From positions 5,642,001 through 5,706,000 of the forward strand of contig JANJGN010000034.1 in NCBI GenBank assembly GCA_026770705.1: a stretch of DNA of 64,000 nt, read 5' to 3'. Position numbers and translations under genes: made by a program. The notes beneath the pieces are model-generated. The model saw only the letters and a program-made list of their open reading frames with translations, was not told where the DNA came from and ran no database searches. Shown in pieces: positions 1 to 64,000 of this stretch. This stretch comes from Isurus oxyrinchus. Lineage: Eukaryota. Each line of letters opens with the position of its first letter. The first letter of the stretch is position 1.

Positions 1-297
1 ATCGGAAAGTTAAGTATGTGCGATGATACATTGGGAACATATGCAAAAACGATGGGCTTGAAAATGTAAATGTTATGAGGCTGCATGTCCTTCTCTATAA
101 TATAGAAATTGGGCTGAGATGCGGCGGGGGTGAAATGGTGAGCTTCAGCATAAGATATCGCCCATTGGTGATGAATAGGCATTTATACTCCAGGGAGTAG
201 AATATATTTTGAATTCACTCACTCGGAGAGCTGTGGAGGATAATAGATTAAATCTGATAGACGTTGGAAGAGGGAGAATAATCTCCGTTGTTTTAAA

Positions 298-600
298 TGG
301 TAATAACGCTGGATTAATGAGCAAGAACTCGGGCTAATGCCCTGGGATAAAACAGTTCAAATGCTATCACAGCAGCTGGGGGGATTCAAATTCAATTAAT
401 AAACATTTAATTAAAAGCTAATCTTAAGAGCGGTGACCATGGGTCATTGCTCATTGTTTTAAAAAGGCATCTGCTTCTCTCAAATCCTTTAGGAAAGGAA
501 GCCTGACGTCATTCCCTGATTTGCTGCACATGTGACTCCAGAGATAACACAAAATGGCTGTCACTATAATTCATTCTGCAAAGGCCGAGCAAGAAAATCA
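298..600 (+). mobile_element. Decayed tRNA-type SINE (family repeated in this window)
   Basis: ggtaat...gctaatgccctggg...gttcaaat...cagctgg...ggtgaccatg...tcctttaggaaaggaa...catgtgactccaga; related copies at ~2345, ~56570, ~57515. Confidence 0.7.
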
Positions 601-2344
601 GTTTTCTCACATACATAATCTGTATACTCAATTCGAGTTTAGATTTATTGTGTTGGTTAGTTATGTGGACTTCTTTACAAACAGATAGTTTTTGCCTAAT
701 GCGAAACATTCCAGCAGCGGGCATTTTGGAGCTTTTCAAAATAAATGATTATTTATGATCACACACATGCCCCTTATGTTTGAAGCATAGAGTCTCAGTC
801 ACTCATTTTAACATACATTGTCACACCCACAAAGATTGAAAACATTTGAAGATAACGCTATAATTATGTAAAAAAATGAAATTTATAACTCAGTCTCAAT
901 AACAATACTCAATACACAAGCAGCCCTTAGTTTAGCTGATATTATATTGGATCGAAGCCCTTTGAGGAGCAAGTTGTTCTCATGAATGCATTAAAGCCCC
1001 TTATGGGCCCGTAGCCAGCGGCATGACTCTCAGTCAGACTTGGATGGTTGAACGTATTTATTCATTCGGATGCAATAGAAGGCATTCAGTTATGAGGAAT
1101 CAATTGTTTCAGATATTTAAGATGCTTCACCATGATATTTAGGTTTTAAACTGCAGTTCCTGAAAGTTAGCTGCAGTCACATGATTGAAACGTAATAGTT
1201 CTGAGATTCAGGCCAGCACAATAGATTGGCAGTTGAAAATGGTCATATAGTCTTGCCTCTGCCTAAGCCTGATCTCCAATATTCTTTTCTGATCAGTATG
1301 GCACTCGGAGAGAAACAGGATAGAGACCACATAGTTCTTAAGCACCAGTACACCCTTAGACAATTAGATCTGTCAGCATGATGGACGGCTGTGAAGTACC
1401 ATTGTTGAAGTCATTATTTTACTAAATATTGGCCATAGAATTGCTGTCTGTAATTTAATTGCAAATAGTCACATACTGCGATCAGAAAAAAAAAATACTT
1501 TTATGTCCAACTTCCAAAGTATGACCTTACAGTCCTAAATAGGCACTACAGCCAGGTGTTTCCTGAAAATGACATTTGTACGGAAACATGCATAATGGAG
1601 GACTAAGCTATCCCAGAAGGAAAGGGTCAGAAATAATCGCTGCAGTACAACCACATCCAGTGGTGAACCCTGCTGGATAACTGAGCACATTAGCTGCGAG
1701 ACGAGGCACTGCAAATGCCCGCAACCTCAATGATCAGGAGGTAGACATTCATTGCAAAAACGAGAATAAAATTAAAAACGCTGAAGCATTTTCAAATATC
1801 TTTGCCAGAAGTGCTGAGTGGATGATGCATCTCGATGTTCTCCTAACATTCTCAGCATTACAGATGCCAGCCTTTAATAAATTCAATTCATTCCACATAA
1901 GATAAAGAAAATATCGAATACACTGGATACTACAAAGGCTACGGGTCCTATCAAAAGCCTGGCAATAGTAATCAGGCGATGCACCCCAGAACAAAGAGTA
2001 CCGCTGGCCTAGGTTTTCCAGGACAGTTGCAACTCATGCCTCAACCTTGCATTGTGGAAAGTTGGCCAGATATTTTCTGTCCATAAAACAGCAAGGCAAA
2101 ATGAAAACTTTTCAATTACTGCCTAGTAACTGTAATCTTGATCATCGGTAAAGTGATGGATGATGTCATCGTCATTGCTAATTAGCAGCATTAGATCAGA
2201 CATAACCAGCTCAGTTTCCCCAGCGCCTCTCAGCGCTTGACCTCATTACAGTTGTTGGCCAAGTATGGGTAAGATAACGAACTGAAGACGAGAGAATCAA
2301 ATGGCTGCCCTTGTCGTTGAGACAAGATTTTAACAACTCCTTCT

Positions 2345-2740
2345 TATTTTTTTGTTTATTCTTTCATGTCTTGAGTGTGTCACTGGCAAGGCCATCCAAC
2401 ACTATTTGGACTTAAACAGAATGGCTTACTCGGCAATTAAATGACACTTAAATTCAACCACTTTGTTGTGAGTCTACAGTTGCATGAAGTCAAGGATAGT
2501 AATGGAGGGATGTTTCCTTCCCTATAGCACATTAGTTAAACAGATGAACTTAAACTACAATGACATGGAGTTTTGCGACTATTATTGCTGAGACTAGCTT
2601 TCATTTTCAGCTCTATTAATTTAATTCAAATTCCATCAGCTAGCGCGCTAGAATTTGAACACAACTGCAAAGCATTAGCTTGGGCATTTGGGTGAGTAGC
2701 CTTCTGTGCAACATTCACGGCTGTGAACACCACCACCACG
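2345..2740 (-). mobile_element. Decayed tRNA-type SINE, same family
   Basis: Reverse complement of the 298-600 motifs (gagactagctttc, ttcaaattccatcagct, cattagcttgggc) plus LINE-shared tail (ttctttcatg...ctggcaaggcca). Confidence 0.7.
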
Positions 2741-3084
2741 GTGGCAGCAAGGAGGTCTAGATGAAGAGAAGTACATAGAAAACAGCAGAAATACAGTCCA
2801 CTGGTTCGTGTCATACAAAGGAATATACTTAAGCTTGTTGGAGGTACATCATGTCAGTCCAATGCCATCGCTGCAGGAGCTCCTCGGAAGCTGCAATATC
2901 CTCAGTTGCTTCATCAATGAACTCCCCTTTATCATATGCATAGAATTCGGGATGTTCACGGATGTTTGCATAATGTTCTGCACCAGTTAGAACTGCTCAG
3001 ATGCAGAAGAAGTCCATGTCCATATGTGGCAACAACTTTGGCTGGCATGAGGCAATTAACATTTGCATCACACAAGTTTCAGCG

Positions 3085-4225
3085 AGTGATCATCCCCAAC
3101 AACAGAGAATCTACCCATTTCCAATTTTTGCTTTCAGTTCCATTACCATTACTGAATCCACAGCCGTCCAGTTCGTTGGGCAACCATTGATCAGGAAATG
3201 GACCAGCCATATAAATACTGTGTCAGTAAAAGCAGCTCAAAGTCTGGGAATTCCAAGTTGAGCTACTCACCGTCTCACTCAGGGTACGTTCTAAAATGCA
3301 ACTAACTGGATTGATAAAGCAATGACGTCCTCTCCATTATAAGGTCAGAAGTGGGATGTCTGGTGATCAATGCACCATATGCAATGCGATTCGTCATTCT
3401 TCAGATGCTGAAGCCGTTCAAATCTCGAATCAGATTGGCTTGCACAACATTGAATCTTGTGTTAATAATTGTTGCGCAATACTTGCACCACATAAGTGCC
3501 TCTCAACGACTATTTTGTTTTTTCAAGAAGGTGTCTAACCACCTCCCCTTGACTATCAGTGGCGTTGCCATGGCTGAATCACTCGCTATCAACATACAGG
3601 AGGTGACTTTTGAAAAGAAAATGAACTGACTGAGCTACATAAGTACTATGGCGAGAATGGCAGTTCAGGGCTTCGGCATTCTTCCCCGATCATTTCATGC
3701 CCGTACTCTCTGTAACACCTCCACGACCGATGAGAATATTGTCAGGATCTGTTGAATGCGGGTGCAACAGCAAGACCCAAATTCGACATCATCCAGGACA
3801 AAGCAGATTGGCGACCGTCCAAAACCTTACACTTTCCCTCACACCACCAGTGACACACAGTGGCAACGGTATGTACAGTTTGCAAGCTGTGCAGCATTAT
3901 ATCACCAATGCCTCCTTAGCAGCATATTCGAAATCCGGGTACTCGGTCACATAGAACAGCAAGAGCAACATTTCCTAGGAGAAACCACCACCTGCAATTT
4001 GCTCTAAAAGTCAATCAACAGCCTCACCTGCAAGTGTATCGTCGTTCTTTCACTGTCGCTGGGTCAAACTCCCTCAAATCTCTATTTTACCCGCAGTTTA
4101 GCTGCACTTACAGCACATAGGTTGCTCAAAGAATGTACTCAATACCACCTTGTCAGCCTAAATGAAGGGCGGATCATAATGCAGGCCATTGCAGCGACGT
4201 CCATATTCCCCGAAAAAAAATATTA
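3085..4225 (+). mobile_element. Non-LTR retrotransposon (CR1/L2-group LINE) 3' fragments, two partly overlapping copies
   Basis: gacatcatccaggacaaagcag, accaccacctgcaa, cactgtcgctgggtcaaa, tail ggccattgcagcgacgtccatattccc-A-rich; same family at 39360 and 58530. Confidence 0.7.
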
Positions 4226-6299
4226 AACATGAACAAGCAATCACTAGGAAATTCAAACTGAGTTTCATAACCAGGAAGGGCTACATAAAATAATAAGGCT
4301 GGATTTTATTTGGACTGAATGATGGTTAACCAGAGGTTATAGATTTCCGTCACTTTTAAAGGAAGCTTTTTAAAAAAAAAAATGTGTAGATGTGAACTGG
4401 AACACATTACACGAGGGAATCCTGGAAGAAGGTACACTGATAACGTTTGAAAATGATTTGAAGTAACGGTAGCAAACTGGAGGTTTGCTGGCATATTTGG
4501 AGAATGTGACCTTAGAAATAAGTCGATAAATATTTTGGAACACCAGTGCAGTAAAAAGTGTCCGAATGGTGTAATATTGAACTCCTATGATGGTTTCATG
4601 ATATCCCCTCCATTTCGGCGTTCAATGTACTATATGATCCAGTTCACTCGATCATTGATAATTGACATTGAATATCGCTCATAAAATATGCATATAAAAG
4701 CTTTTCATTCAGCACTAATTAATACATTTGCATGAAAACCAAATGTAAAGTTAACAGTAATTTGTATTTCATGAGGTTGTTGTTAAATGAGTCTAATGCA
4801 ATGACTCTCGGTCATGAACAGCCTCAACAACACCTCAGATTCCCCAGGGGAAAATCGTATATGAATATTTTGAGCACCTGGTGTAGCTATGCGTTTGGTG
4901 CTTCTGCAATGCAGTTGTAATTGATTTCAGTTTCACAAATATCAGGATGCTGCCGTCAGCCAAACATACCTGCTGCCTATACACAAATGAATAACTTGAT
5001 ATATGAATTTCAGGATCAGTTTGGTTCTGGGCATATAGGTTGAACGTACTAAAGACTGGCGAATCCTATGCTAAAGCACGGCCCCTCCGCTGTTCACAGC
5101 AGGCAAGGTATTGACGATGTTCAAACTGCCAATATTCGCAAACGCAAAACGCAGTGCGCACCATTAGATGTTATTACATGAATGGCCAACATTTTCTAAA
5201 TAACACTGAGTGCGCTGAGAACTACCCTGAAAAGTACTTTAGGATATCAATCCGACTCGCAGTGTGGCACAATGACGCTTGATAGAAGCTCCATATGTTA
5301 GCACAGAGAGCTCTGTCATCTGCAGACTGAAAAACAATAACATATTCACACATTGAGCCTGTTTCAAATGAACAAAATTGGCGACAACGGTTCTCTGGTT
5401 TATTCCAAAGGCCATTCGGAGTCAACCTGCATGGCTTGCACAAAAACAATGTTGAGCAGTCATCAGCTAAATGGAAACATTCTCCACAGCAAAGCCTCTA
5501 CCAAACAGTGCACACATACATTGCAATCATCGCTATCTTCTCACGAAGTAGGAATTGATTTTCTCTTCACATTTGTTATCCTTTCGAATCCCCGGACACT
5601 TGGAGGACAAAATATGTGTTTTTGTTCAATCATAGTCAATTTCGACACTAACAAATGATTATTGACATTATTGCACCAAGAGTCATATTCCCGGCCAATG
5701 GGCTCAACGCGATGACAAATGAATCTCATTATTAGATGCATAACCGGAGACGTTGGTGGTGATGATCAAAGCAAACTGTTTTATCTTTTAAGAAACTGAA
5801 TCAAACTAATCTTCTTTATTTTTCCTGAATCCTTTGCTTCGTTATTGCTACTTATGTTGTCTCTACTTATAATTTTACACCCGATGTTTGCACTTTCTCG
5901 AGCAAAAATAACAAATAATTCTTACTTCAGCCCACACACAAAATCGTACCCCACCAATTGCACACAGCAGACTAGAACTCAATTTAAATTGTATTGAACT
6001 CAATGTTCTCTATTCATGGAAGAAGGTGCAATGGTGTTAAACATGGAAGATATAAATTATTTGGGGCTCGCACTAGTGACTGAACAGCATGAAATATGTT
6101 TTTTTTTCTTTCCCTATCAAATCAAGGTTTAGACAGTAGATTTATTAGACAATGAAGTGGAATGGATGGATCTTCACATGATGAAAGTAGGGAGAATCTG
6201 GTCTCGTATCCAGTGGAGTTTATAACACTAATAGCTGAAATATATAAGATCCTGAGTGGTCATGACAGGCTTATTGTAGAAAAGATGTTTGCACTTGTT

Positions 6300-9200
6300 G
6301 GACACACGAGCATTCACGTTCGGGTGGAGCAGTAAGAGAGGCAGGTCTGCGGGAGATGCCCGAAATGGGTGGAAGAAATATTACAGACCAGGGAGCACAG
6401 GTTACATCACTCACTTTTGACAACATCATTCGGCTAGACTGATCCGCGGGAGATACATGGAGTAGGGAGTTCGAAAGGAAAGCGAAAAAAAACTAAATTG
6501 TGACATCTCAGGAAAAAAAACAATTCGAATGGGTGGAGAAGAAGCTAGCTGGTGAGTCCCTGGTGAGGAGCCCTTACATCTTTAAGATTTGTTCGATTAA
6601 TAGGGTTCCAAAACAACTTAGGAACTTTACTTATGGTGATATTTATTAAGTAGGGGCAACTAATTTACTTTCTACTTGGCTTAAAGTTGGGCTAAGTATA
6701 TGCCAACTAAAGGTATGGCAGGGAAGATGAATTCCACGTGTTGCCCGACCTGGAGCATGTATGAAATCTAGACGTTCCTGTCAGCGTGGCTGGCCACATC
6801 TGCTGAAATTGCTACTTGTATGGCAGATTCAGCACTGGGCTTTGGAGCTTCTGTGTCACTGTAGGCATAGCCCTGCTATCGCAAGTTTGAAATGTATGTA
6901 GAGAGCACTTTTTCAGATGTGGACTCCCGCAGCTTAATGAAGTGCAGTAAGAAAAGGAATAGGAGACCATCAATCTGAAGAAGGGAGGCGGGCAGGTAGC
7001 CAGGAGTCCTCGGAGTGCGTCCAGTGTTGGAAAACACGGAGAGTAATGGTTCCTCTGGGGAGTGCAGCCAGAGCCCAGCTGCAGAAGGGAGAAGGAGAAA
7101 AAAGAGGATGAGTATTAGGGTAGGAGACTCGATAGTGAGGGGTACAGGCAGTCTTTACTGCAGCCGCAGAAGTGAATCGAGGATGGTGTGTTACCTCCCT
7201 AAGGTCAGGATGAAGGGTATAATTGAAGGACTGCAAAACATTCTGAAGGTGGAGAACGACCAGTCAGGAATGGTGGTTCACATTGGTATGAACGGCATAG
7301 GTTAAAAAAGGGATGAGGTCCTGCTCCAAGAATTTAGGGAGCAAGGTAACAGATTGCAAAGCAGGACCTTAAATGTTGGAATCGCTGGATTAATTCTGGT
7401 GCCACGCGCTACCGAGTAATGCAAAGGCGGACAGAGCAGTTGAATGTGTTGCTTAAGTGTTAGCCCAGGATGTAGGGACTGAGATACCTGGATCAATGGG
7501 TCCAATTTTGCGGAGGAGGGACTTCTACAAGCCTGAGAGGTCGCTATCTGTACCGGAACTGGGCCAGAATCCTTTCTGTGGCACGGCAGGAGGCGGGGCT
7601 GCCTTTGCTACTGCTGTTGGTGTTGGCTTAAGCTAATTTCACCGGGGGCTGGAATACGTAGTGGTGGTCTAGCACGAGGTGATGTACAGGCAACTATAGC
7701 AGGAAAAGCAATCAAACTGGAATGCAGAGCAAATAAAGGCTTGTTATTTCACTGTGGAGCATGACACTGCTGGGCAGCATTGATTTTAATGCAAATGTAA
7801 TGGGAGTAAGAATGATGAGTTCAGGTTGTTGATTAACACATGGGGAAATGATATCATTGCTTCACATGAGACACGTTTGAGCGAGGGTCAGGACTGGCAG
7901 GTCAATATTCCGGGGCATAGAATCTGCAGACGGTCTGGGGGTGGTGGGTGTGGGATTGTAATATAAGAGGTGGGTCGCAACATTCACCCAGGAGTCAATT
8001 ACTGCAATAAGGAGTGTTGATATCTTAGATGTTTCCTAAAATAAGGCCATATTGTTTGAACTTAAAATCAAGAAGGGGGAAATCACATTGCTGCGAGTGC
8101 ACTTTGACTCCCAAACAGTCAGGGGGAGATATAAGAGCAAAAATAAAAACAAAAAAACTGCCGATACAGGAAATCCAAAACAAAAACAGAATTACCTAAA
8201 AAAAAACTCAGCAGGTCTGGCAGCTTCGGTGGAGAACAAATGAGTTGATGTTTCGAGTCCTCATGACTTAGTTCTGTCGAAGGGTCATGAGGACTCGAAA
8301 AATCAACTCTTTTCTTCTCCAGCGATGCTGCCAGATCTGCTGAGTTTTTCCAGGTAATTCTGGAGATATAAGGGCAGTTATATAGGCAAATCTCAGAGAA
8401 GTGTAAAATGATATGTTAATATTATCAGGAGATTTAAACTTCAAAAATATTAACTGGACTAGACAAAGTGAGAATGTCTCAGAACGAGAATACTCCTTAA
8501 AATTCTATCCAGGTGAGCTTTTTAAGGCAGCACCAAGAAAATCCAACAGGAGTGGGGGACCGTGCTGGAACGACTTTTAGGCAACAAAGGCAGACAACTG
8601 GCAGAAGTATCAATGGGGAATCATTTCTGTCACAACAAACAATACGAAATACGATTTAAGGTAGTTATGGAAAAGTTTAAAGAAGGACCGGAAATAAATG
8701 TCCTGGATTGTATGAAGGGCGAGTTTAATATGATACGAAAGGATCTGGCAAAGATGTCTGGGAGGAGCTGTTTGCAGGAATGTCTGCCTGAGAAAAATGG
8801 GAGGTATTAAAAAAGAGAATAATGAGAGGGCAAGGTCAAAATGTTCCCGTAAGAGTGACACCAGCAATTACAGACAACCCTGGATGTCGAAGAATGTGCA
8901 GGATTGGAACCGGTAGCTAAGGTGGTTAAGAAAGCAAGCGTGACACTTGCCTTTATTAATCGAGGCATTGAAACAAATGCAGAGAATTTGTGATGGATCT
9001 ATAAAAAGTATCATCTAGGCAGTTCTGGTCACCGCACGATTGGAAGGATACAATTGCTCTGCACAGGTTGCAGATGAGCATCACCAGAATGGTGCCTGGG
9101 CAGGAAGGTTTCAGTTATGAAGGGGAGCAGAAAAGACTGAGCGGGGACATGATTCAGGTGTAAAAAACTGAGTGCTGTAGACAGGGTAGATAGGAAAAAA

Positions 9201-9860
9201 TATTTAATCTGTGTGGAGGGATCAATATCCAAAGGGGAATGGATTTAAGGTAATGGCAGGACGTTTAGAGGAGATTCGAGGATTTTTTTTTCTCACCAGG
9301 GAGGTGGGGAACATTTAGAACTCGTGGGCTGAAAGGATGACAGTGGACGGAACAGTCAACACATACTGGATTATTTGATGAGTTCTTGAAGCACCATGGA
9401 ATACAAAACGATGGGCGAGTGCTGGAAAATGGGATTTGAGTAGATAGGGGCTTGTTGAGCGGCACGTACATGAAGGGCTGAAGGCCCCCTCTCCATGCTG
9501 TAAAACTATTTGTCTCTTTGAACTGGCTCACATTTAAAACAAAAACAGTGATTGTTCATTTACGAAAGAGAATTGGAGCATGATTTTTCTGCTCATTTTC
9601 TCACAGGCTATTTCGAGATTGGGACCCTCTTCCTCATTTGGGGACGAGGGGTGGTGGTGGTGGTTCAAAGATAAACTTTGTTTTTTTTTAAAGCAGAACG
9701 TAGATAAATTAATGACAAGCAACAGTGTGAAAGTTTTCCACGGTTAGGGGGGAATAAGGAATTGAAGCTAGTCAGATCAGTCTTGAACTTATTCAACGGT
9801 GAACCAGAATCAAGGGCCAAGGATCCTGCTCCTGCTCTTACATTTCATCATGCCATTCAT
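6300..9860 (+). mobile_element. Decayed, internally deleted CR1 LINE (5'UTR, ORF1 with SGNH esterase, endonuclease, 3' end)
   Basis: ORF 7015-7305 VGDSIVRG...SRMVCYLP...LQNILKVE...MVVHIGMNGIG matches the CR1 ORF1 esterase pattern. Endonuclease remnants (NDIIA, EGQDWQVNIPG, GDLNF) at 7780-8800; 3'-end remnants at 8910-9860. Confidence 0.85.
8140..8361. mobile_element. Penelope-like terminal fragment in inverted (hairpin) arrangement, inserted in the CR1 endonuclease, 15-bp TSD
   Basis: Inverted arms (aactcagcaggtctggcagc / gctgccagatctgctgagtt); TSD ggagatataagagca (8125-8139) vs ggagatataagggca (8362-8376). Confidence 0.8.
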
Positions 9861-10377
9861 CCAGCAACTTGCTATAGGGTTTTACTGTGAAAGGAGAATA
9901 CAGCATAAGGACCTTGGGAACGAAGTCGTGCAACATCTTGAAAATCAAATGACGCTGATGAAAATGAAGAAAAAAGTGCTAGCATCCTTCTGGCAGAGGA
10001 ATGGAAAGTTGAGCAATGGCCGATGGAAAACGGCGAACATAATAATGAGCGTAGATCAAATGCAAATAGGAAAGCTGGTAATATTTTGTTGGTTAGGGGG
10101 CAAGTCGGCTGGAAGAAGCGAAGGCAGATATTAACAGTTGTCTATTGAGGGACCTAACAGACTATAATAACCTCACTGTGCACTATAATTTCTGAGTACC
10201 AGACTCGTCCTTTACTTTGTTTCCTGTAAATAAATCGACAAAGTTTATTTAATGCGCAATGTGCATAGCAGAATAATGTTAATAGATGAGCTCACATGAT
10301 GCCACGGGTGAAGTTATGTACTATCTCCATTACAATTATGGATGGCATGATTATTTGTTATCTTTAATTTATTTTAG

Positions 10378-10404
10378 ATCCTAACAAACTGTTCGAAGAC
10401 TTGG
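10378..10404 (+). CDS. Microexon E1 (27 nt, short A type): xPNKLFEDL
   Basis: tttaatttattttag|ATCCTAACAAACTGTTCGAAGACTTGG|gtaagc; ends TTGG|gtaagca like E11. Confidence 0.8.
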
Positions 10405-13400
10405 GTAAGCAAAATGCGTTTTTAAAAGCATTTTTGTTCGATTATCCCCAATGGCATGCTCAAAACAGAATAATTTGGCTGGAGTCATTAAGCTAGGTGG
10501 GACATTGATAACAAAAAACATGACGTTTGCTACGCGTGAACAGAAGCCTGATTGCTGATGCGATTTACTCTGGCGTATTATGGCATTCAGCAGATTGTGG
10601 CATTGATTTAACCCAGACACTGCCAGATTTGATCGCCAGACTCCTGCCCACTCAATGGCCAAACTTGTAGGCCAGCGGAATTTACGTTCCCTTCAAAGTC
10701 AATGGGCCTTAGAGTGGGTCGCTGAATTTCATGGCCCATCATAGTTGCCAACTCCTTACTAATACGTAACTGAACAGGATTGGAAATGGCATGACCAACC
10801 TTCCCTGCTTAGCCAAACAAGTGCTAATTAATTGCAAAATCAAATGCATGCAAATTATTTGCTGGATAATGTCTTATCGTCCTGGCGGAAATTCTGGATG
10901 TTCCTTGGTAAGTTCTCATTTTGTTCTGTGCCTCAAAAGTCCTGCTGAGTGACGTGGCAAGTGCTTACTTCGATCTTACATTCAAAATAAGCAGCAAGTA
11001 ATTTAACACTAAGAAGAGTAATAATTGTTTAACTGAAATGGTGGCGAAACTATGGGACCCTTTACCTCAGAGATCTATGGAAGATCAATTATCGAGAATG
11101 TGCAAGAAAATCATCGATGGTTTTCTGCATGTTAATGAGGTTAAATGATATGGTGTTAGTGAGAACAATGGCATATGCTTTAGATGACATTCCATGATCT
11201 GTTCGTATGAGCAGGTGCGACATACTAAATGACCTTCTTCTGCACGTATTTTCAATTTTCCTGTGTTTTTGTGTTCCGATACAAAGGTTGATATGCAACC
11301 TGTACTTGCAAAGCACTGGGGCTGACATTAAGCATGAGTGGGAGACGGTGTAGAGACACACAGTACGAGAAAAGTCCCGACAGGGCGTAGGGGGAACAAA
11401 CAGTGAGGGGGTTTTGTCAAAGCACCAAATCTTTAGAATATATCCACGAGTTAACCTTCTTTTCAGCTGACCAGCTTAACAAATTGCTCTTTGAAATCAT
11501 TGACTATATGCACCGACAAATGCATAACCAAAATCAGAATATCCGTGGCTGTGAAGTTGACATTGGCTGAGCTGCTGTGCATTCTGTTTCGTTCAGGTTG
11601 ATTCAGGAGTTATAAACCGATTGGAGCAGTTTGCCCTTCACTGCTGCCTAACAAAGAATAATAGCGTTTTCAGCTTCCACTCAATTTCTCTTCGCAAATA
11701 GCAGCAAGTGAAGTGAACGTGATGGGTTACAGGAATAAAACGATTAGCCATTTGTCTGTGGGACAGTATACAATGATTGCATTTGAATCGCATTATCTGG
11801 ATCTCGTATGAATTTTGCCATTTTCCAGAACTGTTGGCACTTGGACTAAAACCACGGACAGATAATATGGCAGGTCACTGCCAGTAATGTTGTTGGCAGT
11901 CATGATTTGAGACTACAGTAGGAAATGACTGTCTCTTCTTTATTGCACTAAGATGCGCAACAGCTATCCAGCTATGGTACATCTCATGTCTCAGGCCTAG
12001 ACTCTCATTCCCAACAGCAACAGATTGACAAGTGAAGTCACATGGCCAGGTGTTATCTTACAGATCAGATGAGGACAGAACTCAAGCAATGCCCGCTTTG
12101 ATACATCCATAATAGATACATGCGTGAGACATAGGAACTGTTCTTAACATTCTGCCTGCTGCTCTGCGTGCTGTACAGCAGTTACGTTCTTAGTGACAGG
12201 CCCACGTCATCCCTGATGTACTTACAAGCTGATGAATAGGAGGACGATAAGGAATATATTTAGGAATTTGATAAAGGTGGGCAGAATTCAGGTCACCCTA
12301 TTTTTTTCCAAAAAATGATTTTTTGCACTGGCTATTACCCTATCCCCAATTTCCCATTTGACCGATAACGTGCCTGTCCTCTTAACTTTCCTTTTTCAGT
12401 GACAATCACAATAATGTGTTTCTATCTGAACAGCCTGGACATGCTTTCCATTGCACATTGATAAATTAACTCTCCAGCAGCGCATACATAATAATATTTC
12501 CATGAATAATTATTACCAACAGTACTAATCGAATATGTGCTTATACTTATGCCTCCTTCCTCTGTATTTACATCCCCTGGTTAAAGCCACAGTTTCAGTG
12601 CCTAAAGCATGCTTGTGGCTTTGCTGCTGAATTGAATGGAGATGCCCTCGAAGAGAGATCTAGAAATTTTCAAAGCCTGGAAAGTTCAAAGTAGTTTGCA
12701 GCATGACGGTTTTTTTCTGTCTGAGGTGGATGACTGATAGGAAATACTACGGGAGTGGTTGGTCTCGAAAGACAGATTTTTAATTCCCGAAATTTGGCAA
12801 CAGATTCCTACACCATGGAGAAACTGCCTTATTGGGCAGACCTATAGTGCACTACTGGAGGCCAGCTTCCTGGAATTTAACTTTGCTTCGGAATCCCTTA
12901 TGCACACTGCTCTCCACATCCATGATCAAATCAATCTGAGCTTCAGTGGCAGTGAAGATTGCACAATGTCAGTCTGACCCTCCACTGCAGCCCACATACG
13001 AATTTTAGAAGCTGCTTGTGTTCTAACCGAATCAGACACATGCTATAATAGACACTGCATCATGATTGTTCCAAATGCAAGTGTTCCAATCTCTCCATCC
13101 TGTGTATGTTCTGTTCACCTCCATGCGCCTGGACCTTTATTGTTATTAGTATTAATATGACTATTATTATTAGTATTGTTATTATTATTATCCTGCGTTT
13201 CCCTCTTCTTCTTCTTCTTCTTCCTTTTTTTCTTCTTCCACCTCTTCTTCTCTCCATCTTGTTCTTCTTCATGTTCTTCTTCTTCTTGTAAATCTTCTCC
13301 ATCTTCTTTTTCCTCTTCCTCCTCACTTTTTCCAGTCCATGAAACTCTTATTTGATTCCTTCTCTACATTGACATCAGGAGGTAATATTTTCCCCATTGA

Positions 13401-16400
13401 CTCACCACCTAAGGTAGCATTAACTTAAAAATGAAATCGACACTCATATTCCATTGTCACTTATTTGTGTTGAACCCTTTTGAACGTGTTTGTTTTTTTG
13501 CAAAAAGCATATTTATTATCAAACGCTCCATGGATATTTTTATTGGCAATATTAATTAATCTCTTTTTAGCAAAAGCGCAGTTGGACAAGGACAAGGGTA
13601 ATGTGATGCATGACTATATGTTATATTCATATGTGCTAATTGTAACATTGTTAAGATATTCTTGAATAGACCTTATTTTTCTGACATAGGCACATCATTT
13701 AATTTACGATTGATGTTTACTATGGTCGGGAAAGGAAACTGGGTAGAATCATTTCAGGGCTCTGAAGAAGTGTCATGCAGACTCGGAAGGCTAACTCTGT
13801 CTCTCTGTCCATAGATGCTGCTCGGCCTGCTGAGTTTTTCCAGCATTAACTCTTCTGTTCCATTAAAATGTAAACTTAATTTCAGTATTAATGGAACATC
13901 AATTCTGTTGGAGCATTTCATAGTGGATTAATACTAAATCTTGTATGGCCATCGGTGCCTCTCGTTTTGCGATTTACCAAATAATTCAGCTGTTAAAAAA
14001 AAGATGAATGTCTTCATTATGACCATAGTTTATAGGCAAAACTTACTGCACTTTTTAATTACATGAGTACGGGCATATCCGGACATTTGCCATCACTGAA
14101 GCTGGTGACATCCTGTGAACGGGAAAAAAAAAGAAGTTATTACATAATGTAAACAAGTGAACATACATACAAAAACTGAAGTAAATGCAATGCAAATTAT
14201 ATTTTTCCCGTTATCCGGAGGGATATCCATATAGATGGTATAGTGCCTAAATTTGTGCAATCGATTGAGACAGTTGGCAAATGAGATCTTATGTAATTAT
14301 CGCATATTAAAGCAATTTGAAATTGTATTAAAACAGTGTATTAGCATAACAGAATACATGTAGATCCCAGCGGATATTATGTGTAGAGAAGCTGTAAGGG
14401 ACATGTTATAACTATGCTGCAGAAAATGCAGATAAGTACTTTATTTGCAAAAAATGATGAATGAATTCAGTTAGGTGGAAGAAATGGAGCAGTGGCGTTT
14501 TTTCTCCTCAAAAACAGGTTTATTAAGGGGAGAGTTAAGAAAGCAATACAGAACCACTAATGCTTCAGTGATATAAACAATTACTTGTTTCTCCTATGGC
14601 AGAATGACGTAAGCTCCTGTGGGGTGGAGTGTGGGAGAGGGTTGGTGGTGGAGGTTTTACGTTAATTGCCAATGGGTCGAGAGGCGAACGGCTAAAGCTT
14701 TCTCATGACAAGTGGCTGTTTTCTCCATGGAACCATTGCCTGAAATACTTCTGGATATAGAATCAATGAGGAATTTCACTATCTGGCTGGAAAGGGACCT
14801 GAAAAGAGATCTGTAGCATTAGACATTAAAGTATGGGAGAGTGGTTAAAATTGGCTTTTTTTTTCAAATGGACAGCAGAAACACGGTGGCTTAAATTCAT
14901 GTTGAGCCACACAGCATTGACTTGATGCTTAGTTTAAAGAGAAAGAGTATTAAATTCGGGGTGTAAATGGAGAACAAATCCATTTGGGATGACACGCATC
15001 CCAGATGATATTGGTCACCCGATATTTTGTTTCCAGGATATCACACAGCAGCCCAGTGAAAATGCTTAATGAAATGGGCTGAGGGCGAAATTTAACTTTC
15101 TGCTGGGGTGATGCAAATCATGGTGTCCGGAATGGGCTCTGCTTTGCAAATCCTGTATTACCGACGCAAAAATAAGATAACATAAGATGGGTTGCATTGA
15201 GGTACCGACGACCTTATCACTCATGATACACAACTGTAATAATATCTCCCAAGATTTAGCCTATTCAATTTCCAATACGCACTGTTTGCCTTCTCGAATT
15301 TTGCTTTTCAGAAATACGCAAATTGAAAGAGGCATTGAAAGATGCGGGTGAGAATAATTATCGAGTGAGCTCATATCGTCACCAGACGTAAACATAACAT
15401 TGACGATTGCGAAATCGCACTTACACTGCAATGGTGATTTTTGCTTAGTACATAAAATACGTTTTGAAAAATCTGCAATCAATTCTATGCATCTTAGAAT
15501 CACATTCCCAGTAATTTTAATGGTAATATCACTAGCGGGAGGCGACAGATTTAGCATCAGCTACCACACCATTTCATTGAAGTTTAACAAGCCTGACTTA
15601 AGTCAACAAAATAAAAATCAAGCCATGCATATTTTGAAAATGAAAAAAAAAACAACTTAGAATTGAAAAAAATTAGTACCTCTGGTGTAACTGTTCGGTA
15701 CAGTTGTTTAATATCCAGAAAAATTGTCTTCCATCCCATGCATCTCGCACGATGAGGGTATATTTATATGTCATTAGGCCCACTCCTATGAATGCATAGC
15801 GTGAAACACTTACACACATATAAAATATATAATTGTTCATCGTTGAGATTTTTGTGTTGGGAAAGTGCCCCCAGTCTATCCACACTTCCCAGGCATTTTT
15901 TAGTAACTCATTTTAGTGTTTCTCCTTTTAATTCCTATTGCGTTTTTTCACCGATTCTAAAACATAAACCATCAATGGACATCTCAAGATAGACCCTTCC
16001 CTATCCTATTTGCTTTCTACTGGGACCCATCCTCCCTTCTCGCCCAGGTACACCCATCCTCCCTTCTCGCCCAAGTACACCATAGCCATTTGCTCTAATT
16101 TTGTCCATTGTGTGCTTATTATCCTTCAGCACAGATATATGCTTTATGTCCTGGTCAGAGAATTCAGGTCACGCTAAGCAGTGCTCTATCGGAACATTTT
16201 TCATATGCATTGTTGCATTGCCATTAACTTGGAAGGTTTGAAAAAACACCTTTGTTTATATCACTTTGTTATTCTCACATTGTTATGTAAGGCAGAGCTT
16301 CTGAATGGAATCAGAGGAAATCGAACAGACCAATGAAAATTACTTGGATCTTAATTGGATAGACTATTCGCCTCAGAATAGATGTGTTAAGGGGGAGATA

Positions 16401-19400
16401 TAAGGGCTACATTTAAGGAACTACAGGCGTTCTGTAGAGCAAATACTGCAACACTGTTTATTCCCAAAAGCAGAAGCATGGTGTAAACCAAAGAATACAT
16501 ATTGAAGGCAGTTAGCAAAACGATTCAGGTAATATTGATTTATTTTAAGTGTCAAACTTATTTTAATGAACCAGGCCTCACTGGCTAAAGGGGCAGTGAA
16601 ACAACTTAACCATGAGCATCTAAAATGTCATTTGATACTTAATAGTAAGAAACACATTTAGAAGGCCATGGAAAGAGAACAGATACTAAGCGAGTAACTG
16701 GATAGCTTTTTTCACAGAGTACGGTGATCTGAATGGCCTTTGGCTGTTTTCCCATTCCATGATGCAATGATAATCAACACGTAACTTATTTCTTATAGAG
16801 GAAAAGCTGCGTGCATGCAAAGAAGGTAATGAAAAACTATTGTTTTTTGTGATAAAATCAAATACTGTGGATGGTGGAAAACTGAAACCGTATAAACAAT
16901 TGCCTGAAAAACTAAGCAGGCCTGACGACACCTATGGAGAGACAGCTAGACCCAGAACATTAACTCTGGCTTTCTCTCGAAAGATGCTGTTAGACGTGCA
17001 AGTTTTTTTTCCAGAAATATTTTTGGTTAGCTTTTGAACAGAAAAATGTATTATTGTATACAATAAGAAACATGGTTACTTGTAATAAGCAATAGTTCTA
17101 CTTGTGCTGTTGTAAATATTCTGATTTCCAATTAAGTTGTGCGTTATCTGTTCATGAAAAACAGCTCCACATTAATTTTCTCATTGATATTATTTCTTTC
17201 AAGTTTTATTTTAAAGCAGCACCTCCCATACTTGGATATAGTGAATAACCCAACCACCCGCCAGTTCTTTCCGGAGTCGAGAACTCAGAAGAGCAGACCC
17301 TCTGCGTGGAGTAATTACTCATAATCTCCGTATTAACTGGGCCATCCGTTATTCTGAAATTATGACCACTTATTCAGAAACACCCACAAGGGAAATATCT
17401 TCTCAAGGTGGAACTTGTCATGCCCCAGAAAAGCTGATATGGTTAACTAAGTTTACTTTTCCAGCTTTTTGATACATTACTGTTATAAAGAGTTGAACAC
17501 TGACCATATGCATCTGTACGATGCTTGTTTTGCTTTGAAGCCAATTATCTTTAATCACTGCATATTTTTTCTCTCAATTAGAACTGGATGGCTACGCAAA
17601 AACTGACGGTGGGTAGAATGATACCACATAATCAGTGAGACCACAGGGCTACTAGCAAATAACTGCACATAGTTTCAGCTCAGTTTGCTTGCCGGGGTAT
17701 TTTTACTAAGCTGCTGATTTCCCGTTTTTGAAAGAAGAAGCAAGCGACAAACTAAATTTGGAATAGACCAATTCACGGAATGAAGATTTAAAGAATTGTT
17801 TTCAGTTGAAAAGTGGCAAGGGGCATTTGCACAACACAAGTATCAAATAATGACCATCTCCTACAAGAGAAAATGTAATCATCTATCTCTGGCATTCATT
17901 GGAATTACTATATCTGGACTCCCCAGTTATTAACATTTTATGCATAACAATTGACTCTATTGCACTTCTGTGCTACTAATTGTCCCTCTATCTATGAAAA
18001 GCAAACAATCGGTAATATGCACTACTCCTGCATTTACAGAATATTAACACATAAAGTTCACATTTGTCAAATCGAAGATGGGTTTTGAAGAATAAGCCAC
18101 ATTTTATGTGCCACAGGAAAAAATATGGAATCCGACTACACACTTATGGTCATGTTTATCAGAAACATGCGTAGAAGTGGAAATATTCACAAGCACATCT
18201 TATGTAGTAAATTACATTTACTCGTTTTGAAATCGATATGGATTGGTTTCCCTGCCAGTCTAGTAAATTTGTTATTAGCTGTAGTGTTATGTATTCATTG
18301 GATCTGTGATCAAAGGTATGGTCATTATTATTGTCCATCTTCAATTGCAATTGTAAATATGTGGGTAAGTCGTTTTTTGCACGGATGCAATTAATGTCAC
18401 TGATGTTTGCACACAGTGTTGTTTTGAATGGCTGCAATCAGTGTCATTTATGTTCACACACAGTGCTGTTTTGGATGAGGTGCCATGATTTTGCCACCGT
18501 GGCATTGAACGAGCAGGGATTTAGTTTCCAGTCAGGGTGGTGTGTGCCTTAAAAGTGACCTCATAGGTGTTGATATCTCTCAAACTTCCTTGCCGCATAT
18601 TTGGAAGATGCTTTTTAAGACATTTTCCCAAGTCAATACAATGCATATTCGACATTCTACATCTTTTTTCATTGTTTCACAGTGTTGGAGGAATGAACAT
18701 TCCAGGTTCTAGATGGAATGTTAATAAATCAGGCTGTTTTTACAAATAGATATCAAATTACTTGATTGCTGCTGGAGCAGCCCTGAGATAGAGAACTGTA
18801 CATTGTCCCATTGCATTCTTGAAATTAGCCATATAAACTCGGGCGGCTTTAAGGGGTTAAGTGCTGAGTTAATCACTACATAATTGCTACCCTGATAGTA
18901 GCTCTTTTAGCCATTATATAAATGGCTGCTCCAACGATATTTCTACTCAATGGTTGCCCACAGAATACCGTTGATTTCACTGATGCTATTAACGTTGAAT
19001 GTCGAGAAGAGATGCTTAGGTTCAACAGTAATGGGTGCTGTCATTGCCTGGCAATTGAACGGCGGATTCGGTAACTACAATTTAATTGTTTAAGATTATT
19101 GAAAGAACAGGTATGTCAGATGGAGGCAGCGTATTTCCTCTCAGTTGGAACTTGATCGCAAGGCAAAATTATCTTCAATTTAAATCGTAACTAGTGAGGA
19201 CTGCTGCCAGACAACTCAACGTTGTAGATAGGGCATTAGAAATCTGGAGTGATGTCTCCAAAATTAAAAACACAGCAAAAAAAAAACGAAAATTGAATTT
19301 TGAAACACAAATCAAAAAAAAGTATTAAGACTTACAAAAAGTCAATTTGTGGGAAAAAAATTAAGTGCTCTTCTGAATTAAACAGATTTCCCCTGAGCAC

Positions 19401-22400
19401 ATTAAAGGAACGGGAATGGGGTGAAGAAAACATTTTTGACCAGAAATGAAAGCAAGGCTGCAATACGAATAGGCAATCACCAAAGATATGTATTTTTTAT
19501 GAGCCCTTTGGCACAGTTTAAGAACCGCAGGAAGGCAATTCAATGTAAATGGCACAAGAGCTAAGTGCATGCAGAAGATGAATTTAGTGTATTAAGTACT
19601 GAGTAAAGAATGATAGAAGTGATAGCAAATTGAGTACCCCCAGCAACTTGTGGTTTCTAGCCAAATGCATTCATATCATCATGTGGCGAAAAGACAGCTG
19701 CATTCATCATAATTTGCCAAACCACTCTAAATTCACGTTACCACCTTCCAAATGGCAGGGTGACACTACTTGGACATCGGCTTCGATGCTTGCACCACGA
19801 ACCATGAGGTAGCAAACTTGGGAAATGCGCCCTGAAAATGCCCTTATGTTTATAATATTGTGCCTAGAAATTGAGGTGATTCGCAGCAGAAGCTGCATCA
19901 GGCAGCCATGTTATACAAAGTGCTTTTAAAAAAATATTCACAGAGCAATCAAAAACCTCGACACTCAAACCATCACTTCTCTTGACAAACGTTAACAGGC
20001 AGTTAACATCATAACCTTGCACATATCACCCCATCCTCCAAGAAAAATGCAAAAAACTTTGGATGCTGTAACTCCAAATCAATAATAAAAATATCTGAAA
20101 AAAATCATCAGGTTTGACAGTATTTGCGGAGAGGAACACAGTTAACATTTCGAGTCTGTACAACTCTACAGGAGAACTAAGTAAAAGTAAAATGAGGTGA
20201 AATATACACTGGTTTAAAGTGAGGGGTGGGGCAGTTAGAGCTGTTTATAGGGTCAGTGATAGGTGTAGATAACCAAAAGATGTCAAGAGACAAAAGGTCA
20301 AAGAGGTGTTGAAGGTGCTGATATTATCTATGGAATGAGCTAATATGTGACATTAAGAGCAGAAAGCAGGACGAGCATCGTATTGATAGCGGTACCGTAA
20401 AAAGTAGAGTTAACACAATGGATGGCCACACTGGGTAAGTCAGAGACGGAGCCAGTGACTGAGACACACCATCCTCTAACTCTACCATGCTGACCAGCTT
20501 TTTGATATTTCTGCTGCAAACATTCTTTTATGAACTGGAATAAATCCAGCAACTGTGTGAACAATTCAAAACTGTTGAAAGTACGCTAAGTCCACAAAAC
20601 CAATGCTTTATCATTTTTTCCATCTTAAGAGTCGTTTTATTATTTTTTTTTAGACTGTACCTTCTGCATTTACTTATATTAACTTAAAGGTTACACCAAG
20701 GTCACAAGCAATGAAACGTTTTGTAAACAATGCATGTAGTCAAAATGCTTCGGATCGTATTAGAGAAAACAAAAATCTCCTCGTAACGCTGCAATGATGC
20801 TTGACCTCCAGGAGCTTCCTGGAAATGTAGAGACAAATAAGGTGTGCCCTTGCGTTTTTTGCTCTTCATCAAATGCGGTGTGGCATGCACTTGGTTGCTC
20901 CCTTCCCGGATGGTTGGATGCTGCAGCCGAGATAGTAAGTCTCTGAAGACCAAGCACAAAAAAATCAAGGGCACAGCAATATAAGGCCCCATGATTTATG
21001 CCTCGGGCTTGCTGCTGACTGGAATATCTGCACCATGTTCGTTTTCCGACGAGACATGCGCCTGTTGGATAGGGAAGTCTACTTTGCCAATGACCAGACC
21101 TATTTGACAATGTGTTTGATAACTTTTCATTAAAAAATGGATGGTATGCAAACGGGATGTGTTTGGAATTATTTGGCAACAAGGTGCGTTTTTTCACACC
21201 ATGCATTAGAGGCAAATTGAACTCACAAGTAAAACATGTTGCATCTTCCGGGGAATAACTTTGCATATAGGTTGCAGTTAACACTGTAAAAATAGAACGA
21301 AATGTCTTGTTTGGAACAGCAGCCAGTTGTATCAGGATACTATTATTCCTTCTGGCCAATAGTGGCCCTGCTACCACATCTTTATAATGACAGTTCCATC
21401 GAAACAATTCGCAATCAAGCACGTGATGTTAAAAACCACTTTAAATATACTGGTGTATAAGTGGCATGAAGGTTTTACTTGCCGTTCCGATTCAATGTGT
21501 TGCAATGTATTCCTCTGCTAGACCAACAGTTGAAAGACACAAAAGCAGGTGAATCATTCTTCCACTTTTCTATTTTTAAGGCGAAATGATATTGAATATG
21601 TGGTAGCGGAATAATTGATGATTTGAGGCAGGCCAAGTATACAGAAGTTTATTCGCTCCATGTGCTACCTCTAGAATTTTTACTCTCATCCGTCCATTTA
21701 AATCTTCTATTCATTACTCCGTCATGCATTTATCCAGCGCCCTCCCAATTGCATTGTTGTAATTTGCTTCATCTGCTCAATAATTACTTAATTCCTGACA
21801 AAATGCAATAACTCAAATATGTAATATTCGTTGAAACACTCTTTGATCATCCGTGTGCGTTTGTGAGTGTATGCGCACGTGTGTATGCGTATGTGTGTGT
21901 CTGTGTCGGTATGGGGGTGCGTTTGTGTTTGCGTGTGTGTATGTGAAAGAGAGAGATAGAGATTGTGTGTTGCGCACGTTTGCTTTGAAATTAAATAAGA
22001 TTAAAATCAAAACAATTACGCATTTTAAGATGTGATATTATTGTTTGATTGATATATTTTCAGCATTGATGTGAAGATAAATTACACTGCAAAATAATTC
22101 TTCATATTCAAAGGGCTCTGTAATGATTGAAATTTCACTACTAATTGAGCCAACCTCGACTACTAAACAAACAACTTCCATGTCTGTAAGCCCCCATATG
22201 TTATTTATGCAATTACATTAAAGTGGCCTCTCTCGTCTCTCACTCTGTTTCACACAATATTTGTTAATTGTTTTCGAAAGTGAAAATCATGATCTCCTTA
22301 CTTATATAAATTTCTGCCTGATGCCACACTAATTTGCTGCACAGATAGATATGCGAATAATTTCATTGGGTGTTGAATTAGTGTTATTGGTGTGAGTAGC

Positions 22401-25400
22401 ATTTTAACTCAAAAGAGAATGGGGATTATTTTCGTTCATTATTGATATGCAGATTGTTTTTTAATATTTAATTCTATTCTCTGGCGATTGTTCATATTTT
22501 GAGTCTTAGTGAGGAGACAGAAAGAAGTTGTTGTATCGCTTTGTTGCATCAATAGCAAGTTAAATAATCAAATGCCTAAACGAGGTTAGTCAGGAATGGC
22601 GGAGGATGTGATGTTTTTACCTGGGATATGTCAGAATCTGTGTTCCTAATTTTGTCCCAGAGTAATCGCATTTGTTGTCTAAAGTTTGAGCACATATGTT
22701 CAGAGTTCAAGAGTAAAAATAATGCAGTTTCTGGAAGCATGATTTATTAAACAGAGACAATGCTGGAAATTCTCAACAGAACAGCAACATTTGTGGAGAG
22801 AGAGAAAAAAGTAGAGCTAATGTTTCAGGTCTATGAGAAGTAATTAGTTGAAAGGACACAGATCACTAATTTTAAAGTCCATCTCTCCTCCAGATATGCT
22901 GCCCGAAATGCTGTGCGGGTCCATACATTTTTTGCTTCTATTTGGAATCAGACTTATCAAGGTTCAATCATGACTGTAGAACAAGCAGAAGCTGGAGTAT
23001 TACAATTTTCTTTCACAAACAGACAGTCATATTTTGTGTCAGGTTGAAAATTGAATTTGGTCGTTTTCAACAACAGGTGTGTGTCACATTGCGTCCTGCA
23101 GAGAGTGGGATCAGCAGGCCTTCATGAATACATTCGACCATGAATTTGATCATAATGTACGCTAGGCTTCATACTATGATTGAGGAACATTAGTACAGAA
23201 GTGCGGACTGGACAGACTGTCTGTAATAAGTTCATGACCTTAAATTGAGAGGAGTGAAAATTAAATTTGCAATTGATGGATGCCAGCATAGGCCTGTGGG
23301 TGATGACTGTTCCTTTCAGAGTTGCATGTAGTACTGATAGTTGTGTGGCCTACCCACAGTTGAGATTAAAGGCGTCTACTCGTTTATTGTGGTGAAATTT
23401 GTGAGGGAGAGTTGGTAGACACACAGTTGGCGTCGTGCAGTTGGAAAGCAACATAACTACGAATGATACTCCGCTCAGAGAGTTTATGGAGGGAACATCA
23501 AAATGAACAGTTACCTGAGCCACATGCCAAAATAATCACGCCTAATTAATGGCAGAATTACGTATGAGCAATAAATATCATGACCTAGCAAGCGTTGGCA
23601 ATGTCCCAAGAAAGAAAACGAGAAAAAAATGGAATTGCTCAAAGGGCGGTCAAAGTGGAAGGGCATCCGCGACTTTGAGCATTAGCACCAGGACGGGGAA
23701 TAAAGTGAATTGAACCATCGTGAAGGACGCAAAGTAAAAGGCTGACGTCAATGTTCTGGAGAATCAGGTAACTAGGGCTGTTTCAGTTTTATTACCCCAG
23801 CTGATTATAAGAATGGACAAGCCAGAATCCAGAATAGACTCGGCTTCATATGCCCTAACGATTATTCCTTTTTTTTGTGCTTGAAAATAAAACGAGGAGG
23901 ACAGATACTGAACAAAGTTATATGAATCAGATGATAAAACATTAGCAGGAGATTAAAGCATTTATTAAGCAAGGCAAGATTAATTATTTTACATTACTCC
24001 TTCATGCACAATAGTACCGTTGCAGATATATAGAGATTCTTAAGCATAACACATGTTCCAAAATCTGTCTTATACTCACATTTGCATAGCAGGTGCACAG
24101 TTCAGGTAAAGCAATATGTGACCTGTGTTCAGGCACACCAGACCTGAAGGCAAGTGACAGATGCTACCAAAAACAACTGCTATTGACCACTCATCAATTC
24201 CTACCAGAATTGTTTAAAGTTAGCCAACTGGACTACCTGAACTCTTTCGTTCACAAGAGGGTTTCTGAACTCCAATGTCGAAGAAGCCGCTTTGCAATCT
24301 TCTCTCAAAATGTGGTCTCTCTTGTGCATCGTCCACAAAGCTGCATCTCCAGGAATGCCATCTCTCCTTCCGGTGTATTTTTTCGCTGGATCACCACCTG
24401 TATTCATACTTTCTCTTTGACTATCTATCTAAGGTACTCAGCTGTGCCAACATGCCCACAGTAATGAGCCACCAACCTTTTTATGTTTCCTTGGAATATC
24501 TGGCTTCTCACATCCTGATTTGCCTTCAGTCAGCGCCCTGCATCTTTCTCCCTTTAAACTTACATCTTTGCTCTGCTCCTCACAATTAACTTCACTTAAC
24601 AGGACTTTTGGACCAGATTTATTTTCCTTTCCTTTCACTTGGCATTCTTCCTTCCAGACGCACGCTTTGGTTCCATGACATTTGGATAAGTTTATGTTTT
24701 TTTTTCTCTCTGCAGTTCCCTCTGTTGTCTCCAGCTTCTCTTTGATCCTGGGTTAACCTGAAATAAACCAAAATGTATTACTTTTTTTTTTTAGCTCTCT
24801 AACTATCCGCCCCCCTGCTGCTGGCTTATAGCAATTTTTGTTTCCACCTTGTGTGCATTTTAACTTTTCTTGATGTTTGCAAAGCCTCACTAAAATTCCG
24901 GCATCAATTAAAGTGAAACAAAAACCCAAGTTTTCCCTTCCTTAACACGAGCACAGAAACACAAATTAAACTTAAACTTAAAACTAAATCTCATTCCTAC
25001 AACAACAAATACAAACATTATTCACTTAAACTAACTCTGCTGCCTAGCTGTAGGTTTGAAATCACGAGGATATCACAGGTATAAGGTGAAAGTGCTCTTA
25101 GAAATCATAAGATAAAGTTGAAGAAAACAAAACAATTCCATTCTAGGTTTAAAGAAAATATGAGCAAGGGGGCCAAAGATTGAAGGTTGTTAATGGTACA
25201 TCGACCACTACTGCTACGGGCTGAATTATAGGAAACAATTTTTGTCACCTGACTGAGTGAAGCATTTGCAAGAAGCTGGCAGAGCCACAGGCATGAATAG
25301 AGATTATCTTTAGATCTAAACAACGTTACAGATAGATGGGGCAACATTTCCCACACCACCTCTAATGGGGAAAAAAATCAGTGGGGAACACATACCTACC

Positions 25401-28400
25401 GAATGTATTGTTATTTGTTTGTTATTATTAATTAATGGGGGCGTGACCTTCTATGACTGGGCCAGGATACATTGCCCATCCCTCGTTGGCCTTCAGAAGG
25501 TTGTGGCGAACTGCCTTCCTGAAGACCTGCAGACCATGTGGTGTAGACGCACTCACAGTCCTGTTTTAAGGGAAGTCACAGGGCGACATCTAACTAAAGC
25601 TATTGGCATGATATCGTAATGCCCTCATGCAGAAGTATTTACCACCTCCCAGGGCTGCCAATGTATAAGACTTTTTGGTCACAGTGGCGCCGAAGCATCC
25701 CTATTGGGAACGGCGTTCACTGTTGGGAACACAGCTAATCCTCATGTTCTACTTGTCCAGAGACGGGAATAAAGATATGTCATAGTTCTCCTTCCAGTGA
25801 CAGTGTTGGACGGGTTGGTGTTGGTGTTGTGAAGCTGTTTGTGGGTGCCACTTTGCAAAGGGAAATTCTACAGTTCGACCAACTAGGGCAGACTTTGAGA
25901 GATCACTGGATATTGAAAGATTGCTTGTGATAGATGAGTTTGGACACTTGAAAGCCCAGTGACCGAGCAGATGTAACTACTGAGCTTTCCCTTAAACTTG
26001 CCCCTCACCTCCTACCGCATGTCTGAGGTTCGGAAACTGGAGATAAGGAGTCCATAAATCGGCAGCAAATGATCAGAGGCTGTCTTTCCCACACACGGTG
26101 TCGGCTGCACCCCGAAAATGTTAGAGTCCTTGGGCTTGTGAGATCGTGGTGCATCTTCTGCTATGGAGTTTATGGGCTTCCCTGCTGCACTCCTGTCAAA
26201 TGAGGCAAGGCAAATTGAGACATTGTTTCAAAAAAACCAAGCTGCTTAAATTTTCATAAAGGGAAAGGGACTGGAACAGAATGAGCTTCATCAGGCCTAA
26301 AGGAGGCCGTAGTAAAAGAATTGAGAAGGGATCGTGGTTCAAAAGTACAGAAAATATAAAATTCTAGGGTATAGAATACTGCAAAAACACTTCAAAAAAC
26401 GCTGCTGACAGCAATTTTGGACTCCTAATACTATCCAGACCATCTACCACAACATTAATAAAGAAATAATTGCAGTTTAAAACGAAGAGCACGATTCTGG
26501 AATGCTTTGAACTTCATATGAAATGTAAATTTGTCAAAAAAAAAAAGATTCTGAAATGTAATGAATAGTACATTGTACACCCAATTAGAGATGAGAATAT
26601 CTTAGACTTAGTATTACTCAATGAAACATTTTAATTAGCTAACTCAGAGGAGAAAACGTCGGTAAATGGTTATCCGAATAGATAATTGTAATTATTTAAT
26701 AGTTCTTCTTAATTTTCCATTTTTGGTTTATTCTTTGAACTATGGTGCTCTCTGCTTTGTCACACATTGGTCATGTTTTTTTTTTATTTCAAGTAGTTTT
26801 CAACTCTATCTAACTTCCTTTATTTATTTCCGTCTTCCTTTGATGCCCCAATTGAATTTGTTCTAAACGAGAAGTCGAGGTTCTGAATGAAAAGCAAAAT
26901 TGCTAGTAAGTTCTTTAATTTTAGCAGCCAACTAATAAAGAGTAATCATTTTTTTCAAGTAACCCACCTTTCCTGTAAAACCTTAGATGCAGTTGCCTGG
27001 GTGGATTTTGCGAGAATTACTTCGCTTGTCCAATCCAAGTCATATCCCAGCAGGAAAAAGTATATGTTCAAGAGGCAGATTTACAACCAAACGATCATTT
27101 AACAGGAACGGAAACTAAGCCACATTTTAAAGAGTTGTATACAAGGGAACGGCTGAATGATTTCTATCGAAACTGAGCAATAGTGCATATAGATTGAGCA
27201 TAATCCCTGAAGAAATATTCATATCAACTGACAAGATGAGTGCTATTCTGCCCCTAAATTTCAGTGGAAAAAAAATGAACTTACTATCCTCAGTGGACAA
27301 ATGTAGTGATACAAAACAACCAAACAAGAAATTTTTACCTTTTCCTGCAGATCCCTCAGCCAGCAGACATGGGCGAAACTAGGTTAATTTCACGAGCCAT
27401 TTCCTCCAATGACATTTCCTGGAAGGACACTATTTGATATTTCAGGTGCTAATCTTCTTGTCCCACTCGCAACAGCCTGCATCTACATGCTCAATGTACA
27501 ACATGAATAACTGTTTGCCCTATAGAACCAAACATGTCTCAGAACGTCCTCTGCAGAGTGCATGCATCCTATGAAGGCCACCTTCCTGACTAGAGTCATA
27601 TCGTTTTTCACTATAGAAACTACTGTATCTCCAATATCTCTGTTAATTTTCACAAAGGAGCTTTGTGTCAAAGTGCTCATGAGTCAAGTCGTAAGGACAT
27701 TAAATTAACGTGTTTTCACTTAAGATATTATACGTATGCTTCGGTAGGCGTTACCCAATTCCTTAAAGGACAGTATCGTTTTGAATCATTCCATCGGAAT
27801 CACTTCCCTATGGATCTCAAAATTCCCTGAATCCTTAATCCATTTAAACCTCCGTTGCTTGCCGTCTACCAAGGAAGCACCACAATCTACCATTACACTT
27901 TCTTCTCGAATTAGCAATTTACTTCTTGTGAGCCTCCGGGCCAACTGATAAGCTTTTACAAGGGCAATCATTAATATCTCGTAATCAGTTCAGTGTTTTT
28001 CTGAAAAAATCCATAGTTTTCCATATGAAGGCGCTCTGTAATTGCATAGCGCAAATTCTCTATAGCGTTTAATATTTGTGACAATTCCCTAAAGTCTTCA
28101 AAGTACATCTATGCTCTTTCCTAAATAAATGGAGGTACAAATTCAATAACGATCTTCAAACCAAACCGATCAGGGCTTTCCGACAGGTAATCTGCACCAC
28201 TCAATGACAGTGTAAGTTCCAATCATTGGAATCCTTCGCTTACAAATTATTTTTCTTTTTCATTATCTCTTCCCTCCTTTCTTACGTTCCACTTTCACTT
28301 TGGAATACTTATGTTCTTCTCTCATACTCTTGCGTTTCTCTCCGTTGCATTTTGATAGTCACTATTTAGAATTGCCTCGTTCAGTGCACTTGATAATACT

Positions 28401-31400
28401 TTACCTGGATAAAACATGGAGAAATTGGCCTCTTCAGTTATTCACAATAACGCAGACACTACACAAGTGTGCTCACATAGCACTGGCAAGGCCAACTCCG
28501 AGATTCCAGTGGCAAACACAGTTTAAAACCAACCCACACAACCACCTCCACTTCTTAAACAACGACCCGCAGCTCCATGGCTATGCATTCTGTCACAGTA
28601 GATGCGAGTGTGTTATTGTTAGCTTATAAGGTTGAAAGATAGGTGCGTGACACATCACTCTCTGCTGATGACTCATTGTTTATATTAAAATTTAATGACA
28701 TAAAGTTAGAGACAGGAAATTAGACATGCACATTTTTTTTAATATTGCAAATGTATATGGTCATGTTAGCATTAAGGATTACACAAAGAAGCTGCAATGA
28801 CATAATGACAGCTGACGTGCATGGGAAACAGAATGAACTATATTATGAAGTGTGAGGATATTCACTTTGGCATTAAGAACAGAGAGAGGAAAAATAGAAA
28901 TGTCGCTACGTTTTGAGGATGTGAAGATTGCAAGTAATGACAGTGACAAATATTCAGTCTTTTTTTCGGAAATGCAACTGAAATTTCCCATTCCGTTATC
29001 AAAAGGATTGTCAAGGATTAAATTTTTATTCAATTTGGTACAAAGGATTGGCACGCAAGAATAAGGAAACCTGGCTACAATTGTATGATATTACCTAACC
29101 ACGGTGTGCTCTCCTGATGTGGCTAAGCTGGTGGAGTAGGAACTTAATAATCTTTACATCATATGCCAATTACTGCTGTTAATTGCGGGAGAGTTCCCTA
29201 CTCAGCCATATGTTGAAAAGAAAAGGGTAGACTCGAACACAACTATACATAGATCCGGATTACAAAATACATGTTCATTATCTGTAGCCACATCAGTCCC
29301 ATCGGTTATTGGTGCTCTTGGCTAGCCAGTGTGTATCAGCTTGGTGCCAATAGTGTCTGACAGAAGTTCTGGCTGAAGAGAAATTGGTAACTGTTTCCTT
29401 CGCCTACCCGTGGGGAAGTTTTGGTGATGTTGTTCACACCTGCCCGATACCCACTAAATAAAAACAAAGACGATGCTTGTATTGGAGGCTACACACTGAA
29501 AGGTCACACGATTACATTACAGAATCAGACTGTTCAGATTCTTATAAAATTAAGCCTAAACACTCTGAAGAATGGGAGGTGACCGCCGTGAAAGATAAAC
29601 GATTGTTGACAGCTTTTAGCCAGAGTGAGTGAACAGTCTGGACAGGGAATCTAGAACACAGAGACACTGCGTTAAAATAGCAGTTATAGCATTTGGGACT
29701 GAAGTGAGCCGAAATGTTCTCACTGTAAGGTTTTCGAAACTGTAAAATTCTCCACCTAGATTGTTGTGATTGCTGAGTGTTCGTGTATGTTTATGTAGCT
29801 GGGGCTCAGATATTTGATCCCTCTGTGAATCAAATAACATGGCCTTGGGGTGGAAGAGTAAAGTTCAGGCATTCATTCAGCAGCGATGGTAATTAATTGA
29901 GAAGCATGACCTATTCCTTTTCATGTTTCTTTTGTTCTTATGATCCAAACTTTGCAAGACAGAGAATGGCATATTATTAAAAACGTAATTGTTTGATTTT
30001 TTTTTAGAATTAAAGAAGCTCAAAGAGATATTGAGAAATAAAGGTTAAAAAAAACTTATTGAATTGAATCATGTTTAACAATGTGTTTGGAATTCAGGTT
30101 TGTAAATTTTGCAAGACCTGCTTGAAGAAAAGAATAGAGAATGTAATTGAAGGGGGGAGCGGCGTGCATGTAGCTGGCCAGTCCTTAAAACCTTAAATCC
30201 CGATCTGGAACCAAAGACTAAATTAAAACAGTTTTTTTATCCAAGGAATGCCGGACCACAGACCGCCAGCACCTACAGCATTTGCGACGTTTCAGTGCCT
30301 GCTATATGGATATCCTGCGTTCTTCTGTAACCTTTTTTTCTGTTTACAATTTGCTCGTGAAATATAATTATTGTTGCGGAAGTGTACTTGTGTCTCCACC
30401 GTTACCTTTGTTAATGTCCGAATTCACTCTCCACTCCGGCAAGGAGGCATTGTTCTTAGAAAGGTTGGGCTGTAGAATAGACTTCATCCTCCCCCATAGC
30501 TACCCTACCCTATGAGAACAACATTGAACCTCATTCTCTTTTGTATTTTTTTTTATTCACAAAAATTCTAGCTGCAAACTTTACATTTGCTGATTCCTAA
30601 CGTTCCAAACCGGTTTCCAAAGATTGAGGTGCTTTTCAGAGGTAGTCACTTTTGTAATTTGGGCTACTCAACAGCTAAGGTTCCCAGAGGAAGCCCCCAC
30701 AAGCATCAGTGAAATAACCTCTCAATCTTCTGTTCATTATTTTAAAGTGGGAGACATGTAATAATTGGCCAGGGCTCTGGACAAAGTCAACTTCTTTAAA
30801 TTATGCCATGGCATACATTATAATGACAACAAAGAGCAGAAACGGGCTCAGAGTAAGGTTTTACCTAAACGTCAGCACGTCCAAAAGCGCAATTTTCCCC
30901 CAGATCATCCCAGCTGCTAGTGTGGCACTGACATAATACTGCTTTGTGGGTGTCAGTTTAGAATTTATATGTGAGTAGGCAAACCTCAGAATCAAAAGTA
31001 AAATCACTTTCATTGAATTATGCCTGGGCTAATTATAATAATTTATATAAATATAAGTATGCTCAAATATGCAACATGCTTAATACGAGAACCAGGCAGA
31101 AATAAACATTGTGCAAATATAAATTTGGGTTTATTAGTTTAAAACGACACATTGTATTGAATGGAAATAAAACTATTTTAGGCAAAATGACATGTTTTCA
31201 TAGAAACAGTTTTCTTCAAGATGACATGTGCATTGTATTATTAAGATTAAAATATAATTAACTACAAACATGAAATTTTATATCAGATGATCAGCTAAGT
31301 CGTTGTCAGCCTGGTAAGTGTTTACAAGTTATTTTATTTTGAGATTTGTTTTTGCCATAGAATCAAAGACTTTACTGTTTCAATTTCGTTTGCTTTTATT

Positions 31401-34400
31401 TAATCGGGACGCTTACATTTAACTAAAGATCATTATTCTTAGATGGCGACTTGGATAAAAAAAATAAAGGTGAGTAAACAAAAAATATTTATTTCCACTT
31501 TAAACAATCGCAAAACCCTTCACATATTTTTAGGAGTGATTGGTGACTCAGACTGGAAAGCGTCTGGGCCCAATTAGTTGTGTTATTTGTCTTGGACCTT
31601 TCCATTTAGACGTCATCATATTATAGAAATCTTCGAAGACTTTATACCATCTCGCCAGGCTGGATAATACAAATCTACACATTTGTTTGTTGACTGCAGA
31701 ATTAGAGGGGAAAAGAAAAGACGTAACAGATGGACAAAGTTGGATGTTTCACAAATTCAGCAAGGGATCTGACGTATTGAATGTAATATTAGACATTGCA
31801 TAGAACTTGAGTCTTGCTGTAGAAGGGAGATGTTGTTGAAACTTTTTCTGCTTGCATACATGAGGACAGATGGCAAGAATACCAATTGTGAAAGGGCACA
31901 ACAATTTCTTGCTTCATGAAAAGCCAGCATATAGACTCTGATTGGAAGGGCCCATGTTATTAGGGATTTAAAAGGGAATAGTTAACGGTCAAGAAGTTGA
32001 TTTTATCCTAAACAGTTAGGTTGAGTCGGATTTATCTAGGGTAACAATGGGGAGTGATCAAGGAAATTGTTGTCCGCTATGCTTCTGTTCAGTTCATAAC
32101 GATGGAAGGAATGGAGTTCTCATTCTGTTTGAAAATAAGAGGGGGTTGATCTGAATGTCATGTACCTTTTAGCATGCGTAACTGATGGTCACGAGACAGA
32201 CTGACAATCTTTCATTGCTTCTCAGTGTCATTTTTAACAAAATGAGGATTGCTTATCATTGTTCTCCAATCACAGGAACACATCTGATGTTGCATAGTTT
32301 TGTTTTTCTCTTGAGCTGGATAGCACGGCTAATTGATTACGGCCAGTAACCCTTTGTGAAAAGTCTAACAAATGTGCTGTTTAATATGGACAACCATCTT
32401 TCAGGAAATTCAACATTACCCAAGCACTGGAATAAATATATCAAAACTGGTTCACTAAATGTTGAGACTCCTTTCCTACAATGTAATCTGAGGTAGGCTG
32501 GGCACTTCTTACTTGGTCAACTCGTGAATTAACTTGATACACAGTGAGCACTGATCAGATTAGCGTTGCTGTTATCCACCACATTACCTTGAATAATTTC
32601 TACTTCGACATCAAGCTTGCATCGTGAGTGAATAGCTCTGGCCCAATTTGATATTCTTGTGTAGATGCCCTGGTGGGAGCACGGCCAAATGTTTCATCTG
32701 CATGTTTATGTTTGCAGCAATAGTCATGAAATATAAATCGTTTGCCATGGTTTTAATGATAATCTGCTGTCATCCATTCATGATGAAACAATTAATGTGT
32801 TTATCATATGATTCAGAAGCAGTGTGCAATTAAATTGTTATTCTCCAAGTTATATCATCAGTCTTCCAAGTCTGGATAATCTTGTACTCTATAACTATAC
32901 AAAGCATTTTATACAACTCTGAGCAAATCTGAGACAGTGACATCCGCTGCCTACAAACAGAGCTCTTGAATAACAAGGAAGGTAACTTTGCAAGAATGGC
33001 AACTGGTGTCAGACCCACTCACCAGCGCCAGAATGAAAGTCTGGGAGAAAGCCAACGCTGGAGAAACGTTTTTTTTTTTTTCTGGACTACTCTACTTCAA
33101 TGAAATCTCCTTGATTAGCATCGGAAGAATTCATATGGATGTATTGCATATTATCTTTAATTAAGAGGCTGAACAAAGGTATTTATTTCTCCTTTTAGTT
33201 TGACTGCTGATCGTCCAACACGATGTGTAAAACAAACTCTCCTCTTGCTACTTATTCATCTGATGTTGCGGATAAGCAAATATAATTTACATCAATAATG
33301 TTTGGAAGTTTTTGCAAACATGAGATACGTCTGATACTGAAATAATCTCTTGTCACCAACATAACCTAGAAAACTTTCATCAACAAATGCACAGTTTCTC
33401 TAGAATCCCACTTTGGAAAACCTTCTTCAGCTGTTTTCTATTCTTTATCTCTGGACAAACCTCAGTCAACATGGCCTTTACCATCTGGCTGAAAGAAACA
33501 CCTTAGTTCGAGTTCCAACAATGCTTATCATTTCAATTATTATTCTTGTCATCACATATCCTCAAAGTCTTGCATATCCTTTTGTCCAGAACATTCGCTT
33601 TGCCTTTATTTGAGGCTCCGAGCAAATAGCATGTATGTGAAACAACGCAAATGTCACCAAAACAGATGGAACAAAATTCCTCTTGACAGATGGAAAAGGA
33701 AATGATGGGCGATACAAATTCACTTGGGCACCCTAACTACAAAAGAAGATTAGAGAATACAGTGCCACAAAACTCTCTGCTACTTCAAGTTGACCATTAT
33801 GCAACACTGAATATCATAGTGACACGAAGACAGTGGCATCAGCTGCCTACTCTCTGTGCTCGGGAAAACATGGGCGGTAACATCCTCAGAGTGGCAGTTA
33901 GTGTCAGGGCCACTTATCACCACCTCCTTTTTTCCACGCCTGCCTCGTCTGACCTTCTGACAAAGGTATGGCGAGATCCTGGTGGCACAATTGTGTCAAA
34001 AGTCCAGCGCTGTCGTCCAACAACGTCGAATTGAAGTTGCACTCACCCCCTTTTTAGGCATTAGGTGCCCTTGAACAGATTAATTTTAAAGTCCCCCTTG
34101 AAATTGCCGGGCCAGCAAGACGGCAACTGGATAGGATTTATCCTTTCGTGTGTTCAGAGGACAGATGAGAATTGGGGAGAAATTTGGTTATCTGGAAGGG
34201 GTGGGTAAAGGAGCCTTCAGGAGGGGATCTGATTCGGACATCTGGAGATGGTTGTCGGGTATGAAGAATCCAATGTTTGCCAAGGGTGGGGGAGACCCCG
34301 TAAAGCCGGGGCTGTTGGGATGCACCCCTGGGGCCCGGATCATTGCATTTATTTTACCCAGAGGTTGGATGAGGTTTTGGTTCTTGAAACCTTTCCTTAG

Positions 34401-37400
34401 TAACTATTTGTGTAACTCTATCAGAAGCATCAGAAGTTTGCATTTTAATTCAAACTTTCGGATTTTTCCCAGCGCAGGCATCTTGCCTACAGTAAGTATG
34501 CGCTCCTGGGCAATTAAACATGCAAATTCAGATTTGTGAATTTCTATCCGGGATTCCCCAGCACACCTTTGGTTTACCGCCATTTCCAATGCTGGGGAAC
34601 TAGGAAGTTACGGCTCCACAGCTACGTGCCGTTAGAACCACAAGCCCACCCACCAACCACACCCACGCCTTCGCCGCCTAACGCCACAAAAACACGTAAA
34701 CACACAATTTCCTTTCCATGTCTCTCTCTTCTTTTAGCATTTAACATCTGCCTGGGTGACCTGCCAGTAGATCTAGTCACGTGGCTTCGTGTCAAAAATG
34801 ATCAGAATGCTCTCATTCCGATTCACACGATGTGTCACTGATGCAATTTAGACACCAGTAAAATGAGAGCGCAGGCTTCATAGTTCGATACCACCGGACT
34901 TTTCTTTCTCATTTGTTTTGTTACAAATAAGTGCTAACTCACAGTCGTTGACTTTCAGAACTTGAGGATCTTGCCAAGAAATTGGGTAAGCATTATATAA
35001 CAATTAGCTTGTAGCGCAGGTGCATTATCTACTGTGTAATAAATAATCACTTTTGTAGCTAAGAGGCCTCATCAGTGTTAAAAGGGTAGCATTTGCAAGG
35101 AAGTGTCCAACAAACATACTAATGACCATAGAATAATGCTGGATAGGTTGCCTTCTGAGACACAGGGGGTATGATTGAATGAAATAGCAACTCTGGTTTT
35201 GGAGGTTTGCATACCTTCCTCTTGATCCCCAAATACTAACTCTCTGTACATACAATATCAGCCAAACCATTTCTTGAAAATAAGGAATGGGCTTGAGAGT
35301 GTCGACGCAGAGATAATGATTCATCATGTGTGAGGTGCAAAAAGAGGTATGTGACCTTATGTTTACAGTAAATAAGACAATGTGGAAAACTGCTTTACTC
35401 GGCATGTGGATACAATGTCAAACTTGCGACTGAAAGGGGATATGGACGCCAAAAACCGATATTGGTCAGAAAACATATTTGGGAGCAGTGGAGATTTTTC
35501 CCAATGTCAGGCTCTGTGTTGTAAAATCTACGGAATTATCTTCAATATGTTTAGATTAATACACTGTTTGTCCTTATTGACCGTAATATTAGGGTAACAT
35601 ATAAATTTATATTTATTTTCACGGGCATTAAAAAATAAATAAATACATTTCGCGCCATGGATCGAAATTAGTATCAAATTGAATTTTGGAGTGACATTCA
35701 TCATCGTGGTACGGTCACATGGCTTCATTCTACTCATCCTAGGGTGGAAGAGTGATTGACTGCTAGGGCAAAATGATGTCATTTCCAAGTCCGCTTGATC
35801 CTGCAGAGTGGCGGGTTATATGTTTGAGCTAGTCAGTAATCGGGAAAAAAAGTACATGAGCAGAATCTGAACGAAGGGACAGAGGAAAAGCTGCTCAGTT
35901 TGTTTACAGTAATGGCTTAGCTGGTAGCTGCGAGTTCAATTACATGCAGTTTTCAAAATACAGTGTATTTACCATTGGAAGATCAGGGACCTGGGAAAGT
36001 GTATATGTGGGAATGAGTGTCATTGCAAGGAATGAAAACTAGTAACATGTATCATTGGAAAAGCTATAGGTCATACAGTCTCCTGAATAGATCCAGCCAT
36101 GGCATAACTTAATTGATGACCTCGACCTGATTATCACTGCTCTGGCTTGATTCAGCAACTCTTTATAAGGTTGCTCGATACTTTAAAAAAAACTTTAAAA
36201 TATATGATATTCACCCTTTCAGCAAAAGTTACGTGATGACGTTTTTCCTGATGACAACCTAAAGGCATTGTAAATATTATTCTCCTTGTTTGAATCTTAT
36301 TAAAAAAAGAAAAGTGGATTGACAAAGTGCACTATGCATAATGCGATCATGAAAAGTGCATATGAATATTTGGGAACTGTTTAATATGTAGTCTAGAAGG
36401 ATATAAATGACTGCTTGTTTCTCAGGTGGAGTATTGTTTATCATATTGAACACAACAACAGGATGCATGAAAAACTTCAAGACATTAAAGAATGTGCTAA
36501 GGAAGTTAGTAAGGATATTATTATATGCTATAGATAATTATGGCATGAGAGTGGATATGTCAATGCAGGAAAAAAATAAACAGCTCAGAGCGTTTTAAAA
36601 AATATTTTATTTAGATAAACAAATAGCATGAAATACCACCTTGCGGTTTACTAGGAGCGTTAAAGATAGCATTAGATCAGAAGAAAAAAACTTTTGGTGT
36701 TGCCCGGATGAATAGAAAGTGCCAGAATTAGGGATGGATATAAACCAGCAAAGATCGATCAAGCATTTTATTTAAGGACAAGAGCCGTGGTATGGGGTAG
36801 TGGTTGTGATGGAATATCAGAGTAAACTAGGCTCTAATGCAAGGGATGATTTCAAGTGTTGCCAAAGTAAAGGAAGAAGTTGGCTTAAGTTAATGTTGAC
36901 CCCTTCTAAGCCAAGAAGGGAGAAATTATTTTGAGAAGTAAGTTGACCTTTTATTTTCAGTTTGTCCTCACAGTAGAAGTTGCATGTCAGAAATAGAGCA
37001 TAACTTACGATATAACGGAATTGAGGAAATTGAGAATATTAATCTCAGCAGGGGGAAAAAAGGAAAAATGTTGAGAAACTTAAGGATCCAAAATCTGCTG
37101 GCCTACATATTACAGACTAGTTTCATTTAAGGTATAGGTGCAGAGGTCGTAGATGTGATAGCTTTAGCTTCCCAAAAGCAATACTTAATTTCATAAGGAT
37201 TCCATGAGCTTTAAAGTTGGCAAATGTAACACTGTGGTTCAAGAAGTTAGGGAGAGAGAATTAAGGGTAATAGAGGCCAGCTAATCTGCCTCCACTCATT
37301 AGGAATATGCAGGCATACAAGAAGACATAGCAATGCACTTAGAAAAGATAGACAATGATTACAAGAAGGCAATATGGCTTCATCAACGGAAAATCATGTG

Positions 37401-40400
37401 CAACAAATTAATTGAACATTTTCCAGGATGAAACTGATGGAGCTGATTAGGGGACAATTTGGATGAAAAAGAATTGCATTTATAATAGAGTTTCAACAAA
37501 ATGCCAGGCAAAAATGAGATAGCCAGTATGGTGGATCCTAGAGTTAGAGTAATGTATTTGCATAGGGAGAGAATTGATTAATGACAAGGAAGGAGGTAGG
37601 GGACATAACCTGGGACATACTGATGTTGCAAATGCTATGACTACTGGAGTGCAGCATCCATCAGTTTTGAGGCATGAGTTATTTAAAATATGTACTGAGC
37701 AATTAGATGACGAAACAACTACTAATGTTATTAAGTTTACTGTGGACACAAAGCAATGCTGAGAGAAAAGCTGTGGGGAAGGCACAGTGAGCCTGTGAAG
37801 GGGCATGGACAGATTAAATAAATTGCCAACGGGATGACAGATAAGTTATAATGCCTGGGAGTTCTAAGGTGTCAACTGGAGGAGGATCTGATAATAAAAA
37901 TAAACAGACAGAAGGCAGGCTAAGAGCGTAAGGTAGCAATGGGGGAAATGTTAATCAGAATAACACAGGTACATAATGAACGTACACACTTAGTACTGTG
38001 TCAAAAGGTAAGGCCAGAGTTTGTGAAAATAACGGCAAGACGGAATGAAGCGCGCTGTAGGTGAATACACAGAACAAACGGTAGATGGATTGATGCCATA
38101 CATAGAAGTAAACAAGGATGGTATAATTGCCATTCGCGGGACCTGTCTGTAGCGTGACCATGGTTGGGAACTATTTTTTCCACATTAAGAAATATCAACA
38201 ATTTGATAAGTAAGTAGTATAGCACTCTTCATTTGTATGGGTTTGATACATTGGTGAGAGAGGGTCTTAAATCTGAATATCATTATGTAGGATCCGTTTG
38301 AGTGGAACTAAGAGACAACAAGGTGCAGAGGAAAGCTGGTCTTTATTGTTTATGGGCCGCCAGAGAGTAGTGGTAACATAGAGAACGGTACAAATAAGCA
38401 ATTCAGAGGTTTATTTAACAAGATTATTGCAGTCAGTGGGGAGTTTGATGAACCTTTTGGTGAGGGAATCCTAATTTGCATTAAAATGGTGGAGGAGCAA
38501 ATTGTGGATTGTATGTGAGGGGAATTGTTTTCCAAATATTTTTGGAGGTGCCAACCCAATGATGAAACGGGTTAGTTCAGAACCTGTATTGTTGAATCAT
38601 AAAGCAACGATTAATATTGGTAAAGAAGCTTTATGGGAAGGGTGAACATAAGATGTAGGAATTGTTCATGAACTCTGTAAGTGATAGAGCTCAATGCTAA
38701 ACTATGATAAACAATCTAAATGTGAGCTTCTACGAAGATATGAGGGATAAAATTGACGGTGGAAGATTGGGAATCAACTTTGAAATGTGCAGCAGTAGAC
38801 ATGCAATGGATAGCAATGCAAAAAATAATAAGTAGTTGCAAACAAAAGCCTAGTAGAAAAGATCAATAAACAATTGTTAACAAGAGTATGTAAAATGCAT
38901 TACATCAAAGGAAGAAGTTTAGAGACGTTGCCAGAAATAATTAATAAATAGGAGGGTTGGGAGCAGTTTAGAATTCAGCAGCAATGCAGGATGAAAAAAA
39001 ATCAACTGTTAAACAAAGTGAAACAAGAATATCAAAATAGTCTGTCGAGAAGCATAAAGAATGCAATTCAAAGACTGATAGTAGTGCAAAGAGGACAACG
39101 TTATCAAAAACATAGTTGGACCGAATTCAGGAAGAGGCCATTCATAACGTCTATCTTCATGGAGGAAAATACAAATTAAAAAGTAACTTCCAAGGCAGCT
39201 GAAAGAACTAGCGAGATTAAGGAATGGAAACAAGTGATACTGAAAATAAATTAGTAGCATTGGAAAAATTTCTGAGAGTGAAACTTGATCACTTTTCTGG
39301 AAATACATTGCAACGTGAAAGGCGTGGCTTCTGAGATAATGTATGCATTGTTGGTCATTCCGCTAACCAGAACCCGAACTGGAGCAGCCAAATAACGACT
39401 TTGGCTGCCAGAGCATCTCGCATGTTTGGGATTCTGCGGCGAGTAACTCACCTTTGTACTCCTAAACCCTGTCCACAGCGTACAATGCACAAGGCAGGAG
39501 ACTGATGGAATACTCTCAAATTGCGTGAATCAGTGCAGCTCCAGCAACCTTCAGGAAGCTTGACATGCACAAGGACAAAGCTTCCCTCTTGAGAGACTCC
39601 TGATCCACCACCCTAAACATCCAGTCCCTCTACCAATGATGCAGCAGTGTGCACCTTGTACAAAAAGCTGTACAGCAACACACCGGGTCTTCTTCGATAT
39701 TACCTTACAAACTGGTACCAATTGTTTGGCAGCATCATGACATTCAAATCGGCCTCCAAGCCAGGCAAATTCCTCAGTTGGAACGTTCTGAAAACTTCCG
39801 CTGGGTCACAAGCCTGGACCTCCTTTCTCTCAAGACTGTGCGTGTTTGTTCAACTTGTGGACTAAAGAGTTTAATGGCGGAGGATAAGCACCACCTTCTC
39901 AAAGACAATGAGGCATAAACCGTCAAGGCTGGTCGAGCCAGCCAAATCCATATCATAAGTTAAATTATAAATAAATAAAACAATGGCTTCTGGAGAGATT
40001 CCAGCAGATAAGAATATAGAGTATGGAATCCCGCCGAGAAGAAAAGAAGGAGAAAGAAAAGAGAGCACTACACACCTGTCAGCCTGTATCAGTAGTTGGC
40101 AAAATGTTGGGATTTATTATAACGTGTCTGGTAACTGCATATTTAGACAATAATGGTAGGATTCAGGAGGCACATCGTGGATTTATGAAAGTGGAATGGT
40201 ATTTTACAACACCTTGATGTTTTTGGAGCATGCAGCTGGGCTGAGTAATCAAGGCAGGAGGTTAGAAAGCGAAATTCGAGCACAATAAATTTACATAATA
40301 TATTGGAATAGATTGAGATTTGCTTAACGGACAGAAAACAGATACTTAGGGTAAACAGGCTATTTCCATTTTTGAAGGCTGCCCTTAATGTAGAATCGCA

Positions 40401-43400
40401 AGGAGAAGATCTTGGACGCCTGATATTCACAGTTTAAATCAATATTATTTATTTGGGGCAGGATCCAAATTCCCAGGTACTAAACAGGTTATTGTACATG
40501 GCGTTGCAGCGTGGAAATGGTGCAGCGGTAGAATATCAGCCATGACAGAGAAAGACGGGAAAGGACCTAGGGGATGAAGACCCAATTCCTCTTGTTATGT
40601 TCTTTGTCGCTGTGCAGGACAAAAACAAAACTTGGTCCAATGCACGAATAATCAGCGTACTTGTAACAATATATTTAGCAACAGATGCAGAGTATTATGG
40701 CAGTACTATGATTGTGTTCTGATTTTCGAGACTATTTTGATTAAGATGATGATCGTTGATGCTGACGATGATTATTATTATAAACATTATTATTTCTCCT
40801 GCTTTTATGATTGTTATTATCTTCATTATTTTTCTTGATATTATTATTTGATGTACTTTTATTATTAATTTGAATATGTTTCTTTCCAGCTGAAGCAGTG
40901 CTGGCAAAAGATAAAGGTAGATTACATGGGCTTTAAATGAAACCACTGTGTTATTTACATAATTATGCTGATGTGGTATGCTGGTAAATGAATGTTATAT
41001 ATCTGGCATAATGAAACAAAACATGGTCGAGACTGCTGGAGGCCAAATGATTCAGACCAAGTTTATTGAAGAAGGAGTTTCTAATGTCAGTGTTCTGCCC
41101 CAAACCCAATCACTGAACGTAGCCATTACTTGACAGGGAGGGGCCTTATATATATAGCTCGTGAATATTACACAAAAACATGACTTCCTCGACTCTACAG
41201 ATGCCTAGATGCTATTGCTCTTTTTGTCAAGATTAGCAGACTAGGTCATTGTGTCAGAATACAAAATTGGCCATTTAGGACTGAGAAAACGACAGATTTC
41301 TTTACTCAAAAAGTCATGAGCCTTTGGGATTACCGCAACTAGTATCTGCATGCTAAAACCTCGAGTACATTCAAGATTTTTCGATGCAACTTTGGACACT
41401 AAGATAAAGAAAGGGTGGTGACAGGTCAGAAAGGGGCGTTGATGCAGGATTTCTCCCATGGCATTGTTGAAAAATGCGTTGTCAGAAGGGGCTGCATGGC
41501 CCACTCCTGCACATATTCTTTATGCAAACATTTTAACCCTATTCATCTGCTTCATTAGTCCTTCCGCTCAAAGAAAGTTTGAGAAAGTACCCTGAGGGTG
41601 TCCGCGCGATTTTTAGTAAGTGGGTGAATCAAGGATATTTGGAGAGTGAGCGCAAAAGTGGATTTGAGGCATAGTATTTTGTTATATTTGATTGAATGGC
41701 CAAGGAAACACGAAAGGGCATATGTTCCATTCGTACTCCTTTTTTAAACATTAATATGATTAAAGAGCTGGTCAGAGACAGGAGTACTGTGATGCACAGA
41801 GTATTTCACTCCAGCATGTAATTTTAAGTTTGTTATTAATTGATATTTAAAATAACTGAGGGGGTTAAACGGATATGATTGTGCATCCTATGACAATTTT
41901 TTGATCAGTAATAGATAAGAGTAAAGTGCACTAAAACATTGAAACAGAAGTTCCAATCTAAAAGACTGCTACATTGAATGGGCTGGGAAAAAAACACAAT
42001 CTGATTATGGCATGTGAAGATAGAGAATGGGGAGCGTACATTAAATCGATGCCCTTTATATAGATTTGGTGATAGCATTTTGAACAATAACTTGCATAAG
42101 GTCTTTACATTTTTTTATGCGGTTCAGTCTAATGAGGGTCAGTGTCAGTTATACTAAATCCATGTGAGGACAGCAAACAATGACTCGTGGCATTTTTGTT
42201 CATGTCAAATGATGATAGGCCGTGATGTTCCTAAAGGATCTGTGAAAGCGTGTCATTGGCAGATCAAATTTAATATAGAGAAGCATGGGGTGATGCAATT
42301 AGGCAGAAGGGGTAAGGAAAGATGGTATAACACGTGTACATACAGAGAGCAACATGGGTATTCATGTATATGGACAATAGAAGTTGGCTGCAAATATTGA
42401 GATTACAATTCCAAATATCACTGGATCATTTAGTCCATATTACATAGACACTAAGTACAGAAGCAGGCGTGATATGATGTAACTTGTAACTCTCCGGTTA
42501 GGGAAATTTATAAGAATCAGTTAATTTCTGATCACCACAATATTGGAAGGATGATAGAGCATTGTAGAGGAGATTTATCGGAATCGTTCCAGGAATGAGC
42601 ATGATCAGCTACAAGGTTAGTTTGGAAAAACTTACGTACTGATCATTAGAGCAAAGGCTATTGCCCAGTTATTCTACAGGCATGATAGTTGCATATGTTG
42701 AAACGTTAGACAATGGAGGGGAAAAATTCACAATGCTGGACTGTAGAAGAGGCGGGATTCATTTTGAGTTAAGGTTTTGGATAAGGGGCTCAGGGGGTGT
42801 GATTGGGAAGGGCTTGTGCAAGTGAGCTCTTGTAAAGCACGTAATAATGATCTGGAATATCCCGCCTCGGAGGGCCCTGCAAGCAGTGAGCACTAATTAT
42901 TTCAAAGGAACATTAAATGCTCAATCCAGGGACTTATATTTGCAGAGCTACTGATTAGCGCGAGATAATATGATTAATTCAGTTGCTTTATGGGATTGCG
43001 TATGGATTTCATGTACCAAATTGTGCCCGCCTTTTCTTCAATGATTGTACAAATATCTTAGTGGAATGATACCATTTAACATGGTGAAAGTAGGAGCCTA
43101 AGAGAATTGTTAAGTGAACAATATGCAGCTCCAAGATAGAAAATGGAGAGGCAGTATCACATAAGTTAACTAGGAATAATTATTCAGTATTAAAAGCGGA
43201 CTGAATCTCTGCTCGTAACAGATTGTTTAAATAATTTTACATACAAAATGTTTAGTGCACAGATGATTGCCAGCAAGGGTGAACAGAGGGGGAAAATCCT
43301 ACTTATGTCAAATGATGAATAGCCCCTCTGATCAGACTCAACATATTTAATAAGAACCGATGAATTAGAAGGAGGAGTATGCCTGTCGGCCCCTCAAGCC

Positions 43401-46400
43401 TACTCCGACATTAAATAACACCATTGCTGATTACATAATGGTTGTTCTGATACAGAATCAATTCTGAACATGTCTTCTTTTTCCCTCTAGAAATTCGCAA
43501 ATTGAAGAATGCTTTGGAAGACAAATGTGAGGAATATGGACCGTTATTTTGCGTACATTTTCAGATGCAAAATTGTAACTTGATGCCTATGGGACTGTAT
43601 TCGCAGGCGTTATGACATTCCTTGCCCTCTATTCACAGCCCATGGTATGTTATTCTGTCCGCTTAAGCATGAGGGTCGGATCGGTTTTCCCAAAACTGCA
43701 CTTGATCTATTTCTGGGTCAAGATCTAAACACATAACAGAAGTAGATGTTAGCAAAAAATGTTTTTGTTTAAGAATGGCATGGACAGACCTGCGCACTTT
43801 AATGGAGCACAAAGTCGGATGTGCATGGAAGCACGTTTACTTTACTTGCAGAAGATTTAGAAAAATACAACTTGAAATGTGTGATTATTGATTTGACACT
43901 CAGTGATTCCAGATGCTTCATATCTACTGTTATTCAAGGGAATTATTGTATAAACTTAATTCTTATTATGCCTGACCATGTTTCAAGCTACATTGATTCG
44001 GACGTTTCCAATCAACACATCACGACTGTCATTTTCTTAACAGTTCCTGGGAACGTCCTTGACAGTTACGGTGAGTAACATTGATTAGCATGATCTGCAC
44101 GGAACCTGGCGTAGCCTCTAGCACTAACAAAAATAGATAGCTTTAATCTGTTAACCTTCCCAAAAATGAGCTCAGGAATAATTCGTTTGTCACATGAACG
44201 CGAGCATAGACCTCTTGGGTGAAAGATCTGTTCCAGGTTCTTTAACGCTGTTATTCACAAAGCTGATGAACACCCCAAATGTCACCTAAACTCACTCACT
44301 ATGAGCTCTGAACAATTTAGGAGTAAATATCGACCTATGGATCGTTCGTTGCAAATTTGTGTGAGCCTTTGGTGTTGCAGGTGTCATATTCAAATCGTGT
44401 TCAAGTAGCACAGTTCTCATTATAAATGGCAACTTTTTATTTCGTAAAAACAATGCGATGAACTATTTTTCCCAAATTCAATTTGCTGTGCCTACTCCCG
44501 TACTGATCTGCAATATATATCCCATTACAGCTAAGGAGCTGAAGGAATGTGAACAAGGTACATTTGCTACTTAAGTTCATTGAGACATGAGATTTCGAAA
44601 TAGATCATTACAAGTTGGTTTGTTTTGATCGGAAGAGTAAAATACTCCATAGAATAAGCAGCCTGAATGCGGTAGATGACCAAAGAGACCTAGCACTACA
44701 GGTTAAAAAATTCAGAAGGGAGAAAATACTGCAGCACATGTTATCCAGGTCAAAAATGGGTGTACAGGCCGAAGGCTTATCTCTGTAGAACTGAATTGAA
44801 AGCAGAGATAATGCCCACGACTTCCAGTGGAGTTTCCCATGAGTCTATTTGCCACTCCAGCCATAAATGACGAAACAGGGAGAATAACTGTAAAGTCCAA
44901 TCAATGTCAACTTATGTATAGACCCACACAATTTCTAAAAACATAACAAGAGCTTCTGCACTTTTGAGTATGCCCAGACTTTCCATTGAGTTTCACTGCC
45001 AATGGCTCCCATTAGAAGAATTGTACCATAGGCGACATGGCAGCGTATTTGCATTCAGCAAGCTCCTACAAGCAGCACGGTGAAAACTAGCGGTCCATGT
45101 ATAAGTGGCTCTGGTTCGAATAATCTGCCTAACTTGTTCAATCTTACGCCATTGAGATCTATTGAATGCATTCGGGAGAGCAGGTTGTTTCTTGCTTCCC
45201 GTGCAAGCTCGATGGTGGGTGGTGGAGGTAGGGATCGCTGACTATGCTCACGTGCCTCCGGTACAAAATGGCCAAAGGGACTTTTTTAGGAGAGGTGAGC
45301 AGGGTAACATTAATCCACGTGAATCGACTAATGAGAACCGGGCGAAAGCGCCTAGATTCCCCTCCCCCACCCCCCACCGCGCTCCCCCCCCCCCCCACCA
45401 CCCCACTGTATCTTTCCATCTTCACCCCGTTCCTCAGTATGACAATAGGAATGTCACCTTTCGGGGAGCGAGCTCTTAGCCGACATCTGCTCTGATGGAT
45501 TGAAATTGGTCGCAACTGGTTATTTTCAATCGCTTACTCACATTACCTGTGTTGATATACACTTCATTGAAGTGAAAGACATTAATTGTTAATTTGGTTC
45601 TGTGACGAGTGGCATAAATGTACTATTGCTGGTCTAGCCTCCTGAGCCAAAATAAATATCCATATTAACTTCTTCTGAGAAGAGTCACACAGGTCCAAAA
45701 AATTTACTTTCATTCTCCTTCCACAGATGCTGCTGGATCTGCTGAGTTTTTCAGCATTTCCTGTTTCTCTGTTAAAGTGTTCTCATAGAGCAAATTCATG
45801 TTACCGATTTCTACACAGAACGGAACAAGACGAGGAAATATCTGAAAGAAACAGGTGAATTGAGCAACTATTGTCCGATGTGTATTTCGAATTATGGTGA
45901 TAACTTAAGTATCATTTATTTAATTACTACATAGTCAATTCATACATTTTCATGATAGCTGATTACACAGACCGTAAATATGTGGTCGTCATCGTTACTC
46001 ATCATACATAAACAAATAATCAAAGCAATTTTTCATGGGAGAAAGGTCAAGCAGGGATTAACCAGTTTGGAACTGAAAACAAAATGAACTGATAACTAAT
46101 AAGGTCATTCAAAATCATTCAAAATAATAAGTGGTTCCTCCTTAATTGTTGTAATGAGTGCAATTCTAAACACAAAATTTGAAGACAATTGTTACCGCAG
46201 AAGCAATTCAGGAAAATTGCTCTAGTAATCAAGAACTTTCGTCACATAGGTAGATTGGAGAAACTGTGTATTTTTGGATAATACAAGGTTCAGAGCGGCA
46301 TTCAAAATCAGGTGGGGTCTGCAGAAAAAAGGTAGGCATTAGTTCTTTGCAATGATGAAAGAATCGAGAGCAAGGGTGCAGAAGTGTAAGGTAATGGGGT

Positions 46401-49400
46401 GTAAATAAAAGAACGTGCAATTGGAGACATGCGGAGAAACGTTTGTTTATAGTCACGCATCGTGTTTAAGATGTTAATTGGGCTGGTTGATAACGTGGCG
46501 AAAGGATTAATTCTTCGTATTCAAGAGGAAACTGTATTGCTTTCTCAAAAACCTCTACCTCTAACCCTAACCCAAACTTGCAGCTTTTCATGTGGAGAAT
46601 GCGATTAAGTCACTTGTTCTTTCGGAAAGCCGGCACATTGAATTGCATCCTTCTGTGCATGTGTCAATTCTGATATACTTATAAACCTGTGCTATACAAT
46701 GACGGGTTTTTTTTTAAATATAACTTGAGCATTCAATGAAAAATGTAAGTAATCACATTTGTGCCACGAAACATGGACCTGAAGCCCTATCTCACTCAGA
46801 AAGCCGACACATGCGCAGTTTATCTCGCTGCTGATGCGCTACCTCCACCGCCTTTGTACCGGAACCTCAGGCTTTCCGCTTCTCGCTCTGCACTCGATCC
46901 AAGCCGTCTACTCGTTGCTACATACGCCTGTGAGCTTGCTGCTGTGCGCTGTTCACTCTTCACTCATTCCGCCCACGCTCACCAGAGTTTGCGACGCGCC
47001 ACACATTCTTTCGTCCACATCCTGCTATTCGATCAGGTGGGCTGGCGAAAGGGACTGTGGTGGCAGGCAAACGATTGGAAAGGGCTTGAGTTGCGAGTGG
47101 TAGATCGATGCGAATATAACAAAAATTTCAGGATAGGGTAGAAGCCGCAAAGTGAGTTGCAAAGAGAGCAGGAAGATGTGGGATGCTTCAGGGAATGGAA
47201 AGGATGTGGATTGGAATTGTTAAGGAAGGCGGACAAGTTGGGAGCCACGTGTCATTGTGAATGGGAGTGGCAAGCACCAGGGTAGCAAGAACGGGAGGGA
47301 GCGTGGTTTATTTGTAAACTGTGGGGTTTATGATGAAGGCAACGCCCTAGGACGTCGTTGAATGACAGAGAACCGGGGAGGGACAAATTTCACAACTTTC
47401 ACAGGCACCATGAGCATAACTCCCAATACCTGTGCTGTGGGATTCCAGCCAATCCACCAACCGATTGAAAGAATTGAATCTGAACTAATCAGCTCATTTA
47501 ATTTCCATCTGTGCCAACAAGAGCAGCCACGCATAAGAGGTGCTCCAAAATGAATATTCAACCGGACTAGAAGGCAGAAGACCGGCCTTTAATTGGATCC
47601 ATTCATTTCGCACAAAAGGCTCCCTTAGTTCAACAGCTAAGGTCGAAATCACGCTATGCCGAATGACTCCAGCAGCATGTTCAATCCGCAGAGAAGTTCA
47701 GCTAGTTCCTGCAGAGGGCGCCATTTTTATTTCTCATAACCATATCGTGCTTTAAATCATGATTGTCAAATATCGGGAAAAGCAAAGACACGTTTCTACT
47801 GAGCAAAGCTCATATAACTGAGCCCGAACGGGAGAAATAATTTCTAGCTATGAGGCTCCCATGCCCCCTTCCAGCTACCACCCCGCCTATTTCATTTCCA
47901 GTTTTGATGCAACATCAAAATTGTCACAGCCTTTTTTCCACATTTTGATTCTCCGATTCAAATGATGTTGCTCCTATGGAATTATATTATTATTATTATT
48001 TTTGCAGAGGATAAGTTGAACCAGTGTTTGAAAGGTGAATCATTTGAAAATATTCCTTCAGATTTTTGTTTAACAATACTTCCATAGTTTTGATTGAGGG
48101 ATTCGCTCTGGCAATTTAATGTTCATGGCATGGAGGCATTAAAATACATAGAGCAAAAGTTACATTCTCCTGAATTAGTATGAAGTAGGGAAGGGAAATC
48201 AGCATAAATTGACTAATTTAACTAAACTGTCTGATTTTGAGGAAGTGTCTGCAAGTGATTGTAAGGATATTCTAGTGCCCTTCTTCAGTTCTCTGACTGA
48301 AGGAAGTTCTGACCCACAGCACTACCATGCATAGGGCGAGTAGACGAGTCCCGGAAGCACCGCATCTGAATCCGGGCTCGAAAACTGTGCTGTTGGGTCG
48401 AAATTACTCCAGACCGGCCATTCAACCACAAGCAGGTGAGAGAGTTTAACGTAAATGTCAAAACAAGAAAAAACATTAGCGTTTTATTTAAAAAAAAACA
48501 TTAAATGCCTGGTGTGTTTAGGGCCTGGAATAACCTATGAGGGCCCCTGTTGCAGTCAGATTCTATCATGGATTCGAAAAGTGTATTGTCAGATGGTAAA
48601 TAATATGTAACGTTGAGGGAGGGAAATGGGCCAGTGGTTTGAGGTATGTTGGTTTTTGCTGAGAGACAGCGCTGGAATGTCGGCTGAAAGGCCTATTTGT
48701 TTTAGAAACACATGAATCTATGGTTTTACTTAATTCTTTATTCCGACCACTTCTTTCCCTGATCCTCAGCACTGGACGATAAATGCAAAACCGATGGTAA
48801 GTAGCCTAAATGTAGAATCAATTGGAATGCCATCCTAACCTGTTTCTCTTATGCTTCATATTTGTGTGAATTAGTGATTGCAGCACATGGCTCCGAAGAG
48901 ATTGTGAACAATTCTGTCATGAACATGAGTCATAAAATAATAGCAATGTTACAAATTAAAATGCAGTGCTGAAGCAGACCAAAAGGCCAAAAATATCGAT
49001 GCTGTTGCTTAAGACGCACGCAAAATTCTTTGCAGCACCCTTCACTAACTCAATCATTATATCGATAAATTGCTTTCTCCATCATCTGCCGATGACAAGT
49101 GCAAACATTATGCATTTAACTATCTTTTTTAAACATCTCAAAAACTTGGAAATTTAAGTCACACCCCAACCATTGCATTTTATGCTTCTGGAAGAAACCT
49201 TAAAGGTTTAACAATATATCATGACAGCGAGTATCACTCAGTTATAGTCCTCTTCACATACGCAATGCCCACATAACCTTTAGTGCCTCAGCGTAATTTA
49301 ATAACATGCCATTAAAAATGGCTCAGGTTAGTGAAATTTGTATAAAATGAAAATATATCTTCTTCATGAATTTATTTATTTTCAAAAGCAATTCCCTCGA

Positions 49401-52400
49401 AATAATGTCCAGTACTTTTGGTTCTTCGCACGTTCTAACTCGTGTGGCTCCATTTATTGACCTGTGGACCTGTAATCTTCGTTCACTTTGCTTTTCTAAT
49501 CCATTTAAACATGAAATTTCCAGAGGGCATGTTGCCTCATTAATATTCCTACTGAAATGTGTTACGTGGAACGTATCTATATTGAAATTGAAGTATTATT
49601 TTCATGGTCACTTTGCCAGTAATTGGATGACACCTATTAATTTAACTTAATATAATTCCATATTAACTACAGATCAAATTTTATGCCATTTGCGAAATTT
49701 ATATTCCTTTACTGTACTCTCGAGTTTAATTGCTTTATATTGAAGCTGTACAGCTATGGAGCAAGCACTGCCCCTTGTGGATAATCATTTCCCACCAGTT
49801 CCCAATGCCAGTAAAGAACATTACCGCCTATTTGCCGTTTTATGTTCTTGAGACAGCTTGTCCTCCAGCCCTCATTGTCAGTAGTGGCGTTGTATATTCT
49901 CCCATTAGTCCAAATAACTTGTTATTTCATTGATTATCCATGATACTTCATTCTGGATTGCCAGTTTAAATGAATAGATTTGATTGTGCGATTTGTTGGG
50001 TTTGGGGTGGGGGAGAAAGTCCATCCTCACTGTACCATGGACTTGTCTAATTTCACGCCATTTGGATATCACCTGACGCCATTAAATTGCTAATGCTATC
50101 TTACATCGGACGTATTAAGCAACTGAATCTTTAGCCGAGAGAAAATCTTCTGTCATAATTCTGAGTTGCACTTCCCCGTTCATTCTAGATCATCGCCTGG
50201 TTGATGCAAAGGCTGGTAAGAAAGTGGTTTCCAATATCTTATTCGAACCCTTATATATTTGGCCCATTGTCTTGCAATATTATTAGAACTGTACATTCAG
50301 TGACTCTAACCCGCCAATGCACCTCAAGCTGTGTCTTTACTGGTTTCCTATGTGCCTCTCTCATTGTTTAAGAGCTGCTAGAATTATAGCTTTCAAAGGC
50401 CCATATTTCTGTAGCTTCTGAAGAAGCCTTAATTGATCATTACAACTTGTGATCCAATTAAAGCACTATGATATCTCGCTTGAAAAATAAATGACTGGAA
50501 TGAACTTCAAAGGCACTGATCAACTGTGAGCTAATTGAAGAAGCGTCCTCAGCGGACTGATCGACTGATCGACTTACTGCTGCTGGCGAACTAACTCAGC
50601 CGTTTTGAATGTTCAAGAATATAACTCAAGCGTTGTAATTGTGCGAAACGCTGCATGAAAGATCAGTCCATATTCAAATTCCATTTGTGCCCAGAGCCAT
50701 TTCTAAATGCTAGCGTTACATTGCTAAAAATGGTTGAAAAATACAATTTAGCAGTCCACCCCGGTTTGCATTTACAATGAAATCAACTGGTGGAAGCGGA
50801 AAATATTCTAACCATCTTTCTCTTCATGTTTCATGGAAAAGGTTTACAGCCGAATACCAAAGGATAATTTCGGATGCATGATGAATAGTATTTCATCGTT
50901 GCCCCAGGCTCATATTAAGCAAGATTTACGATTCATTCCAGGGTATTTTAAACACAATCCATTCAAAGAAGCATGCATTGTAGCAGGAAACTTTTCTTCT
51001 CCCCAGAAATTCTGCTGGCTCTTCCGAAACTTACAATCAATTGGTCGTGCTCCGCTTCCTGACCTTGCATTTTCTTCCAGTCGTCAAAGCATGTCAAATT
51101 AATTTATTAGGTTCGCCATTGAAAGCGCTTGGACCACCCTTTCAGTCAATAAATTGCAAATCTTAATAATTTGTTAACTGAATAAAACACGCCTCGTCCC
51201 ATGTTCCTTAACCCATTATCTCGCAGGAAGTCACATTGCTTCATTATTGGAAACCTATCCTTTCCTAATCTATCAAACACGTGACGCCTTCAAACATATT
51301 TATTTTATCTTCGTTCTAACGAGAACAAACGCCTTTAAAGGCAGTCCTAGTAATAATAATAATCATTATCATCATTATTATCTGCAGAGCTTGCAAAGCT
51401 GAAAAAGGATCTGAAAGATAAAGGTAAACAAATCAATGATTAGCTGATTTTTTTTAAAGAGTTTTTTTTTACCTTCAGACATTTTCATTGAAAGCGTTCT
51501 AAACTAAAAAAGGCATCGATGTGCAACGGTGGAAGCGTTATAGCTATCAAAGTCACAGCAAAGTAAAATAGTGTGGGGTTGGGGGAGCGGGGAGTCTAAT
51601 CTGCATAACTGTCATTATACGGTTGCTACCTCCATTCACCGGAATGACATACAGAGGCAAAGATCAAATTATCAGTACAGGTTCAACGATTTCTTTTTTT
51701 TTTGGCTTTCTTTTGTTTGTAGGAAATCAAATGGTTATTTCCATGATCCGTTCAGGATCATAATTGATAGGTTGGTATAGCCGCTGGTCGCGGAGAACAG
51801 AACTGGCTGACGCAATTTGAGACCTAATACATTCAGGCATGGTATCAGGAAGCAGTGCATCACACAGAGAGCAGTAGAAGACTGAAGATCTTTGCTGCTA
51901 AACATGTTAAAGCAGGGTTTTTTGACTATTTGCAAATGTAGACTCATAATAAAAAAACAGGGAAGTGATGCTGAGAAATTATCAACCATGATAGAATTGA
52001 AAGTATCGACACCATCGACTGATTGGCGTGTGCCTGTTTACCTGTTCCTAAGTACGACACTTGCAGCGTCAGATTGTAGATATTGAATAGAATCTGGCCT
52101 GTCCTCTACCTATTATTGGTTCGCCATTATAAAATTAGACGTCCGAAAAGCATTTGTTTCAAACTGCCAAATTTATTGAGCAAGAATAAGATACATTAAA
52201 TAAAGACAATTCCATTTTCACTAAGTTCAGTTTGGCGATATATGCATTATTACTGTAAAACATCACAGTTGCTATTCAGACCGCTTTCATTTGGTATTAA
52301 TTAAATTATCAGATCAGAAACATCAACGAGCATGCAATGGTGAGTATACAAAACAAATGCTCACCTCACTAGTCTTTTGGGCATATAATGTGTCTTTCAC

Positions 52401-55400
52401 CCATCAGGGTAGGAGTGAATGTTGGCTGGCGGGTCACCTTGCCCCATGTCCAGCTAATCTGTTATACCACGCCCACACTTTCCGCCACCACCGGCAACAC
52501 TTTGTACTACAGCGGACATCTAATTCAATTAAATTGAATCAATTTTCAGACCTCCAGTGAAGCGTAGCTGCATATCTTTAATTCCACACATTAATTTTTC
52601 ATCACAGTGGATTTTTCTAAGTGAGTGCACGTTAGGTGCTCTTTGAGAGTGGTTTGAACTACTCTGCTATGTTTCTGTTTATTTTGAAGAGATCGAAGAG
52701 CTGCTTGAAAACACAGGTAAGCAACTGGATATTTGAGACGAATATTGTAAAGTTAACTTATGCTTTATCTATATAGGTTTAGCAGCCATTCTACAAAGCA
52801 AAGGGAGAAGCGGCCCTATGCGATAAGACAGACAACATTAAGGAAAAAAGCTTTATTGTTGCTTTGCCTTTTGAATTCCATTGAAATTCTGAGAAACAAG
52901 TTTTGGTGGGTGTGCACATTCCTGGGGGTGAGGTGGCGTAAATTCAAAATGTTCATTCATTTCCTTTGTATATAAACGGTACTGTATCTCCCCTGTTAGA
53001 TACAGTTAGCATGTCTGATAGGAATAAAGTGACAAAGGTTAAAAGCAGATGGCGACTATATTACCGAAATGGTCAAAATGTTACAAAACCATTTTCAGAA
53101 AACATGTCCATAAACGGAACATTTTCTACATCACAAGCTAAACCCGTATTTATATCCACATCAGTACTAATATTAAACTTGAAATCTATGTTATTAATAA
53201 AGTAAGGTTTTATTTTAATTAATCTACAATGTGACGGCGTCACTAAATGTCATGGTAATTCTCCATGCCTAATTTTTCTGGAGTGTGTGACGTTGAGATG
53301 AATTCTTGAATACATCTGACTGGCGAGCTAGGACATATCGGATGGCAGCTGATATTTAGCCACTCTGCTGTTTACCTGGAGTGATAAAATGGTTAGGTCA
53401 CATCACGATGATAATTTATTTCCATAACTTACGTTTGATAAAAGACGGGACTTTTGCAACAGTGGGTGGTTTCATGATCATCTTTGCAGGTATTCTCCTT
53501 TGAACTTACCTTTCACAGATTCTGCGATTGGATTGGAATTAATGCCTCTGGATCATTAAGGAAATCAAAAAATGGCATAGATCACACCAGGAACAGACGG
53601 TGCATTCAGTCTGCACCGCCACTGAATCCAATCGTGGCTCATCGATCTCGCCTCTATCTATCACACACCCCGACATGGTTGGGTTCCCTGGGAGATCAAG
53701 TATAAAAGCAATCATAAATGTGCATATTTTCAAAAATGGAAATAAATTCCCCTTGGGATAAAAATGTCGATAAGCCGCTGAATTAATCGATTTCCATCCA
53801 TGTCCAACCCAAACGATTGAAAGTTAAACCTATGGTTGCATCTCCATTTGAAGATTCCGCAGAGAGGTGAAACAAACTGTAGGTGTTTACATGAGTCTCT
53901 TTATGAATAGCCCAGCAACATGACCTTAATTATATCACACCACGATTTACCTGATATAAAATCAGTAATTGCAATAAAGCAAACTAATTGCAAACTTGTC
54001 CACATGTGGGCGTACCTAGTTCCTTTAGCAGACATACCAAGGTTCCATGGGTAAATTCGAATTACGGAAGAATAGAATCAAGAATGAGAGATAGTGAGGG
54101 AAGGAAGGCAGTTCTTTTGTCAAATAGATATTAAGTGTGCAAGAATTGTCATAAATCAGTGGAAATATAAAACAGATTTATTGTCCAGAGCGAGGTGCAG
54201 CAAACTAATGTGTCCACCAGAATTCAAAAAGCAGGCCAAAGGAACTCGAACTGACTCGGGTCAACGGGGGATATCACTGCAAATAAACAAAAGAAGCATC
54301 GATTTCGAGCCAGTGCATACCTCTAAATTTGGAAAAGACACTGGAACAGTTACAATGTTGGTTTTACAGTATTTCACTTTTACAATTCGAGACTCATAGT
54401 GGGGCAGAAAAAAAAATGGGCCAGGCCATTTTCGGTTACACTGAAGCCTCTGTCGAGGCACAGTCAGACCATTTAGTTAGCAGATAACTTACAATTCTGA
54501 CCGGGAGAGAACGATTTTCCTCACTGGAAGCTACCCAACATCAAATTAATCAAAGTGAGGAAAACCTAGCTTTCTTGCGGAGTTATCAGACTCTGTCCTT
54601 AACGACCTTCTGATGAGTCTGAAGATTCTGGGTCGGAACAGGTTGATTGATCGGCAATGCAAAGTCAAGCAAAAGCGTCAGTCAGTCTCTGGCAAAGCGA
54701 CAACACAATTTGCATGGTCAGCTGAACCTGGAGTCTACGAAATGTAATTTAGTTCCAGACGCAAGCATTTTTAAAAATAGCGGCAATTACGGAAATAACG
54801 AATTTGAGGTTTGGGGTCGGAGGGGGGTGAGAGTGGGAGATACAGAGGTTAGGAAATAGCCGATATAAAATCTTGTAAAGATTTTATGAAGAGTTAACGA
54901 AGGTAGGGTTGGAATTAATGACTCATGCTTTGCGGTTTGATTCAAAAGGAGAATTGTTGCTGTATAGCTTAGCCTGAACAATTAAATGAATTGAAATGCC
55001 AGAACTATAGGGAAAGGGAGACTTGCTTCATGGAACACAATACAGTGGGATTAAAGGATATCCCAGGAAGTCTTTGGAAGTTCTAGGTAGGACTAATTCT
55101 TCCAAAGCAAAGCACAGGGGATTAAATTAATATACGCACTAAATACGATCTGATTGACACCCTGATCTGTCTCAGGAGGCTGCAAAATCTATCCATGTAT
55201 TCTTGATTCTAGCTCTAAAAATAATCAATAGGCGTAAACAAAAACAGAATTAGCTGGAAAAACTCAGCAGGTCTGGCAGCATCGGCGGAGAAGAAAAGAG
55301 TTGACGTTTCGAGTCCTCATGACCCTTCGACAGAACTTGATTGTCGAAGGGTCATGAGGACTCGAAACGTCAACTCTTTTCTTCTCCGCCAATGCTGCCA

Positions 55401-55752
55401 GACCTGCTGAGTTTTTCCAGGTAATTCTGTTTTTGTTTTGGATTTCCAGCATCCGCAGTTTTCTTTGTTTTAATCAATAGGCGTAGTCTGTTTAAATTAA
55501 TCGGAAGTGTTAAATGTAAATGCATTTTGATATCATCGCAGTTTTCACCTGGGACGGTTTTGCACATTGAATTCAATTGAAATCGCGTTTCTTTCAAAAT
55601 GTTAAAAGCAACTTGTCTTTCAAACTTCAAATCAATCAATCGTGTTTTGAATCGGTTTACTGTGGAGTTCATGCGAACATGAGCTTAATTGTGTCACATT
55701 ATTAAAGTGATTTTATACATTGCAGCAAGCAAATTGTTCGACAAAGAAAGAG
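10378..55752 (+). CDS. Multi-microexon gene (5'-partial) encoding an ~197-aa Lys/Glu/Leu-rich heptad coiled coil; architecture reminiscent of butyrophilin/chicken B-G heptad-exon tails, identity unresolved
   Basis: About 20 short exons, each AG...GT, each a multiple of 3 and phase 1-1, all on + strand. They concatenate without stops into a 3-4 hydrophobic repeat, and paralogous exons are similar to each other. Confidence 0.88.
13136..13325. repeat. Compound (TTA)n / (TCT)n microsatellite
   Basis: Directly visible; explains the low-complexity ORFs 13060-13326 and 13106-13291. Confidence 0.95.
13571..13597 (+). CDS. Microexon E2 (27 nt, B type): AKAQLDKDK
   Basis: ctctttttag|CAAAAGCGCAGTTGGACAAGGACAAGG|gtaatg; paralog of E12. 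Confidence 0.88.
13758..13860 (+). mobile_element. Penelope-like 3' end with decayed hammerhead motif
   Basis: ctgaagaagtgtcatgcagactcggaaggctaactctg...agatgctgctcggcctgctgagtttttccagca. Confidence 0.7.
14330..14920 (+). mobile_element. Decayed CR1 3' fragment
   Basis: ttctcctcaaaaacagg...aaggggagagtta...ggaaccattgcctgaaa; typical CR1 C-terminal/3' pattern. Confidence 0.5.
15312..15347 (+). CDS. Microexon E3 (36 nt, A type): EIRKLKEALKDA
   Basis: ttgcttttcag|AAATACGCAAATTGAAAGAGGCATTGAAAGATGCGG|gtgaga; 25/36 nt identical to E13. Confidence 0.92.
16025..16078. repeat. 27-bp tandem duplication
   Basis: acccatcctcccttctcgcccaggtac followed by acccatcctcccttctcgcccaagtac (1 mismatch). Confidence 0.9.
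16799..16825 (+). CDS. Microexon E4 (27 nt, B type): EEKLRACKE
   Basis: cttatttcttatag|AGGAAAAGCTGCGTGCATGCAAAGAAG|gtaatg. Confidence 0.88.
17582..17608 (+). CDS. Microexon E5 (27 nt, short A type): ELDGYAKTD
   Basis: ttttttctctcaattag|AACTGGATGGCTACGCAAAAACTGACG|gtgggt. Confidence 0.75.
18560..19060 (-). mobile_element. Decayed LINE fragment (3085 family, reverse)
   Basis: ttgctgctggagcag...gtgctgagttaatcac...gtagctcttttagccatta...atggttgcccacag...aacgttgaatgtcgagaagagatg is the reverse complement of the family pattern. Confidence 0.55.
20040..20380 (-). mobile_element. Penelope-like element end (older copy)
   Basis: Reverse-complement similarity to 57880-58230 (gttaacatttcgagtc, ctggtttaaag, ggtgttgaaggtgctgatattatcta). 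Confidence 0.7.
21522..21548 (+). CDS. Microexon E6 (27 nt, B type): DQQLKDTKA
   Basis: ttcctctgctag|ACCAACAGTTGAAAGACACAAAAGCAG|gtgaatcatt; same intron start as E16. Confidence 0.85.
21852..21985. repeat. Degenerate (TG)n/(GA)n microsatellite
   Basis: Directly visible. Confidence 0.9.
22755..22945. mobile_element. Old degenerate Penelope-like inverted end
   Basis: aatgctggaaattctcaacag...cagcaacatttgtggagagag ... ctctctcctccagatatgctgcc...tttttgcttcta. Confidence 0.55.
26180..28330. mobile_element. Decayed CR1 fragments (endonuclease on +, ~26180-26680; RT on -, ~26700-28330)
   Basis: PIRDENILDLVL-like segment at ~26580; reverse RT-region remnants downstream. Confidence 0.5.
30008..30043 (+). 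CDS. Microexon E7 (36 nt, A type): ELKKLKEILRNK
   Basis: gatttttttttag|AATTAAAGAAGCTCAAAGAGATATTGAGAAATAAAG|gttaaa (weak donor); paralog of E17. Confidence 0.85.
30570..31010 (-). mobile_element. Deu-domain SINE (SacSINE1/AmnSINE1-like), decayed
   Basis: gtagtcacttttgtaat, ataattggccagggc, tatgccatgg, gtcagcacgtcc, gtgtcagtttagaatt resemble the reverse strand of the recalled DeuSINE consensus. Confidence 0.55.
31443..31469 (+). CDS. Microexon E8 (27 nt, B type): DGDLDKKNK
   Basis: cattattcttag|ATGGCGACTTGGATAAAAAAAATAAAG|gtgagtaaaca. Confidence 0.85.
31700..31738 (+). CDS. Tentative microexon E9 (39 nt, A type): ELEGKRKDVTDGQ
   Basis: tttgtttgttgactgcag|AATTAGAGGGG...GGACAAA|gttgga. Good acceptor and A-type start (AATTAGAG vs AATTAAAG in E7), in the expected slot, but the donor is weak. 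Confidence 0.45.
32961..32981 (+). CDS. Tentative microexon E10 (21 nt, shortened B type): (K/E)LLNNKE
   Basis: ctgcctacaaacag|AGCTCTTGAATAACAAGGAAG|gtaact; donor gtaac shared with its positional paralog E20. Confidence 0.55.
34959..34985 (+). CDS. Microexon E11 (27 nt, short A type): ELEDLAKKL
   Basis: gctaac (branch-like)...gactttcag|AACTTGAGGATCTTGCCAAGAAATTGG|gtaagc. Confidence 0.9.
36400..40610 (+). mobile_element. Cluster of decayed CR1 ORF2 pieces
   Basis: RT motifs in broken frames: ANVTLWFKK (~37220), QYGFINGKSCATNLIE (~37370), IKFTVDTK (~37730), HRGFMK (~40170). Confidence 0.75.
39360..39975 (+). mobile_element. LINE 3' fragment (3085 family) nested inside CR1 RT
   Basis: gggattctgcggcgagtaactcacc, gatggaatactctc, caaggacaaagc, caccaccttctcaaag, A-rich tail; the CR1 reading continues on both sides. 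Confidence 0.8.
40890..40916 (+). CDS. Microexon E12 (27 nt, B type): AEAVLAKDK
   Basis: tgtttctttccag|CTGAAGCAGTGCTGGCAAAAGATAAAG|gtagat. Confidence 0.88.
41240..43030 (+). mobile_element. Several CR1 3'-end fragments
   Basis: ggccatttaggactgag...ttctttactcaaaa; tggcagatcaaatttaatatagagaag (WQIKFNIEK); ggcccactcctgc tails. Confidence 0.6.
43491..43526 (+). CDS. Microexon E13 (36 nt, A type): EIRKLKNALEDK
   Basis: tcttctttttccctctag|AAATTCGCAAATTGAAGAATGCTTTGGAAGACAAAT|gtgagg. Confidence 0.92.
44531..44557 (+). CDS. Microexon E14 (27 nt, B type): SKELKECEQ
   Basis: atcccattacag|CTAAGGAGCTGAAGGAATGTGAACAAG|gtacat. Confidence 0.88.
45670..45770 (+). mobile_element. Penelope-like 3' end, ending ~50 bp upstream of exon E15
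   Basis: ttctgagaagagtcacacaggtcc...ccacagatgctgctggatctgctgagtttttcagcatttcctgttt. Confidence 0.7.
45819..45854 (+). CDS. Microexon E15 (36 nt, A type): ERNKTRKYLKET
   Basis: atttctacacag|AACGGAACAAGACGAGGAAATATCTGAAAGAAACAG|gtgaat. Confidence 0.85.
48008..48034 (+). CDS. Microexon E16 (27 nt, B type): EDKLNQCLK
   Basis: attatttttgcag|AGGATAAGTTGAACCAGTGTTTGAAAG|gtgaatcatt. Confidence 0.9.
49300..51340 (-). mobile_element. Decayed CR1 pieces, reverse strand
   Basis: Reverse-complement CR1 endonuclease and 3' patterns (tctaacgagaacaaac, ttcgccattgaaag, caagctgtgtctttac). Confidence 0.45.
51388..51423 (+). CDS. Microexon E17 (36 nt, A type): ELAKLKKDLKDK
   Basis: ttattatctgcag|AGCTTGCAAAGCTGAAAAAGGATCTGAAAGATAAAG|gtaaac. 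Confidence 0.92.
52313..52339 (+). CDS. Microexon E18 (27 nt, B type): DQKHQRACN
   Basis: aattatcag|ATCAGAAACATCAACGAGCATGCAATG|gtgagtataca; intron start nearly identical to E8's. Confidence 0.82.
52690..52716 (+). CDS. Microexon E19 (27 nt, short A type): EIEELLENT
   Basis: tttctgtttattttgaag|AGATCGAAGAGCTGCTTGAAAACACAG|gtaagc. Confidence 0.85.
53519..53559 (+). CDS. Candidate alternative terminal exon: DSAIGLELMPLDH*
   Basis: Pyrimidine-rich acceptor cttacctttcacag; phase-1 reading ends at TAA 53557-53559; AATAAA at 53741-53746. It lies upstream of E20, so it could only be an alternative end. Confidence 0.3.
55237..55470. mobile_element. Young Penelope-like inverted-repeat insertion with perfect 15-bp TSD
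   Basis: ~96-bp arms around loop gaacttgat (55333-55341), 2 mismatches seen; TSD taatcaataggcgta at 55222-55236 and 55471-55485. Confidence 0.9.
55288..55340 (-). ncRNA. Minimal type-I hammerhead-like motif with variant core (CUGUCGA...GAAA CG UC)
   Basis: Minus strand reads aagtt-CTGTCGA-a-gggtc-atgag-gactc-GAAA-cg-TC-aactc: stem I AGUU/AACU, stem II GGGUC/GACUC, palindromic stem III; A6 replaced by U. Confidence 0.55.
55726..55752 (+). CDS. Microexon E20 (27 nt, B type): ASKLFDKER
   Basis: ttttatacattgcag|CAAGCAAATTGTTCGACAAAGAAAGAG|gtaacc. Confidence 0.8.
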
Positions 55753-56569
55753 GTAACCACTCAACATGTCTGCATGTACCTCTGTTTTAATTGTACAATG
55801 CTATGTGCCCCTGCTGTATTGCACTTCTCTTGTGAAATGTATTGGTAGAAATGGGTCCGAAACCATAGGACAGAAAAGGGGATATTGATTCAGCATTCCT
55901 TTATAAGTCTCATTTCAGTTTGGCACATTTTACAATCCGTATTATTCTTTGACGGGATGAGGAGGTCTTTGGCTATGCCAACATTCTTGGCCCATCGAAA
56001 ATTGCCTTTGGGAAGCTGGAAATGAACTACTCTTTGAACCGCCACAAATCAATGTGGTGTTGGGAAACAAACATTGCTACGAAGGTAGGAGTTCCAGGAC
56101 ATTGACCCTATTGGTGTAAGTGAAGTGAAGCACCTGGTAGGGAATATTACAACTTTTTTGTATATTAATGTCCTTATTGCACCAATTCCCCTGACACATT
56201 CCAACCCCCTAAACGACTCAGATAATCATGTTATAAGTAACAGAATCTGATTGTAGCCAGATGTCGATAGAGTTTTCTAGTCTCACTATTTACTATAAGG
56301 TGTTAATTGAGCGTTTATAATGACAACTGTCAATATAAGCTTGTCATTTGCATTCAGCAGAAAAAAAAAACTCATCCGAACCACTTCAAAGCTTGCCAGT
56401 TTTATTAAGTGTACATTTAGGAATGCCATCAATGAGTCGAACTTAAGTGTGCGATGTAGTTTTCATGAATACAATCGGGGAAGTGGCGGCAAAATGATTG
56501 TATGTTGTGTGAGATCAGGAAGAAACATGTTGCATACCATTTGCACATTGTTCTTTTGCAATTATTAGC

Positions 56570-57060
56570 ATTCCTTCATTGGATGCAGCAGCTGGAAAGA
56601 CGAGAATGTGTTCGCTATCCCTAATTCCCTTTGCACAGGTGTTGGTCAACAGACGTGGACATTTCTATAGCGATTTCGTACAGCTTAAAGGCTTTGTCGG
56701 GAATTTCAGAAGCATTTAAAGGTCATTCATATTGTTTTCGGTCGGGAGACCAGGAACTGACCAGGTGAAGAAATCAGATTTGCTTCTGGAAAGAACATTA
56801 GCGAGCATTACGCTACGCCACCACGGCCCCCCACCCCCCCCCGCCCCCAAGACTCCAGCCTACCTACTCCCCACCCGGCCCCAACAACTGACGATATTTT
56901 CACGGCAGCATTACTGCATATATCTTTCAAAACACTTTTAATATTTAATTAATTTAATGAACTCCCACAAGCTGCCAAGCTCGGATAGTAAGTAATTTCC
57001 CAAAGTTTGAGCTTTGTCCTCTGGGTACCTCCTACAATCAGATTGCCACTAATGCAGCGT
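56570..57060 (-). mobile_element. tRNA-type SINE, same family as 298-600
   Basis: atccctaattcccttt, tttcagaagcatttaaaggtca, gaccaggtgaagaaatcagatttgcttc, cccacaagctgcca. Confidence 0.6.
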
Positions 57061-57512
57061 CTTCCCGCAAATACACACTTGCGTTCACCGTTTTCCCTCT
57101 GCTATATCAAAGCTATGGTTGCAACTAGTACAATCTCATTCAAATGCTTCCGTTCCTGCACAAACGAAGAAAAGAGGAAAATTATGACTGCAGCAAAAAG
57201 CCATTAAGAAGATGACACCGTTTTTCAGGGCAATTGTAAATAAGATGTTTCCACTTGAGGAAATTCCGAACGGCATGCCATAAGACAGTAACAAATAGAT
57301 GCTATTGGTCGTTTAGTAAATGCGTGTTTAAACAGTTATTAGATAAATGTAGCAATGAACTATTTGAGACAAGAGCATAGGAACATATAATAATGACCTA
57401 TGTAGAGCATAAGAGGGAGATAAAGCTAAAGGTATTAGCAAAAAGGTTTTTTTGAGGATTTGAGTGGTGCACTCAACATTGATTGATGGATTTACATGGG
57501 AAGCATTTGGAG

Positions 57513-57710
57513 ATTGGTAATGTCACTGGAATAATAACGCAGAGTCCGAGAGTAATATTCTGAGGGCACGGGTCATATGCCACAATAGTAGCTGGTGGAA
57601 TTCAAATAGAAGTAGTTGAAACATGTAACTAAGAGCTGGTTTAAGAGCAAGTAACCCAGAAATCATTGTCGATTGTCATAAGGACCTGTCTGTTCACTGA
57701 CTGGGCTTCA
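57513..57710 (+). mobile_element. tRNA-type SINE 5' part
   Basis: tggtaatgtcactggaataataa...gctggtggaattcaa...cattgtcgattgtcataa...gttcactga. Confidence 0.7.
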
Positions 57711-57799
57711 CAGACTGGGTTTGTTCCGAAGAGTGATGATTGACAAGATTTAAGTTTATTGCATCAAAACCACGTTGACAAATAGACACAAATGTATAT

Positions 57800-58008
57800 A
57801 TTCATTTATTTAGTTTTTTTTTCATCTTTTATGCTCTCCCCACCCCCACTAGAGCTATACTTTGAGTGCCCTACCATCCATTCTTAAGTAGCACGTTCGT
57901 TTAGATAATATCACCAACTTTAACACCTATGTGTTCTTTTGTATTATTGTTGTTGACATATTTTAATGATCTGCTTCTATCACTGCTTGTTTGTCCCTAC
58001 AACCACAA

Positions 58009-58039
<31 letters not shown>

Positions 58040-58230
58040 CGCACCCCCCCTCCCCCCACCCCCCCACACACACACCTTAAACCAGCTTATATTTCAACTC
58101 TTTCTTGGACTCGAACTCAAGTTCTGTCAAAGGGTCATGAGGACTCGAAACGTCAACTCTTTTCTTCTCCGCCGATGCTGCCAGACCTGCTGAGTTTTTC
58201 TAGGTGATTCTGTTTTTGTTTTTGTTTTTT
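57800..58230 (+). mobile_element. Penelope-like element 3' region with (CT)n/C tract and hammerhead-like end
   Basis: Ends gttctgtcaaagggtcatgaggactcgaaacgtcaactc...gctgagtttttctaggtgattctgtttttg, near-identical to the 55342-55440 arm. Confidence 0.85.
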
Positions 58231-58529
58231 ATCGCGGAAATTATACTTCATCTTCTGGGTGAGTCAGAACAACGGCGCACTGTTTCAAAATTCAGGGCCG
58301 CACTTTTAGGAACAAGATGAGGGAAGTTTTTTTTTCACTCTCGGAGGATTCGGAGACTTTCCACAGTCGCAAAAGGCGCTGGAGGCTGGTCTTACTGGAT
58401 TACCAGCAGAGGCAGTATGGTATACGACCAGCATTTTAAACTCATGGCCCAGCATGTCCCTCAGTCTACCATGATTGTTGGAGTTGAGTTGTGGAGGGTG
58501 TCTTAATGATTGGAGTGGGGGGGAGGGGG

Positions 58530-60135
58530 GGGGGGGGGGTTGGGTGTCGAAAATGGTTCAATGAAGCTTGCAGGATTGTAAGCCAGGAGCGGCGCCAGTG
58601 GATCTTAAAATGAAATTTCAAACTTGTTAATGCACAACACAATGCTACCTGCGCAGTAAACAGCGTAACCACATTGCAATAGAATGATATTAGTGACCGG
58701 ACAGCCAATGTATGTAATCCGATCTAAGTGCTGCAATTTTGCCTCACCCAATCATGAACATTAGTAGCAAAATAAAACATCTAACTGAAGGTGGCGGTTT
58801 CATATGATCCAAAACATCAACGACAAGGGAGCCTAATGCTTGAATGCAAAAGGCAAGTATGAAGCATTCACAACCATCTGCTGCCAGAAGTGCCGAATGG
58901 AATATAATTGTCAGGCAATGACCGATGCCACCAGCATCGCAGGTAACATTTTTTCAAAAATCCAATTGACCGCACATTACATCAAGCAACAGCTGAAGGC
59001 AGAGAATACTGCAAAGGCTTTCCTTAATTTTGATGACGTGTTGAGCTCAATAAATATCCTCCTCCATAGACACGCTGTTAAAATTCAGTTAGCATCTAAC
59101 CGGCAATGTGGAAATTGCCCAGACATGTCCTGGAGAGGATAAGCTTGGAAAATCAAATGTGGATATTTAACGGACCATCAGTCTACACTTGCATAACAGA
59201 AAATGATGCAAGGTACCATCCAGAGTGCAATCAAGTGACACTTTCTCAGAAAAAAAAACTGTTTACTGACCCTCAACCTTGATTCCAACAAGGCCATTCG
59301 ACAGCTGACCTCTTTATAGCCTTGATCGAAACATGAAAAAAAGGATTGCACACAGGAGGTGGGGTGAGAGTCACTGCTCTGTGATTGACATAAGACAGCT
59401 TTTGTCTGAGTAAGGCAACAAAGAATTCTAGAAAAACAGGAGTGAATGGGGAATAGAAATCGGAGTCATAAATTCTAGAAAACAAGATGGTTCTGGTAGG
59501 TCATCTCACGACTAGGACAGTACTGAAGGAGTTCCACAAGATTATGTCATAGACCCAACCATATTCATTTGCTTCATGAAATACCATTTCTCCTTATTAA
59601 GATCGGAAATAGTGAATTTCGTTGACAATTACAGAATATTCAGCGCAACCCATAAACCCGTCAGATAATGAAGGATTCAATTCCCATAAGCAGCAAGAAG
59701 AGGGAAACATTCAGGGTGAGGCTGCTGGGTGCTAATTTAAATTTGCATCAGGCAACTGCCAGGAAATTAGCAAATGCAAGAAGGGATGACGAAATATATA
59801 TCCCTGACAGTGAATTGAGTTACCATCACTGATTCTCCGACTATGAACATCCTCTGGGAAGGGGGCTGGTCGGCTGCTTTGGAGTTACCATTGACTAAGA
59901 ACTGGACTAGGCTGCCATACTCTTCACTTGGCTACATCAGCAGGTCCGAGACGGAGAATTCTGCAACAGGCAACTCAGCACCTGACAGCCCAAAACCTGC
60001 CCACTATATACAACCTTGAAGTCTGGAGTGTGTTTGAATACTCTCCGCTTTCCTGAATGAATGAAACTCCACAAAGACTGAGAAGAGCTTGACACCATCC
60101 AAGACAAAGCAGCCCACCTATGGGAAATCCATTCA
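58530..60135 (+). mobile_element. Longer decayed LINE (3085 family) RT region
   Basis: gcattcacaaccatctgctgccagaagtgccga, gctctgtgattgacataagacagcttt, cttgacaccatccaagacaaagcagccc. Confidence 0.75.
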
Positions 60136-60139
60136 CAAA

Positions 60140-60810
60140 CGGGACCCGTTACTTTTTTACTCTCATGTGAGTTATGCCTTCCCTTACACAAATTGTTAGG
60201 AGCATGCAGATATTCCAGCTCTGAACATAAAAGTAGGGACGTTTTGTTCCAGTTGTGCATGTCACTTGTGAGACGACGTCTGGAGCTGTCTACCTATTTC
60301 GACCACTTATATAAGAATGATGTAAATGCATTAATATGCATTCAGTTAATTTTATTAAACTAATAACAATAATTTGATGATGTGATATGAGGAAAGAATG
60401 GGCAGGCAGGTTTAGAAGTGGAGTAGGCGATTGATTTAAAGATATAAGATCCTGAGGGGCCTTTACAGGCACGATGTGGAGAAGTTGTTTCCACATATGG
60501 GAGAATCTGGAACCAGGGGCCGTTGTTTATCAATATGGAGTTGCCAATTTAAGAAACATATGAGAAGATTTCTCTCTCTCTCAGAGGTTAGTGACATTTG
60601 GAACTCCCTTCCTCAAAAGCCAATAGACGCAAAGTCATTGAATGCTTTCAGGCCGAAGTATGTAGATCCTTGTTAAGAAAGATGGTGAAAGGATGCCATG
60701 GTTAGCCTCGAGGTTACACTTAGATCAGCCATCTTGTTGCTGAGTGACACAGCAGACTCGAAGGTCCGTTTTGTCTATTTCTGCTCCTAATTTGTATGTC
60801 CGTATATGCT
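60140..60810 (+). mobile_element. CR1 3' end
   Basis: EKLFPHMGESGTRG...WNSLPQK (ORF 60476-60676) and tail gatcagccat...ctatttctgctcctaatttgtatgt. Confidence 0.8.
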
Positions 60811-61497
60811 GATTATTTGGTATAGAAAATAAATCCCTCTATCACATGGATAGGTAACTGGGTAAATTAATGGGCACTAGTTTTTTGTCAATGCTCAACT
60901 ATTCCAGGGCCATTTGCATGGATCAAGCGCGTTTTTTAATGCTATGCTTATATTATATGCACGAATTTTCTGACCTGGGGAATTTGTCTAGTGGCATTTT
61001 TGTAGGAGAATCTTAAAGATAAAAAGATCTCGGCCGGCAAACGAACATAAGTTGAGTTTGATGCAAGAAGCTAAGGGTTAAAGCAGCCATCCATTAGTCA
61101 CGAGATGAGTGTAATGTTGAGTATAAGCAATGGAATGCATCAGTGGAGCTGAATAACCACTTTTCACGATCATTAAAATTCGGAGTAGAGTTTAAATTTT
61201 CGTTTCAACTGAAAATTATTTCTACATTTAAATAATTTTTGAGTCCTTTTATTGGCTTGATTTGTATTTTGCTGTCCAAAACCATTCGCATAATCTGGAT
61301 CATGCATTTTTTTAAAAAATCTGGACAAGTACGTAGTGTTTTATTTTAGACAATAAATCGCTGCTTGGTATATGTAATGGCAATATTCGAACCAAAATTG
61401 TTGAGCTCAACTTCACGATGGATGTCTCATGAAAACAAATACATTTTATTACGTGTGTTTAACGGCTATTAAAAAAAAAATCATTCTAATTTTACAG

Positions 61498-61538
61498 AAA
61501 ATGGAGCAAGTCAATTTGTTGAAGCAACTTTAATTTAG
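61498..61538 (+). CDS. Candidate terminal exon: ENGASQFVEATLI*
   Basis: Branch-like ttctaat plus tttacag acceptor; phase-1 reading ends at TAG 61536-61538; ATTAAA near 61626. No similarity to the repeat exons. Confidence 0.3.
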
Positions 61539-61899
61539 GCAAACAAAAAAAAAGAGAAAGGCAATGCTTCAAATGCTCAGAAAGTCAAGGCAGCATCTAT
61601 GTGTTATCTTCTACACTAAAGAGCAATTAAAATAATCAATCGAGCTCCTAAACTGTTTCATTTAGGATAGCTGGGAGTGATAAGCATTTATACACAGGGA
61701 CGTGTTGTCTGAAAACAGAAGGAATATTGTAATTACTTATTTTGCATTATTGTTGACCTCAGAGAACATTTGCTGCCCCAATGTTTCCTCCATCACAACA
61801 TCTTGGCCAATAATGATCGACTGGCAACAAATCAGCATGCTGCTCTCCCATTTGATTAATTGATGGAATCCTTTGAAATTTGACATTTTTGTGCTACTC

Positions 61900-63300
61900 T
61901 GGATGTTTGAATGTCGAAAAACTTCAGAAACACATTTTTCTTCATTGGCATATGCTCTCCATTAACTGTGCCTACACCTCATCAACTTCTTAACAGATTC
62001 TGAATTTTCATTTCCTCCACACGGACAATTTGAGAACCTCTCCCACTGTCTTACTGTGGCCTCTAATGATAACTTAATAGTGAGTGCATAATTGTTATCA
62101 GCCTCTTCCATTTCCTGTGTGCCCATTTTACTTCTTGTTACTTCTTGGTAACCATTCTGTATGTTCATAATATTTCCATCTGCAATAGAAAACTGCCCTT
62201 TAAGTGAATCCGGCTAGGCCCTGTTAAAGTACAAACATCTTTAGTACAACATCCGTCCTGTACATGTTCTTCCTCTTTCAGAACCTGGACATATTCCATT
62301 AGACGTTAAGGCCCCATGTCCTGGACGACCTGCACATCCATTTACTCACCTTTCTATGCTGTTTTGCCAACACGGATTCGTGCATGGCAGCGGGAGAATT
62401 CCTGAGATTACTACACCGCAGTATCTGCTTGCTATCTATGCATGTATATATTATTTTATATATATATATTATGTTTTGCTTCTTAATTTATTAATTTGTC
62501 CACTTGCATGTTCTTCTGTTTGTTTATCCATTTATTTTTTTTTTCGCTTGACTCTCTATTCTTAACTCGAGTTTAATTTAGCATGCTATTTTCTTCCTGC
62601 ATTAAGTCATTTTCCTTTCTAGTTGTGTCTTCACTACCAATATTGCACTGAGTCATTGACTGTTCATTTGCAGTTTCAGTGTGTTCTGAAACCACTCAAC
62701 AATAGCCCGTGAATTCTGGCTACAGGGAGGCAAGATCTCTTCCCGAATATGCATCCATGTCTTCAGAAACAAATACTTCTAATTATATATTCTCCGACCA
62801 GTTTCCATTCCCCATTCTTCCTCTCGCTTTCCTTATAACTGGAACAAGCCTTGGTGCCATGGTTTTGCCTCTTGCTGCAGTCAATAGTTGATTGAGTACC
62901 AGTTCTACAGTGAGGTGCACTCCGGGGACATTTACACTATCTGACTTCAATTACTGGGTGCATGGCGGTCACCAGTTCATCCTCTGCCTGAAGTCTCTGA
63001 CATTGAGATTGGACCACATTCGCTATTCTGCTACTCCAGTGACCCCTATCTAATTGATGCCCGACAGTGGCAGCAGCTGCGAAATGCTGGAGCTTGAACC
63101 ACTAAAGATGAGAACTTTTTCGGCTTGTGCAGCTGCCCAGGCCACGAGAGTCATCCTGGGTTAGCTCAAAAGGAATGGCATGTCTGCACAAAGGGAGGCT
63201 GATGCCCTGAGACGTGCCTATGTATTAAGTTGTTCACTGAATCTTTAATCAGCTTTTTATTTCTGCTCATTTCAGTTTTATTAAATGCTTATGAAAGAGG
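61900..63300 (-). mobile_element. Decayed CR1 5' portion (ORF1 region), reverse strand
   Basis: Reverse-complement resemblance to the 6700-7750 CR1 ORF1 segment; heavily diverged. Confidence 0.5.
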
Positions 63301-64000
63301 CATATTTATTGTATTTCTTTTCCTATATTTCCCTATAACTAAGATTTTAGTTTACATAAATAATTGTATTCCCTTTTCTGGCAATATCTCCATGCCATTG
63401 TATTTAATCATCGGCCCCCATGTCTCTTTAAGTAACTGCAGACCGTTTGTAGTGGTATGATACATTGCATGTTGAAGTCCTGCTTTGTAATATCTTAATT
63501 AAAGTTGAATTAAGCGCTGACTGGTTAGCTCAGCCACGTTACAAATATGTCTGTGACGTCACTTCTCTACGTTCTTTACCTCCATCACTTCGAACCAGTC
63601 ATTTCCTGAGCGAGATTGTTTCCTGTTCCCTCCTCTCGGCAGACTATTCAATGATTATTTGTTGTTGACGTGATTTATTCTACGATCTAATATATGGAAT
63701 GAAAACCGTATATTAAAACTTTCCAGTACCAGTTTAAATCTTAGCAACGAAGATAGCACAAAACAGCCTGTTTTCAAAGACCTACATGCTACGCGTAACG
63801 TCAGTCTTTGTTTTGTCTGACTGATTGTGGAAATTGCCCTGTCGCTGCTGTTTTGAGCAGTAGGGACTTCTGTTCTCTCGGTATGATATCTATGCCTGCA
63901 CTGCTGCGGCCACCGATCTGCACTCACTGTTTTATGTCATAATTAAGATTAAAGCATAACAATTGTATCCTGTGTTTCATATTTATTACAACCAGAAGTC

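Follow-up and report, generated by a model that had tools for sequence, protein, structure and literature searches.

An array of microexons in Isurus oxyrinchus as the likely middle of a long gene for a predicted coiled-coil rod with a terminal B30.2 domain

Microexons in the Window

The window analysed here is a stretch of 64,000 nucleotides from Isurus oxyrinchus (GenBank assembly GCA_026770705.1, contig JANJGN010000034.1, positions 5,642,001 to 5,706,000 of the forward strand). Between window positions 10378 and 55752 its plus strand carries stop-free, phase-1 segments of 21, 27 or 36 nt, each framed by AG and GT. From these a firm set of 20 exons was defined, all in phase 1 and on the plus strand, comprising 579 nt (14 exons of 27 nt, five of 36 nt and one of 21 nt). 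With a weight matrix whose training set consisted solely of exons from outside the window (held-out matrix), 19 window exons were called on the plus strand at a threshold of 12 as compared to one on the minus strand; 20 resampled windows gave a mean of 0.4 calls and a maximum of 2. By a generic splice score the 27-nt and 36-nt candidates numbered 11 and 6 among 82 on the plus strand, and 1 and 1 among 65 on the minus strand. The microexons at window positions 10378..55752 are real exons and bear the marks of selection. A sequence-only reading had proposed a hidden gene of phase-1 microexons on this strand, which shuffled sequence should not yield in equal number, and both expectations held.

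In order along the plus strand, with held-out scores in brackets, the array opens with 27-nt exons at 10378..10404 (13.0) and 13571..13597 (23.2), followed by a 36-nt exon at 15312..15347 (48.2), three 27-nt exons at 16799..16825 (24.2, Cys-bearing type), 17582..17608 (20.4) and 21522..21548 (15.2), and a 36-nt exon at 30008..30043 (27.7). A weak 27-nt candidate at 31287..31313 (matrix score 8.9) was missed by the held-out matrix; an intron of 129 nt separates it from the next exon, and the same pair of exons elsewhere in the gene is separated by 102–148 nt. There follow exons of 27 nt at 31443..31469 (20.8), 21 nt at 32961..32981 (12.9), and 27 nt at 34959..34985 (15.9) and 40890..40916 (21.7). 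The 36-nt exon at 43491..43526 (37.1) ends in T and must therefore join the CT-starting 27-nt exon of the Cys-bearing type at 44531..44557 (21.7); both are retained in the copy (L002) in a neighbouring gene, gene B. The array is completed by a 36-nt exon at 45819..45854 (19.2), two Cys-bearing 27-nt exons at 48008..48034 (24.9) and 48770..48796 (15.0), a weaker 27-nt exon at 50189..50215 (matrix 9.0, generic 11.4), which was missed by the held-out matrix and has good splice sites and fits the module despite its lower score, a 36-nt exon at 51388..51423 (38.9), and 27-nt exons at 52690..52716 (13.3) and 55726..55752 (25.4). For the last of these one difference is listed in a related organism, 55750 G>A, which changes Arg to Lys.

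From the range of 21–39 nt proposed earlier, exons of 21, 27 and 36 nt were confirmed, and the suggested 36+27 nt module is present. The sole 39-nt candidate of such composition, at 31700-31738, was not accepted due to its poor donor (score -3.0), its absence from the matrix scans being that of a size class which the matrix does not contain. The segment at 36911-36937, with weak sites and absent from the whole-gene and held-out matrix scans, was not accepted either, and 43852-43878 was dropped as false because it joins the preceding exon into TAA; it is also uncalled in L002. Joining the firm set and the weak 31287-31313 gives 21 exons, 606 nt and 201 amino acids with no stop. The stop-free join thus held; the length given earlier, 591 nt and about 197 amino acids, was not reproduced exactly. 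With blastn no nucleotide-level duplication of introns was detected within the window. Two RNA-labelled runs, one of them probably DNA, gave only repeat-derived pieces on window positions 37001-56000 among the matches listed, and for the terminal exon of the gene (see below) no RNA-derived match was listed; neither outcome speaks for or against expression.

Extent and Ends of the Gene

The array in the window is likely the middle of one cartilaginous-fish gene of 1.55 Mb, termed gene A, on the plus strand of contig C34 from about 4,848,400 to 6,396,339, within which the whole window (1..64000) lies. The gene had previously been sized too small by about twentyfold. On the upstream side the array continues past the window for ~780 kb and on the downstream side for ~750 kb, and the window's exons are numbers ~167–186 in a chain of ~436. 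A generic scan of the region gave 328 matches on the plus strand and 14 on the minus strand. For the trained matrix, at a threshold of 15, the corresponding figures were 396 (none with a stop) and 4. These scans covered 1,524,000 of 1,560,000 bases, and at threshold 12 about 11 false calls are expected over the gene. The exon count for the whole gene is partly circular because the matrix was trained on plus strand matches, and the predicted number of microexons of 15–36 nt is best put at roughly 400.

The final chain holds 436 exons, 13,109 nt and 4,369 amino acids with one junction stop, after removal of two of the 438 candidate exons (43852-43878 of the window and one at C34 5,490,566) on account of junction stops. 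No exon bridging the remaining junction stop, 5,091,481 to 5,094,514, was found; with one observed and 2.8 expected, avoidance of junction stops is uninformative. Exons of 27, 36 and 15 nt prevail, 38 exons have 21 nt, and those of 21 or 24 nt together make up 41/438.

The gene ends in a B30.2/PRY-SPRY exon at C34 6,395,819-6,396,339 (L095:5819-6339, plus strand), ~700 kb past the last exon of the window, in keeping with the kinship to the butyrophilin/B-G layout proposed at the outset. Of 455 candidates 150 were scored, and none of these was a further B30.2 exon between 4,817,018 and 6,395,821; nor did tblastn reveal one before the terminal exon in the stretches of gene A examined.

At the other end a non-coding first exon without an in-frame ATG (donor at C34 4,848,606, plus strand) is kept in gene A and its neighbours gene 0 and gene B. 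The likely first coding exon has 111 nt (C34 4,859,457-4,859,567, plus strand, outside the window); in both gene A and gene 0 its first codons read as a hydrophobic stretch of similar kind, and the position of the start codon differs between the two. No conserved coding exon was found between the first exon and the 111-nt exon. Signal-peptide candidates at 4,834,548, 4,840,063 and 4,854,719 were rejected or found unsupported, since neither gene 0 nor gene B conserves any of them as a coding exon; the best signal-like one, 4,840,063, lies upstream of the first-exon donor and has lost its ATG and donor in gene B.

The upstream sequence, in which signal, IgV and transmembrane exons had been suggested for inspection, yielded none of these for gene A. 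Pfam matches to Ig, RING and B-box were absent from 111/111 open reading frames of at least 80 amino acids upstream of genes A and B, and no RING or B-box was found in the flanks of gene A, gene B, gene 0 and gene -1 (open reading frames of at least 80–85 amino acids). The same kind of Ig scan found the IgV of a nectin/PVR-like neighbour and missed the broken copy of it before gene B. Within gene A, none of seven strong candidates was an Ig-like large exon, no exon resembled a transmembrane segment, and the highest 19-residue hydropathy of the rod was 0.54. In a genome-wide V-set search 1/150 of the matches listed was on C34, at 13.07 Mb and away from gene A. As searches for exons of the Ig, transmembrane, RING and B-box types found none, gene A falls outside the butyrophilins, the B-G genes and the TRIM genes.

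Gene B is immediately preceded by a pair of exons, one for a signal peptide and one for IgV. The pair contains a TGA and frameshifts and is a broken copy of the nectin/PVR-like neighbour at 7.51-7.52 Mb; the signal-peptide exon at 6,421,428, a candidate start of gene B, was reassigned to this broken copy.

The Rod

Every microexon of gene A has a length which is a multiple of three and a uniform phase 1. Exons mostly end in G and the following exon starts with AA, AG, AT or AC, and the residue at the junction is therefore mostly Glu or Asp (325/437 junctions). The modules comprise one heptad in 21 nt, three heptads in 36+27 nt, or 39 amino acids in 36+27+27+27 nt, so duplication preserves the frame and also, approximately, the hydrophobic seam. 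Among exons of 36 nt the residues seen most often are Leu/Ile at position 2, Cys/Leu at 5, and Leu at 9 and 12, which corresponds to the a/d pattern of a predicted coiled-coil core. The power at 3.5 residues is 0.98 in the order of gene A as compared to 0.27 +/- 0.05 (maximum 0.38) in 100 shuffles of exon order; the heptad periodicity of the rod, which bears out the coiled coil expected from the window, depends on genomic exon order. Among 4,213 rod residues there are 153 cysteines, many at core positions; of the 146 exons of 36 nt, 45% have Cys at core position 5. The chain has 12 N-glycosylation sequons as compared to 13.7 expected. Collagen, with exons in multiples of 9, was ruled out since Gly accounts for only 100/4,213 rod residues.

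Cluster and Conservation

Gene A belongs to a cluster of ~4.8 Mb in which five genes of this kind adjoin one another; besides gene A the analysis sampled parts of genes B, 0 and -1, the sequence of gene -2 being left out. Between genes A and B 31/34 exon pairs retain AG and GT/GC, and three have lost a splice site, one has a gap and one a stop codon. Identity is 0.906 in exons and 0.817 in introns, so that exons are better conserved between the two copies. Internal repeat units of gene A retain splice sites in 111/112 cases. The dN/dS values are 0.45 for gene A against gene B and 0.52 for the internal repeats, whose pairs are not independent; at about 0.5 they point to purifying selection on the exons with weak constraint. 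Gene 0 shares with gene A the first exon, the 111-nt exon and the order of exon types. Gene B has no counterpart of the 4.850-5.091 Mb part of gene A, yet retains exons and B30.2. The B30.2 exon is free of internal stops in all five genes, and the gene A region is collinear in a related organism.

The B30.2 Domain and Its Relatives

The terminal exon matches Pfam SPRY (E 1.8e-13) and the B30.2 domain of BTN3A1 (E 6.8e-20), BTN3A giving the best PDB sequence matches. W350-H351-Y352 of BTN3A1 align to G-S-W, which places Ser at the position of His351. In a quick tree of 70/155 B30.2 domains with midpoint rooting, a chondrichthyan coiled-coil-B30.2 family including gene A formed its own clade (SH-aLRT 100) apart from 13 Ig-TM-type domains, with Ig-TM and TRIM rows intermixed. 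Among the B30.2 matches listed for the genome 138/150 are on C21, while gene A is on C34.

The nearest named relatives are chondrichthyan, as supposed for a cartilaginous-fish gene, and carry automatic names, which agrees with the suspected mis-annotation. They include XP_042192744 of Callorhinchus milii ('nuclear-pore anchor-like', 1,697 aa), XP_042191567 of C. milii ('TRIM58'), XP_055510696 of Leucoraja ('TRIM69-like'), XP_038668997 and XP_038672308 of Scyliorhinus ('TRIM39-like'), P0164 of Scyliorhinus ('A33-like', 945 aa), XP_069775385 of Narcine ('A33-like') and P0167 of Chiloscyllium (54% identical). The same domain make-up recurs in these automatically annotated chimaera, skate, ray and shark models: in seven models scanned, a K/E/L-rich rod is accompanied by SPRY/PRY as the sole clear Pfam domains, although the names imply TRIM or butyrophilin domains. 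The models have 129–1,697 amino acids, ~2.5 to 25 times less than the gene A chain. Brevity of the database models would follow if microexons escape aligners and predictors. RefSeq isoform models of the relatives differ by clean blocks of 9, 6 or 7 amino acids, at most an indirect hint of a microexon layout in their genes. The motif ELxxCxxxL occurs 25 times in the gene A rod and 9 times in the chimaera model, which matches the rod with 58.5 bits as compared to ~20 in the four listed of 10 shuffles. By its B30.2 clade, its LxxC rod and the lack of any other predicted domain, gene A is assigned to an unnamed chondrichthyan coiled-coil-B30.2 group. Longer homologues numbered 0/534 candidates in a word search with a single domain, and in searches with the profile 3/7,992 and 5/7,994. 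A literature search yielded no paper on such a family; the supplement of PMC12841164 may list such entries.

Comparison with Known Systems

According to PMC6790196, PMC4046983, PMC12841164 and PMC7348870, butyrophilins such as BTN3A1 and its kin have very short heptad exons ahead of a C-terminal B30.2 exon. Gene A shares this layout but has no IgV, IgC or transmembrane exon, and has ~430 rod exons where these descriptions give four for BTN3A3 (exons 5–8). Phosphoantigen sensing by BTN3A1 involves His351 in the B30.2 pocket (PMC7348870), a position taken by Ser in gene A. Chicken B-G genes, as portrayed in PMC4046983, encode IgV and a transmembrane segment followed by 13–36 exons of 21/24 nt and a 3'UTR exon. 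They resemble gene A in a coiled coil built from runs of tiny exons of varying number and in their multigene cluster, whereas gene A has mostly 27/36/15-nt exons, more than 10 times as many, a B30.2 end, and no signal peptide, single IgV or transmembrane segment found. Schistosoma micro-exon genes (MEG) are built from exons that are nearly all short and lie between long introns, as outlined in bioRxiv 10.1101/2023.06.21.545858; they encode unrelated secreted parasite proteins, and the analogy is one of gene layout only.

In TRIM proteins with PRY/SPRY, RING and B-box as well as a coiled coil precede B30.2. Gene A, with a coiled coil predicted from periodicity only, shares the succession of coiled coil and PRY/SPRY, but has no RING or B-box and has a ~4,200-aa rod from microexons. 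Guinea-pig enterophilins combine a long leucine zipper with B30.2 and no membrane part, the same domain plan by description, though in mammals and with tens of heptads.

Possible Product and Alternatives

With a probability of roughly 0.55, gene A encodes a cytoplasmic, membrane-free coiled-coil rod of ~4,200 residues with a B30.2 tip, likely a tether or scaffold. A single transcript would open with the non-coding first exon and close with the B30.2 exon, and translation would begin in the 111-nt exon without a signal peptide. Two chains might dimerise and present two B30.2 heads to a target, presumably not through the phosphoantigen pocket of BTN3A1, as His351 is replaced. Having no RING, the protein could not itself ubiquitinate, and it is proposed to hold or space partners, perhaps by analogy to the 'zipper protein' tail of chicken B-G, for which a role at the actin-myosin brush border is reported in PMC4046983. 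Rod length would be fixed by exon duplication and, likely, skipping. A more tentative extension is possible, in which one 1.55-Mb pre-mRNA with more than 400 microexons yields a ~13-kb message and a ~500-kDa, ~600-nm rod with B30.2 heads. As every exon keeps the frame, skipping would in this one-transcript case produce rods of graded length, a length-tunable tether or sensor that cartilaginous fishes would have retained from a time before chimaeras and sharks diverged.

Somewhat unlikely is that the coding exons are real and the locus serves mainly for shorter products, by internal promoters, heavy skipping or several units, with a rod of 4,400 amino acids made rarely or never. Several of the annotated relatives begin mid-rod, each difference between isoform models comes down to one short block, the full chain has its junction stop, and gene B retains exons and B30.2 without a large part of gene A. 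However, the array as a whole has just a single B30.2 exon at its end, the periodicity is tied to genomic exon order, start and exon order recur in gene 0, and brief models are what missed microexons would produce.

Unlikely, too, is a secreted, disulfide-linked rod with a B30.2 head and a structural or defensive function, its signal-peptide exon having been overlooked. The abundant cysteines, particularly at core position 5, would suit such a product, as would the alike hydrophobic first codons of the 111-nt exon in genes A and 0 and the hydrophobic starts of skate XP_055510696, which is signal-peptide-like, and chimaera XP_042192744. Against it, the models from catshark and ray do not begin with a hydrophobic stretch, no conserved coding exon was found between the first exon and the 111-nt exon, no in-frame ATG occurs in the first exon, candidate 4,840,063 has decayed in gene B, and sequons are not enriched.

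The idea of the sequence-only reading that the array supplies a B-G/butyrophilin-like membrane receptor with its cytoplasmic tail is largely refuted for gene A and very improbable. While short heptad exons followed by B30.2 recall the butyrophilin layout (PMC6790196 and PMC4046983), BTN3A gives the best PDB matches, and a signal-peptide/IgV pair precedes gene B, that pair is the broken nectin/PVR-like copy, no Ig or transmembrane exon is found upstream of or within gene A, and its B30.2 stands apart from the Ig-TM type. Splice-like motifs arisen by chance, or a pseudogene in decay and carried along by segmental duplication, to which the dN/dS values and the damaged gene B pairs might point, are highly improbable in view of the strand bias and shuffle controls, five B30.2 exons without an internal stop, exons ~9 points more conserved than introns and collinearity in a related organism.

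Implications

Titin has 363 exons, a number that gene A would exceed if one transcript uses all of the exons in its chain. The locus would lend itself to studying exon definition by the spliceosome where hundreds of exons of 15–36 nt lie amid introns of ~2 kb. The heptad-exon/B30.2 tail known from butyrophilins is seen here without a receptor part, in a five-gene cluster of ~4.8 Mb. Its relatives sit in databases as TRIM, butyrophilin or nuclear-pore proteins, which affects counts of butyrophilin and TRIM genes in sharks.

Microexons in the window

A run of microexons (very short phase-1 exons) had been proposed by the sequence-only reading for positions 10378-55752 of the window, which is C34 5,642,001-5,706,000, and a search for stretches flanked by splice dinucleotides (AG-[n]-GT) located them there. 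A generic splice score gave 82 candidates on the + strand, including eleven of 27 nt and six of 36 nt, versus 65 on the − strand with one of each length. With a matrix trained only on exons from outside the window, 19 exons were recovered at a threshold of 12 versus one on the opposite strand, and in the control for chance microexons at most two were found per window in 20 resampled windows. The firm set consists of 20 exons (579 nt in all), and inclusion of a weak exon at 31287-31313 gives a stop-free join of 606 nt and 201 amino acids. A candidate at 43852-43878 was rejected as false, since the final T of the preceding exon would create a TAA and the paralogous copy yields no such call. The window exons are numbers 167-186 in the chain of the window's gene, gene A, and encode residues ~1,590-1,783.

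TTA/TCT simple repeats occur at 13137-13318 and 40760-40880 of the window, upstream of similar exons at 13571 and 40890, and the exons at 15312 and 43491 are 75% alike. These resemblances are perhaps what is left of an ancient duplication of ~28 kb; blastn within the window found no intron match between the putative duplicates. A high-copy short element forms inverted pairs at 8144-8378, 55236-55472, and 58117-58228, the pair at 55236-55438 having arms of 97 nt and a spacer of 9 nt, and read depth at 55.2-55.5 kb was very high in all four runs aligned.

Extent and exon structure of gene A

The array extends beyond the window in both directions on the + strand of contig C34 (JANJGN010000034.1) in this 4.98 Gb genome, the largest interval between called exons being 51.7 kb. 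It is closed by a single phase-1 terminal exon at C34 6,395,819-6,396,339 (+), which encodes 172 amino acids followed by TAG and is a SPRY domain (Pfam E 1.8e-13) with the B30.2 (PRY-SPRY) domain of BTN3A1 as its top PDB sequence match (E 6.8e-20). The contig carries four further related B30.2 exons of 44-92% identity, none interrupted by a stop, at 2.71 (−), 3.47 (−), 4.82 (+), and 7.50 Mb (+), and each of the three neighbour genes sampled among these four has its own microexon array on the strand of its B30.2. Because of these positions and strand-matched arrays gene A is placed between 4,817,018 and 6,396,339. Separate from this C34 cluster, a very large TRIM/butyrophilin-type array on contig C21 (~83-118 Mb) holds 138 among the 150 B30.2 matches listed.

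The scan of gene A covered 1,524,000 of 1,560,000 bases. The generic score gave 328 matches on the + strand versus 14 on the − strand, and the trained matrix gave 396 (none with a stop) versus 4 at threshold 15 and 427 versus 11 at threshold 12. A chain of 438 exons was dominated by lengths of 27 nt (219), 36 nt (146), 21 nt (38), and 15 nt (26); removal of two exons which created junction stops left 436 exons with 13,109 nt, 4,369 amino acids, and one junction stop. Once false and missed calls are taken into account, a count of some 400 microexons or more is defensible; titin is cited with the most exons, 363, in PMC3575840. The median intron is 1,865 nt and the coding fraction 0.85%. C34 5.88-6.16 Mb (L054-L062 and L178-L196) consists of some ten units in tandem, each ~27 kb long and 77-83% identical including introns, where the pattern 15-36-15-36-27-36-27-27-27-36-27-27-27 is repeated. 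A LINE-like open reading frame was recognised by eye at C34 4,949,530.

The microexons are symmetric and are arranged in heptad-compatible modules, and the predicted coiled-coil rod is rich in lysine (20%), leucine (14%), glutamate (14%), and aspartate (10%), with 153 cysteines and no transmembrane stretch found. Hydrophobicity along it is periodic, with a peak at 3.5 residues whose value is 0.98 in the genomic exon order and 0.27 after shuffling of the exons, so the hydrophobic seam is kept by the order of the exons, beyond their content.

Conservation

Between gene A and the sampled part of its relative gene B both splice sites are kept in 31 of 34 exon pairs, with identities of 90.6% in exons and 81.7% in introns and a dN/dS of 0.45. 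Among internal units of gene A, where the pairs are non-independent, 111 of 112 exon pairs keep their splice sites, exons are 90.2% and introns 83.0% identical, and dN/dS is 0.52. A reading as chance motifs or a pseudogene is very unlikely. A related organism has a collinear region of about 93% identity; window 39727-41635 matches two of its contigs (about 93% and 84% alike), which would fit an organism that has gene A as well as gene B.

The 5' end and the neighbourhood of gene B

Two features would mark the start of gene A: an element of ~400 bp with a splice donor at its end (4,848,606, +), shared by gene A and the neighbouring genes 0 and B through conservation, and a 111-nt phase-1 exon at C34 4,859,457 (+), with a homologue in gene 0. 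The element scored 112 against a mean of 26; the random-window maximum, also 112, is most likely the true site itself. It contains no in-frame ATG in gene A or gene 0, and the interval from it to the 111-nt exon yielded no conserved coding exon. The 111-nt exon has an in-frame ATG in gene A and in gene 0, at differing codon positions. In the simplest model the first exon would be non-coding and translation would begin in exon 2, with no signal peptide. At C34 6,449,435-6,455,840 (L100-L101), gene B skips from the equivalent of 4.850 Mb to that of 5.091 Mb in gene A and therefore has no counterpart of the 111-nt exon or of the initial ~40 exons; an in-frame ATG lies in the first microexon called in gene B.

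Upstream signal-peptide and IgV exons, which the sequence-only reading had proposed looking for, could not be assigned to gene A. Pfam matches to Ig, RING, or B-box were absent from all 111 open reading frames of at least 80 amino acids upstream of genes A and B and from 86 in the region where genes 0 and -1 lie head to head; a weak 7tm_1 match below cut-off lies at L097:6292-6582. The signal-peptide and IgV pair ahead of gene B (C34 6,421,428-6,424,690; L098:1428-4690) was rejected as belonging to that gene, as it is a broken copy, with a TGA and frameshifts, of the first two exons of a nectin/PVR-like gene, brought along when gene B arose by duplication. The intact gene, downstream of gene B at C34 ~7,510,720-7,524,148 (+; L184:720-3928, L164:4026-4148), has a signal-peptide exon, an intact IgV exon with nectin-2 and nectin-1 as top PDB matches, and a TM-like exon. 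Further related IgV exons lie at C34 13.07-13.73 Mb, and retroelement RNase H and integrase remnants at L184:7349-9765.

Relatives in cartilaginous fishes

A search of 1.84 billion representatives returned mostly multi-domain proteins in its top rows, and ten high-scoring matches of one or two stretches were looked up. Eight were named chondrichthyan clusters (skate, catshark, ray, basking shark, epaulette shark, chimaera), one was unnamed, and one was a gar TRIM-like protein. The relatives carry database names such as TRIM39-like, A33-like, butyrophilin-like, and nuclear-pore anchor-like; all seven scanned have SPRY, and RING, B-box, and Ig were absent from all seven. Their predicted isoform models differ in clean blocks of 9, 6, or 7 amino acids, which is what single microexons would give. 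The chimaera rod shares the motif ELxxCxxxL with that of gene A. In a quick tree of 70 rows, rooted at the midpoint, fourteen B30.2 domains of this kind, picked from best matches, grouped in a single clade (SH-aLRT 100) that excludes the TRIM-type and Ig-TM-type domains; the tree does not discriminate between a butyrophilin and a TRIM origin of the family.

The kinship with butyrophilins and B-G suggested by the sequence-only reading holds for the layout of heptad exons and B30.2, which resembles the inner half of such a molecule as described in PMC6790196 and PMC12841164, but not for membership, with no Ig in the upstream reading frames and no transmembrane stretch in the rod; gene A belongs to neither group, nor to TRIM. 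No paper on a chondrichthyan coiled-coil-B30.2 family was found in a search of mainly non-subscription literature.

Possible function

A cytoplasmic B30.2-tipped coiled-coil rod which holds or spaces partners is the favoured reading, with a probability of roughly 0.55. The main competitor, a locus which yields mainly short products, is possible at clearly lower odds; the block-wise isoform models stand on one side, and the seam maintained along the full exon order on the other. A secreted, disulfide-linked rod is somewhat more doubtful still: the cysteines and the basic motifs RRKKR, RPKR, and REKR, furin-site-like by eye in the chimaera protein model P0035, bear on it, next to a start modelled without a signal peptide. 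A receptor tail, close in layout to butyrophilins, is improbable in a gene with neither Ig nor transmembrane segment found.

As a cytoplasmic rod, the product of gene A would be a coiled-coil dimer of up to about 620 nm at full extension, whose B30.2 heads would bind a putative target. The position of His351, the phosphoantigen residue of BTN3A1 according to PMC7348870, aligns to serine in gene A. The nearest functional precedent for such a tether may be the B-G zipper-protein tail, which regulates actin-myosin according to PMC4046983. Without a RING, partners would be held or spaced, not ubiquitinated. The microexon gene itself is real and a new form of a known layout, with its expression and function predicted from the sequence.

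What the first reader, a model, noticed from the sequence alone, without database searches (positions are those of the whole stretch)
10378..55752. Higher-order duplication: exons E1-E10 and E11-E20 are two copies of a 10-exon block
Seen: positional pairs match in exon and/or intron start. E1/E11 TTGG|gtaagca; E2/E12 AKAQLDKDK vs AEAVLAKDK; E3/E13 EIRKLKEALKD vs EIRKLKNALED, both |gtgag; E4/E14 LRACKE vs LKECEQ; E6/E16 both |gtgaatcatt; E7/E17 ELKKLK..L..K vs ELAKLK..L..K; E8/E18 |gtgagtaaaca vs |gtgagtataca; E10/E20 |gtaac. Blocks are 98 and 99 aa. E3/E13 differences include synonymous changes (ATA/ATT, AAA/AAG, GCA/GCT, GAT/GAC), while I saw no intron-body similarity by eye. Inference: an ancient ~23-kb intragenic duplication doubled the rod and has been under purifying selection.
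Basis: seen in the sequence. Interest (0 to 1): 0.7.

Follow-up and report, generated by a model that had tools for sequence, protein, structure and literature searches.

The report
Block-duplicated giant shark micro-exon gene
The tiny exons are there, but they do not form two matching 10-exon blocks; they are about 5% of what is likely one 1.55-million-base shark gene of 430 or more tiny exons, predicted to encode a very long, probably secreted helical rod ending in a B30.2 binding domain and likely grown by repeated copying of exon blocks.

Summary
The motifs and the E3/E13 synonymous changes are real, but the symmetric 10+10 model fails. The blocks are 9 exons/87 aa and 13 exons/126 aa. A weaker version survives: 7 of 9 block-1 exons have collinear best matches in block 2. 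Only the head (E1-E4 with E11-E14) beats an exon-class null (P=0.007, register chosen after the fact); the rest follows from a 4-exon, 39-aa unit. Nothing was doubled: the window lies inside about 1.55 Mb holding at least 429 phase-1 micro-exons (15, 21, 27, 36 nt; about 4,140 aa), ending in a B30.2/SPRY exon and probably starting with a signal-peptide exon. A clear higher-order repeat lies 180-460 kb past the window: ten tandem 26-30-kb blocks of 11-13 exons, 80-82% identical, with 110 of 110 core exons intact. No RNA proof. The scan reported this gene before from other windows.

The parts
10378..10404 (+). 27-nt phase-1 exon (E1); head of block 1
   Evidence: reciprocal best hit of 34959
13571..13597 (+). 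27-nt exon (E2)
   Evidence: best in-window match 40890, 16/27
15312..15347 (+). 36-nt class-A exon (E3)
   Evidence: 25/36 nt to 43491, reciprocal best hit
16799..16825 (+). 27-nt class-B exon (E4)
   Evidence: best in-window 44531, best regional match 82.8 kb before the window start
17582..17608 (+). 27-nt class-C exon (E5)
21522..21548 (+). 27-nt class-D exon (E6)
   Evidence: in-window partner is 50189, not 48008
30008..30043 (+). 36-nt class-A exon (E7)
   Evidence: conserved in paralog 27/36
31287..31313 (+). 27-nt class-B exon
   Evidence: conserved in paralog 24/27
31443..31469 (+).
   Evidence: conserved in paralog 23/27
32961..32981 (+).
   Evidence: inside a repeat; no AG or GT in paralog
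34959..34985 (+). 27-nt exon (E11); head of block 2
40890..40916 (+). 27-nt exon (E12)
43491..43526 (+). 36-nt class-A exon (E13)
   Evidence: paralog 35/36
44044..44070 (+).
   Evidence: AG..GT and open frame conserved in paralog, 24/27
44531..44557 (+). 27-nt class-B exon (E14)
   Evidence: paralog 27/27
45819..45854 (+).
   Evidence: paralog 30/36
48008..48034 (+). 27-nt class-B exon (E16)
   Evidence: paralog 23/27 with a different donor
48770..48796 (+).
   Evidence: paralog 26/27; closest relative 81.9 kb before the window start, 21/27
50189..50215 (+).
   Evidence: paralog 20/27 with splice sites intact
51388..51423 (+). 36-nt class-A exon (E17)
   Evidence: paralog 33/36
52313..52339 (+). 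27-nt exon (E18), weak score, not checked in paralog
52690..52716 (+). 27-nt exon (E19)
55726..55752 (+). 27-nt exon (E20)
1..64000 (+). whole window lies inside the predicted gene G000:C34:4844708-6396339 (candidate leader exon C34:4844708-4844756; 4-exon-unit run C34:5543527-5586132; ten-copy 28-kb block C34:5884818-6166843; B30.2 coding stretch C34:6395821-6396336, all outside the window)

Best explanation
The window holds 22 phase-1 micro-exons of 27 and 36 bases that likely belong to one 1.55-Mb shark gene of 430 or more such exons, predicted to encode a probably secreted, cysteine-studded coiled-coil rod of about 4,100 residues tipped by a B30.2 domain, and likely built by nested tandem duplication rather than by one doubling of ten exons. 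Every exon is a multiple of three and starts and ends in phase 1 (shown), so any run of exons can be copied or lost without breaking the frame (follows from the sequence). Copying shows at four scales: a 36+27-nt pair (21 aa, three heptads), a 4-exon 39-aa unit, multi-exon blocks, and the whole gene. The young 11-13-exon block in ten copies and the whole-gene copy are shown by intron identity. An old block duplication in this window is inferred, at about 60% for the E1-E4/E11-E14 head, with later gain or loss of exons. Function is inferred: chains would oligomerise as a segmented coiled coil (a few Pro/Gly linker exons), likely stapled by core cysteines outside the cell, holding B30.2 heads at the end of a rod of up to roughly 600 nm, as an extracellular binding or scaffold fibre whose length evolves by block copying.
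For: Exon reality: strong-splice-site phase-1 segments over C34:4.86-6.40 Mb, + strand against - strand: 15 nt 28 vs 2, 21 nt 25 vs 0, 27 nt 116 vs 2, 36 nt 122 vs 3, other in-frame lengths 0-4 on both strands. 11 of 11 accepted window exons tested keep AG..GT and an open frame in the paralog (292/333 nt, 88%, against 82% over aligned columns); 4 other candidates do not. Catalogue: 429 exons, 4,138 aa, 1 stop codon in 428 junctions, hydrophobic period 3.5, Cys 3.7%. Ends: B30.2 at 6,395,821 and none in between. The paralog at 6.43-7.50 Mb matches both the 4.83-4.85-Mb start and the 3' end, and joins 4.850 directly to 5.091 Mb. Leader; 2 of 7 database relatives examined (skate XP_055510696, chimaera XP_042192744) also begin with a hydrophobic leader. 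Relatives' RefSeq isoforms differ by in-frame blocks of 9 aa (three species) and 6 aa, and an older chimaera model by a further 7 aa. Young repeat: dN 0.084, dS 0.149, 110 of 110 core exons intact at about 19% genomic divergence. B30.2 against paralog: dN 0.043, dS 0.095. Window block: 7 of 9 collinear best hits, P=0.002 against order shuffled within length class; P=0.002 against a same-class null.
Against: No transcript evidence links the exons to each other, to the leader or to the B30.2 exon. Exon models were trained on the locus itself (controlled only by the minus strand and leave-one-out). The leader's donor is weak, an internal acceptor of score 8 lies inside it, and no signal-peptide predictor was available; 5 of 7 relatives' models lack a hydrophobic start. 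The 5' rod exons (4.86-5.08 Mb) show no significant similarity to the chimaera protein (score 20.8; 181 of 200 shuffles as good). Gaps of 52 and 27 kb without catalogued exons exist. The window-block P values come from a register chosen after looking, with class labels made by rule; the E1-E4 run ranks only 16th of 670 four-exon runs; no intron homology supports it.
Confidence: 0.62

Rival explanations
1. One reading: one ancient ~23-kb duplication of a 10-exon block doubled the rod.
For: E1-E4/E11-E14 and E7/E17 match in position; block 1 and block 2 are each other's best 12-exon partners.
Against: Blocks are 9 and 13 exons. E5/E15 differ in length; E6/E16 and E8/E18 rank 26 and 49 of 60. Only 2 pairs are reciprocal best hits among 110 exons. 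The rod has at least 429 exons.
Confidence: 0.05
2. No block duplication in this window: the pairing arises only because exon classes recur in a fixed order (A-B-C-D plus a two-exon head) throughout the gene.
For: The second half of block 2 is closer to the upstream 4-exon array (48770 with -81884, 21/27; four-exon runs 7.5 and 7.0) than to E5-E8 (5.0; P=0.06). No intron homology. The margin over the next-best partner is small (6.4 vs 5.4).
Against: E1-E4/E11-E14 beat the same-class null (P=0.007), and E1/E11 and E3/E13 are reciprocal best hits region-wide.
Confidence: 0.35
3. The product is a cytoplasmic TRIM-derived or BG/zipper-like coiled coil with B30.2, not a secreted protein.
For: Butyrophilin heptads and B30.2 domains are cytoplasmic (PMC4046983 passages; for TRIMs recalled); 5 of 7 relatives' models have no hydrophobic start; the leader exon is only a prediction.
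Against: A Met-initiated hydrophobic exon is conserved at 61 of 61 nt up to its GT; skate and chimaera models start the same way; core-position cysteines fit an oxidising compartment (inference). No Ig, transmembrane, RING or B-box exon was found at the 5' end.
Confidence: 0.3
4. The 1.55 Mb is an exon library used in subsets (alternative starts and heavy skipping), or two or more shorter genes, so no 4,000-residue product exists.
For: All exons are frame-neutral; relatives' isoforms skip such blocks; the longest relative of this subfamily that I examined is 1,697 aa; the paralog lacks a 240-kb segment.
Against: A single B30.2 exon closes the whole array; 110 of 110 core repeat exons are intact, so all copies appear to be used.
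Confidence: 0.3

Closest known systems
Chicken BG (B-G) genes and the zipper protein (PMC5938342 and PMC4046983, passages read)
   Same: Coiled-coil tail written one small exon at a time (21 nt; 27-38 repeats); exon and gene number expand and contract, the latter by unequal crossing-over; alternative splicing alters tail length.
   Different: BG has signal, IgV and transmembrane exons and a cytoplasmic tail without B30.2. Here there are over 400 exons, mostly 27 and 36 nt, no Ig or transmembrane exon found, a terminal B30.2, and a megabase span.
Butyrophilins BTN/BTNL (PMC12841164 and PMC4046983, passages read)
   Same: Heptad repeats followed by a C-terminal B30.2 (PRY-SPRY) domain.
   Different: BTNs have IgV/IgC, a transmembrane segment and only a few heptads; none of the Ig or transmembrane parts was found here.
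Unstudied chondrichthyan coiled-coil + B30.2 models: XP_055510696 (skate, 295 aa), XP_042192744 (chimaera, 1,697 aa), XP_038668997, XP_069775384, XP_038672306, XP_042191566
   Same: Nearest B30.2 relatives (about 35-45% identity); RING-less coiled coil in front; isoforms differing by 9-aa blocks; two begin with a hydrophobic leader.
   Different: Carry automatic names (TRIM-like, A33-like, nuclear-pore anchor-like) and are much shorter than the 4,100-aa rod predicted here.
Titin/connectin (PMC12198301, passage read)
   Same: Giant modular protein gene with hundreds of exons (363 in human, called the largest number there).
   Different: Unrelated domains; titin spans 283 kb with 114 kb of exon, against 1.55 Mb with about 12.4 kb of catalogued micro-exons (0.8%).

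Membership tests
   9 exons/87 aa vs 13 exons/126 aa
   met for E1-E4 (P=0.007, post hoc), tie for E7, not for E5, E6, E8, E10
   expected if very old, so not decisive
B30.2/SPRY domain proteins | C-terminal SPRY domain | tested here: met
   PF00622 E 3.4e-12 on the paralog's exon; 92% identical exon at 6,395,821; linkage by splicing not shown
Butyrophilin (BTN/BTNL) | IgV (+IgC) ectodomain | tested here: not met
   no Ig motif in 4.80-4.955 Mb; a genome search with the neighbouring IgV gave no hit between 4.8 and 6.4 Mb; a very divergent Ig could be missed
Butyrophilin (BTN/BTNL) | Transmembrane exon before the heptads | tested here: not met
   no convincing conserved candidate among hydrophobic donors
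Butyrophilin (BTN/BTNL) | Heptad exons followed by B30.2 | tested here: met
Chicken BG genes | Many 21-nt heptad exons | tested here: met
   34 of 429 exons are 21 nt, most in C34:5.08-5.31 Mb
Chicken BG genes | IgV + transmembrane, no B30.2 | tested here: not met
   B30.2 present; IgV and transmembrane exons not found
TRIM proteins | RING and B-box at the N-terminus | tested here: not met
   recalled RING/B-box patterns found nothing credible in 4.80-4.955 Mb; no Pfam scan of that region was run
Secreted protein | Cleavable signal peptide in the mRNA | tested here: inconclusive
   conserved hydrophobic Met exon; no predictor or RNA available

The most novel reading that the evidence does not exclude
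One shark transcription unit splices more than 430 micro-exons, more than titin's 363, into a secreted coiled-coil fibre of about 4,300 residues (about 0.5 MDa, up to 600 nm) tipped by B30.2; its length evolves in quantised steps by copying blocks of frame-neutral exons at nested scales, with ten selected copies of a 28-kb block as the latest step, and five such genes lie side by side.
Probability: 0.4. Interest if true: 0.82.

Novelty: new variant of a known kind. Interest (0 to 1): 0.58.

Why it matters
If one transcript uses most of these exons, the gene would exceed titin in exon number while coding in under 1% of its span, a natural test case for how the spliceosome finds hundreds of 15-36-nt exons. 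It preserves block duplications of graded age (old head pair in this window, 4-exon units, a young 28-kb block in ten copies, whole-gene copies), so rod growth by exon-block copying can be dated and tested across sharks. A secreted B30.2-tipped rod would be an undescribed extracellular protein type in cartilaginous fish. The specific 10-exon doubling proposed here is not the important part and is mostly wrong.

Tried and rejected
RNA: no RNA holder was listed for window:43400-53000; contigs of 5 same-species runs laid on the B30.2 region (4 runs) and on window 36500-56400 (4 runs) covered mainly repeats and showed no exon joints; this is no evidence either way. The IgV and transmembrane exons 17-27 kb past the paralog's B30.2 were considered as this family's ectodomain and rejected: they match a stand-alone 237-aa nectin-2-like protein at 96%, and samples at 7.52-8.01 Mb show no micro-exon array. 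Homology of the 5' rod to the chimaera 1,697-aa protein, suggested by eye, failed a shuffle control. Candidates 32961, 33857, 43852 and 48560 were rejected by paralog comparison; 36911 was not tested. Other leader candidates at 4,828,199 (frame-breaking gaps in paralog) and 4,834,014 were set aside. The E2/E12 flank match is low-complexity. A search with the 111-nt 5' exon found only itself. Two word-index protein searches with B30.2 exons returned one hit each. The ESM Atlas gave only automatic A33-like and butyrophilin-like names for the skate protein. Literature searches that found no paper on this family: 0 papers; 1, chicken; 0; 0; listings only, apart from the four papers whose passages I read. 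No exon tree was built (27-nt exons carry too little signal); reciprocal best hits were used instead. No fold of the spliced rod was run. The extent of the array was mapped by fetching stretches, so related arrays elsewhere in the genome were not surveyed.
Full report
OBSERVATION. The window is G000:C34:5,642,001-5,706,000 in a 4.98-Gb genome. A neighbouring gene is 96% identical to a Carcharodon carcharias protein, so the organism is likely a lamniform shark. All 8 peptide and 4 DNA motifs from the finding that I tested are present on the + strand. Splice-site scans gave 27- and 36-nt segments flanked by AG..GT, all phase 1 at both ends. The E3/E13 synonymous changes are as described. Negative or large positions below are window coordinates extended along the contig (C34 position minus 5,642,000).

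THE 10+10 COUNT FAILS. A second copy of the gene lies 1.09 Mb downstream, 77-81% identical including introns. I compared 15 candidates in three stretches (about 13.8 kb aligned). Four do not, among them 32961, the only |gtaac candidate for E10 that I found, which lies in a local repeat. Block 1 is therefore 9 exons (87 aa) and block 2 13 exons (126 aa). Eleven accepted exons were not checked in the paralog (10378-21548, 34959, 40890, 52313-55752). The donor matches used for E6/E16 and E8/E18 are weak evidence: exon bodies rank 26 and 49 of 60, the paralog's E16 donor differs, and such matches occur in 4 and 19 of 5,995 pairs.

WHAT SURVIVES. These tests were run before 44044 was accepted, so they omit it. 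Best block-2 matches of the 9 block-1 exons are collinear for 7 (E1-E4 with E11-E14, E5 with 48770, E6 with 50189, E7 with 51388; P=0.002 against shuffled order within length class). Exon classes recur in order throughout the gene, so I also used a same-class null over 110 exons between -290 and +100 kb: P=0.002 for eight corrected pairs, 0.007 for E1-E4, 0.06 for E5-E8. All registers were picked after looking. Block 1's best 12-exon partner is block 2 by a small margin (6.4 vs 5.4), and the E1-E4 run ranks 16 of 670. Only E1/E11 and E3/E13 are reciprocal best hits region-wide; 48770 pairs with an exon at -81,884 and 51388 with one at +82,701. No intron homology links the blocks. Synonymous sites are saturated (E1-E4/E11-E14: pS 0.74, pN 0.32 on 20 synonymous sites). 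Reading: an old duplication of at least the head is more likely than not, reshaped later; the dominant old periodicity is a 4-exon 39-aa unit, clearest at -98 to -56 kb.

THE GENE. Walking the contig gave a continuous 1.6-Mb stretch. Strong phase-1 segments peak at 15, 21, 27 and 36 nt on the + strand only (28/2, 25/0, 116/2, 122/3 plus/minus). The catalogue holds 429 exons (224 of 27 nt, 147 of 36, 34 of 21, 24 of 15) from 4,868,774 to 6,395,161, 4,138 aa, K/E/L/D-rich, 3.7% Cys, hydrophobic period 3.5, one stop in 428 junctions. A few 27-nt calls will be false (6 minus-strand hits at the main threshold), while Pro/Gly linker exons such as 44044 are under-counted. The array ends in a B30.2/SPRY exon at 6,395,821; five such exons of this subfamily lie on C34 (2.71, 3.47, 4.82, 6.40, 7.50 Mb), and none lies inside the array. 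The paralog (6.43-7.50 Mb) matches 4.828-4.850 Mb, jumps to 5.091 Mb, and matches the 3' end, which fixes the start and argues for one unit. At 4,844,708 a Met-initiated hydrophobic 16-codon stretch is identical in both copies over 61 nt, ending on a phase-1 GT, followed by a conserved 30-nt exon. I read it as a signal peptide; the donor is weak and no predictor was available. No Ig, transmembrane, RING or B-box exon was found.

A REAL HIGHER-ORDER REPEAT. At +242.8 to +524.8 kb lie ten tandem blocks of 25.6-29.7 kb, each with the same 11 core exons (103 aa) plus up to two more (15 of 20 positions found). All 45 pairs are 79.8-82.1% identical over a mean of 26.2 kb, consistent with one burst of copying. 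All 110 core exons are intact; dN 0.084, dS 0.149 (about 53 synonymous sites per pair, pairs not independent).

RELATIVES. The nearest single-domain B30.2 matches among 1.84 billion representatives are chondrichthyan RING-less coiled-coil proteins with automatic names (8 clusters looked up, plus one). Their isoforms differ by in-frame 9-aa and 6-aa blocks. Two of seven examined start with a hydrophobic leader. The 5' rod showed no significant match to the chimaera protein.

MECHANISM. Shown: symmetric phase-1 exons, heptad periodicity, terminal B30.2 exon, nested duplications, selection on exons. Inferred: single transcript, secretion, disulfide-stapled oligomeric rod (up to about 600 nm at 0.15 nm per residue, a recalled value), a binding or scaffold role, and growth by unequal crossing-over as proposed for chicken BG genes (PMC4046983, passages). 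No RNA evidence was obtained.

COMPARISON AND NOVELTY. It works like the exon-per-heptad tails of BG genes (PMC5938342, passages) and the heptad-plus-B30.2 end of butyrophilins (PMC12841164, passages), but fails their Ig and transmembrane criteria, so it is not filed as either. Human titin has 363 exons (PMC12198301, passage). Eight searches found no paper on this family (listed under Tried and rejected); subscription journals and supplements were not seen. Earlier notes of this scan describe the same gene and its neighbours from other windows; they are not independent support.

VERDICT. Observation partly confirmed, interpretation partly supported; new variant of a known kind; interest 0.58, carried by the gene rather than by the 10-exon claim.

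Noticed in passing
G000:C34:7513578-7524148 (L140, L131) and C34:6424337-6424612 (L158): Nectin-2-like IgV plus transmembrane gene just after the paralog's B30.2; a second copy after this gene's B30.2 has a TGA inside the match, so it was duplicated with the segment and may be broken. More IgV relatives lie at C34:13.07-13.73 Mb.
   Followed up: partly
G000:C34:7014173-7168381: 17 copies of a sub-unit of the 28-kb block, mostly 6-20 kb apart, in the paralog: a separate, shorter-period expansion.
   Followed up: no
G000:C34:6283000-6333500: A further two-copy block near the 3' end: one paralog stretch matches both 6.283-6.293 and 6.324-6.333 Mb at 81-84%.
   Followed up: no
G000:C34:5751600-5781000 (L016-L019): Short block of exons (36-36-27 pattern) in three to four copies with near-identical peptides.
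   Followed up: no
G000:C34:5084784-5307817: Segment built mainly of 21-nt one-heptad exons (31 found, 0 on the minus strand), the most BG-like part of the gene.
   Followed up: partly
G000:C34:4850373-5091193: 240-kb segment with about 45 divergent rod exons that the paralog lacks.
   Followed up: partly
G000:C21:82.9-118.2 Mb: Dense cluster of well over 100 other B30.2 exons, probably TRIM or butyrophilin families.
   Followed up: no
window 8143-8362, 55236-55474, 58117-58228: High-copy SINE-like repeats, some as inverted pairs.
   Followed up: no
window 36911-36937: Weak 27-nt phase-1 candidate between E11 and E12, not tested in the paralog.
   Followed up: no
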